Source: Raillietiella orientalis
Taxonomy: Eukaryota
DNA: 64,000 nt
Assembly: GCA_036172245.1 (NCBI GenBank)
Contig: JAYWIR010000009.1
Coordinates: 2,790,001-2,854,000, forward strand
Reading direction: 5' to 3'
The notes below the pieces were generated by a model. That model had not been told where the DNA came from and searched no databases. It worked only from the letters and a program-made list of their open reading frames with translations. Of the stretch, positions 1-64,000 are shown piece after piece. Within the stretch, counting starts at the first letter, position 1, and every line of letters begins with the position of its first letter. Position numbers and translations under genes: made by a program.

Positions 1-1256
1 TTGGAACACCGACTGAAACACTGGAAGCTCGTTGCCTCCCCATTTTCCCTTAGATCAGCTGTCGCTCGTCGGAGCAAGAGTGACTCCCACTCAGCAAAGC
101 GTATGACCTCACGACCGTAATGGATTGAGGCTACTTTTGAACCTTCATGGGTGACAACTCCGGCTCGCAGAAACGCTGAATCTCCAACTGCTGCCATTCA
201 TGAGAGCCCCGGCGACCTTAGTTCGGTTACTGGAACTGTCTTGGTAGGAAAGAGCAAAACGCTGCGTTGCTGCACGGGAAGACCTATAAAGTGAAGCACG
301 CTGCACGGGAAGACTACCTGGGCACAGAACATCTCACTCGCAGCCACTCTCAGCTCAATCCAGCAGAAAGAAAACAGCGATGGCCTCGCAGCATGGGAGA
401 TATCCTGCGAGACTGCGGGAAAGAAGAAGCAGCTGGGATGCTGCACGGTGGATCAACTTACTGCCCTCCTCACAGGGATTCTTCACTGGGAAGAGCTCCT
501 GGACATTCCTACTAAAGAGGCAGAAATCCCCTCACTGTTTATGGAGATTCCACGCTTCCTCTGAAGTGGCAGGAGTCGGAAATTGCACTGGGCGATCCCA
601 TGCAACGCACGAGTCCACCACTGGACTCGGGGGAGTGTATCCCTGGACTGTGCCCGGTGCGGGGATCGGGAAACCTTCCCCACCTGCTACTTCGTTCCCC
701 TCTTGAGTGTTCGGGGCGCTTCGCTGCGGTCCTCCCACTCCCGATGGGCAACGACAGAGTGGTCTTGCGGCGCCTCTTCGCGCGCGACTCCATGTCGCCT
801 GCAGCTCCTCTCTCAGCTCTGTGCACTGTGGCATTGGTGTCGGCAGCGAGAAACCGCTCCGAAAGAGTCCAGTCGAATGGTAACGTGATCGCAATCGTCT
901 GTTCTTTCGTGAGGGAGGCGGCAGGATGGCCACGCCTCTGCCAACAGAAGGAGGAGGAAGTTGCCAACATCCTCCATAGGATGCTGAGGACCTTGCCAGG
1001 AAGAAATCTGCGATCCCTTCCCTCCCCCCTCAAACATTTTTAAACTGAATTTTCGTGTTGTTTTGTTGACCCCTTTCCCCAATCCTCCTGTGGGGACCTC
1101 GTTTGGGAACTGCTCACGAGAAGCAGCTCCTCCCAAACGGCATTTCCCTTCGTCGTGGTCGTGTGAAACCACTACGAAAGGAGACATTTTTATATATAAT
1201 GTGACCATTTTCTTTTCTACATATTTTTACAATGAACGCCTCGGCGTGATCGGGCG
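1..1256 (+). mobile_element. L1/Tx1-like LINE 3' portion (zf-RVT C-terminus and 3' UTR), subfamily A1, frameshifted
   Basis: HWAIPCNARVHHWT..DCARCGDRE / LPHLLL at 583-700; reading frame ends at 1043; homologous to 23843-24790(-); ends in the 26-nt terminal motif at 1231-1256. Confidence 0.85.
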
Positions 1257-1529
1257 GAAATAACGTGAAACGTCCTGCAGCATGGAGCTGTTCTCCTGTT
1301 GTGATGCCAATGGTTATGGTTATTAAAGTGAAGCAGGTTTGCATGTGGATGGATGCATGCTGTGGGTCTTCGTGTGTCCATGGCAGCAACGCCGAAAATT
1401 CTGTCTACTGTTCTCGTGATTTCCCCCCCCCCCCTTGTTGAGTGCAAGGATTTGGGATACGATACCGAATTTCGGAGGAAACAAAATGAATCTTAATGTT
1501 GAAAAAAAATAGAATAAAAGTGTTGGGTG

Positions 1530-2830
1530 TCAGGACAGCAGGCCATGGCAGTTGGAATTCTCCAAAGAGGATACAACGACTCCCTTGACGAAACGACCGG
1601 CCTCGGAGCTGGACATCACACGAACGTAGGGAACCAACATCCAGCAACCGGTACACAGCCGTTCCTGCCTCCCGGCGGAGATCGAACAACCACAGGTTCC
1701 TCCGGCCGCGAGGAGTAGGAAGATCGCGATGACTCCCTCAGAAGGGATTGGGCATGAACCCAACTCGGAGCGCCATCGGCGAACATCTTGTAGGTGGTAG
1801 CAACTTGTCCCCGTGCGAGTCGGAGGGTGTCTGCTGCAGAGGAGTGGTCCATGAGGACGGTTTAGCTGTTTGATCACAGTTTAGCAGATCATACATTCCC
1901 AGAGCAAGCCGGAGTCTGTCCTTCCTCCTCGATGCACTCAATTCTGAAGGCTGAAAAAACCGTAGTAGCATGAAGGCACCCATTCTCTCTCCGGGAAATC
2001 TTCTCGCATCGTTTTTGACTCATGCAAGGGTCGGAGGAACATCTCATGGAGCTGATTATGATGATGTCTTCCGTCATCCATGATGGTTGCTGTCCGAGGA
2101 CCGAAACATCTCCACTTCTCCCGAGAGTTTGGTGCTGTTTGATGTGAAGCTTCTCTTCTCAGTGGTGACGAACACCCGTCAGCAGACAGCGAGCACTCCA
2201 AGGTCAGTTGCTGACTATTAGCTCACAGCCTTCAAACCGACTGGAAGATTCTTCCTTCCTTCCTTCACACGGGACTCTGAGGAGCTTCCAGTTCGCTTTC
2301 ATTTCCCAAGAACCCAGCACCTCTTGGGAACAAAGCCACTCTCTATCGTTAGAGGATTGATTCCGGAAGAGACTCTAAAAAGCGTAGTTGTTGTTGGCAA
2401 AAGCAGTGCCGGACATTCTGAGAGGTTTCAGACGCTGTGGTGATGGAGGCATCGTTTCCTGTGAGCATGCTCCACTATGTTTCTTCGCAACTTGGGCTGC
2501 AGCTTCCGTCAGCTCTCGTTGAAGATGCTGGTTATTTCTGACAGCAGAGACATGGTCATGGCAGTCAGAATTCCTTCAAAGAGAGTGCAAGGACTCCCCA
2601 GGCGGAGCAACCAGATCTGAAGAAGAATAGCCCTCTGGAGCCCGAGTCAACTCCCAGCAACCAATAAACAGCATTGCCTGCGTTTCCAAGGGAGTAGAGC
2701 AGTGGCGGGTTCCTCAATTTCCAAAGATTAAGAGGATCGCGACAGCGCAAGCAAAAGAGTTTGGGCATCAGCTCAACCCCAACTGCCGTCGACGCACATC
2801 TTGGAGGTAGCAGCAGTTTCTTCAGTGTGG
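1530..2830 (-). mobile_element. LINE ORF2 C-terminal remnant, family B (putative thumb to divergent C-terminus)
   Basis: LRLARGQVATTYKMFADGAPSWVHAQSLL..AGRQERLCTGCW matches the 57955-58734 ORF, with many synonymous differences in this frame. Confidence 0.6.
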
Positions 2831-3129
2831 TGCAGGAGTGCTGATGCGAAGGGAATGTCGATACGGATAACCTTTGATCATGATTGGTCCAGGTTCCCGG
2901 GGGAAGTCGAATGGGCATTGGAAATTTTCTTTAAAAATATTTTTCTCTATCGTCACAAGTTGGGACTCAGAGACATTTTCATAAAAGCTTCTCTTCATCG
3001 CCTCTGGCATTTCTTCTCCTTCTCTTCCCCATTTTTATCAAATCAGAACTGACTTACCCTGCAGTTGCTGGCAGCACCCGCTAGAGGAGCTCATGTGAGC
3101 GTCAGCGGATAAGGCGGGGAAAAAAATAC

Positions 3130-3330
3130 TCTTCCTGCCTTCCTCCTTCTTCTTCTCCCTGCACTTCTTTCCTCCTCTCCCTCCTTTCTTCCTCCTCCTC
3201 ATTCCTCCCTCACTGTCGTCTTCCTCCCTTTCCTGACTCCTCTTCCCATCTCTCCTTTCTCCTTGTCTTCTCGTCCTGCTCTTCCTCTTCCTGCCTTCCT
3301 CCACCTTCTTCTTCTCCTCCCTTCTTTCTC
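3130..3330. repeat. Homopyrimidine (CT-rich) low-complexity tract
   Basis: Almost exclusively C/T. Confidence 0.9.
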
Positions 3331-3339
3331 TAACCATTT

Positions 3340-4000
3340 TTCCCACGTGTTTCCAAACTCCTGGAGTAGAGAACTCCTGTCGAGCGGTCACCGACGGAGT
3401 GGCTGCGCAAGAAAGTGGACGCCCACCGGTCTCCAAGGCGGGGTCGGTGCCCCGGAGGAGTCTGTCTCTCCAATTCGCGCAACGAGCGGGAGCCGGAAGC
3501 ACTTATCCCGAAGGAAGAGTCCTGGATGATCCCCTGGAAAGGTCAGCTGTACATCAGGCGAGCGTTAGTGGTTGCCGGGCTGCTGGGCGAACCAGGAATC
3601 CTGCCCGCCGTCCTCTTCAGCCGCTTTCCTGGAGCGACGAAAGAGCGACCGCGTGGTATGCCTGGAGCTTCCGGGGCGATCCGCTCCGTCCTCGGAACTC
3701 CTCATCGGAACGCATGCAAGAGAACCCCCTTCGATGGCGGGCTCATGTGACCTTCCTTCCCGGTACACGCCCTCCCGCCGTTCGATAGCGGGCCGGAGCG
3801 AACTTCCGGTGCCAGATAGGGCTACGGGCCAAGCTCGAGTCAGGCGCTGGGACCTCGGATTCGACAGGAGCGTCCGCCTGCGTCCGCGCGGGCTGCTGGG
3901 GCACCCACACGAGTCCACTTGTGAGGCAACTGGGGGCCGACCGCTCACCTGCCCAACGGGGGTACGCACGCAGCAGCAGCAGCAGCAGCAGGGTACTCCA
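3340..4000 (+). mobile_element. Decayed gag-like LINE ORF1 with zinc-knuckle remnants, followed by (CAG)7
   Basis: ..GLLGHPHESTCEATGGRPLTCP then a CAG run at 3971-3991; same layout as 18870-19311. Confidence 0.5.
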
Positions 4001-4849
4001 GTCTCGCTCCCTTCACCGTAGCGCGCAAAACGGGTGGCTGCGCGGTGCTCGTCTGGACGCCCTCAGGCGCCAAATTCTCCCTGCCGAGGGTCGGCCGAAA
4101 GGCTATGCAGTGTTCGCGAAACGCCTCCGCAGCGGAAGAGCAGTCTGCTGAGTGCTGGGGAACGGCCCGCCTCCTTAAGGGACGCTCACAGAGCTCTTAG
4201 ACGCCACCCACGCCCCGCGCAGGGATGCGTGTGAACTCTTCGAGTCAAGAAGCAACCCCGGAGGGACCGCCCTCGGAATCTGGGAAGGCTCCGGAGGAAG
4301 GGGTACGTTCCACACTTGTTCTTGGGGACGAAACTCAAATGTCTCGTGAAATCGGGAGATTTGTGCCGGGAGCAGAAGAGCTGCCTTCCCGCCTCCGACC
4401 TGGTGGACCATGCTGATCAAGCGAAAGGACAACGCTGGAAATCCCTCGGTCCGATCCGCGGAGAACCGTCTTCTTCGGGAACGCGACTTCTCGGGCGATC
4501 TTGCCGGAGCACGCGGTGCGACCCCCGGGGTCGTGTCCGCACCCTCGGTGGACGCCTGCATCTGAGCTCAGGTCACGGAACGCGCGACCTTATCCGTCTC
4601 GGAAAGGTCAAAACTGGCCCCGGGCGTGTCGTCGAAGCACCTAGATGCTCTCGAGAGTGACTTCTCGATCGACAAGAGACACGCGCCTCGACAAGTCGCA
4701 TCCTCGGAAGCTGTGATCTTCCTTGGCAGGGTCTTCTCTTCCTTGGAAAGGAAGGTAGGAGGAAGAGAGGAGGAAAGAGAGGGAGGAAATAAGGAGAAAG
4801 AAGGGAACAGAAGGACCCTTCCAAGGAGCGTCCTAGAACCGCATTCTTG

Positions 4850-5900
4850 CTGGATTGCAGTGCCCGCGACCACCATTTCGTTGTCAATTCCCTGGGAACT
4901 CGTCAGAGTCAACAGCTCTCCCCCTGGACTCGCCGGCAAGCTGTGGGACCCAACGATGGCACGCTGCAGGCCTTCTACAACGTGGTTACAGCGTTCTGCC
5001 GCTCGGCGCTTAATCGAGCTCAAGGTCAGGGACTCGGGAGAGAGGAAGTGCTCCTCCGTGGAGCGAGTGCCCCGCCTGTACCCGGATTGGCCGACCTCTC
5101 CCGTCTGGACTCCTCTTCTTTGAGCGGGAATCCACGAAGTTTTTCAAGGACGGGCTCTGGGGTAGAGTCCAGAAGGAGACTGTTTACTCACAGTGCAATG
5201 ATGACCGCGGGACGATGCTGCAGCCCCTGGAGTCGAATCAGCCGGGGACATTCGAGTATTTCTCGCTTGGGGCTTGCTCCTTCGATCGAAACGGCTGGGC
5301 AGAAGACGGTCCGATGTGGAAGACGCTCGGAGGACCGAATCACCCGCTGCCGTTTTGTGGCGCTCTCCCGAAAGAGGGAAGCATGTCGGTTCCGTTTCCG
5401 GTGGGCGAAGTTACGCTCCGCCCCCACGAGCTTCCGGTCAAGCGCGTCCGCTGTCCCGACAAAGAGGGTGAGCTCGAGCGCCTAATAACCTTCTGGCTCG
5501 TTCCCTCGGGGATCCTCGGGCCGTAGGAAAGCGTCACCATGGGAACGTTAGCACCGTGGGAACACGGGGCTCCTCCGTGTTCAGCATTTCCACGTTCCCC
5601 ACATTTCCAAGGCCGGGGAGGGCTGCGCTTTCGACGGAGACCAATCACCACAGTACGCCCACGACGCCCGGTGATCACTCGAGAGCACTTCGAAGTCCTC
5701 CTTCCTTCCCTCCCCTTTCTCAAGCGTTGCCCCTTCCTAGCGGTGGCTGCGGCGGCATGGAAAACGCCGCCGCCCCTCCTAGCGGAGGCCCACGGATGCA
5801 AAAAGTTTTCCCATTTATTCTTGGAATCCGGGGACCCATTTTCCCGGGCCCCGGAATCAAGAGAACGCAATTCATCTCGCTCTTGTCACTGCTGGGATAA
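4850..5900 (+). mobile_element. Decayed LINE ORF2, RT N-terminal subdomains
   Basis: PFPVGEV..LPVKRVRCPD..ITFW (~KxPGPDG..FW), RRPITTV (~WRPITL), LFLESGDPFSR (~LFLDxEKAFDR) in the expected order. Confidence 0.65.
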
Positions 5901-6679
5901 GCGGCACGGTGGTGATTGATTTAACCTTTGGAAGGTCCATTTGCTGAAATGGAACTCAAAAAGTTATGATGGACTGGATGCTGCTTTCATTAATACTTCG
6001 GGATCTTCAGGCACGAAAGCAATCACACAAGTTTTCGCGGCCCTGACAGAAGTGTGATGTACGATTTCCTCCTCTCTTCCTTTCTTTCCGGGAGTTCGTT
6101 TCGGGACCTGAGAGTGGTGGTTGGGATTCTCTCCTCCCTCCCCGTTCGCCGGCCGGGGGGCTCGTGACCCGGAAGACACAAGCCGTCAAGAGCGACACCT
6201 ATCTGCGGCTTGGACGGAGTTTGTCGCCTGCCACCCTGATCCCTCTCTCCCGTCCATAAATCACAGAACGTCCCGTCGTGGCGAAAACCATCAGAGGAAC
6301 TCTGACCAATGATGCCCGATGCTCCTTTTTTTTTTCTTTTTTTTTTCTTTCCTTTCCACATCTCCTCGAGCATCCTCGGGAAACTCCCAGGGCACTCGGA
6401 AATCGCGGCGTTCTCTCGAAAGTGAGGAAGCTGCGAACAGAATCACATCCCTGTGTTTTCTGACGGAGCACTTTTCGACAACGCGACGATGTCGGTGGGG
6501 TTCGCCTCCTGGAAGACCATACGAAATGCGGATGTCAGAGAACGGGAAAACTGAGACAGACATATTGCTTCCTCTACCAGTAGGCCACAGGCACGAGTTT
6601 CGGCGCAACTCGTGAGGAAATCAATCCTGCCCACTAGGGTGGGACAGAAAACCACGGCGACTCTTAGGGACGCCTTCCG

Positions 6680-7130
6680 CCACTCTGCATGCGACCGACC
6701 AAGCGCAAAGCATCAGGTGCCCGGTGTCCGAATCCAGACGGTCGCCAGAACGCCAGGTGTCCCAATCCGGAGGATCAACCAATCCCTTCCCGCATCGGGA
6801 AGCCGTGAATTCTTGAAGCCCCTCCAGAAAGCTTCAGAGTCAAAGACCCGGCGTGGCTTCTTCCCGGAGCAAGTGGCTGCTTTCGCTGGCTTCCAAGGAC
6901 GACATCAGTCGCTTCCTGCGTTGGCAACGAAGCAGGCGAAGTTCTGTGACGATGCAGAAGTGGACAGCGCCTACGTATTGGCTGCAGCTGAGGTGTGGAT
7001 CCGGTTGGTAAAAAGGTGAACTGCAAGAGATGCAAAGAGAAGCTGAAAGATCAGGTGCGTGGTCCATGCGAGGTGTCATAGCTCCTTCTTCTCTGAGAGG
7101 AAGGAGGAAGCAGCTAGGAAAGAGGCCCTT
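6680..7130 (+). pseudogene. RNase HI-like domain remnant
   Basis: EVDSAYVLAAAEVWIRLVKR (~TDSxYV..W..WK), VVHARCH (~HVxGH), KEEAARKEA (~NExADxLA). Confidence 0.6.
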
Positions 7131-7289
7131 GGGAAAGTCTCTCTTACCCTGTAGAGAAATCCCTGAAGGCTTGCGCAAAGCATTTCTTCTTCCCGTTCTT
7201 CCAAGGTGCCCTCCTTTTGGGACTTCTAGAAAGAAAAGAAAAACAAACTCAAAGCAATTTGCTTCAGGTCTTTCACCTGCTCTCTTCAT

Positions 7290-7800
7290 TCTGCTGCTAT
7301 CTTATCTTCAGGATGTCCATGCTCCGTTCAATCGTTGTTTTATCCTTTCATTGTTCTAATCATTGTGTTAGCAGCCGAAGATTCCATAAGCATCTCGGTA
7401 TTCCATCAGACTTGTATCATTGGTTTCTGTTGCTCTCCCGAGAGCACCTTGCTTCACAAGTGAGCGCTCTTGCTTAGGATGCTGTTGGATTCCCGTTGCT
7501 CGGGCAACTGCTCGAGTGTCGAGTTCCGGATGAGGTCCCAATAGCGAGTTCTATTTGCCCTCTTTAGATGTACAACCACTTATAGGATTGGTGGGTATCT
7601 TATGGTGATGGCGAAGCTGGAGCACTTACTGTAGCAGAACAATTCAAAGATAGGTGGCTGCATGTGAGCATCGCGAGCAAGCACTGAAAGAAGCCGGCGC
7701 GAGTTTCCAAAGCAATGGAGAATGCAGTCCAGTCTCAGGTGATCTCCTCGATGTAAGGAATACATTTTGGCGGTGATTGGCCTTTTCATCCAGCTGTCCT
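7290..7800 (+). mobile_element. Possible decayed RT core fragment
   Basis: LQDVHAPFNR resembles LQDxxKAFDR; downstream motifs weak. Confidence 0.3.
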
Positions 7801-7910
7801 CTCCATCTCTGTGGTGAGCGATGTACAGAGCGTTGTGCTACTCCGCATTCATGTTTTCATTATTTCCATAGTTGCCATCACTTCTTGATGCTCTCCTCAC
7901 TTTTCCATTG

Positions 7911-8600
7911 CGATTGTGCCGGGTCGTTTATTATAAAAATAATAAACAAACCATTTTTAAGGAACATAAAGGTGTAGGACCATCGGCCCTACATCGTCCA
8001 AAAAAGTTCGGAACCTGCTGAGTAACAGGCAAGCAGGCCGGCGAGGTTCCCCTCGGCAGCGGAGTGGGGAGGGGTCAAACAAAAAGAAAAAGGAAACTAA
8101 GAATATATACAAAAAATTGGGAGGAATAGAGGAGAGACCACCGGGAGCTGGAGGGCGTCCTCTGCATCCTTGTAAGGATGCTGTCAATTTCCATCCGAGT
8201 ATGCCCCCAGATGGAGCCATCTGGCTGCCGTCCGCAAGAAGATCAGAGAGAAGCAGATGGCGTCCCTATCGCGCCGTCCTCCTCTCTCATGACTCCAGGC
8301 CTCCACAATCCCACGTAGGCAGCAAAGAGCTTCTCTTCCTTCCAAGGATTTCGTAACCAACCTCCAATTTGATCGGCTGGTTACTGCACAGGTGCTCCCT
8401 GAGGGAGGGCAGTGCCTTGGCGAAGGAGATTCGTTCTGCCCACACACACGTGGTGGGGTGCACGATGGCGTCCATGCACACGCGGAGATGGAGGTTGTTT
8501 TAGCAGGAGTACAGCAGTCGCTTCCACATCTTCCTCCTTCATCTAGGCCCATGTGCGAACGGTTTCCTGCAACCAAGCACTACCGTTCATGGGCCGGCAT
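7911..8600 (-). mobile_element. LINE 3' portion, subfamily A2, internally deleted
   Basis: ALCCLRGIVEAWS..RGG..DRDAI..RWLHLG matches the 11.6 kb, 29.1 kb and 59.9 kb copies; shared 3' UTR; degenerate terminal motif at 7911-7932. Confidence 0.8.
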
Positions 8601-8639
8601 TGCGTGGTGGTAGTGCACCAGCCAATGCTTCCGGCATTT

Positions 8640-9940
8640 GTCCTTGGAGTTCTTTCTCGCTGTGATGTCCGCCTGGTGTCGCAAGTGTCTTCACCGCTTT
8701 CGTCATTTTTACCTTTTGGTATTTTGTCTTCCAGCTCCCGGAAGACCATTTGCTTTGGGAATTTATCTGCTCCCGAACCCACGGGAAGCCAGACAAAGGA
8801 AAAGAAGCCGTTTCAGTTGAGACGAAAGTCTCTGCCAGAGAAATCGTTTCTCGAGAATTCCTAGCTCGTTTCTCTGCTCCCTTCGGCCTCAGAATCCTGC
8901 AGAAGATGAAAGTCCATGAAACATCACTGTCCCCATACTTGCCGAAGTTCACGGGGCTTGGGATGAGGGGCATTGCGGTGAACTCCTGCGATTCGCCCTA
9001 TGATCCCTGAGCCGCACAACTTTCTCAGCATCTTCCGGGTGACAGCAGAAGACGTTCGTTCAGCTGGATGAAGGCGATGACCGGCATGGATGCAGTTGGT
9101 GTTCCTGCTCCACTGACTACCGTGCGCTCTCTTCGAGAGCAGCGCGAGCCTTTGGAGCAAGGTTCATCGGGAATGCTCCTCCAACGGCTTTTTGGACAGC
9201 TTTGGATGCAATCTTCGCTGACAAATACGTCCTTCCCTGCGTAAAGACACCCTTGTTTTCGATTTCCTCGGACCTGGGCAGAATTTGAATTGCCTCCTCA
9301 GATTAGGGAAGCTGCGGAGGTTCGCGACGAACTCGCGAGTTTCCTGCGCAAGGGGAGAATGTCTTCTGGAGAAGCCGGGCTGCTCATTTCTCCATCACCC
9401 TTTGCCTCCCAAGCGCCTCGTAGCTACGAAGATTTGTAGCTACGAAGCGTCAAGAAGGTAATAGAGTCGGAGCTAACTCCAGCATGGTCAGCTCGGTCGC
9501 TGATCTTAGTCTCTCCTGAGATCCGCAATCGGCACTCGCATTGGAACCGCCTCAGGCATGCTGCTGCGGGTGCTTCATTGGCAAAGGCAACCTTGTTTGC
9601 TTTCGGTCGAAGTCGCACGTTGGCCTCGAGGTGAATCCATCCAAGGTGAACCCATCAGGAGGAAATGACCAAGTGATCGGGTGCGCAGCCGCTTCTGCCA
9701 ACACTCCTCGACCTTCTCTGTGGCACCGTTTTCCTCTTCTTCCTGTGTACCCGGAAAGAGCGCCTCTCCATCCGAGTCGGTGCCAAGGATCCAGGAACCG
9801 AAGACGCGAAACGCGGCTGCAAAGATTGATAATAGCGAGAACAGGGAGAGAGCTTCCAGAGATGCCACTCCGTGTAGGGGAGAAGAGACGAGTGCGAAGG
9901 GCAGGGGTCGTCGTAATGTCAAAAGCAGTGATCGTCACTC
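8640..9940 (-). mobile_element. C-terminal part of an RNase H-bearing LINE ORF2 (RNH, linker, degenerate zinc finger)
   Basis: DPWHRLGWRG and PITWSF (RNH-like); linker similar to 37400-37700(-) (RGAWEAK vs RKAWKVA); then TSS..KMLRKL and NFGKYG..SWTFIFC (~CxxCG..HIFxC). Confidence 0.45.
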
Positions 9941-10039
9941 CCCTCGTGGCACCTCAGAGTGCGTGATCAAGACGGGACTTCCCCTTCTTTTGTAAAGATG
10001 TGGGGAAGACGCTCCGAAGAGTCGGATCAGTCGCCCAAT

Positions 10040-12006
10040 GGAAGGAGTTCCGTGCTTATGGCCTTGAGGGAAGATGACTTCCGTTTCCTGAGGCTGCAAG
10101 CTTCCTGCGGCTGCCCCTGGTCAAGTGGGGCATCCATCTTGTTGGTATTTTTCATTGATGGGGAACTCGGGAGGGTGGAGCTTTCGCGAAGGTCAAGTGG
10201 GTGGGCATCTACTCTCCGCGGACAATTCCGGAGTGCAACCTCGCCTGCCCCGGCGATTCCAACTTACTGCTGCCTCCGGAGCGCCGCCGGAATAGGGTAA
10301 CACAGAGGAAGCATGATAAACTCTTTCTTAAGGAGGGCGACCATAGTGGCCCCACCTGTTGGATCCGGAGAAGGGACCCGCTGGCATCCTCTACAGGGTG
10401 CAGGAACCTCAGAACAATTCGGATGATTCCTCCCCCTTGGAGTTCGTTGGGGGACTTCTGCCAGTCAGAAGCCTGGTCAGGTCGTCTCCAAAAAATGGAG
10501 TCGGCGATCGGCCCGTTCCTGGAAGGCAAGGTCCTCTTGCCGGAAAGGGCCGCGGTGTTGAACGCATTCGCGGCTCCCATCCTCCATCCCCTGCTTTTTG
10601 TTTTCCCCGTACCCCGCGAGTTGAGAAAGAGGACCAAGGACCTCCTGCGCATCGCCCTGTGGGGCAACGGGAGGACCCGTGTGCCTTTAAAGGACTTGTG
10701 CGCTCCGCGTCGGGATGGCGGTCTCGGTCCCTTGACGCTGGAACGGATGGAAATTCAGTTGCAATGGAGAACCTTGGCCATCGCAGCGAAGTACTGGAGC
10801 ATCCATTGATGCGTTCCGGCCCGCCTCCTCGCCAGTCCTGTATCCAGAGCGGGAGGGCTCTCCTCTTTTCTTCTGTGCCCCGGCCGGAGAATAAGATGCG
10901 ACCTTCTCCTCGGACGCATGGCCACCTGGCCAAGGAGAACGGCTGGATGGCCCGCATGGCTGGAAGAAACAGTTGGCACGTGGGAGAAGTTGAACCAGTC
11001 AAGTGGTGAACCCTGGAACCGCCTGCGATCCGGCATCTACACCCGCTGCACGCTGCAGAAGATGCTCGGGTGTCCCGCCAAGAGCACGTGGGCGGAGACG
11101 ACCCCACTGACCACGGCGCTGCCCTTCTTGAGGAGGGCGCTCGGTAGCAGCGGAACTCCGAGGTGGCAAGTCTCCCGCCGGATAGTGGGCAAGGAGAAGC
11201 TGCTAAGCAGTTGGACCATGAGGGAACTGGCTGACGCCGCGACCCTGAGCGTCCTTCCGCGAGGATTACAGAGATGGGGCGAGCTGTTGGGCATCCCGTC
11301 GGATGACCTAAAGTGGCCCCCGGTGTTTACTGACTCATCTACCCTCCCCTCAAGTGGCGGGAATCGGCGCTCCTGCTGTTGCACTGGGGTCTCCCCTGCA
11401 ACGCGCGCCGCCACCACTGGACGTTGGTTAAGTGCAGCGAACTGTGCAGTGTGCGGGGAGAAGGAATCCCTCCCCCACCTGCTAGTGGATTGCGCTGCCC
11501 TCCAGCCCTTGTGGGAACGACGCTCCGGATCCCGGTCGGCGGCCTCCTCAGAGACGTTGTACGCCTCCTCTTCGTGCGGGACGCCCTGCAACCAGCCTCA
11601 GCCCTGGCAGCGCTCTGCTGCCTCCGAGGGATTGTGGCTGCGTGGAGAGCAGCCAACAGAGGAAGCAGCGATAGGGACGCCATCGTACACGCGGGTCGCT
11701 ACCTGCGAATCGCGATCGCATGGTCCCATCTGGGAGCTATGCAGAGGGACCTCGAGGGCATCCTGGAAAGGATGGTCTCTTCCTCCAGCGGACAGTGATC
11801 CCTTCCCAGCCCTCCAAAGTGTTTCTTTTTTTTTTGTTTCCTTTATTTTTCTTTTTGTTTTTTCCCCTATCCCCCTCCGCTGCCGAGGAGTGTCGCGCCG
11901 ATCTGCGCTCCGGCGACCCGGAAGGTCCAGAGATGTGTTGACCGTAGTGTGGCCGCACACCACGAATGTACAGTGTTTTTAATAAACTCCCCGGCGTGAC
12001 CGGGTG
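10040..12006 (+). mobile_element. 5'-truncated L1/Tx1-like LINE, subfamily A2 (RT remnants, thumb, zf-RVT, 3' UTR)
   Basis: ERAAVLNAF..ALWG..LCAPRRDGGLG; HWGLPCNARRHHWT..CAVCGEKESLPHLLVDC; terminal motif at 11981-12006. Confidence 0.9.
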
Positions 12007-12099
12007 GCACTCCCCCTTTGTACTCCCTCACCCTAACGCAGGCAGTCGAAGAGTTTTTTCCCCATTTTTTTGTTTGGCACTTCTTCAACTTCACTTCAG

Positions 12100-14197
12100 T
12101 CTCGTCTCCAGACAACAAACAGCTGTGTTCTACTTCTTGAGAGTGATTCACCTGCGGAGTGTACGCAGCTCCAAGCAACGTTGGGATTTTCGACATTATC
12201 GCAGCAAAGCCAGGAAGTCATTTTCAAGAAAGATGAACATTTCGTTTTCGTCAGATAGCATCTTCCTGTGGAGGATGCGAGATCACATGAAGTGATACGA
12301 GGTAGGGATTTCTGACATCTTCCATGGTTTCCTCGATCTGTTCGGTGAAGCCCTGGACGGTCCAGGCCGAGGCACGACTGCTTCTGGCTGGGATGGAAGC
12401 ACCGCAAGGAGGCTTCATCACCATGGCTCGAAAGCTCGCTCATCCTCTCAGCATCCTGGAAGGCTTTTCCGTTAGACCAAGGGTCTGCTCCATGAACGGT
12501 TGGAGTTTCACGGGGCCAAGTGCTGGCAATCTAGAGACTCGACTTTGCGGCTCCGAGCTGGGTCGCTCCGGGGAACTCCCTAGCAGGTGATTGTAGCGAA
12601 GGATCGACTTGTTTAGGTACTGAACCGCAACCCACCATCTTCCTCCCATGAGGATCACTCTGCGAATGTGGGAGGAACACGCGAGATCCTCAGTTGCCAA
12701 CAGCAGCGACGTTCAGTGATCACATCTGGGCCTTTGAGAACGTTCAGACCGTGGTGTAAGCAGGATGGCGGTCTGAGAGGTGTTCCCTGTTAAGAAGCCT
12801 AGCAATCGACCCATGGGGGCGCGAGGGTCTGGCCGTGGCCGCATATCTCGGCAGTCTGTATTTGGAGGTCGCGCGGATAGGGAGACTTCATGCTCGCGGG
12901 ATGAAGCTCTGATTGGAGAAACTGGATCTCTTAGTGCTCGGTGGTTCTTGAGCTTTTGGTTCCTTTCAGGAAGAAGCATGGAGCAGTTGGGTTAACTCCC
13001 AGGTCGTCGCCTGAGAACTTGCATCGATGGACAGGAATTTTCGGAGAGGGCTCAACGCTCAAGGCGCCGGAGAGGCACCAGCAAATTCACCGGCGACAGC
13101 TGATGACCAGGATCTCTCGCACCCGCTGCAACCTGATGAAGAATGGTGATGGGAAGACCCTATGTTTCGCCCTATCTTTGAACCCTGGTTCAAAACAGCA
13201 GCTTTTTCTGATCCGTGGGTTCGAATCGCGCAGCTGCCAAATTCCTTTAGCCACAAGGGCAAGCGACGACAGCTGGCAGCCGGCGAGGCGGGAGCCTTCC
13301 TGCACCATCGTGGGAAAGACGAAACTCCTTGGGGCTGGAAGACGCGCGAGCTGGCGGATGCTGCCACTCCGTGTATCCAGGCGAAAAGATTCCTCGAAGG
13401 AAGTGCCTCCCCTGAAAAACTCGTGATACCTCCCTTCTGCTTGGAGCCTTCTGCCTTCCGGCTGTCTTGGAAGCAGACAGTGATGCTCTTACTGCACTGC
13501 GGAGGACTCCAGTGCAACTAGCGCCGGCACCTCCTCGTCTCCTGGGGAGGTTGCATCCCCAAGCTGTAGCTACAGGTGCAGGTCGGTGGGGGTTTCCTCT
13601 GCACCTGGTTTCCGACTGCATTACCCTCCGGGAACGTTGGCGGAGGCTGCACCAGCAGGAGACCGCCCGCGAGCGGGAACTCTTTTTGCACGACGGACTC
13701 TCGACAGACTCAGTGGTCGCAACGATGGGCGGTTGTGTCTGAGGCATCTCCACGGCCCTCCATGTGCCCAATGCGCCGACGCAGTGAAGGGAGGTCATCA
13801 TCATGACCGCTGCTTACATGAGGGCAGTGGCAAGGAGGCCTCACCTCGATGAAGGAGATCACCGGCATCCAGTGCCGGTTTTGAAGTGAGTGAATGGCCG
13901 ACGCCGGCGACCTTTGTTCCCGGTCTCCCTTTATTTTCTTTCGTTTTTGTCTCCATTTCCCACTCCTTTTCGCTCTGGACTTTTCCCGGTGCCTACGGAG
14001 CGACACCCAAGACCCTTGCTGCATCCCACTCGTATTTCCACGTTTTTCTGTTGTCCCCTCCATCCCGTTCCGGACTTTTGGAGATCCCGACCTGCGTGTC
14101 AGTGGACCATCTCCTTCAACTTCCCTCATTTTCGGCTGGCAACTGTGTTCCCAACTGGTTTGTTTTCATGAAATAGACGCTCAGGCGTGACCGGGTG
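12100..14197 (+). mobile_element. 5'-truncated LINE, subfamily A3 (RT C-part, zf-RVT, 3' end)
   Basis: WKTRELADAATP, LLLHCGGLQCN*RRH, PLHLVSDC; terminal motif at 14172-14197. Confidence 0.75.
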
Positions 14198-14540
14198 ATG
14201 AGGAAGTTCAAAAATCTTGGAATCCCGACGCATCTCTCCGGGCACACGACGCGGCAGGTGAACACGAAACATTCCGATGCAGCGAATCCAAGTGTTGGGT
14301 GTTTGCCCCTCCGCCCCGGGTGGAGCAGGAGCGAATTCTCACTCAGGGGCCCGGAGGTTCCGCATCTCGAAGAATGGCTCCTTGGTCCTTCATTCCGGAT
14401 CTCATCTTTTTCCCCTGCTTTCCTCGTTTTCTTGCCGGATAGCCGCGAAAGCACGGCGCGGATGCAGTTGCCACTCACCTGGAAACCGTTAGATCGTGGC
14501 TGGGGAGATTTCGGGGCGGTGCTGTTGGCGGTAATGTGAC
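14198..14540 (+). mobile_element. RT subdomain-7/thumb fragment
   Basis: FKNLGIP (~FKYLGIP). Confidence 0.4.
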
Positions 14541-15159
14541 GCGCAGGAACCAGTAACTTCTCCAAGGAAACTTGATCTACTTTTCGCTTCAATCTGATAT
14601 CGATCCAGCAATTCATCTACGTATCTCCCTCTCTCTCTCCTCCTGTTTTTTTTTTTTTTTCTTTCTTTCTTTCCATTCTTTTTTGGTATGCATCCCTCAC
14701 GAATTGCTTTTGCTGAAGTTTCAACAGAAGTAATCCGTCTGGGTAGTAATTATGAGTAAACTTCCCTTGGAATTATTGGAATTCAAATAAAATTCCCCTG
14801 TTCTACAAGTGGCGGGCCAAGTTTCATGAGCTCTTTAAGACCTTTTTACACGCACTGTCATGGATCCGGGACCCGAGAGGACGACGGGCGCGCACAGCTG
14901 AGGATTAAGCATCCGTCTGCTTCTACGCATACTTTATTGCCCGCATATGGCAAGCGCTCCGCGCCGTATGCTCGCCCGCCCCGCGCATGCGCATCCAGGA
15001 AGCACGTAATTCAATCAGAGGGCGCGCCGACTTGATTTTCTGGCTTCACGGGAAGCGAGTCGAGAAGACCCCTCTCTCCCTGTCCCTTCAAGAATGGAGC
15101 CAGAACTTTCGCGTTGGCCGAAAAGCAGGGGACAAAACACACACACACAAAAAAAAAAA

Positions 15160-15460
15160 GGCGTGCCACGTTCCCAGGGCGGATCCACTCGTCCCGACGG
15201 AGCAGGAATCGGGACTTCCGTGTTGCTGTCGCGTGCCTTGCAGTGCTTCTTCGGTCTCGTTCCAGCAGGACCCACGGCCTGCTCGGAATGCGAGAGAGCC
15301 GCAAAAGCGCGTGTTTGCTTCACGTCCAAGTTCTTGACCGCTGAGCTTTCGAATGACCACTGTACCGTGCAAGTCCACGAAGATCCTCAAAAATCTTTCA
15401 GTCGCTGCGACCAGCATGGAACTTTCTCCAGAGTCTCGGCGAGAGCGGCTGCACCTGCAA
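15160..15460 (+). pseudogene. RNase HI-like domain remnant (N-terminal two-thirds)
   Basis: SQGGSTRPDGAGIG (~TDGS..AGxG), PTACSECERAA (~TNNRAELxA), VQVHEDPQ (~VxIxTDSQ). Confidence 0.55.
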
Positions 15461-15470
15461 GTCATCATCG

Positions 15471-15912
15471 GATGGTGCAATCACGTGAAAATTCGTGCCC
15501 GTTCCTTTTCTCCCACCGGGGGGATTCCAGTAGTCCGAGAGGGAGCATCGCTTTCCTCAGGAAGGGGCCAATATTGGAAGAGGCCACGGCGGGTCTTTGG
15601 CAAAGCACACGTGGTCGCTATCCCTCTGCCAGAAGGCTTCCTCGAAAGGATCGTGGAAGAGATGTGTGGGAGGGTTCACCTTCGTTCGAGGTGATTTTCG
15701 GAGGGTATCCTCAAGAGAGCGACCGAACCGCCGGCTGCTTCCTCTCGTCCGGCACCGTAAGAGAGGAATTCGCAACCTGAAAAGAAAAGGAACTCTTCTT
15801 GTTCTCGGGCATCCTCAAAGAAGACCAGGAACGTCTCCGCTACCTTTCCAGCCCCCCTCAGCGCACGGGGACCAGTTCGAAAGCGTGGCAAGCTCCCAAT
15901 AAAGACTGCCTT
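15471..15912 (+). repeat. Left arm of a 442-bp near-perfect inverted duplication (APE endonuclease fragment)
   Basis: Reverse complement of 16520-16961; one mismatch noticed near 15894. Confidence 0.95.
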
Positions 15913-16099
15913 CCTTGTGCAGGAGGTAGCGTCAGCAGCAGCAGCTGCTCCAGCGGGAAACTGAGCATTACCTCAAAGGGGCCCCCCATCTCATGAACGT
16001 GCAGAGCCCCGCGGCGTTCCGGAACGAGTGGCCTGGTATAGCTGACGGGCGTAGCCCTGGTAGCTGCAGGGGTCGCTGCAAGTAGACGAACGTGATGCT

Positions 16100-17600
16100 C
16101 ACCTCTCGTCGCATCTTCTAACACGAAAGCAGGTCGACTTGTGCCATCTGCCATGCTTCCGAGGATGCTGCAGTAGGATAAAAACAGGAGCGGGACCTTT
16201 CTGTTCTCGTAGGGGCTGTTCGGCAGGCCCTCCAGGAAATCACCTGTGACGGACCTCGGCTTGATGTCCATCACCAAAATAAGCGAGCAGTCTGGAGACT
16301 CTCTTCTTATCACTGTGGTGACATGGAAGTGGGAGCCGTGGAAAATCGAGCCCATCCTTGGGAATTTTCATTCCCGAGAGGAATCCGCGGTTTCTTTGGA
16401 CCTTTCGAAATGGGAAGCAGTCCGGTGGTGGAGCGACCTCGGGCCAAGAAGAGAGGATTGTCGGCGAAATGAAAGTCTGTTTCGTCTTCGCAGATTCGAC
16501 TTTCCCGTGATTGGATGCAAAGGCAGTCTTTATTGGGGGCTTGCCACGCTTTCGAACTGGTCCCCGTGCGCTGAGGGGGGCTGGAAAGGTAGCGGAGACG
16601 TTCCTGGTCTTCTTTGAGGATGCCCGAGAACAAGAAGAGTTCCTTTTCTTTTCAGGTTGCGAATTCCTCTCTTACGGTGCCGGACGAGAGGAAGCAGCCG
16701 GCGGTTCGGTCGCTCTCTTGAGGATACCCTCCGAAAATCACCTCGAACGAAGGTGAACCCTCCCACACATCTCTTCCACGATCCTTTCGAGGAAGCCTTC
16801 TGGCAGAGGGATAGCGACCACGTGTGCTTTGCCAAAGACCCGCCGTGGCCTCTTCCAATATTGGCCCCTTCCTGAGGAAAGCGATGCTCCCTCTCGGACT
16901 ACTGGAATCCCCCCGGTGGGAGAAAAGGAACGGGCACGAATTTTCACGTGATTGCACCATCACAGCGCGCTCTTCCAGAGGGACCGCGGGCGGAGAGACA
17001 TGTGACGGTCACTTCGAGGTCCACAGGCGCATGTGGACTTGATCGCATCCTCGGAAGATCGACTCTCCAGCGTCCAATGGTCGATTCTTGAGGGACCCCC
17101 GTACCATGCAGGAGACACGAGAGAGCGCGAACCGGCTGGACGCCCTTTTCCCGCTCAGGTGGTTTGGTCCCCGAAGTGGACTTGCTTCCAGCTTCCAGGG
17201 ATGCTATCAAAACAAGGAGCAGGTCCGGGGTCCCGCCTCCGTTTCAGGGGCGCACGCCCTTCCGCCCTGCCCACCAGGGTTTCTCCTTGTTGGCGCGCCC
17301 CTGGCGAAACGACGCTTCAGTGTCGGTCAGGCACACCGGCGGAGGTGACAAGGAGAGCTTCGTTCTAGAGGATCCTTGCAGGAGCGGATTCCATGCGCCT
17401 TCCTCCAGGCATCTTGAAGAGACGCGGAAGAACCAGAGTGCCAGAGCAGAAGATTCCAAGCGCCTCGCAAGGAGAGAGGCGATCCTCTCGGGGTGTCCCG
17501 ACATCCCTGCGTCCTCTCTTTCCGATCGCTCCCAACAGCCTCCTTCTCTCCCCAATTTGCTCCCTTCCTCCTATCTTTTCAGAGGAAGGCCATCATTCTG
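16100..17600 (-). mobile_element. Decayed LINE: probable ORF1 tail and APE endonuclease
   Basis: HVVAIPL..GRVHL (~GVAIL..GR), GGYPQ (~xYAP), LLVLGH (~LGDFN), ESRI (~SRID). Confidence 0.5.
16520..16961 (-). repeat. Right arm of the 442-bp inverted duplication
   Basis: Reverse complement of 15471-15912. Confidence 0.95.
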
Positions 17601-18280
17601 CGACCGCGGAGAATGATCAGCGCATTAAGCGGTTCCCGAAGCGGTCCCATTCCTGATTGCTAATTCTTCCCTAAACTCCTTGGAGCCGAATGGACTCGAA
17701 ACGAATTTTCCTTCTCCTTCCCGTGAGTTCATCATCCTCAGAGGAGAGCCCTTCCATCATGTCTGGACTCTCATCCCGCAGATCCTCTTGATTCATCAAA
17801 AGAAGAGCGTTCCTTTATTTGGATCGCTCCCTCAAGAAACGCCGATAATTTGGAGTAAGTGCTCATTGATTGACTTTGGGTTTGCCCTCCGCTGCTTTTC
17901 ACATTCGCCTCACGCAAGCTAGAAAAAGAAGAAAGCATCTTTGGTGAATTTCAAAAAAAAGTAGAAGAAAATTTTTCTCGGATTATACATTTTTTTTTTT
18001 TTTCGTGTGAGCGTCTGTGTGTTTCTCTTCCTGGTGCTCCTGATACGTCTTCCGGTGTCAGGAGGCCTCACGTCACTGGAGGACATCATCAGACACTTTG
18101 CGTCATCATCAGCCCATGAGATCATTCTTTCCGCTGACGGCTTCGAGTTCCAATTTTCCTTGGATTCCCTTCGACGGCTTCATCTTCTATCCGCAAGCAC
18201 TGTCGATCGGGAGGACGAACTGACTAACAGCAACGTAGCTCCAGCAGAAACGACCATCTTCCCCACCAGCAGCCAGGCAT

Positions 18281-19280
18281 TCACCTGGGCAAACCGAACA
18301 CCCGCCGAGTACCACTGCAGCTGCAAAATCTGGGAGGCTCGCCGGGACAGCTCGAGGCGAGCAGGACGAGGACGTGCAACGATGCTGACCGGAATTCTTC
18401 GCAGGTGGAAGAAACGTCCATCCGCGCAAGGCAGCAGCAAGGGACCGCCGCTTCCCTCTTCGTCAGCGGGTGTTTCCGTAGCAACGGCATCCTCGGGAAA
18501 AGAAGTAGGCGTCGCAGCCGCCACGGCAAATCACACACCTGCCGGCAAAAAAGCTGCCAGAAGCCAGGGAAGGTCATCTTCGCGAGGAAAGCCTGGAAGG
18601 TGGCACCTGGGTTTGAGGAGCCCCCGCGCGATGACACGGCAGCACTTCGGGAGTACCACGAAGCGACCATGCGATGCAGCCAGCCAGCCAGCCAGCTTTC
18701 CCGGCATCGCCTGCTCCAACTCTGGAGAGACACAGGACGAGGGAGGACCGAGACCAAGGCTATCGTTGCCGAAGATCAGAGGTCATCCAACTGCGCCACC
18801 GCCCAAGCCTCAGCCTGTTCATCCCTCAGCTCTGCAGCTGAACCTCAGCCCGGCTTCATCTTCTTCCTCTTCGCAACGAGGTTCTTCTGCGCTTCTGCCG
18901 TTCACGACGCCCGAGGCAGAGCCCCTGCGGCGGAGCTGCGGAACGAGAGGGGCCATCTCACCCGGCCGCGCATCGACTTTCCTCGAGTTCCCGGAGAAAA
19001 CTCCCCGATTCAGCGCGCTTCCCGATCGACGCTTCCGTCCCTGGCCGCCTTCGCCGTGCACCGCGCGCCCTCTCGCAACGGCGACCGAGGTCACCGCGCC
19101 TCCGCGAGCGCGGCGAGCGCCGAGAGATGCGCGTTCGGGACGCTGCAGCGGGCGGGTGCCCGCGTCCCAGCTGCCCGAGGACGCACCCCTCAGGACGTGC
19201 TCGGAAGCAGGCCACACCCCTCGCGGCTCACCGAGACCCCTTCCTCGCTGGCCACTCTCCCTCCGCCACGTGCACACGCT

Positions 19281-19313
<33 letters not shown>

Positions 19314-20202
19314 TGATCTCCTGACCGGAACGAGGGGCGTGACCGCCGTCCGAGGGAGCGCGTCGCCGCCTTCCTCGAGCGAGGTCCGCCGGAAGGGGCA
19401 GAGCCGGAAGGGGAACGCGGAAGTGGCGGGGTCAGGACGATCGCGGGCTGACCGGGTCGCCTCCACATCACCGGCGCTCCGTGTCTTCCGCTGTCCCCTT
19501 CGCCCGCCTCAGGAGAACCGACGCCACCTCCCGATCGGTCCACAGCCCTCGTTTGCTCACGCGTCGTCTCTCTTCAGAGGTCCCGCCGCCAGCGAGAAGG
19601 TTCACTTGGCGGCTGGTGGTCCTTTTTCCAGCGACGTCCAGGGCCCCTGGACTCGGTCTCGCAGATGCCTGACCCTTTATTCTTGCACAGCCCGAACCGC
19701 GGTCCGGGTCGGCTGCAACAGCTGGAGATTCGATTCGCCAGTCGTCGATCCAGCAAAGCCGCAGAGCGCGGCCATCTTGGGTCCTGCGTCCTCCAATCCC
19801 AGCGTGCCGGGTACGAAACCCGACGCGGATGCCGAAGGCGCGGGTGCGCACGGGTTCGGGCGTCTGAGGCAGGGCAGCGGAGTGGACAAGGCTGCGGAAA
19901 CTGGACTTCGCGCTCGTGGAGGCGGGGTCGGACCTCAGCAGCGACCTTCGCACCAAGTGCCCCAGCGGAGCGTTTTCCTTCGCTCTTGTTGGCGGGGGCT
20001 GTTCCCCAGGAACGCTCAGGAAGATGGATCGGACCTTGGTAAGGAGCTCTTCCCCGAGCGACCAGATTCCGACTGCTTTTCACGTGTCTCCAGCCGGGTG
20101 CTGAGAATTAGCTGGGTGCATCCTTTCCTCCCCATTCTCCTCCTTCTCCCTTTCCTCCTTCTCTTCTCCTTCCTCCCTCCCTGTTCTCCCCCTCCTCTCC
20201 TT
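18281..20202 (+). repeat. Left arm of a 1922-bp near-perfect inverted duplication (RNH C-end, ORF1 remnant, (CAG)10)
   Basis: Reverse complement of 35966-37887; identical ORF translations; one mismatch noticed near 20117. Confidence 0.95.
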
Positions 20203-20809
20203 CCCTTCCTCTCCTTCCTCCCCTCCTTCCTTTCATCTTGAGAGATGTGGAAACTAAACTTAGCGCTCGGCGAAGTGAGGTCGGACCTCAGTAGCGACCA
20301 CTACCCAAGTACCCCGAGCGGGGATTGTTCTTCGAATCGTCTTGGCGTCTGCATCTTCGGTTGTCGTCGTCTTCATTTTCTTTAGTCGCTCCGAACAGGC
20401 GGCAGCATGCTGGGGTGAGGAAGGCTACGTGAGGCGGGTGGGTTTCTCTCGAGGGTGAGTGCTGGAGAGCCTTCCGGCTTCCGGTTCAACCTCTTTGACG
20501 AACGCTCTTTTCTTGAGCACCGATGGTGCTCTTCGTCGGGTGGCTCCCGCTTGTGGGATACGCGGCAGCGATAAGGGGAGGCCATCCGGCAGCCGGGATG
20601 CATCTGCTGGATCCGGCACTCCGATAGCCTTCCAGTCATCCGCAACGTTCCATTTGCGAGGAAGAATGTTTGAAACACGTCATCCTGCTTGGATCTTTCC
20701 ATTCTTTAACGAGCTTTGTGTGCAGCTTGTTTTTTTTTTTTGTTATTGTTGCTCCTTCCAGAGCTTGGATGCTCTCGCATCGTTTCGGCTCCTTCTCTCT
20801 CATCAACCG

Positions 20810-20990
20810 AGCATTCTGCATCAGTAACGAGGGGAGTGCTGTGCATTCGTCGAAAGAGCGCGCGGGGTGCATCGTTCCTCTCCGCTCCTGACCCGGTTGT
20901 CGAGAGCCGCTGACAGCGTGGGGCTCCCAACTTTCAAAGGCCTTCTGATGGAGCACGATGTGGGGCTGTGACCCGTTATGTGCCACCTCG
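20810..20990 (+). pseudogene. RNase HI-like N-terminal remnant
   Basis: CISNEGSAV..ERAGCIV (~YTDGS..RAGxGV). Confidence 0.4.
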
Positions 20991-21249
20991 CAAATCTCCA
21001 CAGTGGCAGCAGGTTTTTTGGCTTTCCTCTTCCTGCTGAGATTCCTTTTCTTTGCAGCCTTGCCATACAGAGGGTTCCTTTCTTTTTAGGGAAGGGAAGG
21101 GGAGGGGGGGCGACGTGTGTGGATGTCATCTGTACATCGCATGCCATGTATAGTCTTGGCAACGATTCTTTCCTGCTTTTCTGTGATTCCTGCTCCCTTT
21201 TTTTTTTTTTTTGCACGAAGACGCGTGCTTCAGCGTTCCTGTGTCACAG

Positions 21250-22250
21250 CAGCAGCCCTTCCTTCCTACGAAGATTTCCGCCTCCAGCCGGAAACCGAGG
21301 CGGTCTTTGAGCTTCCTTTGGCAGTCTTGTGACCTTCGTAGGGGACAGGCGAGTGGTCGCGAGGTGTTCGCTCTCGTCTGGCCGCTTCGTCTCCGAGGTT
21401 TCGTGGCCAGGCATTCCTCCACAGAGGCTCACCTGCCTTCTCGACGCGCATCCAGGAGTCCCGGCAGTCGGAATTCGGTCCGAACCCGGAGAACTCATGG
21501 GCACCTTCGCCGTGCTTCGGCTTCGGGAACAGAAAGCGCTGGAGTCCTCGACACGTGAGGGAGGATTCCATAAATTAGATCTGGCGGGAAGGAGACCAAC
21601 CGGCAAGATCAGGGACGGGAAAGAATATCTCCCGGATAAGCTCGACGGAGTTTCCCGGAGGAACCACCGTGATCCCACGGCAGACTGGTCATCCCTTTCT
21701 TCTCACGTCTGCTCTCCCCCCCATTCCCCTACTCCTCGGACGACTGGGTCAGCCTTAGTCATCAAGACAACCGCAAGGAAAGCGTGCCAGGAATAAAATC
21801 AACATGTGAAGGTGTGAGCGTGGATCGCTAGGGATACCACGTGGATCTCGAAGCAGACGGAAGGCCGTTGGCATAAGGAGAGGATGTCCGGGAAACTGGG
21901 ATGCCGGAAAAAGGCGATTTTGCCCAGGGTTTAGCTCATCCGGGAGTAGCGACACCGTGACGGAAGACCTCGGGCGATCTCGAAGGATGGGACTACTTCG
22001 CGGAGCAATCTGGCTCTTCGTGAACCTTCTGCAGGAACCGCCCTCTGACCTGACGGCCGACGAGGGTGCGGCAGGATGGAGGGAGCCCAATGGAGCAGGA
22101 GCGCATCTTGTCAAAGACCGCGGGCGCTTCCACGGCTGCTCGGGTTTTCCTCCCTCCCTTGGATTCCTACTCCCGACTGCTTCCGCGCATGCGCCGTTTG
22201 GTGGCACCAGAGTCAGATGATTCATCTCGGGGCAAGCGCGTTGCCTCAGT
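21250..22250 (-). mobile_element. Decayed LINE ORF2, EN-RT linker and start of RT
   Basis: KVPMSSPGSDRIP (~KSPGPDGIP). Confidence 0.45.
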
Positions 22251-22589
22251 TCGACCCTGAGAACAAAAAAAAGATGAAAAAAAGAAATGCAGAGCAGGAA
22301 GGAATTCGCATCTCTCACTTTCATCCGGAGAGAAATTAACGGTTGCGGGAAGAAAGGATGGATTAATGAACTAGGACGGGATAGTAACTCAATAAGGGAA
22401 AAATCTGAGCGCACAAAAAAAAAAAAACCTCCCTTCCTCCGAAAAAGGGGGGCTTCCGGATTAGTTAACGGAGTCTCGAGTCCGAGTCTCTCCGGAAAGT
22501 GGGAGCGTTTCTCAGAGTCCCCACGGTGCTCTCTGGCCCTGCAAGACTGAGATGACCGAGTTCCGGGGACGAGTTTCACCTTACGAGGA

Positions 22590-23010
22590 CCTTTCGTGGA
22601 TGCTGGGGGATTTCTCCACTGCATCGCTCCAGCCTACTGGAGAACCCGTGACCTCCTGCCGAAGCACCCCTGCCCCGAGGCGCCCTGATGTCGAAGTGCA
22701 TGACCAGAAGTCAGCTCGGGAGGACTCGAATGGTTGTCAGAGTGATGCAGAGGGAAGAGACGCTTCCTGCTGCAAGGCCGTTCGCGAGAGGATCCGACTG
22801 TCTCGCCATGATTCAAACTTCTCCGCTTCTGATCTTGCCACCATGAAGGATGGACCACATCACAACGTGGTTCCGGGGGGAAAGTTGTAGCCTGTGGGCG
22901 AACTTGTCAGCGCGGCGCAGTAGGTCCCGTCTTCCCCACGGCAACTCCAGAACCAAAAACCCCTGCTCCATCCTACCCAGCGTCCGAATGAGCTGCACTT
23001 TGCAAGCATC
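22590..23010 (+). pseudogene. RNase HI-like domain remnant
   Basis: FVDAG, RIRLSRHDSNF (~IxTDSxY), HHEGWTTSQRG (~NGWxT), H..RPNE (~GNE). Confidence 0.5.
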
Positions 23011-23842
23011 TTCTTGCGGGCCGGGGTCTCCGCTCTCCAGGAAAAGAAGGGTGGCCCTGGCAGGTCACGGGTTTCCTCTTCCGCTGTTCCGCGTGCGGTC
23101 GACCAGTTCCTCTGTGCTAGTCCCTCTCTGTTCCTCTTTGACCACCTTTCCTGCAAGAGATCAGCCCGCGCTGTGCACCGTGGCTCCCGACAGGAAGTCT
23201 TCCGATCAGAAGAGAAGAGGAGGAGGAGAGGAAGGAAGCACTCAAGGCGGAATGGCTCTCTCATCCTCTGAACATTCTTCAGCACTGGTTTTCAGCAGCT
23301 TCGCATCCGAGGGATGGACTTACCCTTTAACTTTGACAACTAGTGCATCCGGTCAGAGGGCGCATTTTCACGCCCGGTCACTCCAGGGTGTTTCTTGTAC
23401 AAAATATTTACAAAATAAAAAAAAAAACACAAACACACACAAAGAAATTCTTTTTTTCGTGGTGGTTCCACAGCACCTGGTGGTGCTGCCTAGGGGTGAA
23501 CTGAAGCTAATCATGCTGGATCCAACTTTATTTCCGGAACAGGAGTGGCGCAGCAGTGTAGCCGCAGGGACAGATAAAAGAGTTGTTGCACGACTGGGAA
23601 GAGGACAGTCCGCATTCATGATGCTGCTAAAAAATCTTGCCTTTAAAGATCAGCGCCGAGTTCGCTGCTCCCAAGGCGGAAACCACGGTCTTCGTTTCCC
23701 GCGGTGCAACAGTGGAGTCGAAACCAAGCTACGTGTACCTTAGATTGACCAGGAATGACGTCGTGAGACAAATCCGGATGCTGACGGCCCCCTGTTGAGC
23801 CCATGAATATTCCTTGAAGGTCTGCTAAAATGTATTTATTTT

Positions 23843-24790
23843 CACCCGGTCGCTCCGGGGCGTTTATTGGAAAAAAGAACATCTACAAAAAAGCAGTCTT
23901 ATACAAGATAAGAGATGTCTTTGTTCTTCGTAGTGGTTTCACAGGACCACTAGGAAGGGAGACGACTCCTCGGAGGCGCTGCTTTTCATGAGCAGCTCCT
24001 CCGACGAGGTCCCCACAGGAGAGGTGGGGGAAGGGGCAAACAAAAAGGAATGAAAAAAACACGAGGGAGGGAAGGGATTGTAGATTTCTTCCTGGCGGCA
24101 TCCTCAGCATCATATGGAGGATGTTGGCAACTTCCTGCTTTCGTTGGTAAAAGCGTTCTGTCGCCTTCCTCACAAAGGACCAGACGATTGCAATGATGTC
24201 ACCGTCCGGCTGGCCTCTTTCGAAGCGGCTTCTAGCCGCTGCAATCCCGTGAAGGCAGCACGGAGCTGAGAGAGAAGCTGCGGGCAACATGGCGTCGCGT
24301 GCGAAGAGGCGCCTCAAGACCTGTCTTTTTTGACCAGCAGGAGTATCAGGGCTGCAACGGAACGTTTCCGGACATTGAGGAGGTCAACAGCAGCAAATGC
24401 AGGAAGGTTTCATGTTCCTCGCAAGTGGGGCTACACTCCCCCTCGTCCAGTGGTGGAGTCATGCGTTGCATGGAATCGCCCAGTGCAACAACAGCAGTGC
24501 CGAGTCCTGGCACTTCAGGGTAAGCGTGGAGCGGTTCACAAACACTCGGGGTATTTCTATCTTCTTAAGAGGAATGTCCAGGAGCTCAGCCGAGTGAAGA
24601 ATTCCTTTGAAGAGGACGGTGGGAGTGCATGCCACAGACGGTTGACGCGCCTTCTAGCATTCCAGCTGCTGCTTCTTTCCCGCGGTCTCGCAGGATATCT
24701 CCCATCTTGCGAGGCCATCGCTGTTTTCACTCTGCTGGATTGTGTTGAGCGTGGCTGCAAGTGGGATGCTGAGCGCCCAGGAGGTCCTCC
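23843..24790 (-). mobile_element. LINE 3' portion, subfamily A1
   Basis: HWAIPCNA*LHHWT; RRLFARDAMLPAASLSA..EVANILHMMLR; terminal motif at 23843-23868. Confidence 0.85.
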
Positions 24791-24829
24791 CGGTTTTATA
24801 GGGGGCGCGAGCAGCAGCAACGCAGCGTT

Positions 24830-25140
24830 TTTTCCCTTTCATCTGGAGGATGTTGGCAGTTTCCTTTTTTTGTTGGAAAAAACGCGGCTATCCTGCCGCT
24901 TTCCTCGCACAGGAACAATTGCGATGACCTCACCGTTCGACTGACTCTTTGGGCGCGGCTTCTCGCCGCCGCACTCTCACGGAGGCCGCATAGAGCTGGG
25001 AGGGAAGCGGCAGGAGGCATCGTGTCGCCGTTGTCCATCGCGAGTGAGAGCAAAGCGTTCCCGGACAATCAGAAAAGCAACAGCAACAGATGGGGGAAAG
25101 TTTCTCGTTCCCCGTACCCGGCACAGTCCTAAGGTGCACC
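24830..25140 (-). mobile_element. Second A1 C-terminal fragment directly upstream of the preceding copy
   Basis: DTMPPAASLPALCGL..SAAARSRAQR homologous to 780-980(+). Confidence 0.75.
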
Positions 25141-25699
25141 AGCCTCGGCGCACCCAACGGTCCGGTGGCGAAGGACCTACGATTCCGCTTTGGACCCCGC
25201 GTCGCAGTCTTCAGCGGCAGGCGAAGAAGGACCGCAAGTTTTGCGGGCAGCGAAAATTTTCGGGTCCAGACTGCGGTCCCGATCTCTCCTTCCCCCCTGA
25301 AAATCTGTCAAGGACTCGCTCTCTTGTTTTCCGTCCAGATGTTCTCCATCCTCTCCCCTCGCAGAACAGCGCTGGTGGTGAGCACAAAACCCATTGCTCC
25401 CGGCCCAATGGTTGCTTCCTTAATCATTCAGGGCCTCGATGCTCCTGACAGGATCGTGCGATTCCCTCGTTCCCTCACTCCTTTCTCCAGGACCGGTGGC
25501 GAGGAATTCCTCTCCGTCCCGAGCGTCAGTTTTGAACTGCGCCTTTCGATCCCCTCGTGCTTCTTCCCCTTTCCCTCCCTCCTCCTCTTCCTCCGCCTTT
25601 CCATCCTTCTCCCGCCTTTACCACCGGAAACCTGACTGCCAGTAGTCACGCGCCAGAGAATTCCGGGATCCCGCAGGAGCGGCTCCCGGGACTGACGAT

Positions 25700-26100
25700 T
25701 GCCGCGAAAGGGCTTTCTGAGTTCTACTGACCTCTAAAATTTCTCTCCGAAGAGTCCAGAAGTCGAACTTTCCTCCGAGCGCCGTCAAAGCTTCTCGCGC
25801 GAGTCGCGGCCTCCACTCCCACCGGGAGAGGCGGACCGCCCGCAGGTCGAGCTACCGCTGGGAATCGATCAGACCTCCCCGACTCGGGACACGTCGAAGC
25901 AACCGACGCGTGCATCTGAGCATCCGACCCACGAAGGCTGCTTCCCGGAGCGACGAAACGTCACCGATCGACCCCCTTCTTCCCGGAAGCAGCGGGGGGT
26001 CCTTTCGCCGAGCGGGAACCGCGGCGCAAAACGGAGGAGGCTTTTCGCTTCACTTTCGCCTTCTTCCGGAGAAGCCGTTCCCTGGCAATGGTTCCTCTCA
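25700..26100 (-). mobile_element. Possible ORF1 zinc-knuckle remnant
   Basis: STCPESGRSDRFP resembles CxxCxExGH..CP. Confidence 0.3.
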
Positions 26101-26299
26101 TCCCCCACGCTCGTGTCATTCGCTCTTTTGCTTTTTCAGTGTCAGGAAGCAGACCACGCTCTCCGCCTGGTCACGTATCAGCTTTGCTCCCTAATTATTC
26201 GTCTCTCTCCTCCTACTCTATCTACGCCCTTTCTCCAAAGAGACCCGGTCACTCCTGTTTGAGGCCAGCACATGTCAGTCCATTTTACTTATTCGTGTC

Positions 26300-27100
26300 A
26301 AGTGGTCCATGGATCCGAGTCGAGAAGGAACGCAGGGTGGAGAAGGCATCGGAGAAAAGAGCTGCAAAGGGGGGGAAGAATTGCCCGTGGCATCGACCGA
26401 ACACGAGGCAGTGGAGACCTCAGTTACCCCTAAGAAAGGTTTGCGACCGCGCCGAACCACACCAGCAACTCCCCAGGCCTTTGGAACGGCACGACGAGCT
26501 CTCTGTGGAGCGAAATTTTTCCCAGTGGCCTCCTCGTCCGAGGCATTCAGGTGGCCAAACGGCAGACCTCAGCTGCGTCCTCCGCGCGTGGCACCGTGCG
26601 TCGCAGGTTCGAATCCCGCCGAGAGTGGGGAGTGCGTCGTCGCAGGTCTATCGAGTCTCCCACCCCTGCCAAAATGACACCGGTTGGCCCACGGGTTTCG
26701 GGTGCGACACTGGTGGAAGCTGAATGATTCCCTTGACGGGTCAAGATTGAAAGTTGACCTTCCAGGGTCCTTCCAAGAACCAGGAAGTCCTTCCCCCCGG
26801 TTGTGCAAATGCAATCGTCCACCCCTTCAGGGGGAGGGCGACTCTGCATCGCGCGCCATGGAGTTGGTTCAGTGTCAGTAGCCTACTGCTCCTTTCGAAG
26901 ACAAACAGGGAGAGGGATCCCTCCCAAACGTGAGAGCAACGGACCCCTTCTCCCGGTGCTTTCCGGATTCTAAGGGTGTTCCGTAAAGGGCGCCCCGGGT
27001 CGGTCTCCTCCTCCTATTCTGATCCTGTTCCGACAGAACTCGCCAAGGCCATGACTCGGCGAGTTCTCCTCCTTCCTGCATCCTTTGAGGTCTCCAGAAC
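26300..27100 (+). mobile_element. Decayed APE endonuclease C-half and linker
   Basis: SSQVYRV (~SRIDR), WWKLNDSL (~WKLNxSLL); homologous to 50600-51150. Confidence 0.65.
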
Positions 27101-27259
27101 ATTTTGCGATCCGGTGCCTCTCTCTCCCCCTCCCCTCTCATTCATTCAGCCCCAAGGATTCCCTTTCCCGCCTTCTTCCCTCTCCGTGGAAAAGGTTGAA
27201 TCCTTAAGGAGCAAGGGAGAGAGAGGGTGTAGAACGTAGAACAGGATCACATGAAACCT

Positions 27260-27560
27260 GATCGCATGAAGCAGGAACACGTGGAACTTGACCCCGGAGC
27301 GCATCGCAGGTGCCGCCGTGAAATGCTTGCATGGTCGCCTCCCTTTTCGCTAAATACCCTGGAAACATCCTGGTTGCGGCGAAACACCCTCTCCGAATCC
27401 GCGCGCCAGCAGGTGCAGGGGATGTCGCAGGCCCAACTCCCTGGCCGAACACCCCAGCCGCGAAACGAGGCACGGGGATGGCTTGAGGTCGATTCTTTTC
27501 AGCGTGGTTCTTGAGTCGGTGTTCATCTGAACACCGATACACTCCAGCCTTTGACGCACA
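27260..27560 (-). pseudogene. RNase HI-like domain remnant
   Basis: VQMNTDSRTTLKRI, RNQDV (~VxNxDL), GVKFHV. Confidence 0.6.
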
Positions 27561-27799
27561 ATTTCGATGCGTCCTCCATCCCCCGCCCACTGCTTTTTGT
27601 TTTCTTGTCCTTCCTCCGGCAACGCGGAGGAACGGGCTGACGACCCCTGCTCAAAGCCCGAAAGGAAGGAGAAGAGCGCTGCCCCTCATCGGAAGGGCGA
27701 GCGGGAACCTGCGCCTCCCGCGTTGGCTGCGTGCCTGCGCGTTGGCCCTGGGGCTGCGCCGGGGATTGTTTCCTTTCCTCCTCCCGGGACTCCACCCGT

Positions 27800-28850
27800 G
27801 CTCTTTTCCTGCCTCTTCCTCGCAGGAGAGCCACCGACCTAGCCTGAGTGGTGCTCCATGCCGTTCCCCTGGTGGCGGCTTCCAGCCCCGCCAGCCACCA
27901 GACTACCAGGCCGCAGCCCCAGAGGGTCGTGCTTACTCTCGAGTAGCAGGCAGCAGAGTTCTGGACCACCCATCGGTGCAGCCCTGCCAAGCCCGGCTCC
28001 GGGAGGCTGCCGCTCAGGAGCCGTTCCACGCCCAAGACTGCGGCCGATGCGAGTGCTAGCTTCAGCGCGATAGTTGCCTTGGCGCAGGACCGCGCGTGGA
28101 TCTCCTGCCCGCCCAGGAAGCTGCGCGCTCTGGGAACAACCCAGACGTGGACGAAGGGAGAAGTGCAGTGCCCGCGTAGGTCTCCTTCCAGCTACGCTCG
28201 CCGTTCGCTACAGGAGATTGTGGGATGCCCCAAGAAGACCTGACTGGCCGCAAGGGACTCCGCTTGCTAAGGAGAGGTGACCGCGACGATCTGGCGGGAC
28301 GGGAAAGGGGGCGTCCCGTGAAGTCTCAGGGTGAAAAAGACTGTTGCTTGCTGGACAGCGCGTCCACTGGCTGACCACTCCAGAGAACTTCCCCATCGGG
28401 CGGATCTTCCTTGGAACCCTCCAGGATGAAGTGGAGATCCCCGTGGAGATCTCGGACAGCTCCGTGCTTCCCTAGTATTGGAGGCCGGACTGTTTCCCGG
28501 TGCCGTTCCATGTAGCGCACGCTTCCACCGTCTTCATCCGGTTCCGCCAGGCAGTTTATTACCCCTTCTCTCCCCAAAAATGGAAAAACAAGAAGCCACG
28601 TAGGGGTTCCCGCGGAAAGAGGGGTTTTCGCGCTCCCGTCGCCGAACCCGCGGAGCGGCCTACCCCTCTTGAGAATTCGCGTTTCCGCGACCCCGTCGCT
28701 GCAAGGGGCAGGAAGCTCGCGTCGCCGAGCCGGGCGGCTCGGTCGCGCGCTGCGGAAGGGGTGGCTCGCGCGCTTCCGTGGCTTCTCATCCGGGTGCGGC
28801 GGGGCGTTTCTTTCAAGAATAAACATTTCAGGAGAACTGTGGTTGAACCG
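27800..28850 (+). mobile_element. Decayed LINE ORF2, linker and RT subdomains 1-2
   Basis: PDCFPVPFH (~PDGFPxEFY), ERPTPLENS (~WRPITLLN), ALPWLLI. Confidence 0.6.
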
Positions 28851-28859
28851 GTGGTCCGA

Positions 28860-29940
28860 CCGAGCACAATTTAATGGAGGTCTGTTGGGTCACCGGTTCG
28901 GAGATCGGCGAGGTCCACCACGGCAGCAGAGAGGAGGGGACCAACAAAAGATAAAAAAGAAACAAAAATAAAGATAAATACACTTTGGGGTGGGTGGGGT
29001 GTGGGAAGAGATTATTGTCTGCTGATGGCGGTCCTGTGCATCTTCCATAGGATGCCGGCATGGCCTTGCTGGGTAGTCCTGTCCAAGTGGGGCCATCGCA
29101 TTGTCATCCTGATGAGGAGGACAGAGAAGTGGATGACATCCCTGTCGCTGAACCCTCCTGTTGCGTTGCTCCATCCAGCGACGATACGGCGTAGGCAGCA
29201 CAGAGCTGCTAGGGAAGCAACTGGCCCAAGGGCGTCGTGAACGAAGAGGGGTTTCCCTGGAGTGGCCTGCGGGGACTCCCAGGGCCGCAGCAAAGCGTTC
29301 TCACATGGGCCGGAAGGCAACACAATCCACTAGCAGGTGGGAGAGGGATTCCCGCTCCCTGCGCCTCCCTCAGCACACACCCCGTGTCTAATGATGCCAT
29401 CGGGTGTTGCACGGGAAACACCAGTGCAGCAGCAACAGCGTCGAATTCCGCCACTTCAAGGGGAGGGTGCGGGTGTTCATGAGCGCCGGAGGCCACTTCA
29501 GGTATTCCAACGGAACATCCAGTAAGTAGCTCACCCCAGCGCAAGAGTCCATAGGGTTGTGTACTCGGGGTCTCAGCGTCGGTGAGCTGGCTTGTCTTCC
29601 ACTCGCCCAGTCTTTTCGTCCTTTCGGAGATGGTAATTTTAACTTACTATTTCGCCGCGATGCTGCTGTCCAGCTGTTCCTAAGGGAGGGCAGTGCTGCG
29701 TGGCGAAAGTTCTTTCTGACCACAAGTTTCTTCCGAGATCCTCCAGGATCTCTCAGAGCGTGCAGAGGTTTTTGCGCACGAACAGGAAACGACGCATCTG
29801 TTCCGTGCGTTGCTCCTGGCTCCTCGCCCACGTGCGAACGGTTTCCTGTAGCCAAACACTACTGTTCGCGCTTCCGTCGCCGAACCCACGAAGAACAGGA
29901 GGCAGGGAGGATGCAGGAGAGGGGACAATGAATAAATAAA
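28860..29940 (-). mobile_element. LINE 3' portion, subfamily A2
   Basis: LLLLHWCFPCNTRWHH, ESLSHLLVDC, VASLAALCCLRRIVAGWS..DRDVI; A2 3' UTR. Confidence 0.85.
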
Positions 29941-29979
29941 TAGAGAGGAAAGGACGGTAGTCACCGGTCACACCCTCTT

Positions 29980-32550
29980 CGTCTTCTGAAACCTGCGCGC
30001 GATGTCAGCGGCGTCCTCCTTGACTCTGGCCATCCTTTGCAGACCGCTTTGCCGCATTCTTCATCGCTGCGGAGTTGAGGCGCGCGGTCTTTGCTGGTGC
30101 TCCTCCTGCGTATTCGGGGCTTCCTGGCGTGACGCGATAGAGAGCGAAAACTCGTTCTGGATCGGAGCAAGGAAGGGACTTTTCCGGGGTGTCTCGGAGA
30201 CGGAGTACGGCAGCCGCAAGGCGTCCGCAGCTGGCGCAGTCCGGAGAGGCGCCTCTTTTCCTCCTCAGCCACGCCGCCCAGCCGGTGGCGGCCTGGCGGG
30301 TTTTCCTCCCGACGGAGTGACCCTTCAGCGCGGGCACCGGGTATCAGCCAACTGACCCCCCCTCTACCGGCCCACCAGTTTCGCCACTCCTTCTGGGGCA
30401 GCGAAACTGGTTGGTGACCTCGTAGAAACGAGGCCAACCACCCTGCCGGTTGGCATCTGTCGTTTCCCTCCAGTAGGAGGGAAAGCGCCGAAGATAGTAG
30501 AGTAACAGTGGCTCGGGCCCACTTCTTACTATTCATTTCCAATTCCGCCAGGAAGACCGCTCCCAGGTGGTGAATAAAACATGTCAGGGTTGCGTTTCTA
30601 TGCACGATGCGGGTCCATGGTGTGCAGCTCTTGTCGGCACCATGGACCCGCATCGGGTTTAGGTGCCCGCAGCCTCCTGGCCACAAGAGTCGTAGTCTGA
30701 AGGGCGGTGTTCCTCGCGTAGCGCAGACGTTGACTACTTCAGTAGGGATCCGAGCGCCTCCGTGCAGTCTCCGTTGCAAGGTAGCAACGACGCCTCTCCG
30801 TCGCACCCGACCGCGAGCCTCAGGGTTTCGCGCTCCAGCAGGCATCAAAGCACTGCTTCCTCGCTGGTCAGCTCCCGCTGCGTGCAAGCAGAGGTGTTGC
30901 CTACAGTGGGAGGAGAGCGTGGTCTCTATTCCCTTGGGTGGCGTCCAAGGAAGCGGCTTCCACTCTTTCACGATTGCCCTAGGGCGGTTGAAAGGCCACC
31001 AGCTCCCAGTCTGACTCCCTGCTTCTTACACTCTCTCGCGTGCCCGAGTCAGACTCCAGGGAACCAGGGCGAACTCCAGGGACCTTGCTTACTTACTTCC
31101 TTTTCCTACCTATAAGCATTCTTAGAGTGACACAGGTCCTCAGATGGATGACCCTGAGGATGCTTGACCCTTTCTTGCTGTACCTTCCTGCCATTTACTT
31201 TTCCCGAGTGACGCAGCATACCAGGATGGGAAGTTTTCTTTTCGTGAATCCCTGAGCTTGCGAACTGCACCGCGGCGTCTCTCCCCATCACCGCGTTTCG
31301 AAGAGGTGCACGAAGGAAAGCGCATTATCCTCTTTGCTCTGCCAGCGTCCCAGTCTCCCCGAAGGCTGCCCAGCCTTTCGTCAAATGCTGAGCACGTTAA
31401 CCCCCGGTGGTTGGGGTGGAAGGGGAGTAGTCAAGGAGTCTCCCTTTGAGGTTTCGTCTCCGCGGAGAGGACGCCTCCCCCACGTTGGCAGGTCCCGGAC
31501 CGCGGCCACCACTACGAGGCGGCTGCGTTTTCTCTCCCTTCGCCTATCACCGTTCGACTTTCCGGGAGGCCCACCACGAACTCCCCCGGAGAGCCGAGGT
31601 TCTCAAGAGCTGACCTGGCTGGCGAGGGTATGGCGCGAAGAGCGACAGACGCCCTTCGCCCAGCGACCCTCGAACGCATCTCGCGCACCTGCTGGGACCG
31701 CGTTGCCGGCTGTGCACCACTGTCTTACCCGGTCAGCAGCAGCATCCGCCCTGCTTCTACCGCCACCGGCTCTTCCATTCCTTATCCAAGAGATTCTAAG
31801 GCTCCCTCGCCGAGGCATCGTTGGCCAGACTGACTGAGGTCTTGGCCAGCCTCTACCTTGTGGGGTTCTCATCGCAGCAGTTTCCATCTGGGGGTGGTCT
31901 GGAGAAACGCTTTCACTGTTTGTTGCAGTTCTGCAGCGAGAGCGCTCGGAATAGAAGACGAGGGAGGTCGGGGGCTAGGGAATAGGACGGCAGAATCTGC
32001 CCTCATCCCTGCCAGAGAAGGATGTAGCACTAAAAGGTTAACAGGGAGAGGATACGAAACACTTCCAGAGTCAGAGATCTCCAGGGTCACGGGTGACTTC
32101 TCTCCGTCCTGTGCATACGGCGGGGCGCCTATGATCTCTTTGCCTCCCGATGATTTTGCTGCACCTTGGGGTCAACCCATGGACCCTATGAGCTCAGTTT
32201 CGAAAGCAGCACGAGAACGCCAACGCTCCAGATTTTCTTCGGTCCCATCCATGCACCGCAAGAGGATCCCGTGCTGTTCCCGGACGGCATAAGAGAAACA
32301 AGAGGAGGAGCACAACTTCGAGCCTCTCGGGACCACCACAGACGGAGGGGAGGTGGAATCCCGGAGCAACGGGAACCTGGAAGCTGAAAGAACCCACTCT
32401 GGGCCGCCAGGATGCTTTGCTTCGCACGGTACGCGTGAACTCCTCCCTCAGAAGCCGTTCTCATGGAGCGCAACCTTTCTTCGAGTACCCCACACGTCTC
32501 CCGTCCCTTGGTATTTGCCTTATCAGCTTTTTCGATGAAGATGGTGGCCT
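29980..32550 (-). mobile_element. Decayed LINE 5' part: ORF1 and APE endonuclease
   Basis: RCARC knuckle remnant near 31.7 kb; RRRGVVATL, EVVNVCAT (~VNVYAP), GGCGHLN (~GGDFN) in the 336-aa ORF. Confidence 0.65.
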
Positions 32551-32599
32551 CTCGAGTCGCGCTTACCCTCTCTGCCACCTCTCCTGCCTCCTCACAGAA

Positions 32600-33010
32600 A
32601 AAGTGAAAGGAGGAGGGGGAGGAAGAAGAGGAGGGAAGATGAAGAAGGGAGAGGAAGAGGAGAAAGACGAAAGGAGGAAGAAAGGGAAGGAAAGAAGATT
32701 AGGAAAGGAAGAGAAGAAAAAGAGAAGGAAGGAGGAAAGGAACTGGAAGAGGAAGGGAGGGGAAAGTGTGGAGAAAGGAAAGAGGAGGAAGAGGAAGAAA
32801 TGGAAAGGAAGAGGAGGAGAAAGGAAAGAGGAAGAGGAAAGAAAGAGGAGGAGGAAAGAAAGAGGAGGAGGAAAGGAGATGGAGGAGTAGCAAAAAGATG
32901 AAAGGATAGGGAGAATAAAGGTAGGAAGAGGAGAGGAAGAGGAGAAGAGAGAAGGAGAAAGAGAGAGGAGGAGGAAGAGAAGAGAACAAAAGGAAAGGAA
33001 CGAGGGGAAA
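32600..33010. repeat. Homopurine (GA-rich) tract
   Basis: Almost only G/A over about 400 bp. Confidence 0.95.
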
Positions 33011-33429
33011 AAAGACCTGCAAGAGAAGACCCTGTGTATTTTCTCGAGCTTCACTGGTTCCAGAAGGTCGCTGGAATCTTGTCCTTCATCGCTGGAGGCA
33101 GCATGTGATCTGTCAGGGAGCGCACGCCTTCTTTGTCTCCGGACAAGTTGCTCCTCCTCAAACCCGCGCCCGACAAGACCTCTTCCATCAGCGGCATTGA
33201 CGGGCGGCAAAAGAATGCGCTAGATGAGCCGGGATCGATTCGTTGAGTGACGGGGAGTCCACGAGTCTCCCTCCCTTGCCCCTTCCTGCAAGCTCCAGAA
33301 GCGCGCCGTCGCGTGCCTGCGTTGCCACGCGTTTCCCAAGGATGCTGCTTCTGCTGCTGAGGCGTCCTTCCCTTCCGTTCGGTCCTCTCGGAACGCGCGA
33401 TGATGCGCAGAGCAGGGAGGCGAGAGACG

Positions 33430-33850
33430 GGAAGGATGGATGAGACGGAAGCCATGGCGTCACCACCAGCAAGAGCGAGGAGAGCCGTCCCTCGGCGGCA
33501 GCGCGTGGCGTACACACGCACGAATCCCGAGCGTCGTCGGAGACGCGCGGAATTCGCCGCCGCCGTGGCGCAAATGCCGAGCAATCGCCTATAAGAGGAA
33601 CCGGACCTTCCCGTGGTTTGCGCAGGCCGCTCTTAGAACCGACAAAGATAAGCGGAGAATCCACGGAGCTCGCTCCCTCTCCCCTCCCCTCCGAAACAGC
33701 TGGTGTCGGGCTGCGTGTCTTCCTCCGACGGAGCCCACAGCAGCGCAACCGACGCGCCCTTCCACCGATCGTGGCGTAGCTGGAAGGGCGCGTCGAGAGC
33801 ACAAGAGAGCACGGGCGCACCCTCTTGTGCACGCCCTCGGGAGATAGTTG
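33430..33850 (+). pseudogene. RNase HI-like domain remnant
   Basis: DGSHG, RRAEFAAAVAQM (~RAELxA), LRTDKDKRRIHG (~TDSxYxIxG), LRNSW, KRARAH. Confidence 0.6.
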
Positions 33851-33879
33851 TTCATCGCAAAAACTTGGAAACTCATGGG

Positions 33880-34320
33880 AAGGTTGAAGAGAAGGAGGGA
33901 GGAAGGAGAACGGAAGAGGAGAAGAAGGGGAAAAAAAAGAGGAGGAGGAAAAAAAGGAGGAAGATGAAGAGGAAGGCAGGAAGAAGAGCACGAAAGGAAG
34001 ACGAGAAGGAAGGCAGGAAAGGAGGAAGAGAAAGAAGGCAGGAAGAGAAGGAAGGCAGGAAAGGAGGAAGAGAAAGAAGGCAGGAAGAGAAGGAAGGCAG
34101 GAAAGGAGGAAGAGAAGGTAGGCAAGAGAGAGAAGAGGCGTCATGAAGACGAGGAAGCAAAAAGGGAGAAGGAAAATAAGGTAGAGGGGGAGCACGAAGG
34201 GAGTGGGAAAAGAGGAAAATTGCAAAGGAAAAGAGAGACTGCGAAGAAGTAAGGAGAAGTGGAGGAGCACTCAGGAGAAAAAGGAATAGAGGAAGGGAAG
34301 AGAAAAGGTGGAGGAGGTGG
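33880..34320. repeat. GA-rich tract containing a 42-bp tandem unit (about 2.7 copies, 34003-34116)
   Basis: GAGAAGGAAGGCAGGAAAGGAGGAAGAGAAAGAAGGCAGGAA starts at 34003, 34045 and 34087 (last one partial). Confidence 0.9.
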
Positions 34321-34329
34321 AGGGTATCC

Positions 34330-35050
34330 GCGTATGCCGCTGTCTCCGTCCTCTGGATCGCCATTCCATCCTCGTGCTTGGAGTCCTCTCCCCAGCAGCC
34401 TCTTCTTCATAGTCCAGACGCCCGGACCGGGACTCAATGTCGCTCCTCCCGCATCCGCACTCTCGTGAGGCCGGTTCAGAGAGAGCGTTCCGCTCAGGGA
34501 ATTCGGGCAGGAGGCCGCCATCGGGGCTCGAACCCGCGTCCTCAGCTCGCTGCCGGCCTTTCTGGCCAGACCCCGCGCTGGTCGACGAGATCGGTACCGA
34601 ACGTAGTGCCTCCACCTCCGTGTGGACACCGACGATGGGCGGCAGTTCCTACCCCCCGGGGCTCATGGACTTTCGAGCCTGGACAGCCTCCTGCATCCCC
34701 TCCCCTCAAGAGGGGGGATAAGATGGGAACTGTTGGCCCCCCTAGCAAGGACAGGGATAATGGCTCCCGTGTGAGCTGCGGACCGAGGTGTCAGCCCTTC
34801 GCAGGGGCCGGGATATCCGGAAGACATCTTTGTGAACCCGCTTCCTCCGGCCCCGCAGCGCCATCTTGCCCTGCAACTACGAGGACACCGAGGCTGCTCA
34901 TTCCTTGCTGCGGAGCTGTGCCGGCCACTGGCGCGAGGTCACTCTTCCCCTTGTGACGTCTCTTCTACCCCAGAAGGTGGCGGGCTGTTTCACCTGACCT
35001 CAGCAGCGAGGGAGGATGATGACGTAGCGTGCGTTAGAGGACGCAGGATC
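34330..35050 (-). mobile_element. Decayed APE endonuclease C-half
   Basis: SPGPGVWTMKKRLL (~GPGxWKLNxxLL). Confidence 0.6.
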
Positions 35051-35225
35051 AATCTCCTCTTCTTTATTGATTTTTCATTTGTTCACTGCCCCTCATCCCC
35101 GTCTTCCCAGACATCTCCCTCTGAATCAGCTGCGTCTCTGGAGGTGACCACCACTCCGTGCGAGACACCACTAGGTTCTGTTCTTCTGCCGCCTCCGGCA
35201 AAGAAACTCCCTGCTGCGGCCGAAC

Positions 35226-35760
35226 CGCCCCGACACGCCGCGGCATTTATTTAAAGTACAAGAAGAAATAAAAGACCCGTGGAAGCTTCGGGAAGGCTCT
35301 GCAGGGATCAGAGGGAGGAGCTTCTTGCATCACTTCCGCGACCGTAGTCTTGTCGGAACGGTGGGAATGCTCCACCGGCATTGCTCCCATGCGTTCCCGA
35401 ACTTCCTTTACTTTTATTTATTTTCAATAAGACTGATGGATCCAGCGAGGTCCGGAAATTCGTGGGTAGGTTAAAGGAAGGGTTTTTTCCCACCATTTCT
35501 ACAAGCCTTCGCCCCGCCTACTTCACTGCGATCCCCGAATTCCAAATTTCCATGGCCAAAGAATCGTTCGCCAGGAGGCGGTCTGGTCAACACGTCAGTG
35601 CGACACCCGGCGTCACCAGTACAAATTCCTCCCTGTGAGGATGGGCGCCCCCGGCAAGAAGAGCAGATGAGTTCCGCGAATCCCTGCGTGATGACGCCAG
35701 CTCCGAAACCGCTCCAGGATTCGAGCGTGAGCCGCTCATGCAAACAGCCAGATTGGGAGT
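35226..35760 (-). mobile_element. 3' end of a further LINE family
   Basis: LHERL..LICSSCRG (zinc-finger-like); terminal motif at 35226-35251; UTR not evidently similar to A1/A2. Confidence 0.45.
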
Positions 35761-35965
35761 GGACTCCTTCCGGGATCGTTAACTGCTATTCGGGGTTCGT
35801 CACCCTCACCTGCCTCGCACCGACCTCGGCCGCGAGCAACCGTGTTGTTGCCATCACAAACCAATGGCTGTGCAGCCATTCCGACGCCGCCCCTCCCCCT
35901 CCGGGGAGGAACAATGCTTCTTCAGCACCCAGGAAGAGGAAAGAAGGAAGAAGAGGAGGAGCAGA

Positions 35966-36854
35966 AAGGAGAGGAGGGGGAGAACAGGGAGGGAGGAAGG
36001 AGAAGAGAAGGAGGAAAGGGAGAAGGAGGAGAATGGGGAGGAAAGGATGTACCCAGCTAATTCTCAGCACCCGGCTGGAGACACGTGAAAAGCAGTCGGA
36101 ATCTGGTCGCTCGGGGAAGAGCTCCTTACCAAGGTCCGATCCATCTTCCTGAGCGTTCCTGGGGAACAGCCCCCGCCAACAAGAGCGAAGGAAAACGCTC
36201 CGCTGGGGCACTTGGTGCGAAGGTCGCTGCTGAGGTCCGACCCCGCCTCCACGAGCGCGAAGTCCAGTTTCCGCAGCCTTGTCCACTCCGCTGCCCTGCC
36301 TCAGACGCCCGAACCCGTGCGCACCCGCGCCTTCGGCATCCGCGTCGGGTTTCGTACCCGGCACGCTGGGATTGGAGGACGCAGGACCCAAGATGGCCGC
36401 GCTCTGCGGCTTTGCTGGATCGACGACTGGCGAATCGAATCTCCAGCTGTTGCAGCCGACCCGGACCGCGGTTCGGGCTGTGCAAGAATAAAGGGTCAGG
36501 CATCTGCGAGACCGAGTCCAGGGGCCCTGGACGTCGCTGGAAAAAGGACCACCAGCCGCCAAGTGAACCTTCTCGCTGGCGGCGGGACCTCTGAAGAGAG
36601 ACGACGCGTGAGCAAACGAGGGCTGTGGACCGATCGGGAGGTGGCGTCGGTTCTCCTGAGGCGGGCGAAGGGGACAGCGGAAGACACGGAGCGCCGGTGA
36701 TGTGGAGGCGACCCGGTCAGCCCGCGATCGTCCTGACCCCGCCACTTCCGCGTTCCCCTTCCGGCTCTGCCCCTTCCGGCGGACCTCGCTCGAGGAAGGC
36801 GGCGACGCGCTCCCTCGGACGGCGGTCACGCCCCTCGTTCCGGTCAGGAGATCA

Positions 36855-36887
<33 letters not shown>

Positions 36888-37887
36888 AGCGTGTGCACGT
36901 GGCGGAGGGAGAGTGGCCAGCGAGGAAGGGGTCTCGGTGAGCCGCGAGGGGTGTGGCCTGCTTCCGAGCACGTCCTGAGGGGTGCGTCCTCGGGCAGCTG
37001 GGACGCGGGCACCCGCCCGCTGCAGCGTCCCGAACGCGCATCTCTCGGCGCTCGCCGCGCTCGCGGAGGCGCGGTGACCTCGGTCGCCGTTGCGAGAGGG
37101 CGCGCGGTGCACGGCGAAGGCGGCCAGGGACGGAAGCGTCGATCGGGAAGCGCGCTGAATCGGGGAGTTTTCTCCGGGAACTCGAGGAAAGTCGATGCGC
37201 GGCCGGGTGAGATGGCCCCTCTCGTTCCGCAGCTCCGCCGCAGGGGCTCTGCCTCGGGCGTCGTGAACGGCAGAAGCGCAGAAGAACCTCGTTGCGAAGA
37301 GGAAGAAGATGAAGCCGGGCTGAGGTTCAGCTGCAGAGCTGAGGGATGAACAGGCTGAGGCTTGGGCGGTGGCGCAGTTGGATGACCTCTGATCTTCGGC
37401 AACGATAGCCTTGGTCTCGGTCCTCCCTCGTCCTGTGTCTCTCCAGAGTTGGAGCAGGCGATGCCGGGAAAGCTGGCTGGCTGGCTGGCTGCATCGCATG
37501 GTCGCTTCGTGGTACTCCCGAAGTGCTGCCGTGTCATCGCGCGGGGGCTCCTCAAACCCAGGTGCCACCTTCCAGGCTTTCCTCGCGAAGATGACCTTCC
37601 CTGGCTTCTGGCAGCTTTTTTGCCGGCAGGTGTGTGATTTGCCGTGGCGGCTGCGACGCCTACTTCTTTTCCCGAGGATGCCGTTGCTACGGAAACACCC
37701 GCTGACGAAGAGGGAAGCGGCGGTCCCTTGCTGCTGCCTTGCGCGGATGGACGTTTCTTCCACCTGCGAAGAATTCCGGTCAGCATCGTTGCACGTCCTC
37801 GTCCTGCTCGCCTCGAGCTGTCCCGGCGAGCCTCCCAGATTTTGCAGCTGCAGTGGTACTCGGCGGGTGTTCGGTTTGCCCAGGTGA
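35966..37887 (-). repeat. Right arm of the 1922-bp inverted duplication
   Basis: Reverse complement of 18281-20202; contains RTCSEAGHTPRGSP knuckle remnant. Confidence 0.95.
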
Positions 37888-38310
37888 TTGCTCGGCTCCC
37901 GAAAATTCGATCGGGGGTTTCCGCCGGAATTTTTTCGGCTTCGGGATGGGAGGAGACGCGCTTCGCCTTGCCATGCGACCATGCGACCTTCTCTCATCCG
38001 GTAGGGCCGCAGGCTCGTTTTTGTGCGGCTGCAGATGGAACCTCAGGGCCTGTTTTGAGATCAGCGCGTGCGCCCTGAGAAGCAGCCATGTTCAGGATCT
38101 ATGCGGAGCCGGTTGCCTCGGTTTCCCTGTACTGCAGGTTTCCTTCCCCGAGGAGATCTCTCCATCTGCCGCTTGGGAGCGATCCATTTCAGGAATGGCG
38201 GGTTCGCCTCGCAGAGCTTCCGGTTCGCTCCCCCTCGTCCGGGAACGTCGTGCCCGCCGTGCTGCGACTGGTGCGCCCCCGTTGGTATTTCGGGGAATGG
38301 AGAGGTCGCG
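37770..38310 (-). pseudogene. RNase HI-like domain remnant
   Basis: RNTNGGA (~YTDG), QYRETEA, TCNDADRNS (~GNExADRLA). Confidence 0.45.
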
Positions 38311-38899
38311 GGGAGCGACCCCGGATTTAAATGACACGATGATCCATTCCATATGAATCGAAGGAATTCTTCCAGAACACTTCCGGGAGTGCAAAGATTC
38401 CCTCCCTAGATGGAAAAAACCCTTGATCATGAAATTGCCCTGCATGGGCTGAAAGAAATCCGGGACATTGAAGAATCTTCTGCTGGCGAACGCTTCGTGT
38501 GGGGGTAAGGCGAACGGAACCTCAGGAGCGGGAGCGCGGTCCCGGGATCGAGACGGGAGGAGCGCTGATCTGCGGATGCGAATCGATAGCCGGTCTTCCT
38601 CTTCTACGTTGGATGCGCGTGTGCTTCACAACCGTCAACATCATCTTCCTCCTTAATGACGTTTTTTTTTTTCCCATCCATTCGGGAAGAAATCATTTGA
38701 GATTCCTGAGGAAAGGAGGCTGAACGGAAAGATTCACACAGGAGGAAAGGGAGGAGACGATCTGCAACCTGTGCAATGCCTCCCAGGAGCAAACGGCCGT
38801 CCAGGAAGGAAACTCTGTGTAAGGAAGGTCTCCGGCGAGGCCGGAAGGATGGGATGGACACACACGTTCTCCCAGCAGACAGACACCAGAAGGTCTTCA

Positions 38900-40110
38900 G
38901 AGGGACAGAGGTCAAGCAGAGGGGCACCATTGGTCCAACCACGTTCATTCCAAACCTTCCGGGTCACCGGTACGCAGACCAGTGAGGTCCTCTACGGCAG
39001 CAGAAGGGAGTGGGCAAACAAAAACAAAAATAAATAAATTGGGGGGAGGGAAGGGGTCACCTTCTGCTGGGGATGATCCTTCGCATCCTTTGGAGCATGC
39101 CAGCGAAGTCTTCATGGATGTTTCTGTCCAGGTGGGGCCACCTTGTTGCCATCCTCAGGAAGCGGGCGGTGAAGTAGATGTGGCATCCCTGTTTCTGTGC
39201 CCTCCTGTTGGATTTTCTAGGCAGTGATGATCTCGCATAGGCAGCACAAGGGCGCTAGCGAGTACACCGGCCGAAGGACGTCGCGTAGAAGGAGGGAGGA
39301 TCGTAAAGCGTCCCTGGAAGGGGTCTCCAGGGGTTCCAAGGGTCGCGGCAAAGCTTTCCTTGAGGAGCTGGAGGGCAAGCCAATTCACAAGCAGGTGCGG
39401 GAGGGATTCACGCTTCCTACACTTGCCACAGTTGGAGTTCACCCCTACCCACCCCCTATGTCCAGTGATGCCGGCGGGCGCCTCAAGGGATACCTCAGTT
39501 CCTCAGCATCAGCACCGATTCCTGCCACTTTAATGGAAGAGTGTGGCTGTAGAAAAGCACCGGGAAGCCGCGGAAGAGTCCCAGTAGCCTGCTCCATTGC
39601 AAAATTCCTCGTGGAAGGGAACACTTGGGGTCGCAGTGTCTGTGAGCTGGCTCGTCGTCCACTCACCCAGTCCTCTTCTCGTGGATATTTCAGCAATGAC
39701 CTCTTATTTAGCTGCGAGGCTGCTGCCCGTAAGTTCCCTGAGGGAGGACAGCGCCGCGGCGACAGAGGTTTCTCCTGCCCACACACTCTTCATGGGATGG
39801 TCCAGGATCCCCCGTAGCGAGCAGTTGCCACAGAAACCGTGCAGCAAGAGCTGCACCTGTTCTGGGCGTGGCTCTCTGTGTTTCGCCCTCATGCAGACGG
39901 TTTCCCGCGGCCAGGCAACACCGTTCGCCGGTGCGGCACGAGATCCATCCCATGTTCTTTCTGGCGAGCGTGGCCACCCGCCGAAGCTGCAGTTCGCGGT
40001 GGGGGGACGACGAGAGTTTCGAGCTGACGGTAGTCTGCTCGACGAGGAGGAGGCGCTCAAGTCGCGCCAGACGGCGCTCGACAACTTCGCCACCAGGGCA
40101 AGCGTCCGGA
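38900..40110 (-). mobile_element. LINE 3' portion, subfamily A2
   Basis: NCGKCRKRESLPHLLVN; A2 3' UTR at 38958-39005. Confidence 0.8.
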
Positions 40111-40169
40111 ACTAGAGCTGCTGCGGCTCCAGCCGCTCCAGCTTCAGGAGATAGAGACCGCCGCCTGCT

Positions 40170-41150
40170 AAGGAAGTAGAGAACGGAGGGAGAGGACAAT
40201 AAAGAAATAAAAAAACGACGGGTAGGTAGGAACGATGGTCTTTTGTTTTATTCGTGCCTTTCTTCCTAGAAGAGGCTGTGCATGGTGACGACCTCTCCGA
40301 TGACTTCTGGCAGGCGAGGACACTCCTGCAGCTGTCCTCGTATCGGCGGCCGCCATGCTGGCGACTTCTCTTCGCTGCGAACGAGACTCCAGCACGTAGT
40401 CGCGATCAACAGATCGTTGCATTCACGGCTCCCGTCTTCAGTCCGCCTTGAGCGAAGAAGCGCCGCGGCAAGTCTGAAGAGGTGCCCTCTGGGTGGCGGA
40501 CTGCCGAGGCGAGTCTCCACTACATGTCCCCCAGGGCACTTCAGTCCAACAGGAGGTGCGAGATCGATCCCATCCTACCGCACCTGGAACAGTTCCCATC
40601 CTCTGGAAAACGAGGTGCCTGCGTTGGTTGCATCGGAATCCCCCAGTGCAGACATCAGCAGCAGAACATCCTATGGTTCCTAGCAGAGCGGGAACACCGA
40701 CACCTCCGCACACAGAAAAGGGACTACGAGTTCTTTGAAGAGAACAACGAGGAGGAGATCGCTCCACCGAAGTCGTGGTCCACCGTTTCCGGGCAACAAG
40801 GAGTGGCGGAGTTCACCAGCTCGCTCGTCTTTTTAGCAGTCGAGGAGTTTCACGACTCTTGCAATGTTTCAGGACAACTTTCACCCCACCGGTTGGGTGC
40901 TCCAATGGTTTGACCGGAGGGCAGATAGTGCTGCGGCAAGACGGCTATCCGGGACCACTGCATCCACTCCTGCGGGATATCTCCTACAAGTTTGCATAGC
41001 AGTTTTCCGCAGCCGACTCTGTAAGTGGACCTCTGGGTCTACTTCCAGAGTACCTTCCAGTGCCGCCTGCCGTCAGGCTTTGAGGGAGGTAGATCTGCGG
41101 CTGAGCTATCAGGAGTGACGACAATTGCCTCAGGGGGAAACCAAGTCCAG
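40170..41150 (-). mobile_element. LINE 3' portion, subfamily A4
   Basis: HWGIP/CNQRRH across a frameshift; collinear homology with 52200-53170(+). Confidence 0.75.
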
Positions 41151-41199
41151 TCTCCCTAAGGGTTGCTCGGCAGCAGCAAAGGAAGTTCTTCGCTTGCGG

Positions 41200-44100
41200 G
41201 ACATCACCGGAAGATGTGGAGTACACGTGACCAGTCCACAATTGGCCACAGAGGAACAAAAGTCGTACCTGCACCTGCAGTCCGATCCTGCGAATGGTCA
41301 GGATGCCGGAGTCGGCGTGCCGGTACTTCCGGGAGCCGGCACCGGTTCGGGAGGAGCATTCACTTTCTGTGGGTTGAGTGAGTGTGCGTGCTCGGCGGGT
41401 ACACTCGCGCACGACGACACGCGACAGGCGCCGGCCCCGAAAGCCCCATAGTGGGAACGCGCGCACCTCTCCCTCTCTGAACGGCCTTCAGGTGCTCCCG
41501 GAGGCAAAAAGGACCTCCCCGTTCCTGGATGGCATGCACTCCTCTCCCTCCGGGGTGTTCCCCTCCGCACGACCCCCTGCTTCTCATCTGCCCGCCAGCA
41601 GACCGATCTCTTCCTGAGGACAGCCCTTACGGTCGTTCTGGATCCACGGTCCGCCTGGAAGTTTTGGTGGTCCCGCTTCGGACTCACTACATGCAGGAGC
41701 TGGCGATGCGGTCGCCGTATTCCGAGGGCCAACGGATTCGGAGGACAAACCAGCAGCGACCCTCCGGCACGCTCCTGATCGCCTGCGACGCGCTGACGTC
41801 TCTGCCGTCAAGCGATGCTGCAGTCACTGCATGGTGAGGCCCTCCGGCCTCTTTCTGGAGCAGTCGCTCGCTGGGGAGATGCCAGCTTAGTCCCCGAGCG
41901 CCCCCCGCAGACCCGGTCGGCTTGCAGCCGGGAGGCAGAAGCGAACGCACTCAGGTGCACTCCTTCCGGTGATCCACCTCGTGCGTCGGCTGGTCGTCCC
42001 CGGAGAGGGAGGGAAGGAGGGAGGGAGAAGGAGCAAGTTAGGACTCGAAGGGAAGTGGGCCCGTGCAATCGGCACCGTCCTCGGCCGCCACACCAAGCGC
42101 CCTCCGGCTGGGCTACGGTTGTCGACGCGCCGCAAAAGACCCCTTTGGGGATGGTTGCCAAGGAGTTGGGGAGGAGAAGGGGGCCAAGAGCCGTTTTGCG
42201 CCAGATGCACCTGCTAAGGACGGTGTGCCAGCCGGGTCTCTGTGCAGTCGGTCAGAGCGCGGTGGGCACCCAGCCACCACTCGGTGAAGGAAACTTCTCC
42301 GAAGCTGCACCAGGTGACAGGACGGTCGCGGAATGCATCCGTGGTCGGAACGCGATGCCGTCCCTCGTTCGTGTAGGATCCATCCCCGAGTGCTTCCCCC
42401 CTAGCATCTGGACGCACACGACCAACCACAGGGACCTCCGCGCGGCGTTCCCGTCCTCCGTCCATCTTCCCCTTCCCAGTGGCGCGCGCCACTTTGACCT
42501 GAGGGGGCTCGTCTCCGCTTCCTTCTCCTCCCCCTGACCGCGGAGTGCGGTCCCGAAGGTCCCTCTCTTCGATCGGCCCGTGCGGGAACCCCCGGAAGCA
42601 ACCGGACTACGGACGTCTCTCCGGGCTTTGGCGTCGCCCTGGAAACGGTCCCCGGCTACTCCACGCTCCGACGAGCAGCGGCCTTTCCCGCATCCGCCGC
42701 CAGACGGATTCGATTCTCTTACCATCCTGCCTTCCATCCCAGTCCCCCCAGGCAGCCAGCCCCCATGCAGTGGGGCCTCTCTCTCCCGGACGACCCTCAG
42801 CTCCCCCTGGAGTTCCCGGCCTCCACTTCCGGGAGGGATCGAAAAGCGACCGGAAGTGAAAGGGTGAAGCACGCAACGCCAGCACTCTCCCTGTGGGGGG
42901 GAAGGAGGGAAAAGAGGCCTTTCCCTGCCCTGAGCGGCATGGAAGACCGGAAGAAAAACTCTGGAAGAGGGAAACCGGAACAACAGGAGAAGACGGAGGA
43001 GGAGGAGGAGGGAGACACCGAGACTCTCTCGGTGCGCTTCACTTGCGTTGCCCGAGGCTCTCGAGGGAGGTGCGGTCCCCTGCCGTCGCAGGAGGCACGA
43101 ACTGCGCCCCTCTATCGCCCTTTAACCTGAGTGGGGACCTTCGCGTGCGCTGGCGACCCCCTTCTTCGCAGGGACTTCCTCTCTCGTCCCTAGGGGATCG
43201 CTGCTGATCTTTCGCCGCCTCTCTCTCCATCTCCCGCCCGCTGGCGAAAGAGCGCCGGCAACGCTCGCAGCAGCGGCCGCGGGGAACTTCGGTCAGTCTC
43301 CTCGCGCCCCGCTCCGAGGGACCGCCTTCCGGCTCAATTCGGCGCCTCCTCGGGGGCGAGAGCGGGTGGAGAGTGGCCTTCCGGGCGACATGCCCCACGG
43401 AAAAGGCGCTACCCACCCCTCTCCGCAAAAGGGGCTTGGCCCTCCCGCCCAATTCGGCTGCTGGACCCGGAGGAGAGGCCCTGGGAACGTCCCACGGCCG
43501 GCGGCAGCGACCCCACATCCGGTTTCCTTGGAAGCCGGATACGGAGGGCATCGCGCCTTTCCTCTGCCTGCGGCCCCTCTCAAGGCGGCAGCCACGTGAC
43601 CCACCCACGGATTGCCGATCTCCGACGCTCTCAGGGAAAAGACCCGGGTCGGACCGCTTCGCATCTTCCCGGAGGGGGACGAGGAGGGAAGGATGGGGGC
43701 ATTGGGACCTTCGCCTTCGTTCCTGGCAAAGGGGAAGAGCGACCCATGAGGGAAGGAGGGCCTCTTTTCCCTTCTCAGTCCCCACGAGCCTTTCTCAGGC
43801 CCTCTCAGCCCCACTTGCGACCTCCAGTCGCTCCCGCACCAGGAAAGGATCCTTCTCCATCTAGCGGCGTCTCCTCCTCTCAGATGACCATCCCCCGCGG
43901 CGAAGGCTCCAGATGTTTCCTTCGAGCCTGGAGCATGCAACGCAGTGGAGTGACCTGCCTTCCTTCCCCACTCCTACTCTCCTCGACGGGCTCCCGGAGA
44001 AGTTCCAAGAGGGCGGCAGACACGACTAGAGCTCTGCCGAGGAAGGGCGAGGAAGGGATAGGACTGCAAGAGATCGACGCCAGCCACCGAAGGGTCGCGG

Positions 44101-44460
44101 ATGAAATCCCCACTGCCTTCCCCCTCGCGGTTGGACAGGGAGGGTTGGCGAAGGGGTGAGCTCACTGACTCGTCTTGGAGGTCAGGGAAGAGGCGGCTAC
44201 GTTGATCCCACGGAGTCCCTCCGCTTGCCGCGCTCGCGCACAGACCGGGAAGATCTCTCTCTCCTAAAGCCTCCTGGCCGGAGCGGAAAGGAAGAGCGCA
44301 GCACTCTAGAGGCGCACGCGCGCGGGCACAGGATTCCTGCGGACGTTCGGTTTCGCTTCCGGGAAGCTCCTTCCGACGTCCATCAGAGCGGGTGCATGGT
44401 CGACAACGCCTCTTCCCCTACCCGGGAGGAGAGGAAAACTGCAAATTTTGTTGCGGGAGG
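41200..44460 (+). mobile_element. Decayed LINE 5' part: gag-like ORF1 and start of APE endonuclease
   Basis: GQEPFCARC and LCSRSERGGHP knuckles near 42.2 kb; GIGLQEI (~IxLQET) near 44.06 kb. Confidence 0.65.
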
Positions 44461-44833
44461 AGGTTGAATAGACGGGGTTTTTCCCAGCCCGCAGTTCGCC
44501 GCGGGCCTCGGGTCCGTCCCTGCCCTTCTTTCCTAAGAGGACGACCACCAGCATTTCAAGGAATCCTTCGGGTGGGGAGTCTGTGAGCCTCGGTAAGTGG
44601 AGCGTCCCAGTGTCCCAGCAGACGTCATAAGAGATGGGCGGGAATGGCGGAAAGTCTCGGAGCTGGGAGAGAGATCTCATCTAGAGGGAGCGTTCTCTTC
44701 CATTTCCCCGTGCGAAGGCAGGCAGTTTTGTCTACTGCCAGCAGAACCGGGCAAAGCTTCCACAGGCAGGGATTTCACAACCGCGTTCCACTCCACCGAG
44801 AGAAGCAGCTCATGGTATCGCTACAAGTAGTCT

Positions 44834-44958
44834 CATTGTTGCGAGACTCGTGCCATTGTTGCGAGCAGGTTTTCTTCGTCGCTCATGGAAATTTCATTGT
44901 TGCGAGTCTCGTTCTATTGTTGGGAGTCGTGTCTCTTGCTTGCGAGTCGAGTCTCAGT
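44834..44958 (-). repeat. Decayed 20-21-bp tandem repeat encoding TRLATM-like heptads
   Basis: CATTGTTGCGAG at 44834, 44854 and 44895; variants at 44915 and 44935. Confidence 0.7.
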
Positions 44959-45349
44959 GACGCAGAAGCTTACTCTCTCTCGTAATGGATCTCGTTTTCT
45001 CTCTAAAAGTCCGGTTCTGCTTGCTGTTGGCCTCATGCCGCTGGGATCAGTCTCAATTATTTCCTTGAGAATCTCCTTTGGATGTTATCAGAGGCATATT
45101 GTCAGAAAAGTCTCATCTTGTTCTGTGATTTACAGTGGAAAGTCTTGCGACGGGAAAAAGGTCAAGCCTCACCGCGATTTCCGAAGCAGTTCTTCGACTG
45201 GAAGAACTGAACACCGGTTTTATTTTGTCATGGAATTCTTTAGGTGCCTTCCTAATTTTTCTTTCCTTCTTTCTTTTTTCTTTTTTTAAAAAGTTAAGGA
45301 TCTCTGCAAACCACATGGCAGACAATTTGCAGGAATTTAAATAACTTCA

Positions 45350-46100
45350 GATTGATCTGCTTGATCCGGGAAGAGCATTTCACGAGCGCACTGAAGGAAG
45401 AGAAAAATATTCCATAGGGCACTTTCTGTGATGGCATTATTAGCCAAACATGGAACAAAGAACGGTCAGTCAGGAAGAACACTAAGATTCCATCCGGTTT
45501 GATAGGAGCTCAGATGGCGATTTCCATAATTGCAGATTTTGGGATGGCTTGAGAATACGAGAACTTCTTCAGCAAATCGGAATCCCACAGATTCGAAACT
45601 CGCGTAATCTCTGGGTCGTATTAGACGCGATTACAGAGCGAGCTTCAGCCGTATATTCTGCTGTCTGCAAGTGCCTCAGGGGATAACTTTAAGAGACCCT
45701 GATTTCAAGCAAAACAAATAATGGGAAAATGAACGACTTTCCGATCATTATCATCAGATGGCCATCGGATCATTCGGAAACAGGAAGGACCAAAATTTGC
45801 TGCATGTGGTGGATGGCGCTGCTGTTCGCTGGCTGCCCGGGCTAGAAAGTGTCTCTCCGTGGGACTGATCACAAAAGTAGCGAGAGAAAGAGGTTTGCCA
45901 GCTCGGAAACTTTCCAGCATGCAGCACCGTTGGTGATTTTTCTTTGATGGCTTTCCATTCCTAGGCGGACGACCTAGAAGGACACTATAAGCATGGAATT
46001 TTCCAACTATGACCCCCCAAGTGCAGGTTTTCTCACGTTCAAGAAACGTTACTGCCACGAGGGCGCCTGCAGAGCTTCCTGAAAACCTTTGATGAATGGC
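45350..46100 (+). mobile_element. Decayed RT core fragment
   Basis: LLDPGRAFH (~LDxEKAFD), IGIPQ (~GxPQG). Confidence 0.45.
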
Positions 46101-46179
46101 ACCCATTCCTTCAGACAGGGCTTTCTCCAACCGTTGTGAGCGCTGTAAAAAGAAAAAAAGGAAAAACCATGAAAGCATT

Positions 46180-46620
46180 ATTTGGGGCTGCTGCTGTCTT
46201 ACTATAGGGAAGAACTGGGAACAGCTCTCAGGTCAAAGGATTGTCCGATCGCAAGGTCTCTCGTTGCTAGGCACACACGCGGAAACCTCGAGGAGCAAAA
46301 TGTTCCTTGTGAGCGACGAACAAGTTCCCCTCCGTATGCTACTTTCCCACTTGCGATTGATGACCACGCTCGTCCCCCGAAGAACCGAGTGGAGACTCGA
46401 GTGGAACGCGCTTCTCCGAGTGACCCACCCTTCGCTCATTCGAGAGCTCGAGCACGTGCACGGCACCTCGGCAAACTCCCCAGCTCTGGCGAATATCGGC
46501 AGAGCACATCGTGCGCATGCCCAGAATCTTGCTGGGTACGGTACAGCCGAGCCCGAGTTCTTCGCAGTGCCGTTTTGTTGCCAAATCCTCAGCACGTCTT
46601 CAGGTTACAATGGCAACGGG
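46180..46620 (+). pseudogene. RNase HI-like domain remnant (open in one frame)
   Basis: LVSDEQV (~IxSDSQY), EWR..VTHPSLIREL (~GW..VxNxDL..L), HRAHAQNLAGYGTAE (~HVxAH..GNExAD). Confidence 0.6.
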
Positions 46621-47124
46621 AAGTTCCGGGTTCAGCATCCTTCAGCTGGTGATCAGTTTCAATATCTGTGGACCAGTTCTGTTCATCACTGGCATCTGCT
46701 GCAAGAGCCTTGAGCCTTGAGCCTCATTCGGTCACGCGTGACACGTGAAGACACGTAGGATCGCGTTCCTTCACTTTTAAGATCATTTCACGTTTCTGCT
46801 TGAATATGCACCAGAGATGCCTGCCACCACGTATCGAAAGAAGCTGATTCGCCCGGCGACGTCTCCAGCGCGTAGAAAGCTCTCCACGCTCACGTGGACA
46901 CATTCCAAGCGTCACTCATTTAATTAAAAATTGGGCTCTCGGTGGTGTCGTCAAATGAAGGAAGGAAAGCGAAAGTGACGAGCAGATAGGCGGTTGCGAA
47001 GGTCAGGGGGCCTCCTGAAGACATCTCGCCTTCATAAGCGCTGTTTAAGAGAACGCTCCGCTCGACATCTCAGGAGGGCTGCCAGGGAAACAGACAGCTT
47101 ATCGATCTGCTACGCATGTAATGA

Positions 47125-48440
47125 ATCGCCCGTTCATCTCGTGTTAACTATTTGCTAAATTCACTCTTAAATCTCAGTCAGCACCAGAGGATATAGGCAG
47201 CTTCCCTCTCCTTCCGTCAGGAACTCTCTGGCTCCTCGGGACAGGCACGGTGAGCTGACGGCACGGATGCAGTCTAACCGGCTCCTGGATATTCCAAAGG
47301 GGCGCGGGTTCCCGTCGAGGATAGGCAGAAACCTCTTGTAGCGCCTCAAGATGTGCCCGTGGCAGCTGTCCCTGAAGGCAGTGCTGTGACTGCGGAGGCA
47401 GCGCCTCCTTAGGCAGGTCCTCTCGAGATAACCACCTATAAATTGAAGGGTTACAGGCACCCTCCGGTGGCGTGGACAGTGTGAAAGGGCTTTGTGAGCC
47501 CTGCCTAAGGAGGCAAACGGTTCTTCAGCACTTAGCGAACCACAGCGTTGCGGAAAAGTAGGCAGTAACCATCTGTATCCCCTTGCTACAGTAGATACGC
47601 AAGTTCAGAACGTTCGAGAGTTTGTCCTCCCATGAATGTGTGCATATGACTCGCTGCTGGCAGGCGCTAAGACAGGTCCTCTCGAACGACACGTGTTCAC
47701 ATGTGATCTGTTGCAGCTTTGCCGATTCACCCTTGCCTACCACCCCCTCTCCCTTACTCTTCTTCCTTTTTCCTTGCTCCTCTTCCCTCTTCCTCCTCCT
47801 ATTTCTCACTTCCTTCTCAGGAGAGGGAACGTTCCACCCTTGCCGACCACCGAATGTCAGAGGTCACACCGAGGTTTGCAAGCGCTTTCGTTGCCACAGG
47901 CCGTCCATACGTGTCTGTGTTTCGCTTTGGTGTTTTCCTGATCTCCTTCCACTAGAGCCCACCAGCATGGCTCTCCCGGTAGGAGCGGTCGACATTTTGA
48001 AAACGAACCAACAGAGTGGCGGGCGAAGATAATGGCTGCTTGCTGGCGGAGAAGCAATCCGCCACCCTCTTTCTTTGACCTTTCCAAAAATCTTCGAGCG
48101 AGTGGCTGAGTTGGAGCGCCCCTTTGCACCAGACAGCACTAATTCGACGGAGTCTCCTGTCAGAACGAAACAATGGAGTTCCCCTTGGAGTCCCTCAAAG
48201 CTTTGCTTTCACTTTTCCCTCTCGCTTCGTTTCCGTAGCAACGGGAGCTCCTGTGAAAGCAGCCCAGGTCATAACTGGGAAGTTCCTCAGTATGGGATTT
48301 TCTTTGGAAAGGAGTGCTCCAAGCATAGGAACCCTCAAGGATCAGAAAGCAGAAGGTGGTCCACTGCAAGGGTGCGGAGTCTCCCGACCAGCCAATACAG
48401 GAAGGCGAGCATGGCTCCCACCGAACAAGGGATACGTGGG
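47125..48440 (-). mobile_element. Family B LINE C-terminal remnant
   Basis: TAFRDSCHGHILRRYKRFLPILDGNP resembles TAFRLARGQVATVYKMFLDGSP; YWLVG resembles YWLLG at 2.66 kb. Confidence 0.45.
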
Positions 48441-48599
48441 CGGGGAGGGGGGGGAGAAAGGAGCTTTTTTTTTAGAACGGAGCGTGAATGTGGATGGGGC
48501 TAAGGTGCCGAGAGCTAAGGTGCGCGGGAAGGACACTGGTAGCAACTAAGGCGAAAGAAGAAAGGACAGGCAGAGACGGCGAATGCACGCAAAGACACG

Positions 48600-50160
48600 A
48601 TCAATCCGAATGTCCAGCCGGTGTAGGGTGGCTCCTGACGTCCTCTGTGAGGAACCAAGGGGTGGCTACCGCGCTGGCTCTCTAGGTTGCTTCGAAGCGC
48701 TCCCTGAAGAGCTCGTTCCTCGGTTCCTCGGTTCTGCGAACCTAGTGGCTCCTGGACCGAAATATCCGACGGTTCCAGGTGCACAACACAGGGACCCACA
48801 CAGCTGCCAGCCCGTGAAGCCACCCTGTCAGCATTTAAGTCTGGACTCGGGGAAGTCCAGACTCAAATGTCGCACGGGAACTTTCAACATGCAGGAGTTC
48901 GTTCCGGAACGTGGGTGCATGGAGCAGCTGCGAAAAACTATGAGGATGGAAAGGCCGATCCAGCAATCAACCGATCCTAGAAGTCCAGTCCATGCTCAAG
49001 CCGGGACTCGATTTCCAAAACCGAAATCGAGTACTCCTCTTGTACTTGGGCTTCCTGTTTGAGAACGACGGAACGACGCTCCACGAAACCTGTGGGGAGA
49101 AGGAAAGGGCATTTCTGAAGGCAACCCTCACGGAACTCCAGACCTCGATATGCGTACGGACGGGCTGCTCTCCGGGAACACGGGAAAATGCAAGCGCTGA
49201 AACAATTAGGAAGCTCGGAGACTCGAAGACAAGGGCTGATGGTTTCATCAAGCATCAGAAGTGGAGATCTCTGGTTTCTTCTGGGAGATAGCGATCTCCG
49301 TTTGCACGCCTAACTCGAGAGGAAAAGGTCCCGGTTGCCAAGGGAACGGCAATGGGAATTCAAAGCATCTCCTACCGATCTGCTGCATTCTCCAAACACT
49401 CGAGTTTACCAAAGTGGCGTCTTCCAGCTTGGCAAGATGACTATCAGCTACCGAAATCAACAGAGATCCCAATGGGGAATGGTGGCAGGTTGCTGCAAAT
49501 TTTGTTTTTCCTCCTCTTGAGAATCTCTTCCGTGGATAGAAAACTCGTCTTGCATTTGTTTGTGCAGAGGTCTTTACAAGCCCGAAGACGAAAGCCTGCA
49601 AGCTCGAAGGCGAAAGGAAAGTGTCCTCAGTTCTCAAATGAAGGCGAAAGCCAAAAAGTGGGCGTTTCCTTCTTGTAGGAAGAACCAGAGGCGCTTCTGA
49701 TCTCGAAGCAGATGTTGAAAGAAGAGGCTGGAACCGGTTCGTGCCATGGTCCCTTCAAAGTGCTTCGAGCGAACGCAGGGAAGTGCATCTTTGCATCTGC
49801 CCCAACGTGAAGTTTACGAACGGCCTGCAAAGCCGCTTTCCTCAGGGGCTCTGTTGAACCGGGCCGGACTCCTCAGGGAGGAGGAATTCTTGCACTCTTG
49901 GCGCTCAGAGTGCCTTCCGTTTCCAATGCTTCCTAAAGCTCCAAACCCCAAAGCTCCCACGCGCTTCCGTGAAAAACTCTTGAACTCGTTTGCCACCACA
50001 GCAGAGGCCACTCGACGATCAAACCCTCACCCGCTTGAAAGGCACTCCTGTCCAAACGTCCCCCTAGTACCATTCGTACGCCGAGTGGTCACGTTGTCGA
50101 GACGCGCGACCTTTCCATGCGCCATCGGGGATGTTTCCTCCGTATCCACAATTTATAACT
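48600..50160 (+). mobile_element. Decayed LINE RT subdomains 4-7, thumb and C-terminal region
   Basis: SVRNQG, LSLDSGKS (~LxLNxxKS), LYLGFLF (~YLG), VCTPNSRGKGPG. Confidence 0.55.
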
Positions 50161-50449
50161 TGTAGACAAGAAGCGAAACAAATGCAAACTCGAAACGCAA
50201 GCACAAGTCTCCGAAACAAAGAAGAACCGGAAGTGACGAAGAATGAGGAACCTGCTCCGGGGTCTCTGAAAACTGAGGAGATTCGTCAAATACGCCAAAA
50301 GAGGAAATCCAACGAGGGACTCAGGAAGTGCACCCTTGCTTATGGAGGAAAGAAAGAGGAAGGGAGGAGGAAGAGGAGGAGGAGGATGCGTCAAGCCGCA
50401 GGATGCATGCGGAGTTTCGGGATGGCAGGAAGCTAGCAGATTCCTCCAG

Positions 50450-51200
50450 TGGGAGGTTAACGTGAGGACCTCAGGGTACCCGAGATTTCGTGCTTCCTTC
50501 GCGGGCGGGTGCGCGCGGCTCTCGGACCGACCGGCTCCGGAAACGCACCGGCCTTCCCTTTCTCGTAAGCCTCTGTCCGACACCCACACGCCGCCTTTAG
50601 AAGGAAAATTGCGAGGACGGTGGTCATTGCAATGAGGCCAGGAAGGCTGCCGCGTTGGCGGCCGTGAGGCTGCGTGGTCTCTGCTCGCGGCATCAAGCGT
50701 TGCGGGTTCGAATTCCCCCAGGGACGCGTCGACACCGAGAAATGAGGGGTATGCCGTCATGGGTTCCAAGTCCCCCCCCCTTCGAGCAGAATGACGCTGG
50801 TTGGCCTCGAGAGGCTTCGGGCCTTGCCTCCGTCGACTTGCAGGGATTGGAAGTCGACCCTCCGGGTTCCTTCCAGGAATCAAGGAGCTCTTCCCCTCCG
50901 GTTGAAAAAATGAAACCCTTACTTCCTCGGAGGGGACTCTCCACAGCGTGCAATGAAGCTGACTGATAACCTCAGAGGGGGGATGCTCCTCTAGAGTGTT
51001 AGGAAGAGAGCTGCTCCCTTCGGGGATCCCTTGGGATAAGAAACAATGGAACGGCGGTCCCCTCCGAGGGGTCCCCCCGGAAAGAATAAGGAGGAGGGTA
51101 TCTCTGGGGTCCCTTCCGAAGGGTAAGGGAAAAGAGGAGTCCTTCCTCCGTAGCCTTCCTGGATTCACAGGGTGGTCCCTCCGGGGTACCCTCTAACTTG
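50450..51200 (+). mobile_element. Decayed APE endonuclease C-half and linker
   Basis: Nucleotide homology with 26540-27050. Confidence 0.55.
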
Positions 51201-51339
51201 AGGAGTCAACACGCACCCTCGGGTGGCATGGGCGGTGCTTGAAGAGCTTCGTGGGTCCACCCTAAGGAGGTGGACAGTTCTTCAGCACCCTTTGAGAACT
51301 AAAGAAAAAAGGGACGGCAATTTGCGGACGGATGCCGGG

Positions 51340-51770
51340 CCGGAGGCCAAAGGCTCTTAGCGACATCCGGGCGTTTTCGCAGGCGCCAAGGGAAGCGCAC
51401 TTGGTTGCGGCGGCACAGCACGGCGTCGCATGGAAGACACCGGGAGTAGCAGAAGGCGCTCTTCGGGATCGTTCGATCTGCGACAACCGTGCGAGTCGAA
51501 ATCCCCGAGAGGATACGCGCAAGCCGTCGTTCCTGGAGATTCGGCTGCTCCCTGAGGCATGTGTTCTCACCACGGGCAGCCCAATCGCCCACTTCCTTCC
51601 AACCCATAAACCGGAACGCCTAGCGGCATCCCATTTTGATTGCACTTCAAGGGGAACACTACAGTGTCCACGCAAAGGCCACACGTTCTTCAGCGCAGCA
51701 CGGAGTGGTTCGCTCCGCCGGAGACATCCCTTCGCCTTGGAACGGGGAGTGGCGTCGTCCACCAGCCAAT
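51340..51770 (-). pseudogene. Possible RNase HI-like remnant
   Basis: WLVDDA..KNVWPLRG, RNDGLR, GVFHA; weak. Confidence 0.35.
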
Positions 51771-52199
51771 GCAATGCCGCAAAAGAACACCTACTCCGCC
51801 GGCTGGCGACTGTCTCTGCATGCCCTCAGGGCAGGCGGCGTTTCCGCAAGAAGTGCAGGGTCACTTCTCGTCCCGTCTTGCAGCACGCTCAGGGGGTAGC
51901 TCAGGGGAGATCTCAGGGGATCGACTCCCCGCGGATGAGTATTTCCAGGTTCGCAGCCCGGGACACAGCCGCCTCATGCCGCCAGGCATCGAACTCTCTG
52001 GGTCACAGGAGACCCGTCGTCGGGCTTCCCAAAGCGAGGGCAGTTGCTTCAGCGGGAATCGCGTGCTGGCGGAAGGTTGGCAGCAACTAGCGTCGCTACC
52101 GACACGCCACATCCTTCGGCGATGCGATCGAGGCTCAGGGCTTCTTTCGCTTCTGCCGCGCATCCTACGGCGTAGGTTGCAGATTTGACTGCTTACTGA

Positions 52200-53317
52200 G
52201 ACATCAGTCCTCACTCACTTCTGGTAGCCCACCCGCAGTTCCCCTGTCGCCCCATAAACAGGCACTCCTGACTTCAGAAGGCTCTGGAGTCGTGGGTCAC
52301 TCTTTGGAAGTTCACCCAGAGGAACTGGGTCCGCTGCAGAATCTTCTGTACAATGGATATATATCCCGCAGGACTGGACGCACTGGTCCCGGATAGCCTT
52401 CACGTCCCTTGTCGCAGCACTGTCTGCCCTCAGGGCAAACGACGACAGCAGCCAACCGGCCGGATGGGAGTTCTCCCGCAGTATCGCAGGAGTCGAGAAA
52501 CTCCTGGGCGGCTGCAAGGCGAACGGGCGGGCTGGTGAGCGCCACCACTGCGTCGGTGGATTGAGCTGCTTGGTGCATCCCTCGAAGAACTCGTGGTCCC
52601 TCCCCTGGGTGTGGACACCTCCGTGTTCCCGCTCCGGTGGAAACCACAGGATGTCCTGCTGTTTCTGCAATGGGGTTACTAGTGCCATCAGTGCAGACAC
52701 CCGATTTCCGGGTGAGTTGCCTCCCCGAACTGTTCCAGGTGCGGGGCAATGGGATCGCTCCCGCACCTCCTGTTGGACTGCGGTGCCCTGGAGGACACGA
52801 GGCAGAGACTGCCTTGGGCGCTCCGACAACCGCATGACCACGCTTTGGACTTGCGGCGACGTCTGTTCGCAGAAAGTGGGCTGAAGAAAGGCTCTTCGAT
52901 CGCAACCATCTGTTGCGTCCGCGCGTCACGGTGACAGTCCGTCACATACTGGAGTCAGTTTCTCGGCGAAGAGAGGCCACCAGCATGGCAGCAGCCCTCA
53001 TGAAGACAGCAACAAGGTAATCCCATCTGCCAGAAGAAGTCTCCAGGGAGATCTCCACTGTCCAGAACAGCTTTTAGAAAAGAAGGAAAGTCTTTAACCA
53101 AAGACCCCTGTCCCCACCCTTCCATCTTTCTATTTTTTTATTTATTGTCTCCTCCCTCCGTTTTCTACTTTTCGGAAGCCGGCCTCGTGCAGGTGGTCAT
53201 CTCGGATGAACTTTTTTTTTTTTTTGACATCTCACGTTTTTGAGGGTATGGGTGGGGGTTCTTTTCTCTTTCTTGTAGTTTGTCTTTTTAAAATAAACGT
53301 CACGGCGTCAACGGATA
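52200..53317 (+). mobile_element. LINE 3' portion, subfamily A4
   Basis: CSRCGAMGSLPHLLLDCGAL; terminal motif variant at 53292-53317. Confidence 0.8.
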
Positions 53318-53329
53318 AGAACTGGTACC

Positions 53330-54000
53330 GGAGATGAGTTGGGTGGCTGCTGCCAGCCGCTAGTACTTGCCCGCAACTCCCCTTTCTACGCGAGCAGGGG
53401 ACGGAAGGTTTCTCAGACGTCAAAGGGCAGGAAAGTCTCGGAGAAGGAGGTTGTGGGAGAGAGCTCTCCCGGAGCCGCCGTCGGCTCAGGTGCTGACGGT
53501 GGTGGGACCAACAGAGAGATCCTGGAGGTTTTGGCAAGGGAAGGGTGCCATGCAAGCGGCGTCTGGGGCATGGTCTGTCGGATTCGGTGATCCTAATTGT
53601 CCTTAATCCCATGGCCCACCGTTCGTGGCTTTCTCTTAGCCGCTGGTTCTCCCTTCCCGGTTTCTGCTCGCTGGTTTTCTTCGGCGACGGTCGGAAAAGT
53701 GTGGGCCTCGTAGGCGTTGAGAGCGGACCTGAAGGAGCCGCCATAAGTCCAGAGCCAGACCGCCACTCACGTTCTGACTCTGGCGGCCCGTGCCATCGGA
53801 TGGTCGAAAGCCACCGCCTTTTCCGTGGGAGATTACGAGGCAGACGCCGAAGGACATGCTGGCACAGGAAAAGAAAAGGACAGGAAGCGGGTAGGAAGAA
53901 ACCCTTCTGGTGCTAATGGGGGAAGGGGGAATTCTGCGTCCCCGCGGTATGTCTGATGTTTGACTCGGCCGCGGCCTGGGATCCATTGAGATAGCTTCAG
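53330..54000 (-). mobile_element. Possible ORF1 zinc-knuckle remnant
   Basis: RPCPRRRLHG..SLCWSHHRQH. Confidence 0.35.
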
Positions 54001-54399
54001 TCGCCGCTCAGAGGTCAGGGAGTCGTCGTCTGAGACGACAGCATTCGCAGAAAATCGAAATCTACAGGAGTCGGGATTCTCTCTTTGGGACGGGGAGCGG
54101 ATCACTGCACTGGACCCCCACGCCCATTTTATTTTATTTTTTTTCTCTCCATCAACCGGAAGTCCGCAGGAAGCAGGTCCAGGGCTGAAGCCGCCTCCGG
54201 CCAGTCAGGTTCCCGGCAGCGGCGTGGCTTGCCTCTCGCAACAGAAGTTCGCCAGCCACGAAGCGGCAGCCTCCAGGAAGAGGCTGCTTCTCTTTCTCTC
54301 GATAACAGGATGGATTAGGGATGCGAAGGGATCGGAGGTCTCCTTGACAACACGTGACAGGCAGAGTGGCGATGGATTCGGCTTTGTCTTCTCATCCAT

Positions 54400-55430
54400 G
54401 GAGACGAGGTCAGGTTTCCAGTTAAGGGCAGCAGCATCTCCCGCTCTTCCCTTCCCTCTTGGGAGCATTTGGCGCCCATCGGAGGAGCGGAAAGAAGCCC
54501 TTAGGATCTCCCCCCCCCGGCCCAAGACACCCCCCTCACTGCCTCCACTTCTTCAGCCAGATGCGCCTCGTGGCTCCCCATTGGTTCAGCCCGTTCACCT
54601 TGGGCGCCTGGAAAACATCCCAAGCAAGACGCGCGCACCCGAGTAGGCAGACATCCGAACCCGCCGGCGGCCATGATGGGATGAACCCAGTCCCCATCAG
54701 AAAGGAAGGAGCAATAAAAATCACGCCGAGTGGGGTGCCTGCCCTTGCAAAGGCTGGCGTAACGCAAAGCGAGCCGCGCATCGGGCACCGGGGTTTGGAG
54801 TTCGTCATGCGCACGCGGGTTGCAGCCCTGGACAAAGTCAGTTATCGGGCAGGAGGTCACGAGCGCGGACCCCGGCCTGGGTGACGAAAGTTTCGAGGCG
54901 CCCCGAAAAGGGGTGCGAAGGAACGCATGCCTTTAACGGGCAAGATCGCTTCCCGCGGGGAACCGACATGGCAAACGCCAAGAAACCGAAACCAGGGGAC
55001 ACGCGGGAGGCCTTTGGCGGGGGAGGCGGAGCGGACTCCTCCTGGCGGCGGCACCTCCGTCGGCCGCTGGTGAACTCGCCACGAGTATTGGTGGCTGCAG
55101 ATGATCGAGGGCTTCGAAGGAACGGTCCCGTGGGTCGGTGCTAGTGTGCAGCCCTGCGCGCCTCCAGGAGGATCCGACGGCAGCCTCCTTTTTTCTCCGA
55201 GGAGCGCCGCCAGGACGAGCCGATGGCCGCCTCCTTCCTGCGCCGAGGCGCGCCGCCGGAGACCGCGGCGCACGTTCCCGTCACGCTGCGGCGGCGGCAA
55301 CCTGTGGCCGTTCCGGCGTGGGTCCCGGCTGCCGCGACGGACAGCGTCCGGATGGTGCCTTCTTGCGGCGCGGCTCCGAGACGGATCAACTCTGGCAGGA
55401 AGGCCGGAGCGAACTCCCCGACTCGGATCG
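54400..55430 (+). mobile_element. Decayed RT domain (subdomains 1-6)
   Basis: PAGGHDG, GQDRFPRG (~QxGFxxGR), LQEDPTAASFF (~RQGDPLSPLLF), RIN. Confidence 0.6.
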
Positions 55431-55639
55431 AAGTCTTCGAGCGGGAGCAGCGCCGCATGTGGGCTTTAATCATCCCGGGCATCGCTTGCAGAAAAATCGC
55501 AGGAAAGGAAGGAAACAATGAAATCCAGGAAGAAGCGAGGCACGAAGCATGAAAGAACAAAGGGATGGATGGAGTTGGTGTTCCTCCTCCGTCTGCTAAC
55601 GGGGCTTTCATGCATCCTTGAATTTAGGGATGCTGCGCG

Positions 55640-56130
55640 GGACCATTATTGCTTTTCACAACAGAGGACCATGTGCGACCCCAGCGGCAAAAATGCACGG
55701 ATTTCCAGATGGTCCAACTGCCTGGCTCCCCGCTCGGAAAATGGATGCGAGCATTCAGCACGCATCCGGTGTGCACGCAGACACCCAGCGAGCGAGGAAC
55801 ACAAAGCGGAAATGAGTTCTCCTGTTCGGATGGGTAGCAGGAGCGATTTTTTACCTCCCTGGAAAGGCGGCTGTTCCGAAAATTGCGAGGCGAATGGGTT
55901 CCGATGCATTGCCATCAGCACGATCGAACAAGCCGATTGGAAAGCGCACGACTTGCAATCCTTTCAGTCTGGATGCAGGCGGACCGGGGGACGATTTTTC
56001 GCCGGCGTGCGCTCTGCGGCGGAATTTCGGGATCCGGGGAACGCCCGGACGGGAGAATCCGGGCTGCGGTGGTCTGGACGGTTCGGTGCGCCACGAAGGC
56101 GGCGTCGCCAGCTGCGGATCTGCGCAGTGA
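55640..56130 (+). pseudogene. RNase HI-like domain remnant
   Basis: PSGKNARI (~NGxxNARAG), EHKAEM (~NRAEL), DWK..SGCRRTGG. Confidence 0.55.
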
Positions 56131-56539
56131 TCCCTACCGTCCTTGGAACCCTTCCTCACCCCAACAGTCCAAACGGACGGGGCTGGAAATCCGCGCTCCC
56201 TTTTTTCCCTCAGACTGCCTTCAGTGCTTATCCCTAAAGTTCCGAAGAAGATCCTCAGGAGGCAATGCGCTCGCTTTTCCCCTTCCCGTCGGTCCTTGGG
56301 CGACCGCCCTACGGCCACTCCTCTCGCGAGCAGTAAATGTCAGCATCTGGGTTCTCCACATGCGAGGAGGGGGAGAGAAGGAGAAAAGGGAGGAAGAGGA
56401 GAAGTAAGGAAGGGAAAAGGAGGAGGAGGAAGAGGAAAAAGGGAGGAAGAAGAAGAGGAAGAGGCGGAGAGCACTCAAATCACTCGGCTATCCACCTCGG
56501 CATCTGCAAATCAGATCGATGCTTGCGTTTCCAATCACT

Positions 56540-57950
56540 TCGGCTAGGCAGGTTTACCCTTGATGGCCAGTCTCACGCCCTTCGCTGAGGAATTCATCCT
56601 TCCTTGCAGAGCTTCTTTCGTCACATGAGCAGCCATCCCCGGGTGCATTCGAAAGACCATCAGATTATCCAGTCCGGACCTTCCGATCTCCAGGCTCTTG
56701 CGCCCACGCCGCGAGCCTCCAAACAAGCTGATACAAATTCCGCCATTTCATAGAGGATTACCTGCATCATCACCCAAGTGAATTCTTCGCGCTTGGGGTC
56801 CGAAAGCAGCAACGTCTTAATGACTCCACCGGAAAGAGTTCACTCGATCACTGCTCAATTTAGTGTTCATCTCTCGAGTCAGAAACGCCTCCCCTTCTTT
56901 TTTTTTTCTTTTGATCTTCCAGTTCTATTAAATGAGAGCTCAAGAACGGAATTCTGGTCTTGGTACACTTCGAAGTTGCTGAAATTTCCTTCCCATTGAA
57001 CGTAAAATGAGCACTGTAGGCACAAGACGTATACATTCCTGCATGTTTCGTACGAATACGTGCCTACACACGACGTGGTTACTTGACTCTCAAAAGAATT
57101 AGCTCTTATATGAGTACTTGAAATATGTCCTTTGTGACCGGAAGCTCTTCAGGTTGAAACGAGGTGCCCTGAGAGGTTCAGAGGGGTCCTTCTTCGAGTT
57201 CACGGCGATCTCTAAGGAAGCACATCGAAGATTGAAAATCCGTGGAAAATGAAACGGACTCTTTGAATAGATGCCTCGCAGCATTCCTTGCCTTCTTTGA
57301 GAGTCAGCAGTTCCTGCAAAAAAAAAGATCTGTTCAAGATGAAAATCGCTGCACCATTCTGAGATGCAGCTCCATCTTTCCGAATTTACGGAACAAGAAG
57401 TAATCCTTTTCCTGGTCGTTATTTATTTTGCCTTCTCCTTATGCTTTCTGTGGTTGCTGACCACCTGAAGACGGTTCATTTTCTTCTCCGGGACACGGGA
57501 CCGGGAGTTGGCAGTGACTTTCCTCCTCGCTGGTTTCCGGAGCTGAAGAAAAAGCAGTGAATTCAACCAGTGTAAAACACCGTCTGTGCACATCGAAAGG
57601 ATCACTCCTCTCTCCGACGTCCATCTTGGCATCTTGCATGAACATTCTTTGGCGCTTTCATGCGTTAGGTGAGCACATTAGGAGACTGAATGCACTGGGC
57701 GGGAGCACTCCATGGGGCGGGCTACCTAAGATCCCCTCTTTTGGCAAACTCCTCTTGTGAAGGCTGCTATCCTGACTATCCCTAGAACACCATACGGATT
57801 TTCCTTCCTTCGCCATTTCCGATTCTCCGACGTTCGTTACTGTACAGACCCTTTGAGCTTCGCGGCCGCTTCTTCTGTAGTCGTTCGAAGGTCATTCAGA
57901 AGTTAAAGAAGTGAGTTGATCAAAACCGTTAGAGGTCTTATGGATGAAAT
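56540..57950 (-). mobile_element. Possible decayed EN-end to RT-start fragment
   Basis: KSLEIGRSGLDNL (~KAxGxD); other motifs weak. Confidence 0.35.
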
Positions 57951-57954
57951 GACC

Positions 57955-59400
57955 TCAAGAAGCTATTATCAAACTTTTCATGGGTGAGGAGTCTGTTCTG
58001 CTAGAACGCCGAGGCCTCTCGCGCCCTGTAAGAGTGTTGGTTTTCATGGACAGCAAACCATGGCAGTCGGAATCTTCCATAGCGGATGCAGTGACTCCCA
58101 TGACGAAGCAGCAGGCCTCGGAGCTGGTCACCGCTCGAGAGTCGAGAGCGAACACCCAGCAACTGGTACACAGTCGTTCTTGCCTCCCAGCGGGGATCGA
58201 ACGACCGCAGGTTCTTCCGGCTGCGAAGGGTAGGAAGATCGCGATGGTACCCCTTAGGAGTGATTGGGCGTGAGTCCAGCTTGGAGAGCCGTCGAGGAAC
58301 ATCTTGTAGACAGTGGCGACTTGTCCTCGTGCGAGTCGGAAAGCAGTCCGTGAGGGTAGGCTTTGATCACGGTTTAGCAGATCGCACATTCCCGAAGCAA
58401 CGGAGGAGTCATGCATAGCGATCCTTACTCTGAGGTGTGAGCCATGGTGGTTGATGTGGAAGGCAGGTCTGATCTCGAGGAGCAGACGAGCTTGGTCCGA
58501 AAGAAAGGCGAACCGGTGACCTCTCCTAAGGGTGATTTCCAAGTAGTAGCTGATGAGGTCCCACACCATAGTTTCGTCCTCTACCGCATGATCCCCCGTC
58601 TTCATCATGTAGAGTGGAAGAGGAGAGAAACGCCGCCGACGGACATTCTGGTTCGCTACCTTGAATTTCCCAGACGGCAAGAGTTCGAACTGATGGCTGC
58701 CTGCCCATCGTCCAAATGCCGTAAGCGCGTCCATTGTGAAGGCAGGATTTTGCCAGAAGTCCTTCTAGGAAGGTGCTTTCCCAGGTACTAGAAAGTGGTA
58801 ACAAAATCTTCTTCACTGTCACTTCTGTCTCCGGAAGTTTCTGGGGAAACCCCATCATGAATAAGTGCATCTCGCTGGATGTATTGACTTAGACTTTAGT
58901 TCATAATCCAAGAGATTAACAGTTTTTCCAGCAGCTTAGATGCAGCTTCACCCGACTGCCGTACGAGGCTCCTTTTGGCCGCTGGGCTGTACAGAGATGC
59001 GTTTTTGTCTCTTGGTGGTGAGAGGAGGCACTTCTTCACCATTCAATGAAGACTGCAATCCAGAAATTTGATATTCCATCTCTGGACGAGCTCTTGAAGT
59101 TTTCGAAATTCACAGAGCTAAGAAAGAAAGGGATATCCAAGTAGCCTGTTCCCTCGCAGGATAGAGACCACTGTTCATGTGCAACTCGACCTCTTCCAAA
59201 ACGTCGGGGCTGTTCAGATGAGCCATCAAAAGTTCAAGTCCGAGAGGTTTTCCCATGTGCTTTGGGACCTCCGACAATGAGGCGTCGTCTCGTCTGACCT
59301 CTCCGACTTCTTCGAAGCTCCTGGAACCCGTGGAGAACTCGGCGAATCCGTGGTGGAGCGTAGCGCTCCTTCGGATCGTCAGTGACACCATGACGTGGAT
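57955..59400 (-). mobile_element. Family B LINE C-terminal region (includes the 259-aa ORF 57955-58734)
   Basis: VPKHMGKPLGLELL (~PxxxGGLGL) upstream; C-terminus homologous to 1530-1950. Confidence 0.65.
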
Positions 59401-59559
59401 GCTGGATCACAGTTTCCCCGCCGACCCAAATGGATGCACGTCTTCATGACGCCCTCGCCTGAGACGATGACCAAACTGCCAGCAGCATGCCAGAAACACA
59501 CCATGGCCGCTTGACTTCGGACCTGTTTTTCGATGTCATTTGATTGTACTATGGATTGA

Positions 59560-60600
59560 CACCCGGTCACGTCGGGGCGGTTATTTATAAAAAATAAAAC
59601 TAGGACATCAGAGGAAAGATGAGTGATTTTGCCATGTTACAAGAATGTACAAAAAGAACTTGTCGAGAACCCACGCGCAGGCCGGCGAGGTTCTCCACGG
59701 CAGCAGAGGGGAAGGGAAGGGGAACCAACAAAAATAAACATAAAACAAAACAAAAACAATTGAGGAAGGGGTTGTGGTCGGGCAAGGATTTCTGTGTGCT
59801 GGAGGACGTCCTCTGCATCCTTGGAAGGATGCCGGCAAGTTCCTGTTTTAGGATCCCCAGATGGGGCCATCTTGACGCTATCCCCATGAAGAGGACAGCA
59901 AAATAGATGGCTTCCCTGTCGTCCTGGCCTCCTCTGGCGTAGCTCCATGAAGCCACGATCCCACGTAGGCAGCGAAGCGCCGCTAGGGATACGGCCGGCG
60001 TAAGGGCATCGCGCGAAAATAGGCGTTTCAAAATGCCTCTAGGGTTGCCCTCGGGGATCCGCAGGGACACGGCGAAGCGTACCCACAGGGGACGGAGGAC
60101 AACACAATCCATAAGCAGGTGCGAGAGGGACTCTCTTTCGACGCACCTGATGCAGTTGAGACTCACCTCCTCCCCGGGTCCAATGGTGTCGGCTGGCGTT
60201 GCACGGGAAGCCCCGGTGCAACAACAGGGTCTCCAACTCCTGCCAATTTAGGGTGAGGGTGGCACTTTTCCAACACTCTGGGAGCCCCTGTACCTCCTCT
60301 GGAGGGATTTGTAGCAGCTCTCCCTAGCGTAGTGGTCCTTTTGGTGGGAAACTTGGAATTGCGGCGTTTGTCAGCTCCCTAGTTGTCCACGCACCCAGAT
60401 ATTTTTTTCTGTTCCCTATCACGCAGGTCACTTCGTACCTCACTGATGGTTGGCTATCTATTGCTCTCCTTAGGGAGGTCAGCACTGGGGCGAGGGGGAT
60501 GAAGGGGGCCCACAGCAGATTCCAGGTGTTCTCCAGGACCTCCGTCAGCGGCTGGTGAGCATATCAGCTGTTCCGTAGGCAGATGCAGTCTGCCTCTCCC
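59560..60600 (-). mobile_element. LINE 3' portion, subfamily A2
   Basis: LLLHRGFPCNASRHHWT, NCIRCVERESLSHLLMDC; terminal motif at 59560-59585. Confidence 0.9.
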
Positions 60601-61280
60601 GTGCCATTGATTTTTCGCCATGAGAACACTGACTCTGGCAGGCAGGCCGTCCATTGGACTGTGGATGGTAGTGGCCACGTCGCGCAGATGGACGAAGCCT
60701 TTCGATCCACCTCAAAGAGCCCATTCACCATGGAAACCTGGAGCGTCCTTCTGAAGGACGCTTCGCAGAGTCCTCCAGGGTTCCGACCTCATTGTTGGAG
60801 TGTCCCGAAGCACCTGGGGAAACCATCCGGACTTGAACTTTTGAAGGCACATCCGAACAGCCCAGATGTTTTGGGAAGAGGCTGAGTCACACGTGGACAG
60901 TGGCTGCTATTCCACTAGGCAACAGGTTACTTGGACACCCTTCTCTTTCTTAGCTCTGTGGATTTTGAAAATTTCCCGTAGTCCAACAAGTGTGCGATGT
61001 CTTCTGCTCTCGGGAAGCGAGGTCGCACCGCTGGCCGCCTTGGAGGTCGGAAATGGCGAACACTGCGTGTTATCAGGATCAATCTTCGCAAGCCGAATCA
61101 GACCGGTGTGCGCCTCTTCCCGGTCTTTCATCCATGTATCTCCCGAAGAATGCCCGGGATCTCTCCACTTGCAGTCCACCGAAAGCGCACAAAGCATCAA
61201 ATCAACTGATAAGGAGACCAATTTCTTCTCCATTCAGGACAAGGCAAGCCCGGATGGCGAGGAAGAGAGACATCCGCGTG
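60600..61280 (+). mobile_element. Family B thumb-region fragment
   Basis: VPKHLGKPSGLELLKAHPNSPDVL; 60785-60975 is homologous to 59100-59285(-) with many third-position changes. Confidence 0.6.
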
Positions 61281-62149
61281 GATTTCGGGGATGAGCAGGC
61301 AGGCAAGGTGGCCGCCTCCTGCGGTGCCGGAACCAAAGGTTCCGGAAGCCGAAGAGAAAGGAAAAGGAATGCATGAATCCGCTGAGAATGGGGAAGCGCG
61401 CCGGGTGGAAGGTGGAGGAAAAGGAAGTTAGGGGTACGGCAGCGACCCCACGCGAAACCCAAACAGTTTCCCCCGCCGACCCAGCTCTTGCCGATCGGCG
61501 ATCAGTGACGCGGTCAAAGGTCAAAGCGGGCAGGGAAGAGAAGGGAAGGGGGGGGGGGGAGGAGAAGGTCGTGACGGTAAACGGCTCTTGGATCTTTGAA
61601 AGTGCTACCCGCACATTGGTTCACTCCCTTGCGGCGGTAGCAGGAAGACGCTGACGAGAATTGTGGGGCTCAGTGACCCACGAATAGGATGCAGGGACAA
61701 CGCAACGGGCACGGGACTCCAGACGCGGGAGTCGATTTCAATGTCCGTGAAATCCACTGGCAGATTTCTCTTTTGCACTTTGCGTGCCTGGCAGCTGGGG
61801 GCAGCTGCTTTTCACATGAGTTCACGATGAGACCGATGGCGAACGTGTGGTAAACGCGTGGATGACTGAGGAACGGAGTGAGACGCAACACGGAGACGAA
61901 ACGAGCCTGAGGAGAGCGGCGGTTCCCCGCCAGAGCTGCTGCTTCCCTTCCTCGACGGGGGGAGACCTGCGACGCGACACTCAGGGGGAGTGCCAGCCGC
62001 AAACGCCCCTTACCTCTCCAAGGCAGGAGCGTGCGCAAGTTTTTCCGTTTCGACAGGTAAACCTAGCGGCGATGCAAGACAAGCGATGCATGAAGGATGC
62101 TTCGGTCATGCGACCAATGACCATGTCATTTTCCTGTCGCGCTCGCCTC

Positions 62150-62620
62150 CACGGGCAGCATCCAAAAATCCCCATCATCGACACGCTCGCGAAAGCGCAA
62201 CGAGGAAACACGGAAACTGCGAAAAACGTCCGCTGCTGCTTTCAGGGACTCAGTGGCTGCAGGGCCTGGATGGAAGGGCCTCGAAATCGATAGGATCGAG
62301 CCAAGTACCCAGAGATCAGGCAGGAACAGCTCTCGAGGTGACTTGGAAGACAGTGCATGGGGTGGTGGTGTCTGTCGAACCTTCCGGTCCATGAGGACTG
62401 CAGTGGTGGTTTGGAAGAGGAGCGATGGTTGCAGCCTGCCGAAGCCCCTGGAAGGACGCTGGACCGTCTCCACCGAATGGCGAAGAAAGAGGAGAGCATC
62501 CTACCTCCTCCTGGTGGAAAGTTGAGCTTGTCATTCCGCTGGGTCGTCCCGCGAGAGATCCTCCTGCGATCCATCTGGGAACACAGCAACGTGTAGACCG
62601 CCAGCAGGCGAGACACTCTG
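62150..62620 (+). pseudogene. Possible RNase HI-like remnant
   Basis: LSFRWVVPRE, GTQQRVDRQQA (~GNExADxLA). Confidence 0.35.
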
Positions 62621-63342
62621 GAGACGGGAGATAAAGAACTCTGTTTAAAGAGAATGCCCCGCTGTTGGAATCGCGTGGGGACAAATTCCGGGAACCACAG
62701 TGTAGCAGGCGGAGGGCACATGGAAATCAAAACTAAATCTCGAGAGGAACTTGTATTTGGCGAGACTTCTTGAGACGGAATCCGGAATGACGGAATGATG
62801 GATCTGGAGTCCAGGGAACCGCAAGGAGATCGACAACTTTCAATATGGTACATTTCAAATGATGGTATAAGACAAGCTCACGATTTCCACATCTTCATCC
62901 AGGAAACTAGGTTTTCTGCATTCCCGTGAGATTATTCGTGCGTCGAGATTGGTTAAGCCGAGAGGAAAGGGTGGTCCGAGATGTGCAAGTGGTAGGAAGA
63001 GGCGGGTTCAGGTGTGGACGAGTGGCAAGTGTGGGTAAAGCAAGGAAAGCTCGCTTGACGGTCACTGCAAATGCAGCGCCTGACGTACTCCCCTTATTTG
63101 GGAGCCTAATCCAAAGTTTGCCCATGATCCGCCGGTGTTGATGCCAGCAGAGTCTTCATGCTGCGACGACTTATCGAGTCACAGAGTGGAGTCCCACGTA
63201 AGCTGTGGAGCAATTAGAATCCCGACTCCCGACTTGTGACTCCCGACCGGCTCTTCGTTCTCCAGGGTACATAATTGTTGCTCAAGATTGTCTGAGCCGA
63301 GACGTTTACTTTGCATTCTCTGGCAACTGCTTTCTGCAGCTG

Positions 63343-63468
63343 AAATTTAATCTCTCATTGTTGAAATTGAGCTGCTCATTGTTGAAATATAACCGTACAT
63401 TGTTAAAATAGAATCATCAATTGTTGAGATTGTATCATGAATTGTTGAAATTGAGTCATGCATTGTTG
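63343..63468 (-). repeat. Six 21-bp tandem units encoding ISTMxDx coiled-coil-type heptads (pseudogenised)
   Basis: AAATNNNNNNNNNNATTGTTG x6; minus frame reads TMHDSISTIHDTISTIDDSILTMYGYISTMSSSISTMRD*I. Confidence 0.8.
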
Positions 63469-64000
63469 CTGCGATCTTGGCTCAGCTGCATCCATCTGAA
63501 CCAGGCGAATCAGGCACACATTACGTGTTTAATAAATGTTCTTGCCATGCCTTATATTGGAGCTCATCATCTTGCATCTGATTTCTTCTGCCCTTTCCCG
63601 AAAGATCTCGAATTCCCGCAGGATTTCGCTGTTTGAGATCCACTGCCAATGCTCGGACTGATGCCTGTTCTCCCATGCAAGAGAACTGGAGAGCCCTTCT
63701 ACAGAAAATCAAGAATACACCTCCACTTTGGTCCCTTCCAAGAGAATAAAAGTTGTTGACTGCTGCAAACATTGCCCAGGTCCAGGCGAGACTTACCGAT
63801 TCTCTCGGTAAGCAAGGAAAGGATGGTCCTGCAACGCTCTGGAGCAGAAAATCCTGCACTTAGTAGGAGCACCCAATTTCGAAAGCTCCTTTCCACATTT
63901 GTTTTTTTTTTTTTTTTTTTTTTCCTGTTCTGCTCAGTGAGTCCGATCTGTGTTGACTCACCGTTCACGAAGCACTTCCCATGGAGAACACCAAGCAAAG

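Follow-up and report, generated by a model that had tools for sequence, protein, structure and literature searches.

The L1 clade of LINEs is usually, yet not universally, characterised by a 3′ poly(A) tail. Another mode of 3′ end recognition is found in the “stringent” LINEs of the L2 clade, in which a stem-loop of the 3′ tail is needed for the start of reverse transcription, as reportedly described by Kajikawa and Okada in 2002. In the L2-clade elements UnaL2 of the eel and ZfL2-1 and ZfL2-2 of the zebrafish, ORF2 binds the stem-loop of the 3′ tail, this stem-loop is required for reverse transcription to start, and the elements lack poly(A), according to the available part of the source (PMC4176376).

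A conserved LINE tail is also an already known phenomenon in the L1s of plants and algae, as outlined by Ohshima (2012) (PMC3472496), and is found here in a form without poly-A. In certain L1-clade lineages with a conserved 3′ end and a stem-loop, the last 45 nt diverged by 0.144 compared to 0.570 overall (PMC3472496). For the monocot LINE1-1_ZM group and the green-algal L1-1_CR this stem-loop was proposed to be the recognition site of the reverse transcriptase (RT) (PMC3472496). Moreover, L1-clade families that end without any 3′ repeat account for 5 of the 15 in green algae and 9 of the 233 in flowering plants (Table 1, PMC3472496).

Here, we describe a 26-base sequence, composed of AATAAA and 20 GC-rich bases, which forms the 3′ end shared by a number of diverged and decayed L1-like families in one 64-kb stretch of DNA, termed “the window”. 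We summarize its distribution and conservation, discuss the absence of poly-A and the evidence for folding, and outline how the tail might function in retrotransposition.

Motif copies and associated LINE bodies

The window is rich in GC (52-63%), with an observed/expected ratio of 0.86 for CpG and 0.39 for TpA, and harbours purine-rich and CAG low-complexity runs as well as old, diverse LINEs. Such a composition argues against a vertebrate and is tentatively reminiscent of Sarcocystis as portrayed in PMC4337577. Eleven motif copies are present: seven clear ones, a degenerate one and three further ones. A profile built from the seven clear copies (nhmmer) recovers 7/7 with E-values from 1e-6 to 2e-4, at the positions given in an earlier note on this DNA. 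In a window scan with a covariance model all 11 copies score at least 25.2 bits, the next match scoring 10.7 bits, and a consensus search allowing up to 3 mismatches yields 4 sites in the window versus 0 in 100 shuffles. The motif string does not occur in the literature searched.

Copy A (1231..1256, +; 4 mismatches to the consensus) closes LINE fragment A (about 306-1256), which together with fragment D (23843 to about 24792), closed by copy D (23843..23868, −; 2 mismatches), represents family 1; the two fragments are 73% identical over 1 kb. The best preserved copy, B (11981..12006, +), deviates from the consensus by 1 mismatch and is flanked by GCACTCC without an A run. Its LINE body (10159..11980, +) comprises 607 codons with a single stop, may reach further upstream and contains decayed RT motifs, a post-RT domain and a CCHC motif at 11443-11493. 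Copy C (14172..14197, +; 3 mismatches) follows a body (13241..14171, +) weakly similar to the C-terminal domain of ORF2, and copy F (53292..53317, +; 6 mismatches) follows a body (52302..53291, +) with a CCHC motif at 52731-52781. Copy G (59560..59585, −; 2 mismatches) closes a fragment of family 2, which extends from 59560 to about 60683 and bears a CCHC motif at 60104-60154. Finally, copy E (35226..35251, −; 5 mismatches) is preceded by 685 nt without detected LINE coding similarity.

The degenerate copy H, previously placed at 7911 (−), turned out to be real: it occupies 7907..7932 (−), has 9 mismatches and closes a fragment of family 2 (7907 to about 8605) related to B and G. The three copies not listed before are J (23371..23396, −; 5 mismatches), K (28535..28560, −; 6 mismatches) and L (28787..28812, −; 6 mismatches). 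Copy L closes another family 2 fragment (28787 to about 29872), whereas the bodies of J and K measure at most 446 nt and 226 nt, respectively, and LINE similarity was not detected for K. A second degenerate copy, claimed at about 47126-47151 (−), was dropped, as it is missed by nhmmer as well as by the covariance model and is devoid of a T-rich lead-in and of upstream LINE similarity. A weak match at 63289-63310 (−) was likewise rejected. Two further LINE bodies lack a recognisable terminal motif: the family 2 body M (38951..40162, −), where a candidate copy at 38900-38930 (−) aligns with UTR sequence of B rather than with the motif, and body N (40174..41050, −), which is related to body F and loses its 3′ part at the start of M.

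Aligned with MAFFT, the 11 copies fill 26 columns with 0 gaps. The earlier emphasis on an indel-free alignment is correct for the copies aligned, but this is weak evidence, since an ungapped search would miss indel-bearing copies and since only about 2-4 indels are expected in 7-10 copies anyway (gap openings amount to about 11-15 per kb per copy).

Conservation island at the element terminus

Similarity to the ORF2 C-terminal domain is found upstream of 8 of the 11 copies (A, B, C, D, F, G, H and L), about 75-550 nt before the motif, and a UTR piece about 70 nt upstream of copy J resembles A and D. An intact CCHC motif precedes the terminal motif in the same orientation in B, F and G, at distances of 488, 511 and 519 nt, respectively. 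Comparison of the UTRs yields several families, in agreement with the previous assignment to different subfamilies, and the same tail is borne by at least four UTR types. The ORF2 C-terminal domains share 28-39% of their amino acids between families, compared to 57-61% in the same-family pair A-D. These data support the conclusion, on the basis of one 64-kb window, that several diverged families have LINE copies ending in the motif.

The pairwise identity of the motif is 0.72 within families (9 pairs) and likewise between families (46 pairs), whereas blocks at −26, −52, −78 and +27 reach 0.44-0.57, with random 26-mers at 0.49. The border between conserved and unalignable sequence is sharp and coincides exactly with AATAAA. 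On the other side, the downstream flanks are as unrelated as the earlier note had stated (identity 0.48 versus 0.49 in random 26-mers). Because the motif stands at 0.72 while its neighbours are at random level, the 26-mer is the terminus of the element itself and not a target site.

It is highly improbable that the 20 nt behind AATAAA belong to the host, be it as a conserved short target site, the possibility raised before, or as a repeat beside which these LINEs insert. L1 relatives of the Tx1 group are indeed site-specific (PMC3472496), and copies K and E lack a detectable upstream LINE. Yet, the conserved flanking target of a Tx1-type insertion is missing directly after GGGTG, every motif copy is preceded by a T-rich lead-in, the distance and orientation to the CCHC motif are fixed (488-519 nt, one orientation), and it is implausible that a target would span 20 nt and show no conservation any further. 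The motif has 0 matches in 185,579 prokaryote genomes, a scan that rules out a bacterial origin only. Target site duplications were not detected: in 0/11 copies did a k-mer (9-14 nt) of the first 25 flank bases recur at a plausible 5′ junction, and when mismatches were tolerated for B, the youngest copy, 0 matches were obtained with 0.2 expected.

Alternatively, the tail might be shared by history and not by continuous selection, if template switching or recombination between LINE RNAs repeatedly transferred the 26-nt end of one family to other bodies, or if the families are less old than they look from their decay. The sharp border at AATAAA fits such an event, and much of the divergence is post-insertion decay, given that A and D differ considerably despite belonging to one family. 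However, the tail is found on several UTR types and the ORF2 domains differ far more between families than within the pair A-D. Furthermore, a tail that spreads would itself mark the tail as the part needed for mobility. We consider a purely historical origin quite unlikely.

Absence of poly-A and a putative poly(A) signal

In none of the 11 copies is the motif followed by more than 4 consecutive A, as had been noticed from the sequence earlier. The first 4 flank bases are enriched in A (25/44, 57%, versus a background of 21.7%; post hoc test), yet no A adjoins the motif in the best preserved copy B. T accounts for 51% of positions −30 to −1 before the motif.

Poly(A) signals are located in a window of 10-30 nt before the RNA end, and the stretch between hexamer and cleavage site (10-30 nt) is known to be free of sequence constraint. 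In 11/11 copies the hexamer, with 0-1 change each, lies 20 nt before the copy end, a layout suggestive of a canonical poly(A) signal. Accordingly, the motif could be a 3′-processing module only, composed of a poly(A) signal and a spacer, in which case reverse transcription would start on a very short A tail without specific recognition and the motif would be alike in all families due to the common host machinery. The U-rich lead-in, the spacing to the end, the A-rich flank bases as possible remnants of a short tail and the lack of support for the hairpin (see below) are all compatible with this explanation. What renders it unlikely is that the 20 nt are conserved as well as the hexamer, whereas known spacers are unconstrained, and that A runs beyond 4 are missing altogether, with none in copy B.

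Hairpin and covariation

The hairpin proposed in the earlier note is possible on paper, with G-U pairs preserving it in copies A and C, but it performs no better than shuffles or controls. Folding energies of the 26-mers range from −0.9 to −8.9 kcal/mol (z +0.61 to −1.84), the RNAalifold consensus reaches only −0.72 kcal/mol, and within a 100-nt context the hairpin is part of the minimum-energy fold in 3/5 copies. Covariation, for which the earlier note had suggested a check, does not exceed the shuffled control: paired cells account for 78-79%, just as in the average shuffle, and 0-1 compensatory change was counted. The test has low power, owing to nearly identical family consensuses and to the fact that all copies are dead, which also prevents their variation from showing selection.

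Rfam gave no match for the entire window at the gathering score and none for 11850-12040 at E-values up to 1. Copies J, K and E are short or without LINE coding similarity. Searches of the window revealed no RNA-gene head, whether tRNA-like or of another type, and no SINE partner emerged from this single 64-kb stretch, which is too small for such a test.

L1-like affinity of the lineage

The LINE lineage is probably L1-like, a placement supported by protein comparisons, i.e., by a CCHC motif of the zf-RVT type and by the 52% identity of copy B with an RT-bearing protein closest to L1 ORF2p. The ORF of copy B matches this database protein, P0004, with an E-value of 6.7e-49 over 226 aa. P0004 carries an RVT_1 domain (4.7e-24), and the part aligned with B follows and overlaps the end of RVT_1. 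Searched against PDB, P0004 is best matched by human L1 ORF2p (E 7e-40), with R2 at 7e-17. The ORF also matches a distant relative, P0005 (E 1.2e-4), which combines Exo_endo_phos, RVT_1 and zf-RVT domains and whose zf-RVT region aligns to B with an E-value of 6.5e-4. The best named relatives carry zf-RVT as well. P0004 is encoded on a 2870-bp contig; a search for its relatives in prokaryote genome contigs yielded 82 pattern matches, 0 of which were confirmed.

Within the window, B, F and G retain an intact C-x2-C-x(6-9)-H-x(3-5)-C pattern embedded in conserved context, and the Pfam match to zf-RVT (E 0.076) falls below the curated cut-off. RT motifs B and C, although decayed, are alignable in LINE copy B. 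Pfam detected no RVT_1 among 123 ORFs of at least 150 aa and 150 of the 224 ORFs of 95-149 aa (those up to 42.2 kb), and none of the ORFs examined contains a Pfam domain. RVT_1 was also absent when the 3 kb preceding B, D and F were translated with X-read-through, and no YADD motif was found in the window. An endonuclease domain was not detected in any window copy; LINE copy B is truncated. Protein searches gave no match for P0001 (a 758-aa ORF) or P0002, and the window protein P0003 has no match in PDB.

A stringent-type tail as the preferred reading

We favour, with a probability of roughly 0.55, that the motif is a stringent-type 3′ tail of L1-like LINE families, which also holds the poly(A) signal. 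The earlier proposal of an RT-recognition signal in an L1-like lineage thus stands with respect to terminus, conservation and L1 affinity; since neither significant folding nor covariation was found, we infer RT recognition itself from the conservation pattern and from the known stringent LINEs.

The 26-mer would represent the 3′ terminus of LINE families of the APE/RT/CCHC type, which were formerly active in a GC-rich genome, probably that of a protist, and whose copies in the window all appear old, 5′-truncated and in neutral decay. Active master elements presumably kept their terminal 26 nt constant, while divergence affected the remainder of the short, T-rich 3′ UTR as well as the C-terminal domain of ORF2. 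AAUAAA and the U-rich lead-in are the element's putative poly(A)/cleavage signal. The following 20 GC-rich nt, which extend up to the expected cleavage distance and may fold into a short CCCGG/CCGGG hairpin, are predicted to be the protein-binding and TPRT start site. Under such stringent recognition the cDNA would start at, or a few bases from, GGGUG, and therefore, little or no A tail would be copied. The A-rich first 2-4 flank bases might be the complement of an L1-type T-rich nick site or a very short oligo-A remnant.

A bolder extension of the stringent-tail reading, which we regard as rather doubtful, is that this L1-like lineage does without any poly(A), that the 20 nt between AAUAAA and the cleavage site constitute the complete RT signal, and that the diverged families form one cross-mobilising guild. 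If true, the L1 clade would have had stringent recognition as its ancestral state far beyond green plants. The tail would also provide a probable non-plant case for the argument that the L1 clade was originally “stringent” and became poly(A)-dependent later, in some lineages only. In practical terms, the motif is a sharp marker of the true 3′ boundary in badly decayed LINEs and aids repeat annotation. Since each copy harbours an AATAAA signal, these LINE ends might furthermore provide host genes with sites of premature polyadenylation. Current concepts are left unchanged by these findings.

Comparison with known LINE tails

A stringent tail is recognised by 3′-terminal sequence conserved among diverged LINEs, which is found here (0.72 versus 0.44-0.57), and by a stem-loop with compensatory changes, which the low-power test did not reveal. 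The closest likeness is to the LINE1-1_ZM group and L1-1_CR, where diverged L1-clade families share a conserved 3′ terminus as well (PMC3472496). Yet, those elements end in poly(A), have SINE partners and show compensatory stem changes (PMC3472496), whereas the window elements have no poly(A), no SINE partner identified in the window and no covariation. In addition, the tail described here measures 26 nt and starts with AATAAA, compared to about 45-80 nt in LINE1-1_ZM and L1-1_CR, and the host is probably not a plant, to judge by its composition and by the absence of plant-like genes. The copies also resemble the L1-clade families without a 3′ repeat in ending without (A)n or another microsatellite; the available part of the source gives these families as counts and does not state a common terminal motif (PMC3472496).

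Human L1 and Alu possess a 3′ stem-loop beside the A tail, proposed to aid retrotransposition (PMC5135761, available part). However, a long poly(A) tail, on which human L1 relies, is missing from the window copies. The stringent LINEs of the L2 clade belong to another clade, and their tails end in (TGTAA)n, which is absent from the window copies. According to the accessible part of PMC4176376, each L2-type family recognises its own cognate loop; one tail serving several diverged families, as observed here, therefore departs from the textbook pattern.

Copies of the terminal motif

The proposed LINE 3' terminus is a 26-mer consisting of AATAAA and 20 GC-rich bases that end in GGGTG. Its consensus, AATAAACGCCCCGGCGTGACCGGGTG, is matched at four sites of the window with ≤3 mismatches, versus none in 100 dinucleotide-preserving shuffles. 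A profile generated from the seven clear copies reported in the earlier note recovers all of them (E 1e-6 to 2e-4), and inspection of the sites bore out their positions and strands: A, 1231-1256(+); B, 11981-12006(+); C, 14172-14197(+); D, 23843-23868(-); E, 35226-35251(-); F, 53292-53317(+); and G, 59560-59585(-). The profile also matches three copies absent from that note, termed J (23371-23396(-)), K (28535-28560(-)) and L (28787-28812(-)). Including the degenerate copy H (7907-7932(-)), eleven copies align in MAFFT over 26 columns with zero gaps and a mean column identity of 83%. Copy B departs from the consensus at 1 position, D and G at 2, C at 3, A at 4, E and J at 5, F, K and L at 6, and H at 9.

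With filters off, a covariance model scores the eleven copies at 25.2-39.6 bits, as is inevitable for the sequences on which it was trained; the next-best match reaches just 10.7 bits, and thus the window contains no further copy. Another degenerate copy, claimed at about 47126(-), was rejected: it is missed by both profile and covariance model, and it has neither a T-rich lead-in nor upstream LINE similarity. The copies had also been described as indel-free. All eleven do align without a gap, yet this adds little, since only about 2-4 indels are expected in 7-10 copies and gapped copies would have escaped detection. The scope of the whole analysis is one 64-kb window. Beyond it, a motif scan of prokaryote genomes yielded zero matches, and the motif string was not found in the literature searched. 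The motif matches no Rfam family, either in the whole window, where there is no other Rfam match and no tRNA, or in the region around copy B.

Identity of the upstream elements

A Pfam search of all 123 stop-to-stop ORFs of at least 150 aa in the window returned 0 families; of the 224 shorter ORFs (95-149 aa), 150 were scanned, with one weak, irrelevant match. With stops read as X, the 3 kb upstream of copy B match zf-RVT alone (E 0.076), while the regions upstream of D and F match no Pfam family; a YADD motif occurs nowhere in the window. Given this near-absence of Pfam matches, the LINE assignment needed other evidence.

Copy B is preceded by 607 open codons with a single stop (10159-11979(+)). 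Among 1.84 billion representative proteins this ORF has two matches, P0004 (E 6.7e-49, 52% identity), which harbours an RVT_1 domain, and P0005 (E 1.2e-4), which comprises Exo_endo_phos, RVT_1 and zf-RVT. The best solved relative of P0004 is human L1 ORF2p (E 7e-40, versus 7e-17 for R2), and its best database relatives (≤30% identity), the named ones being from tick, frog, fish and plant, carry zf-RVT. With the B ORF and pieces of other copies as queries, tblastn detects a common ORF2 C-terminal domain in front of A, B, C, D, F, G, H and L, and also in M and N, two LINE bodies whose ends are missing. B, F and G each retain an intact C-x2-C-...-H-x4-C motif, at 488, 511 and 519 nt, respectively, before the 26-mer. 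In G, L, H and D coding similarity stops only about 75-105 nt short of the motif, indicating a short 3' UTR. A stretch of UTR links copy J to A and D; for E and for K, the body of which spans at most 226 nt, no LINE similarity was found upstream. Judged by these similarities, nine of the eleven copies demonstrably sit at LINE ends, in keeping with the claim that the motif closes L1-like elements, and the elements are evidently decayed, 5'-truncated L1-like LINEs.

Some of these elements lie close together or are flanked by repeat arms. D is followed by J (23371-23868) and L by K (28535-28812); in both pairs the second element is very short, ends in the motif and comes within 226-446 nt of the first LINE end, both being on the (-) strand. 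By a rough estimate about 0.5 such tandem pairs are expected by chance; the two seen could reflect chance or an insertion preference near earlier copies. LINE copy G is bracketed by inverted arms of 81% identity (59096-59282 and 60787-60975); a foldback or DNA-transposon-like element may have been its insertion site.

Conservation of the 26-mer across families

Copies of the same family are evidently old: the 1-kb alignment of A and D, both of family 1, shows 73% identity and about 24 gap openings in each kb. Their ORF2 C-termini are 57-61% identical, versus 28-39% between family 1 and family 2 (the latter including G, H, L and M). Pairwise identity of the 26-mer is 0.72 both within (9 pairs) and between families (46 pairs), whereas the four neighbouring 26-nt blocks (three upstream, one downstream) range from 0.44 to 0.57, and random 26-mers of the window average 0.49. 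The end is thus conserved despite unlike upstream UTRs, as had been proposed. This pattern implies that within the copies the motif decays at the same pace as the rest of the sequence, which is expected of dead DNA, and that the family masters all bore essentially one 26-mer, while the adjoining UTR changed beyond recognition. One 26-mer across diverged family masters is the real signal of the case. That template switching spread this tail, with no ongoing selection, appears quite improbable.

Sequence following the motif

Homology between copies ends at the final G of the motif. As the earlier note stated, the downstream flanks are unrelated, the block after the motif being at near-random identity, and poly-A is missing: A runs do not exceed 4 after any of the eleven copies. 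GCACTCC comes directly after B, the copy closest to the consensus, and there are no terminal tandem repeats at copy ends. Positions +1 to +4 are A at 25 of 44 bases (57% versus 21.7% background; binomial 4e-7 in a post hoc test), an enrichment that wanes by +20. T-rich nick sites are established for L1-type endonucleases, and the A-rich positions fit either the complement of such a site or 2-4 nt oligo-A remnants. A search for TSDs of the motif copies, including copy B, found none, which is unsurprising considering their age. The alternative that the motif is a target site of the host, shared by these elements, is scarcely credible, since it is contradicted by the random downstream flanks and by the fixed distance between motif and CCHC.

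A putative dual tail

The AATAAA lies 20 nt before the end, and T accounts for 51% of positions -30 to -1; hexamer, U-rich lead-in and 20-nt distance together have the layout of a poly(A) signal. That the motif serves processing alone, the tails being very short, is nevertheless unlikely: the spacer of poly(A) signals is normally unconstrained in sequence, but here it is conserved as strongly as the hexamer. This favours a dual tail, to which we assign a confidence of 0.55. The hexamer would direct 3'-end formation, the protein of the element would bind specifically at the following 20 nt, and target-primed reverse transcription would start there. Such a specific start site would account for the constancy of the tail across families as well as for the lack of poly-A.

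A stem can be drawn as CCCGG/CCGGG around a loop of 5 nt, and one bulge allows it to be lengthened, but neither folding nor covariation supports it. Folding energies of the best copies are -8.7 to -8.9 kcal/mol (z versus shuffles for the copies +0.61 to -1.84), and when folded in 100-nt context, 3 of 5 copies show the hairpin in their minimum-energy structure. A and C keep pairing through G-U and F folds poorly, as the earlier note stated; E, said there to pair poorly as well, folds at -8.9 kcal/mol in a different register. Covariation was not borne out: in both registers 78-79% of cells pair, equalling the shuffled mean, double changes number 0 and 1, and the RNAalifold consensus is -0.72 kcal/mol. 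In the alignment, family 1 departs from the general consensus at positions 15 (loop) and 25 (G-U to G-C), changes that are compatible with the stem and far too few to count. The hairpin is possible and unproven, and the window offers hardly any power for testing it.

Other features of the window

The window has few genes and many repeats and is non-vertebrate-like in character, with strong depletion of TpA (observed/expected 0.39) and nearly normal CpG (0.86). A likeness to coccidian genomes, in which old LINEs abound (PMC4337577), is conjectural. An inverted duplication of 1961 bp (99.3% identity; 18271-20227(+) and 35937-37897(-), arms 15.7 kb apart) may stem from recent segmental duplication or from misassembly. 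Each arm contains an S/P/R/A-rich open frame of 735-758 aa with a (CAG)10 run, which matches neither a Pfam domain nor any protein in the database. A 442-bp inverted repeat (99.8% identity; 15471-15912 and 16520-16961) has arms about 600 bp apart. Dispersed repeats of 75-80% identity without LINE similarity occur at 1515-1914/58029-58405, 4152-4301, 47435-47531 and 51141-51288, and long purine-rich low-complexity arrays (GGAGGAAGA-like) at 32596-34315, 35945-36042 and 56378-56464; AT skew over 32-36 kb is +0.23. A 21-nt tandem repeat (about 4-6 units, 78% identity) lies close to the window end (63341-63468).

Comparison with known LINE tails

Conserved 3' tails of L1-clade LINEs are already known, and the 26-mer adds another case. 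In a monocot L1 lineage the last 45 nt diverge by 0.144 versus 0.570 overall (Ohshima 2012, PMC3472496), and this lineage has SINE partners and features a 3' stem-loop with compensatory changes; an algal LINE/SINE pair was also described in the L1 clade, and a 3' repeat is absent altogether from 5 of 15 L1 families of green algae and 9 of 233 of flowering plants (PMC3472496). In L2-type stringent LINEs, the ORF2 region between EN and RT binds the cognate stem-loop (PMC4176376). The motif presented here shares with the L1 tails of Ohshima the phenomenon of a conserved L1-clade 3' end. It differs in that it is very short, starts with the hexamer, lacks poly(A) and is common to several diverged families, and its host is apparently not a plant.
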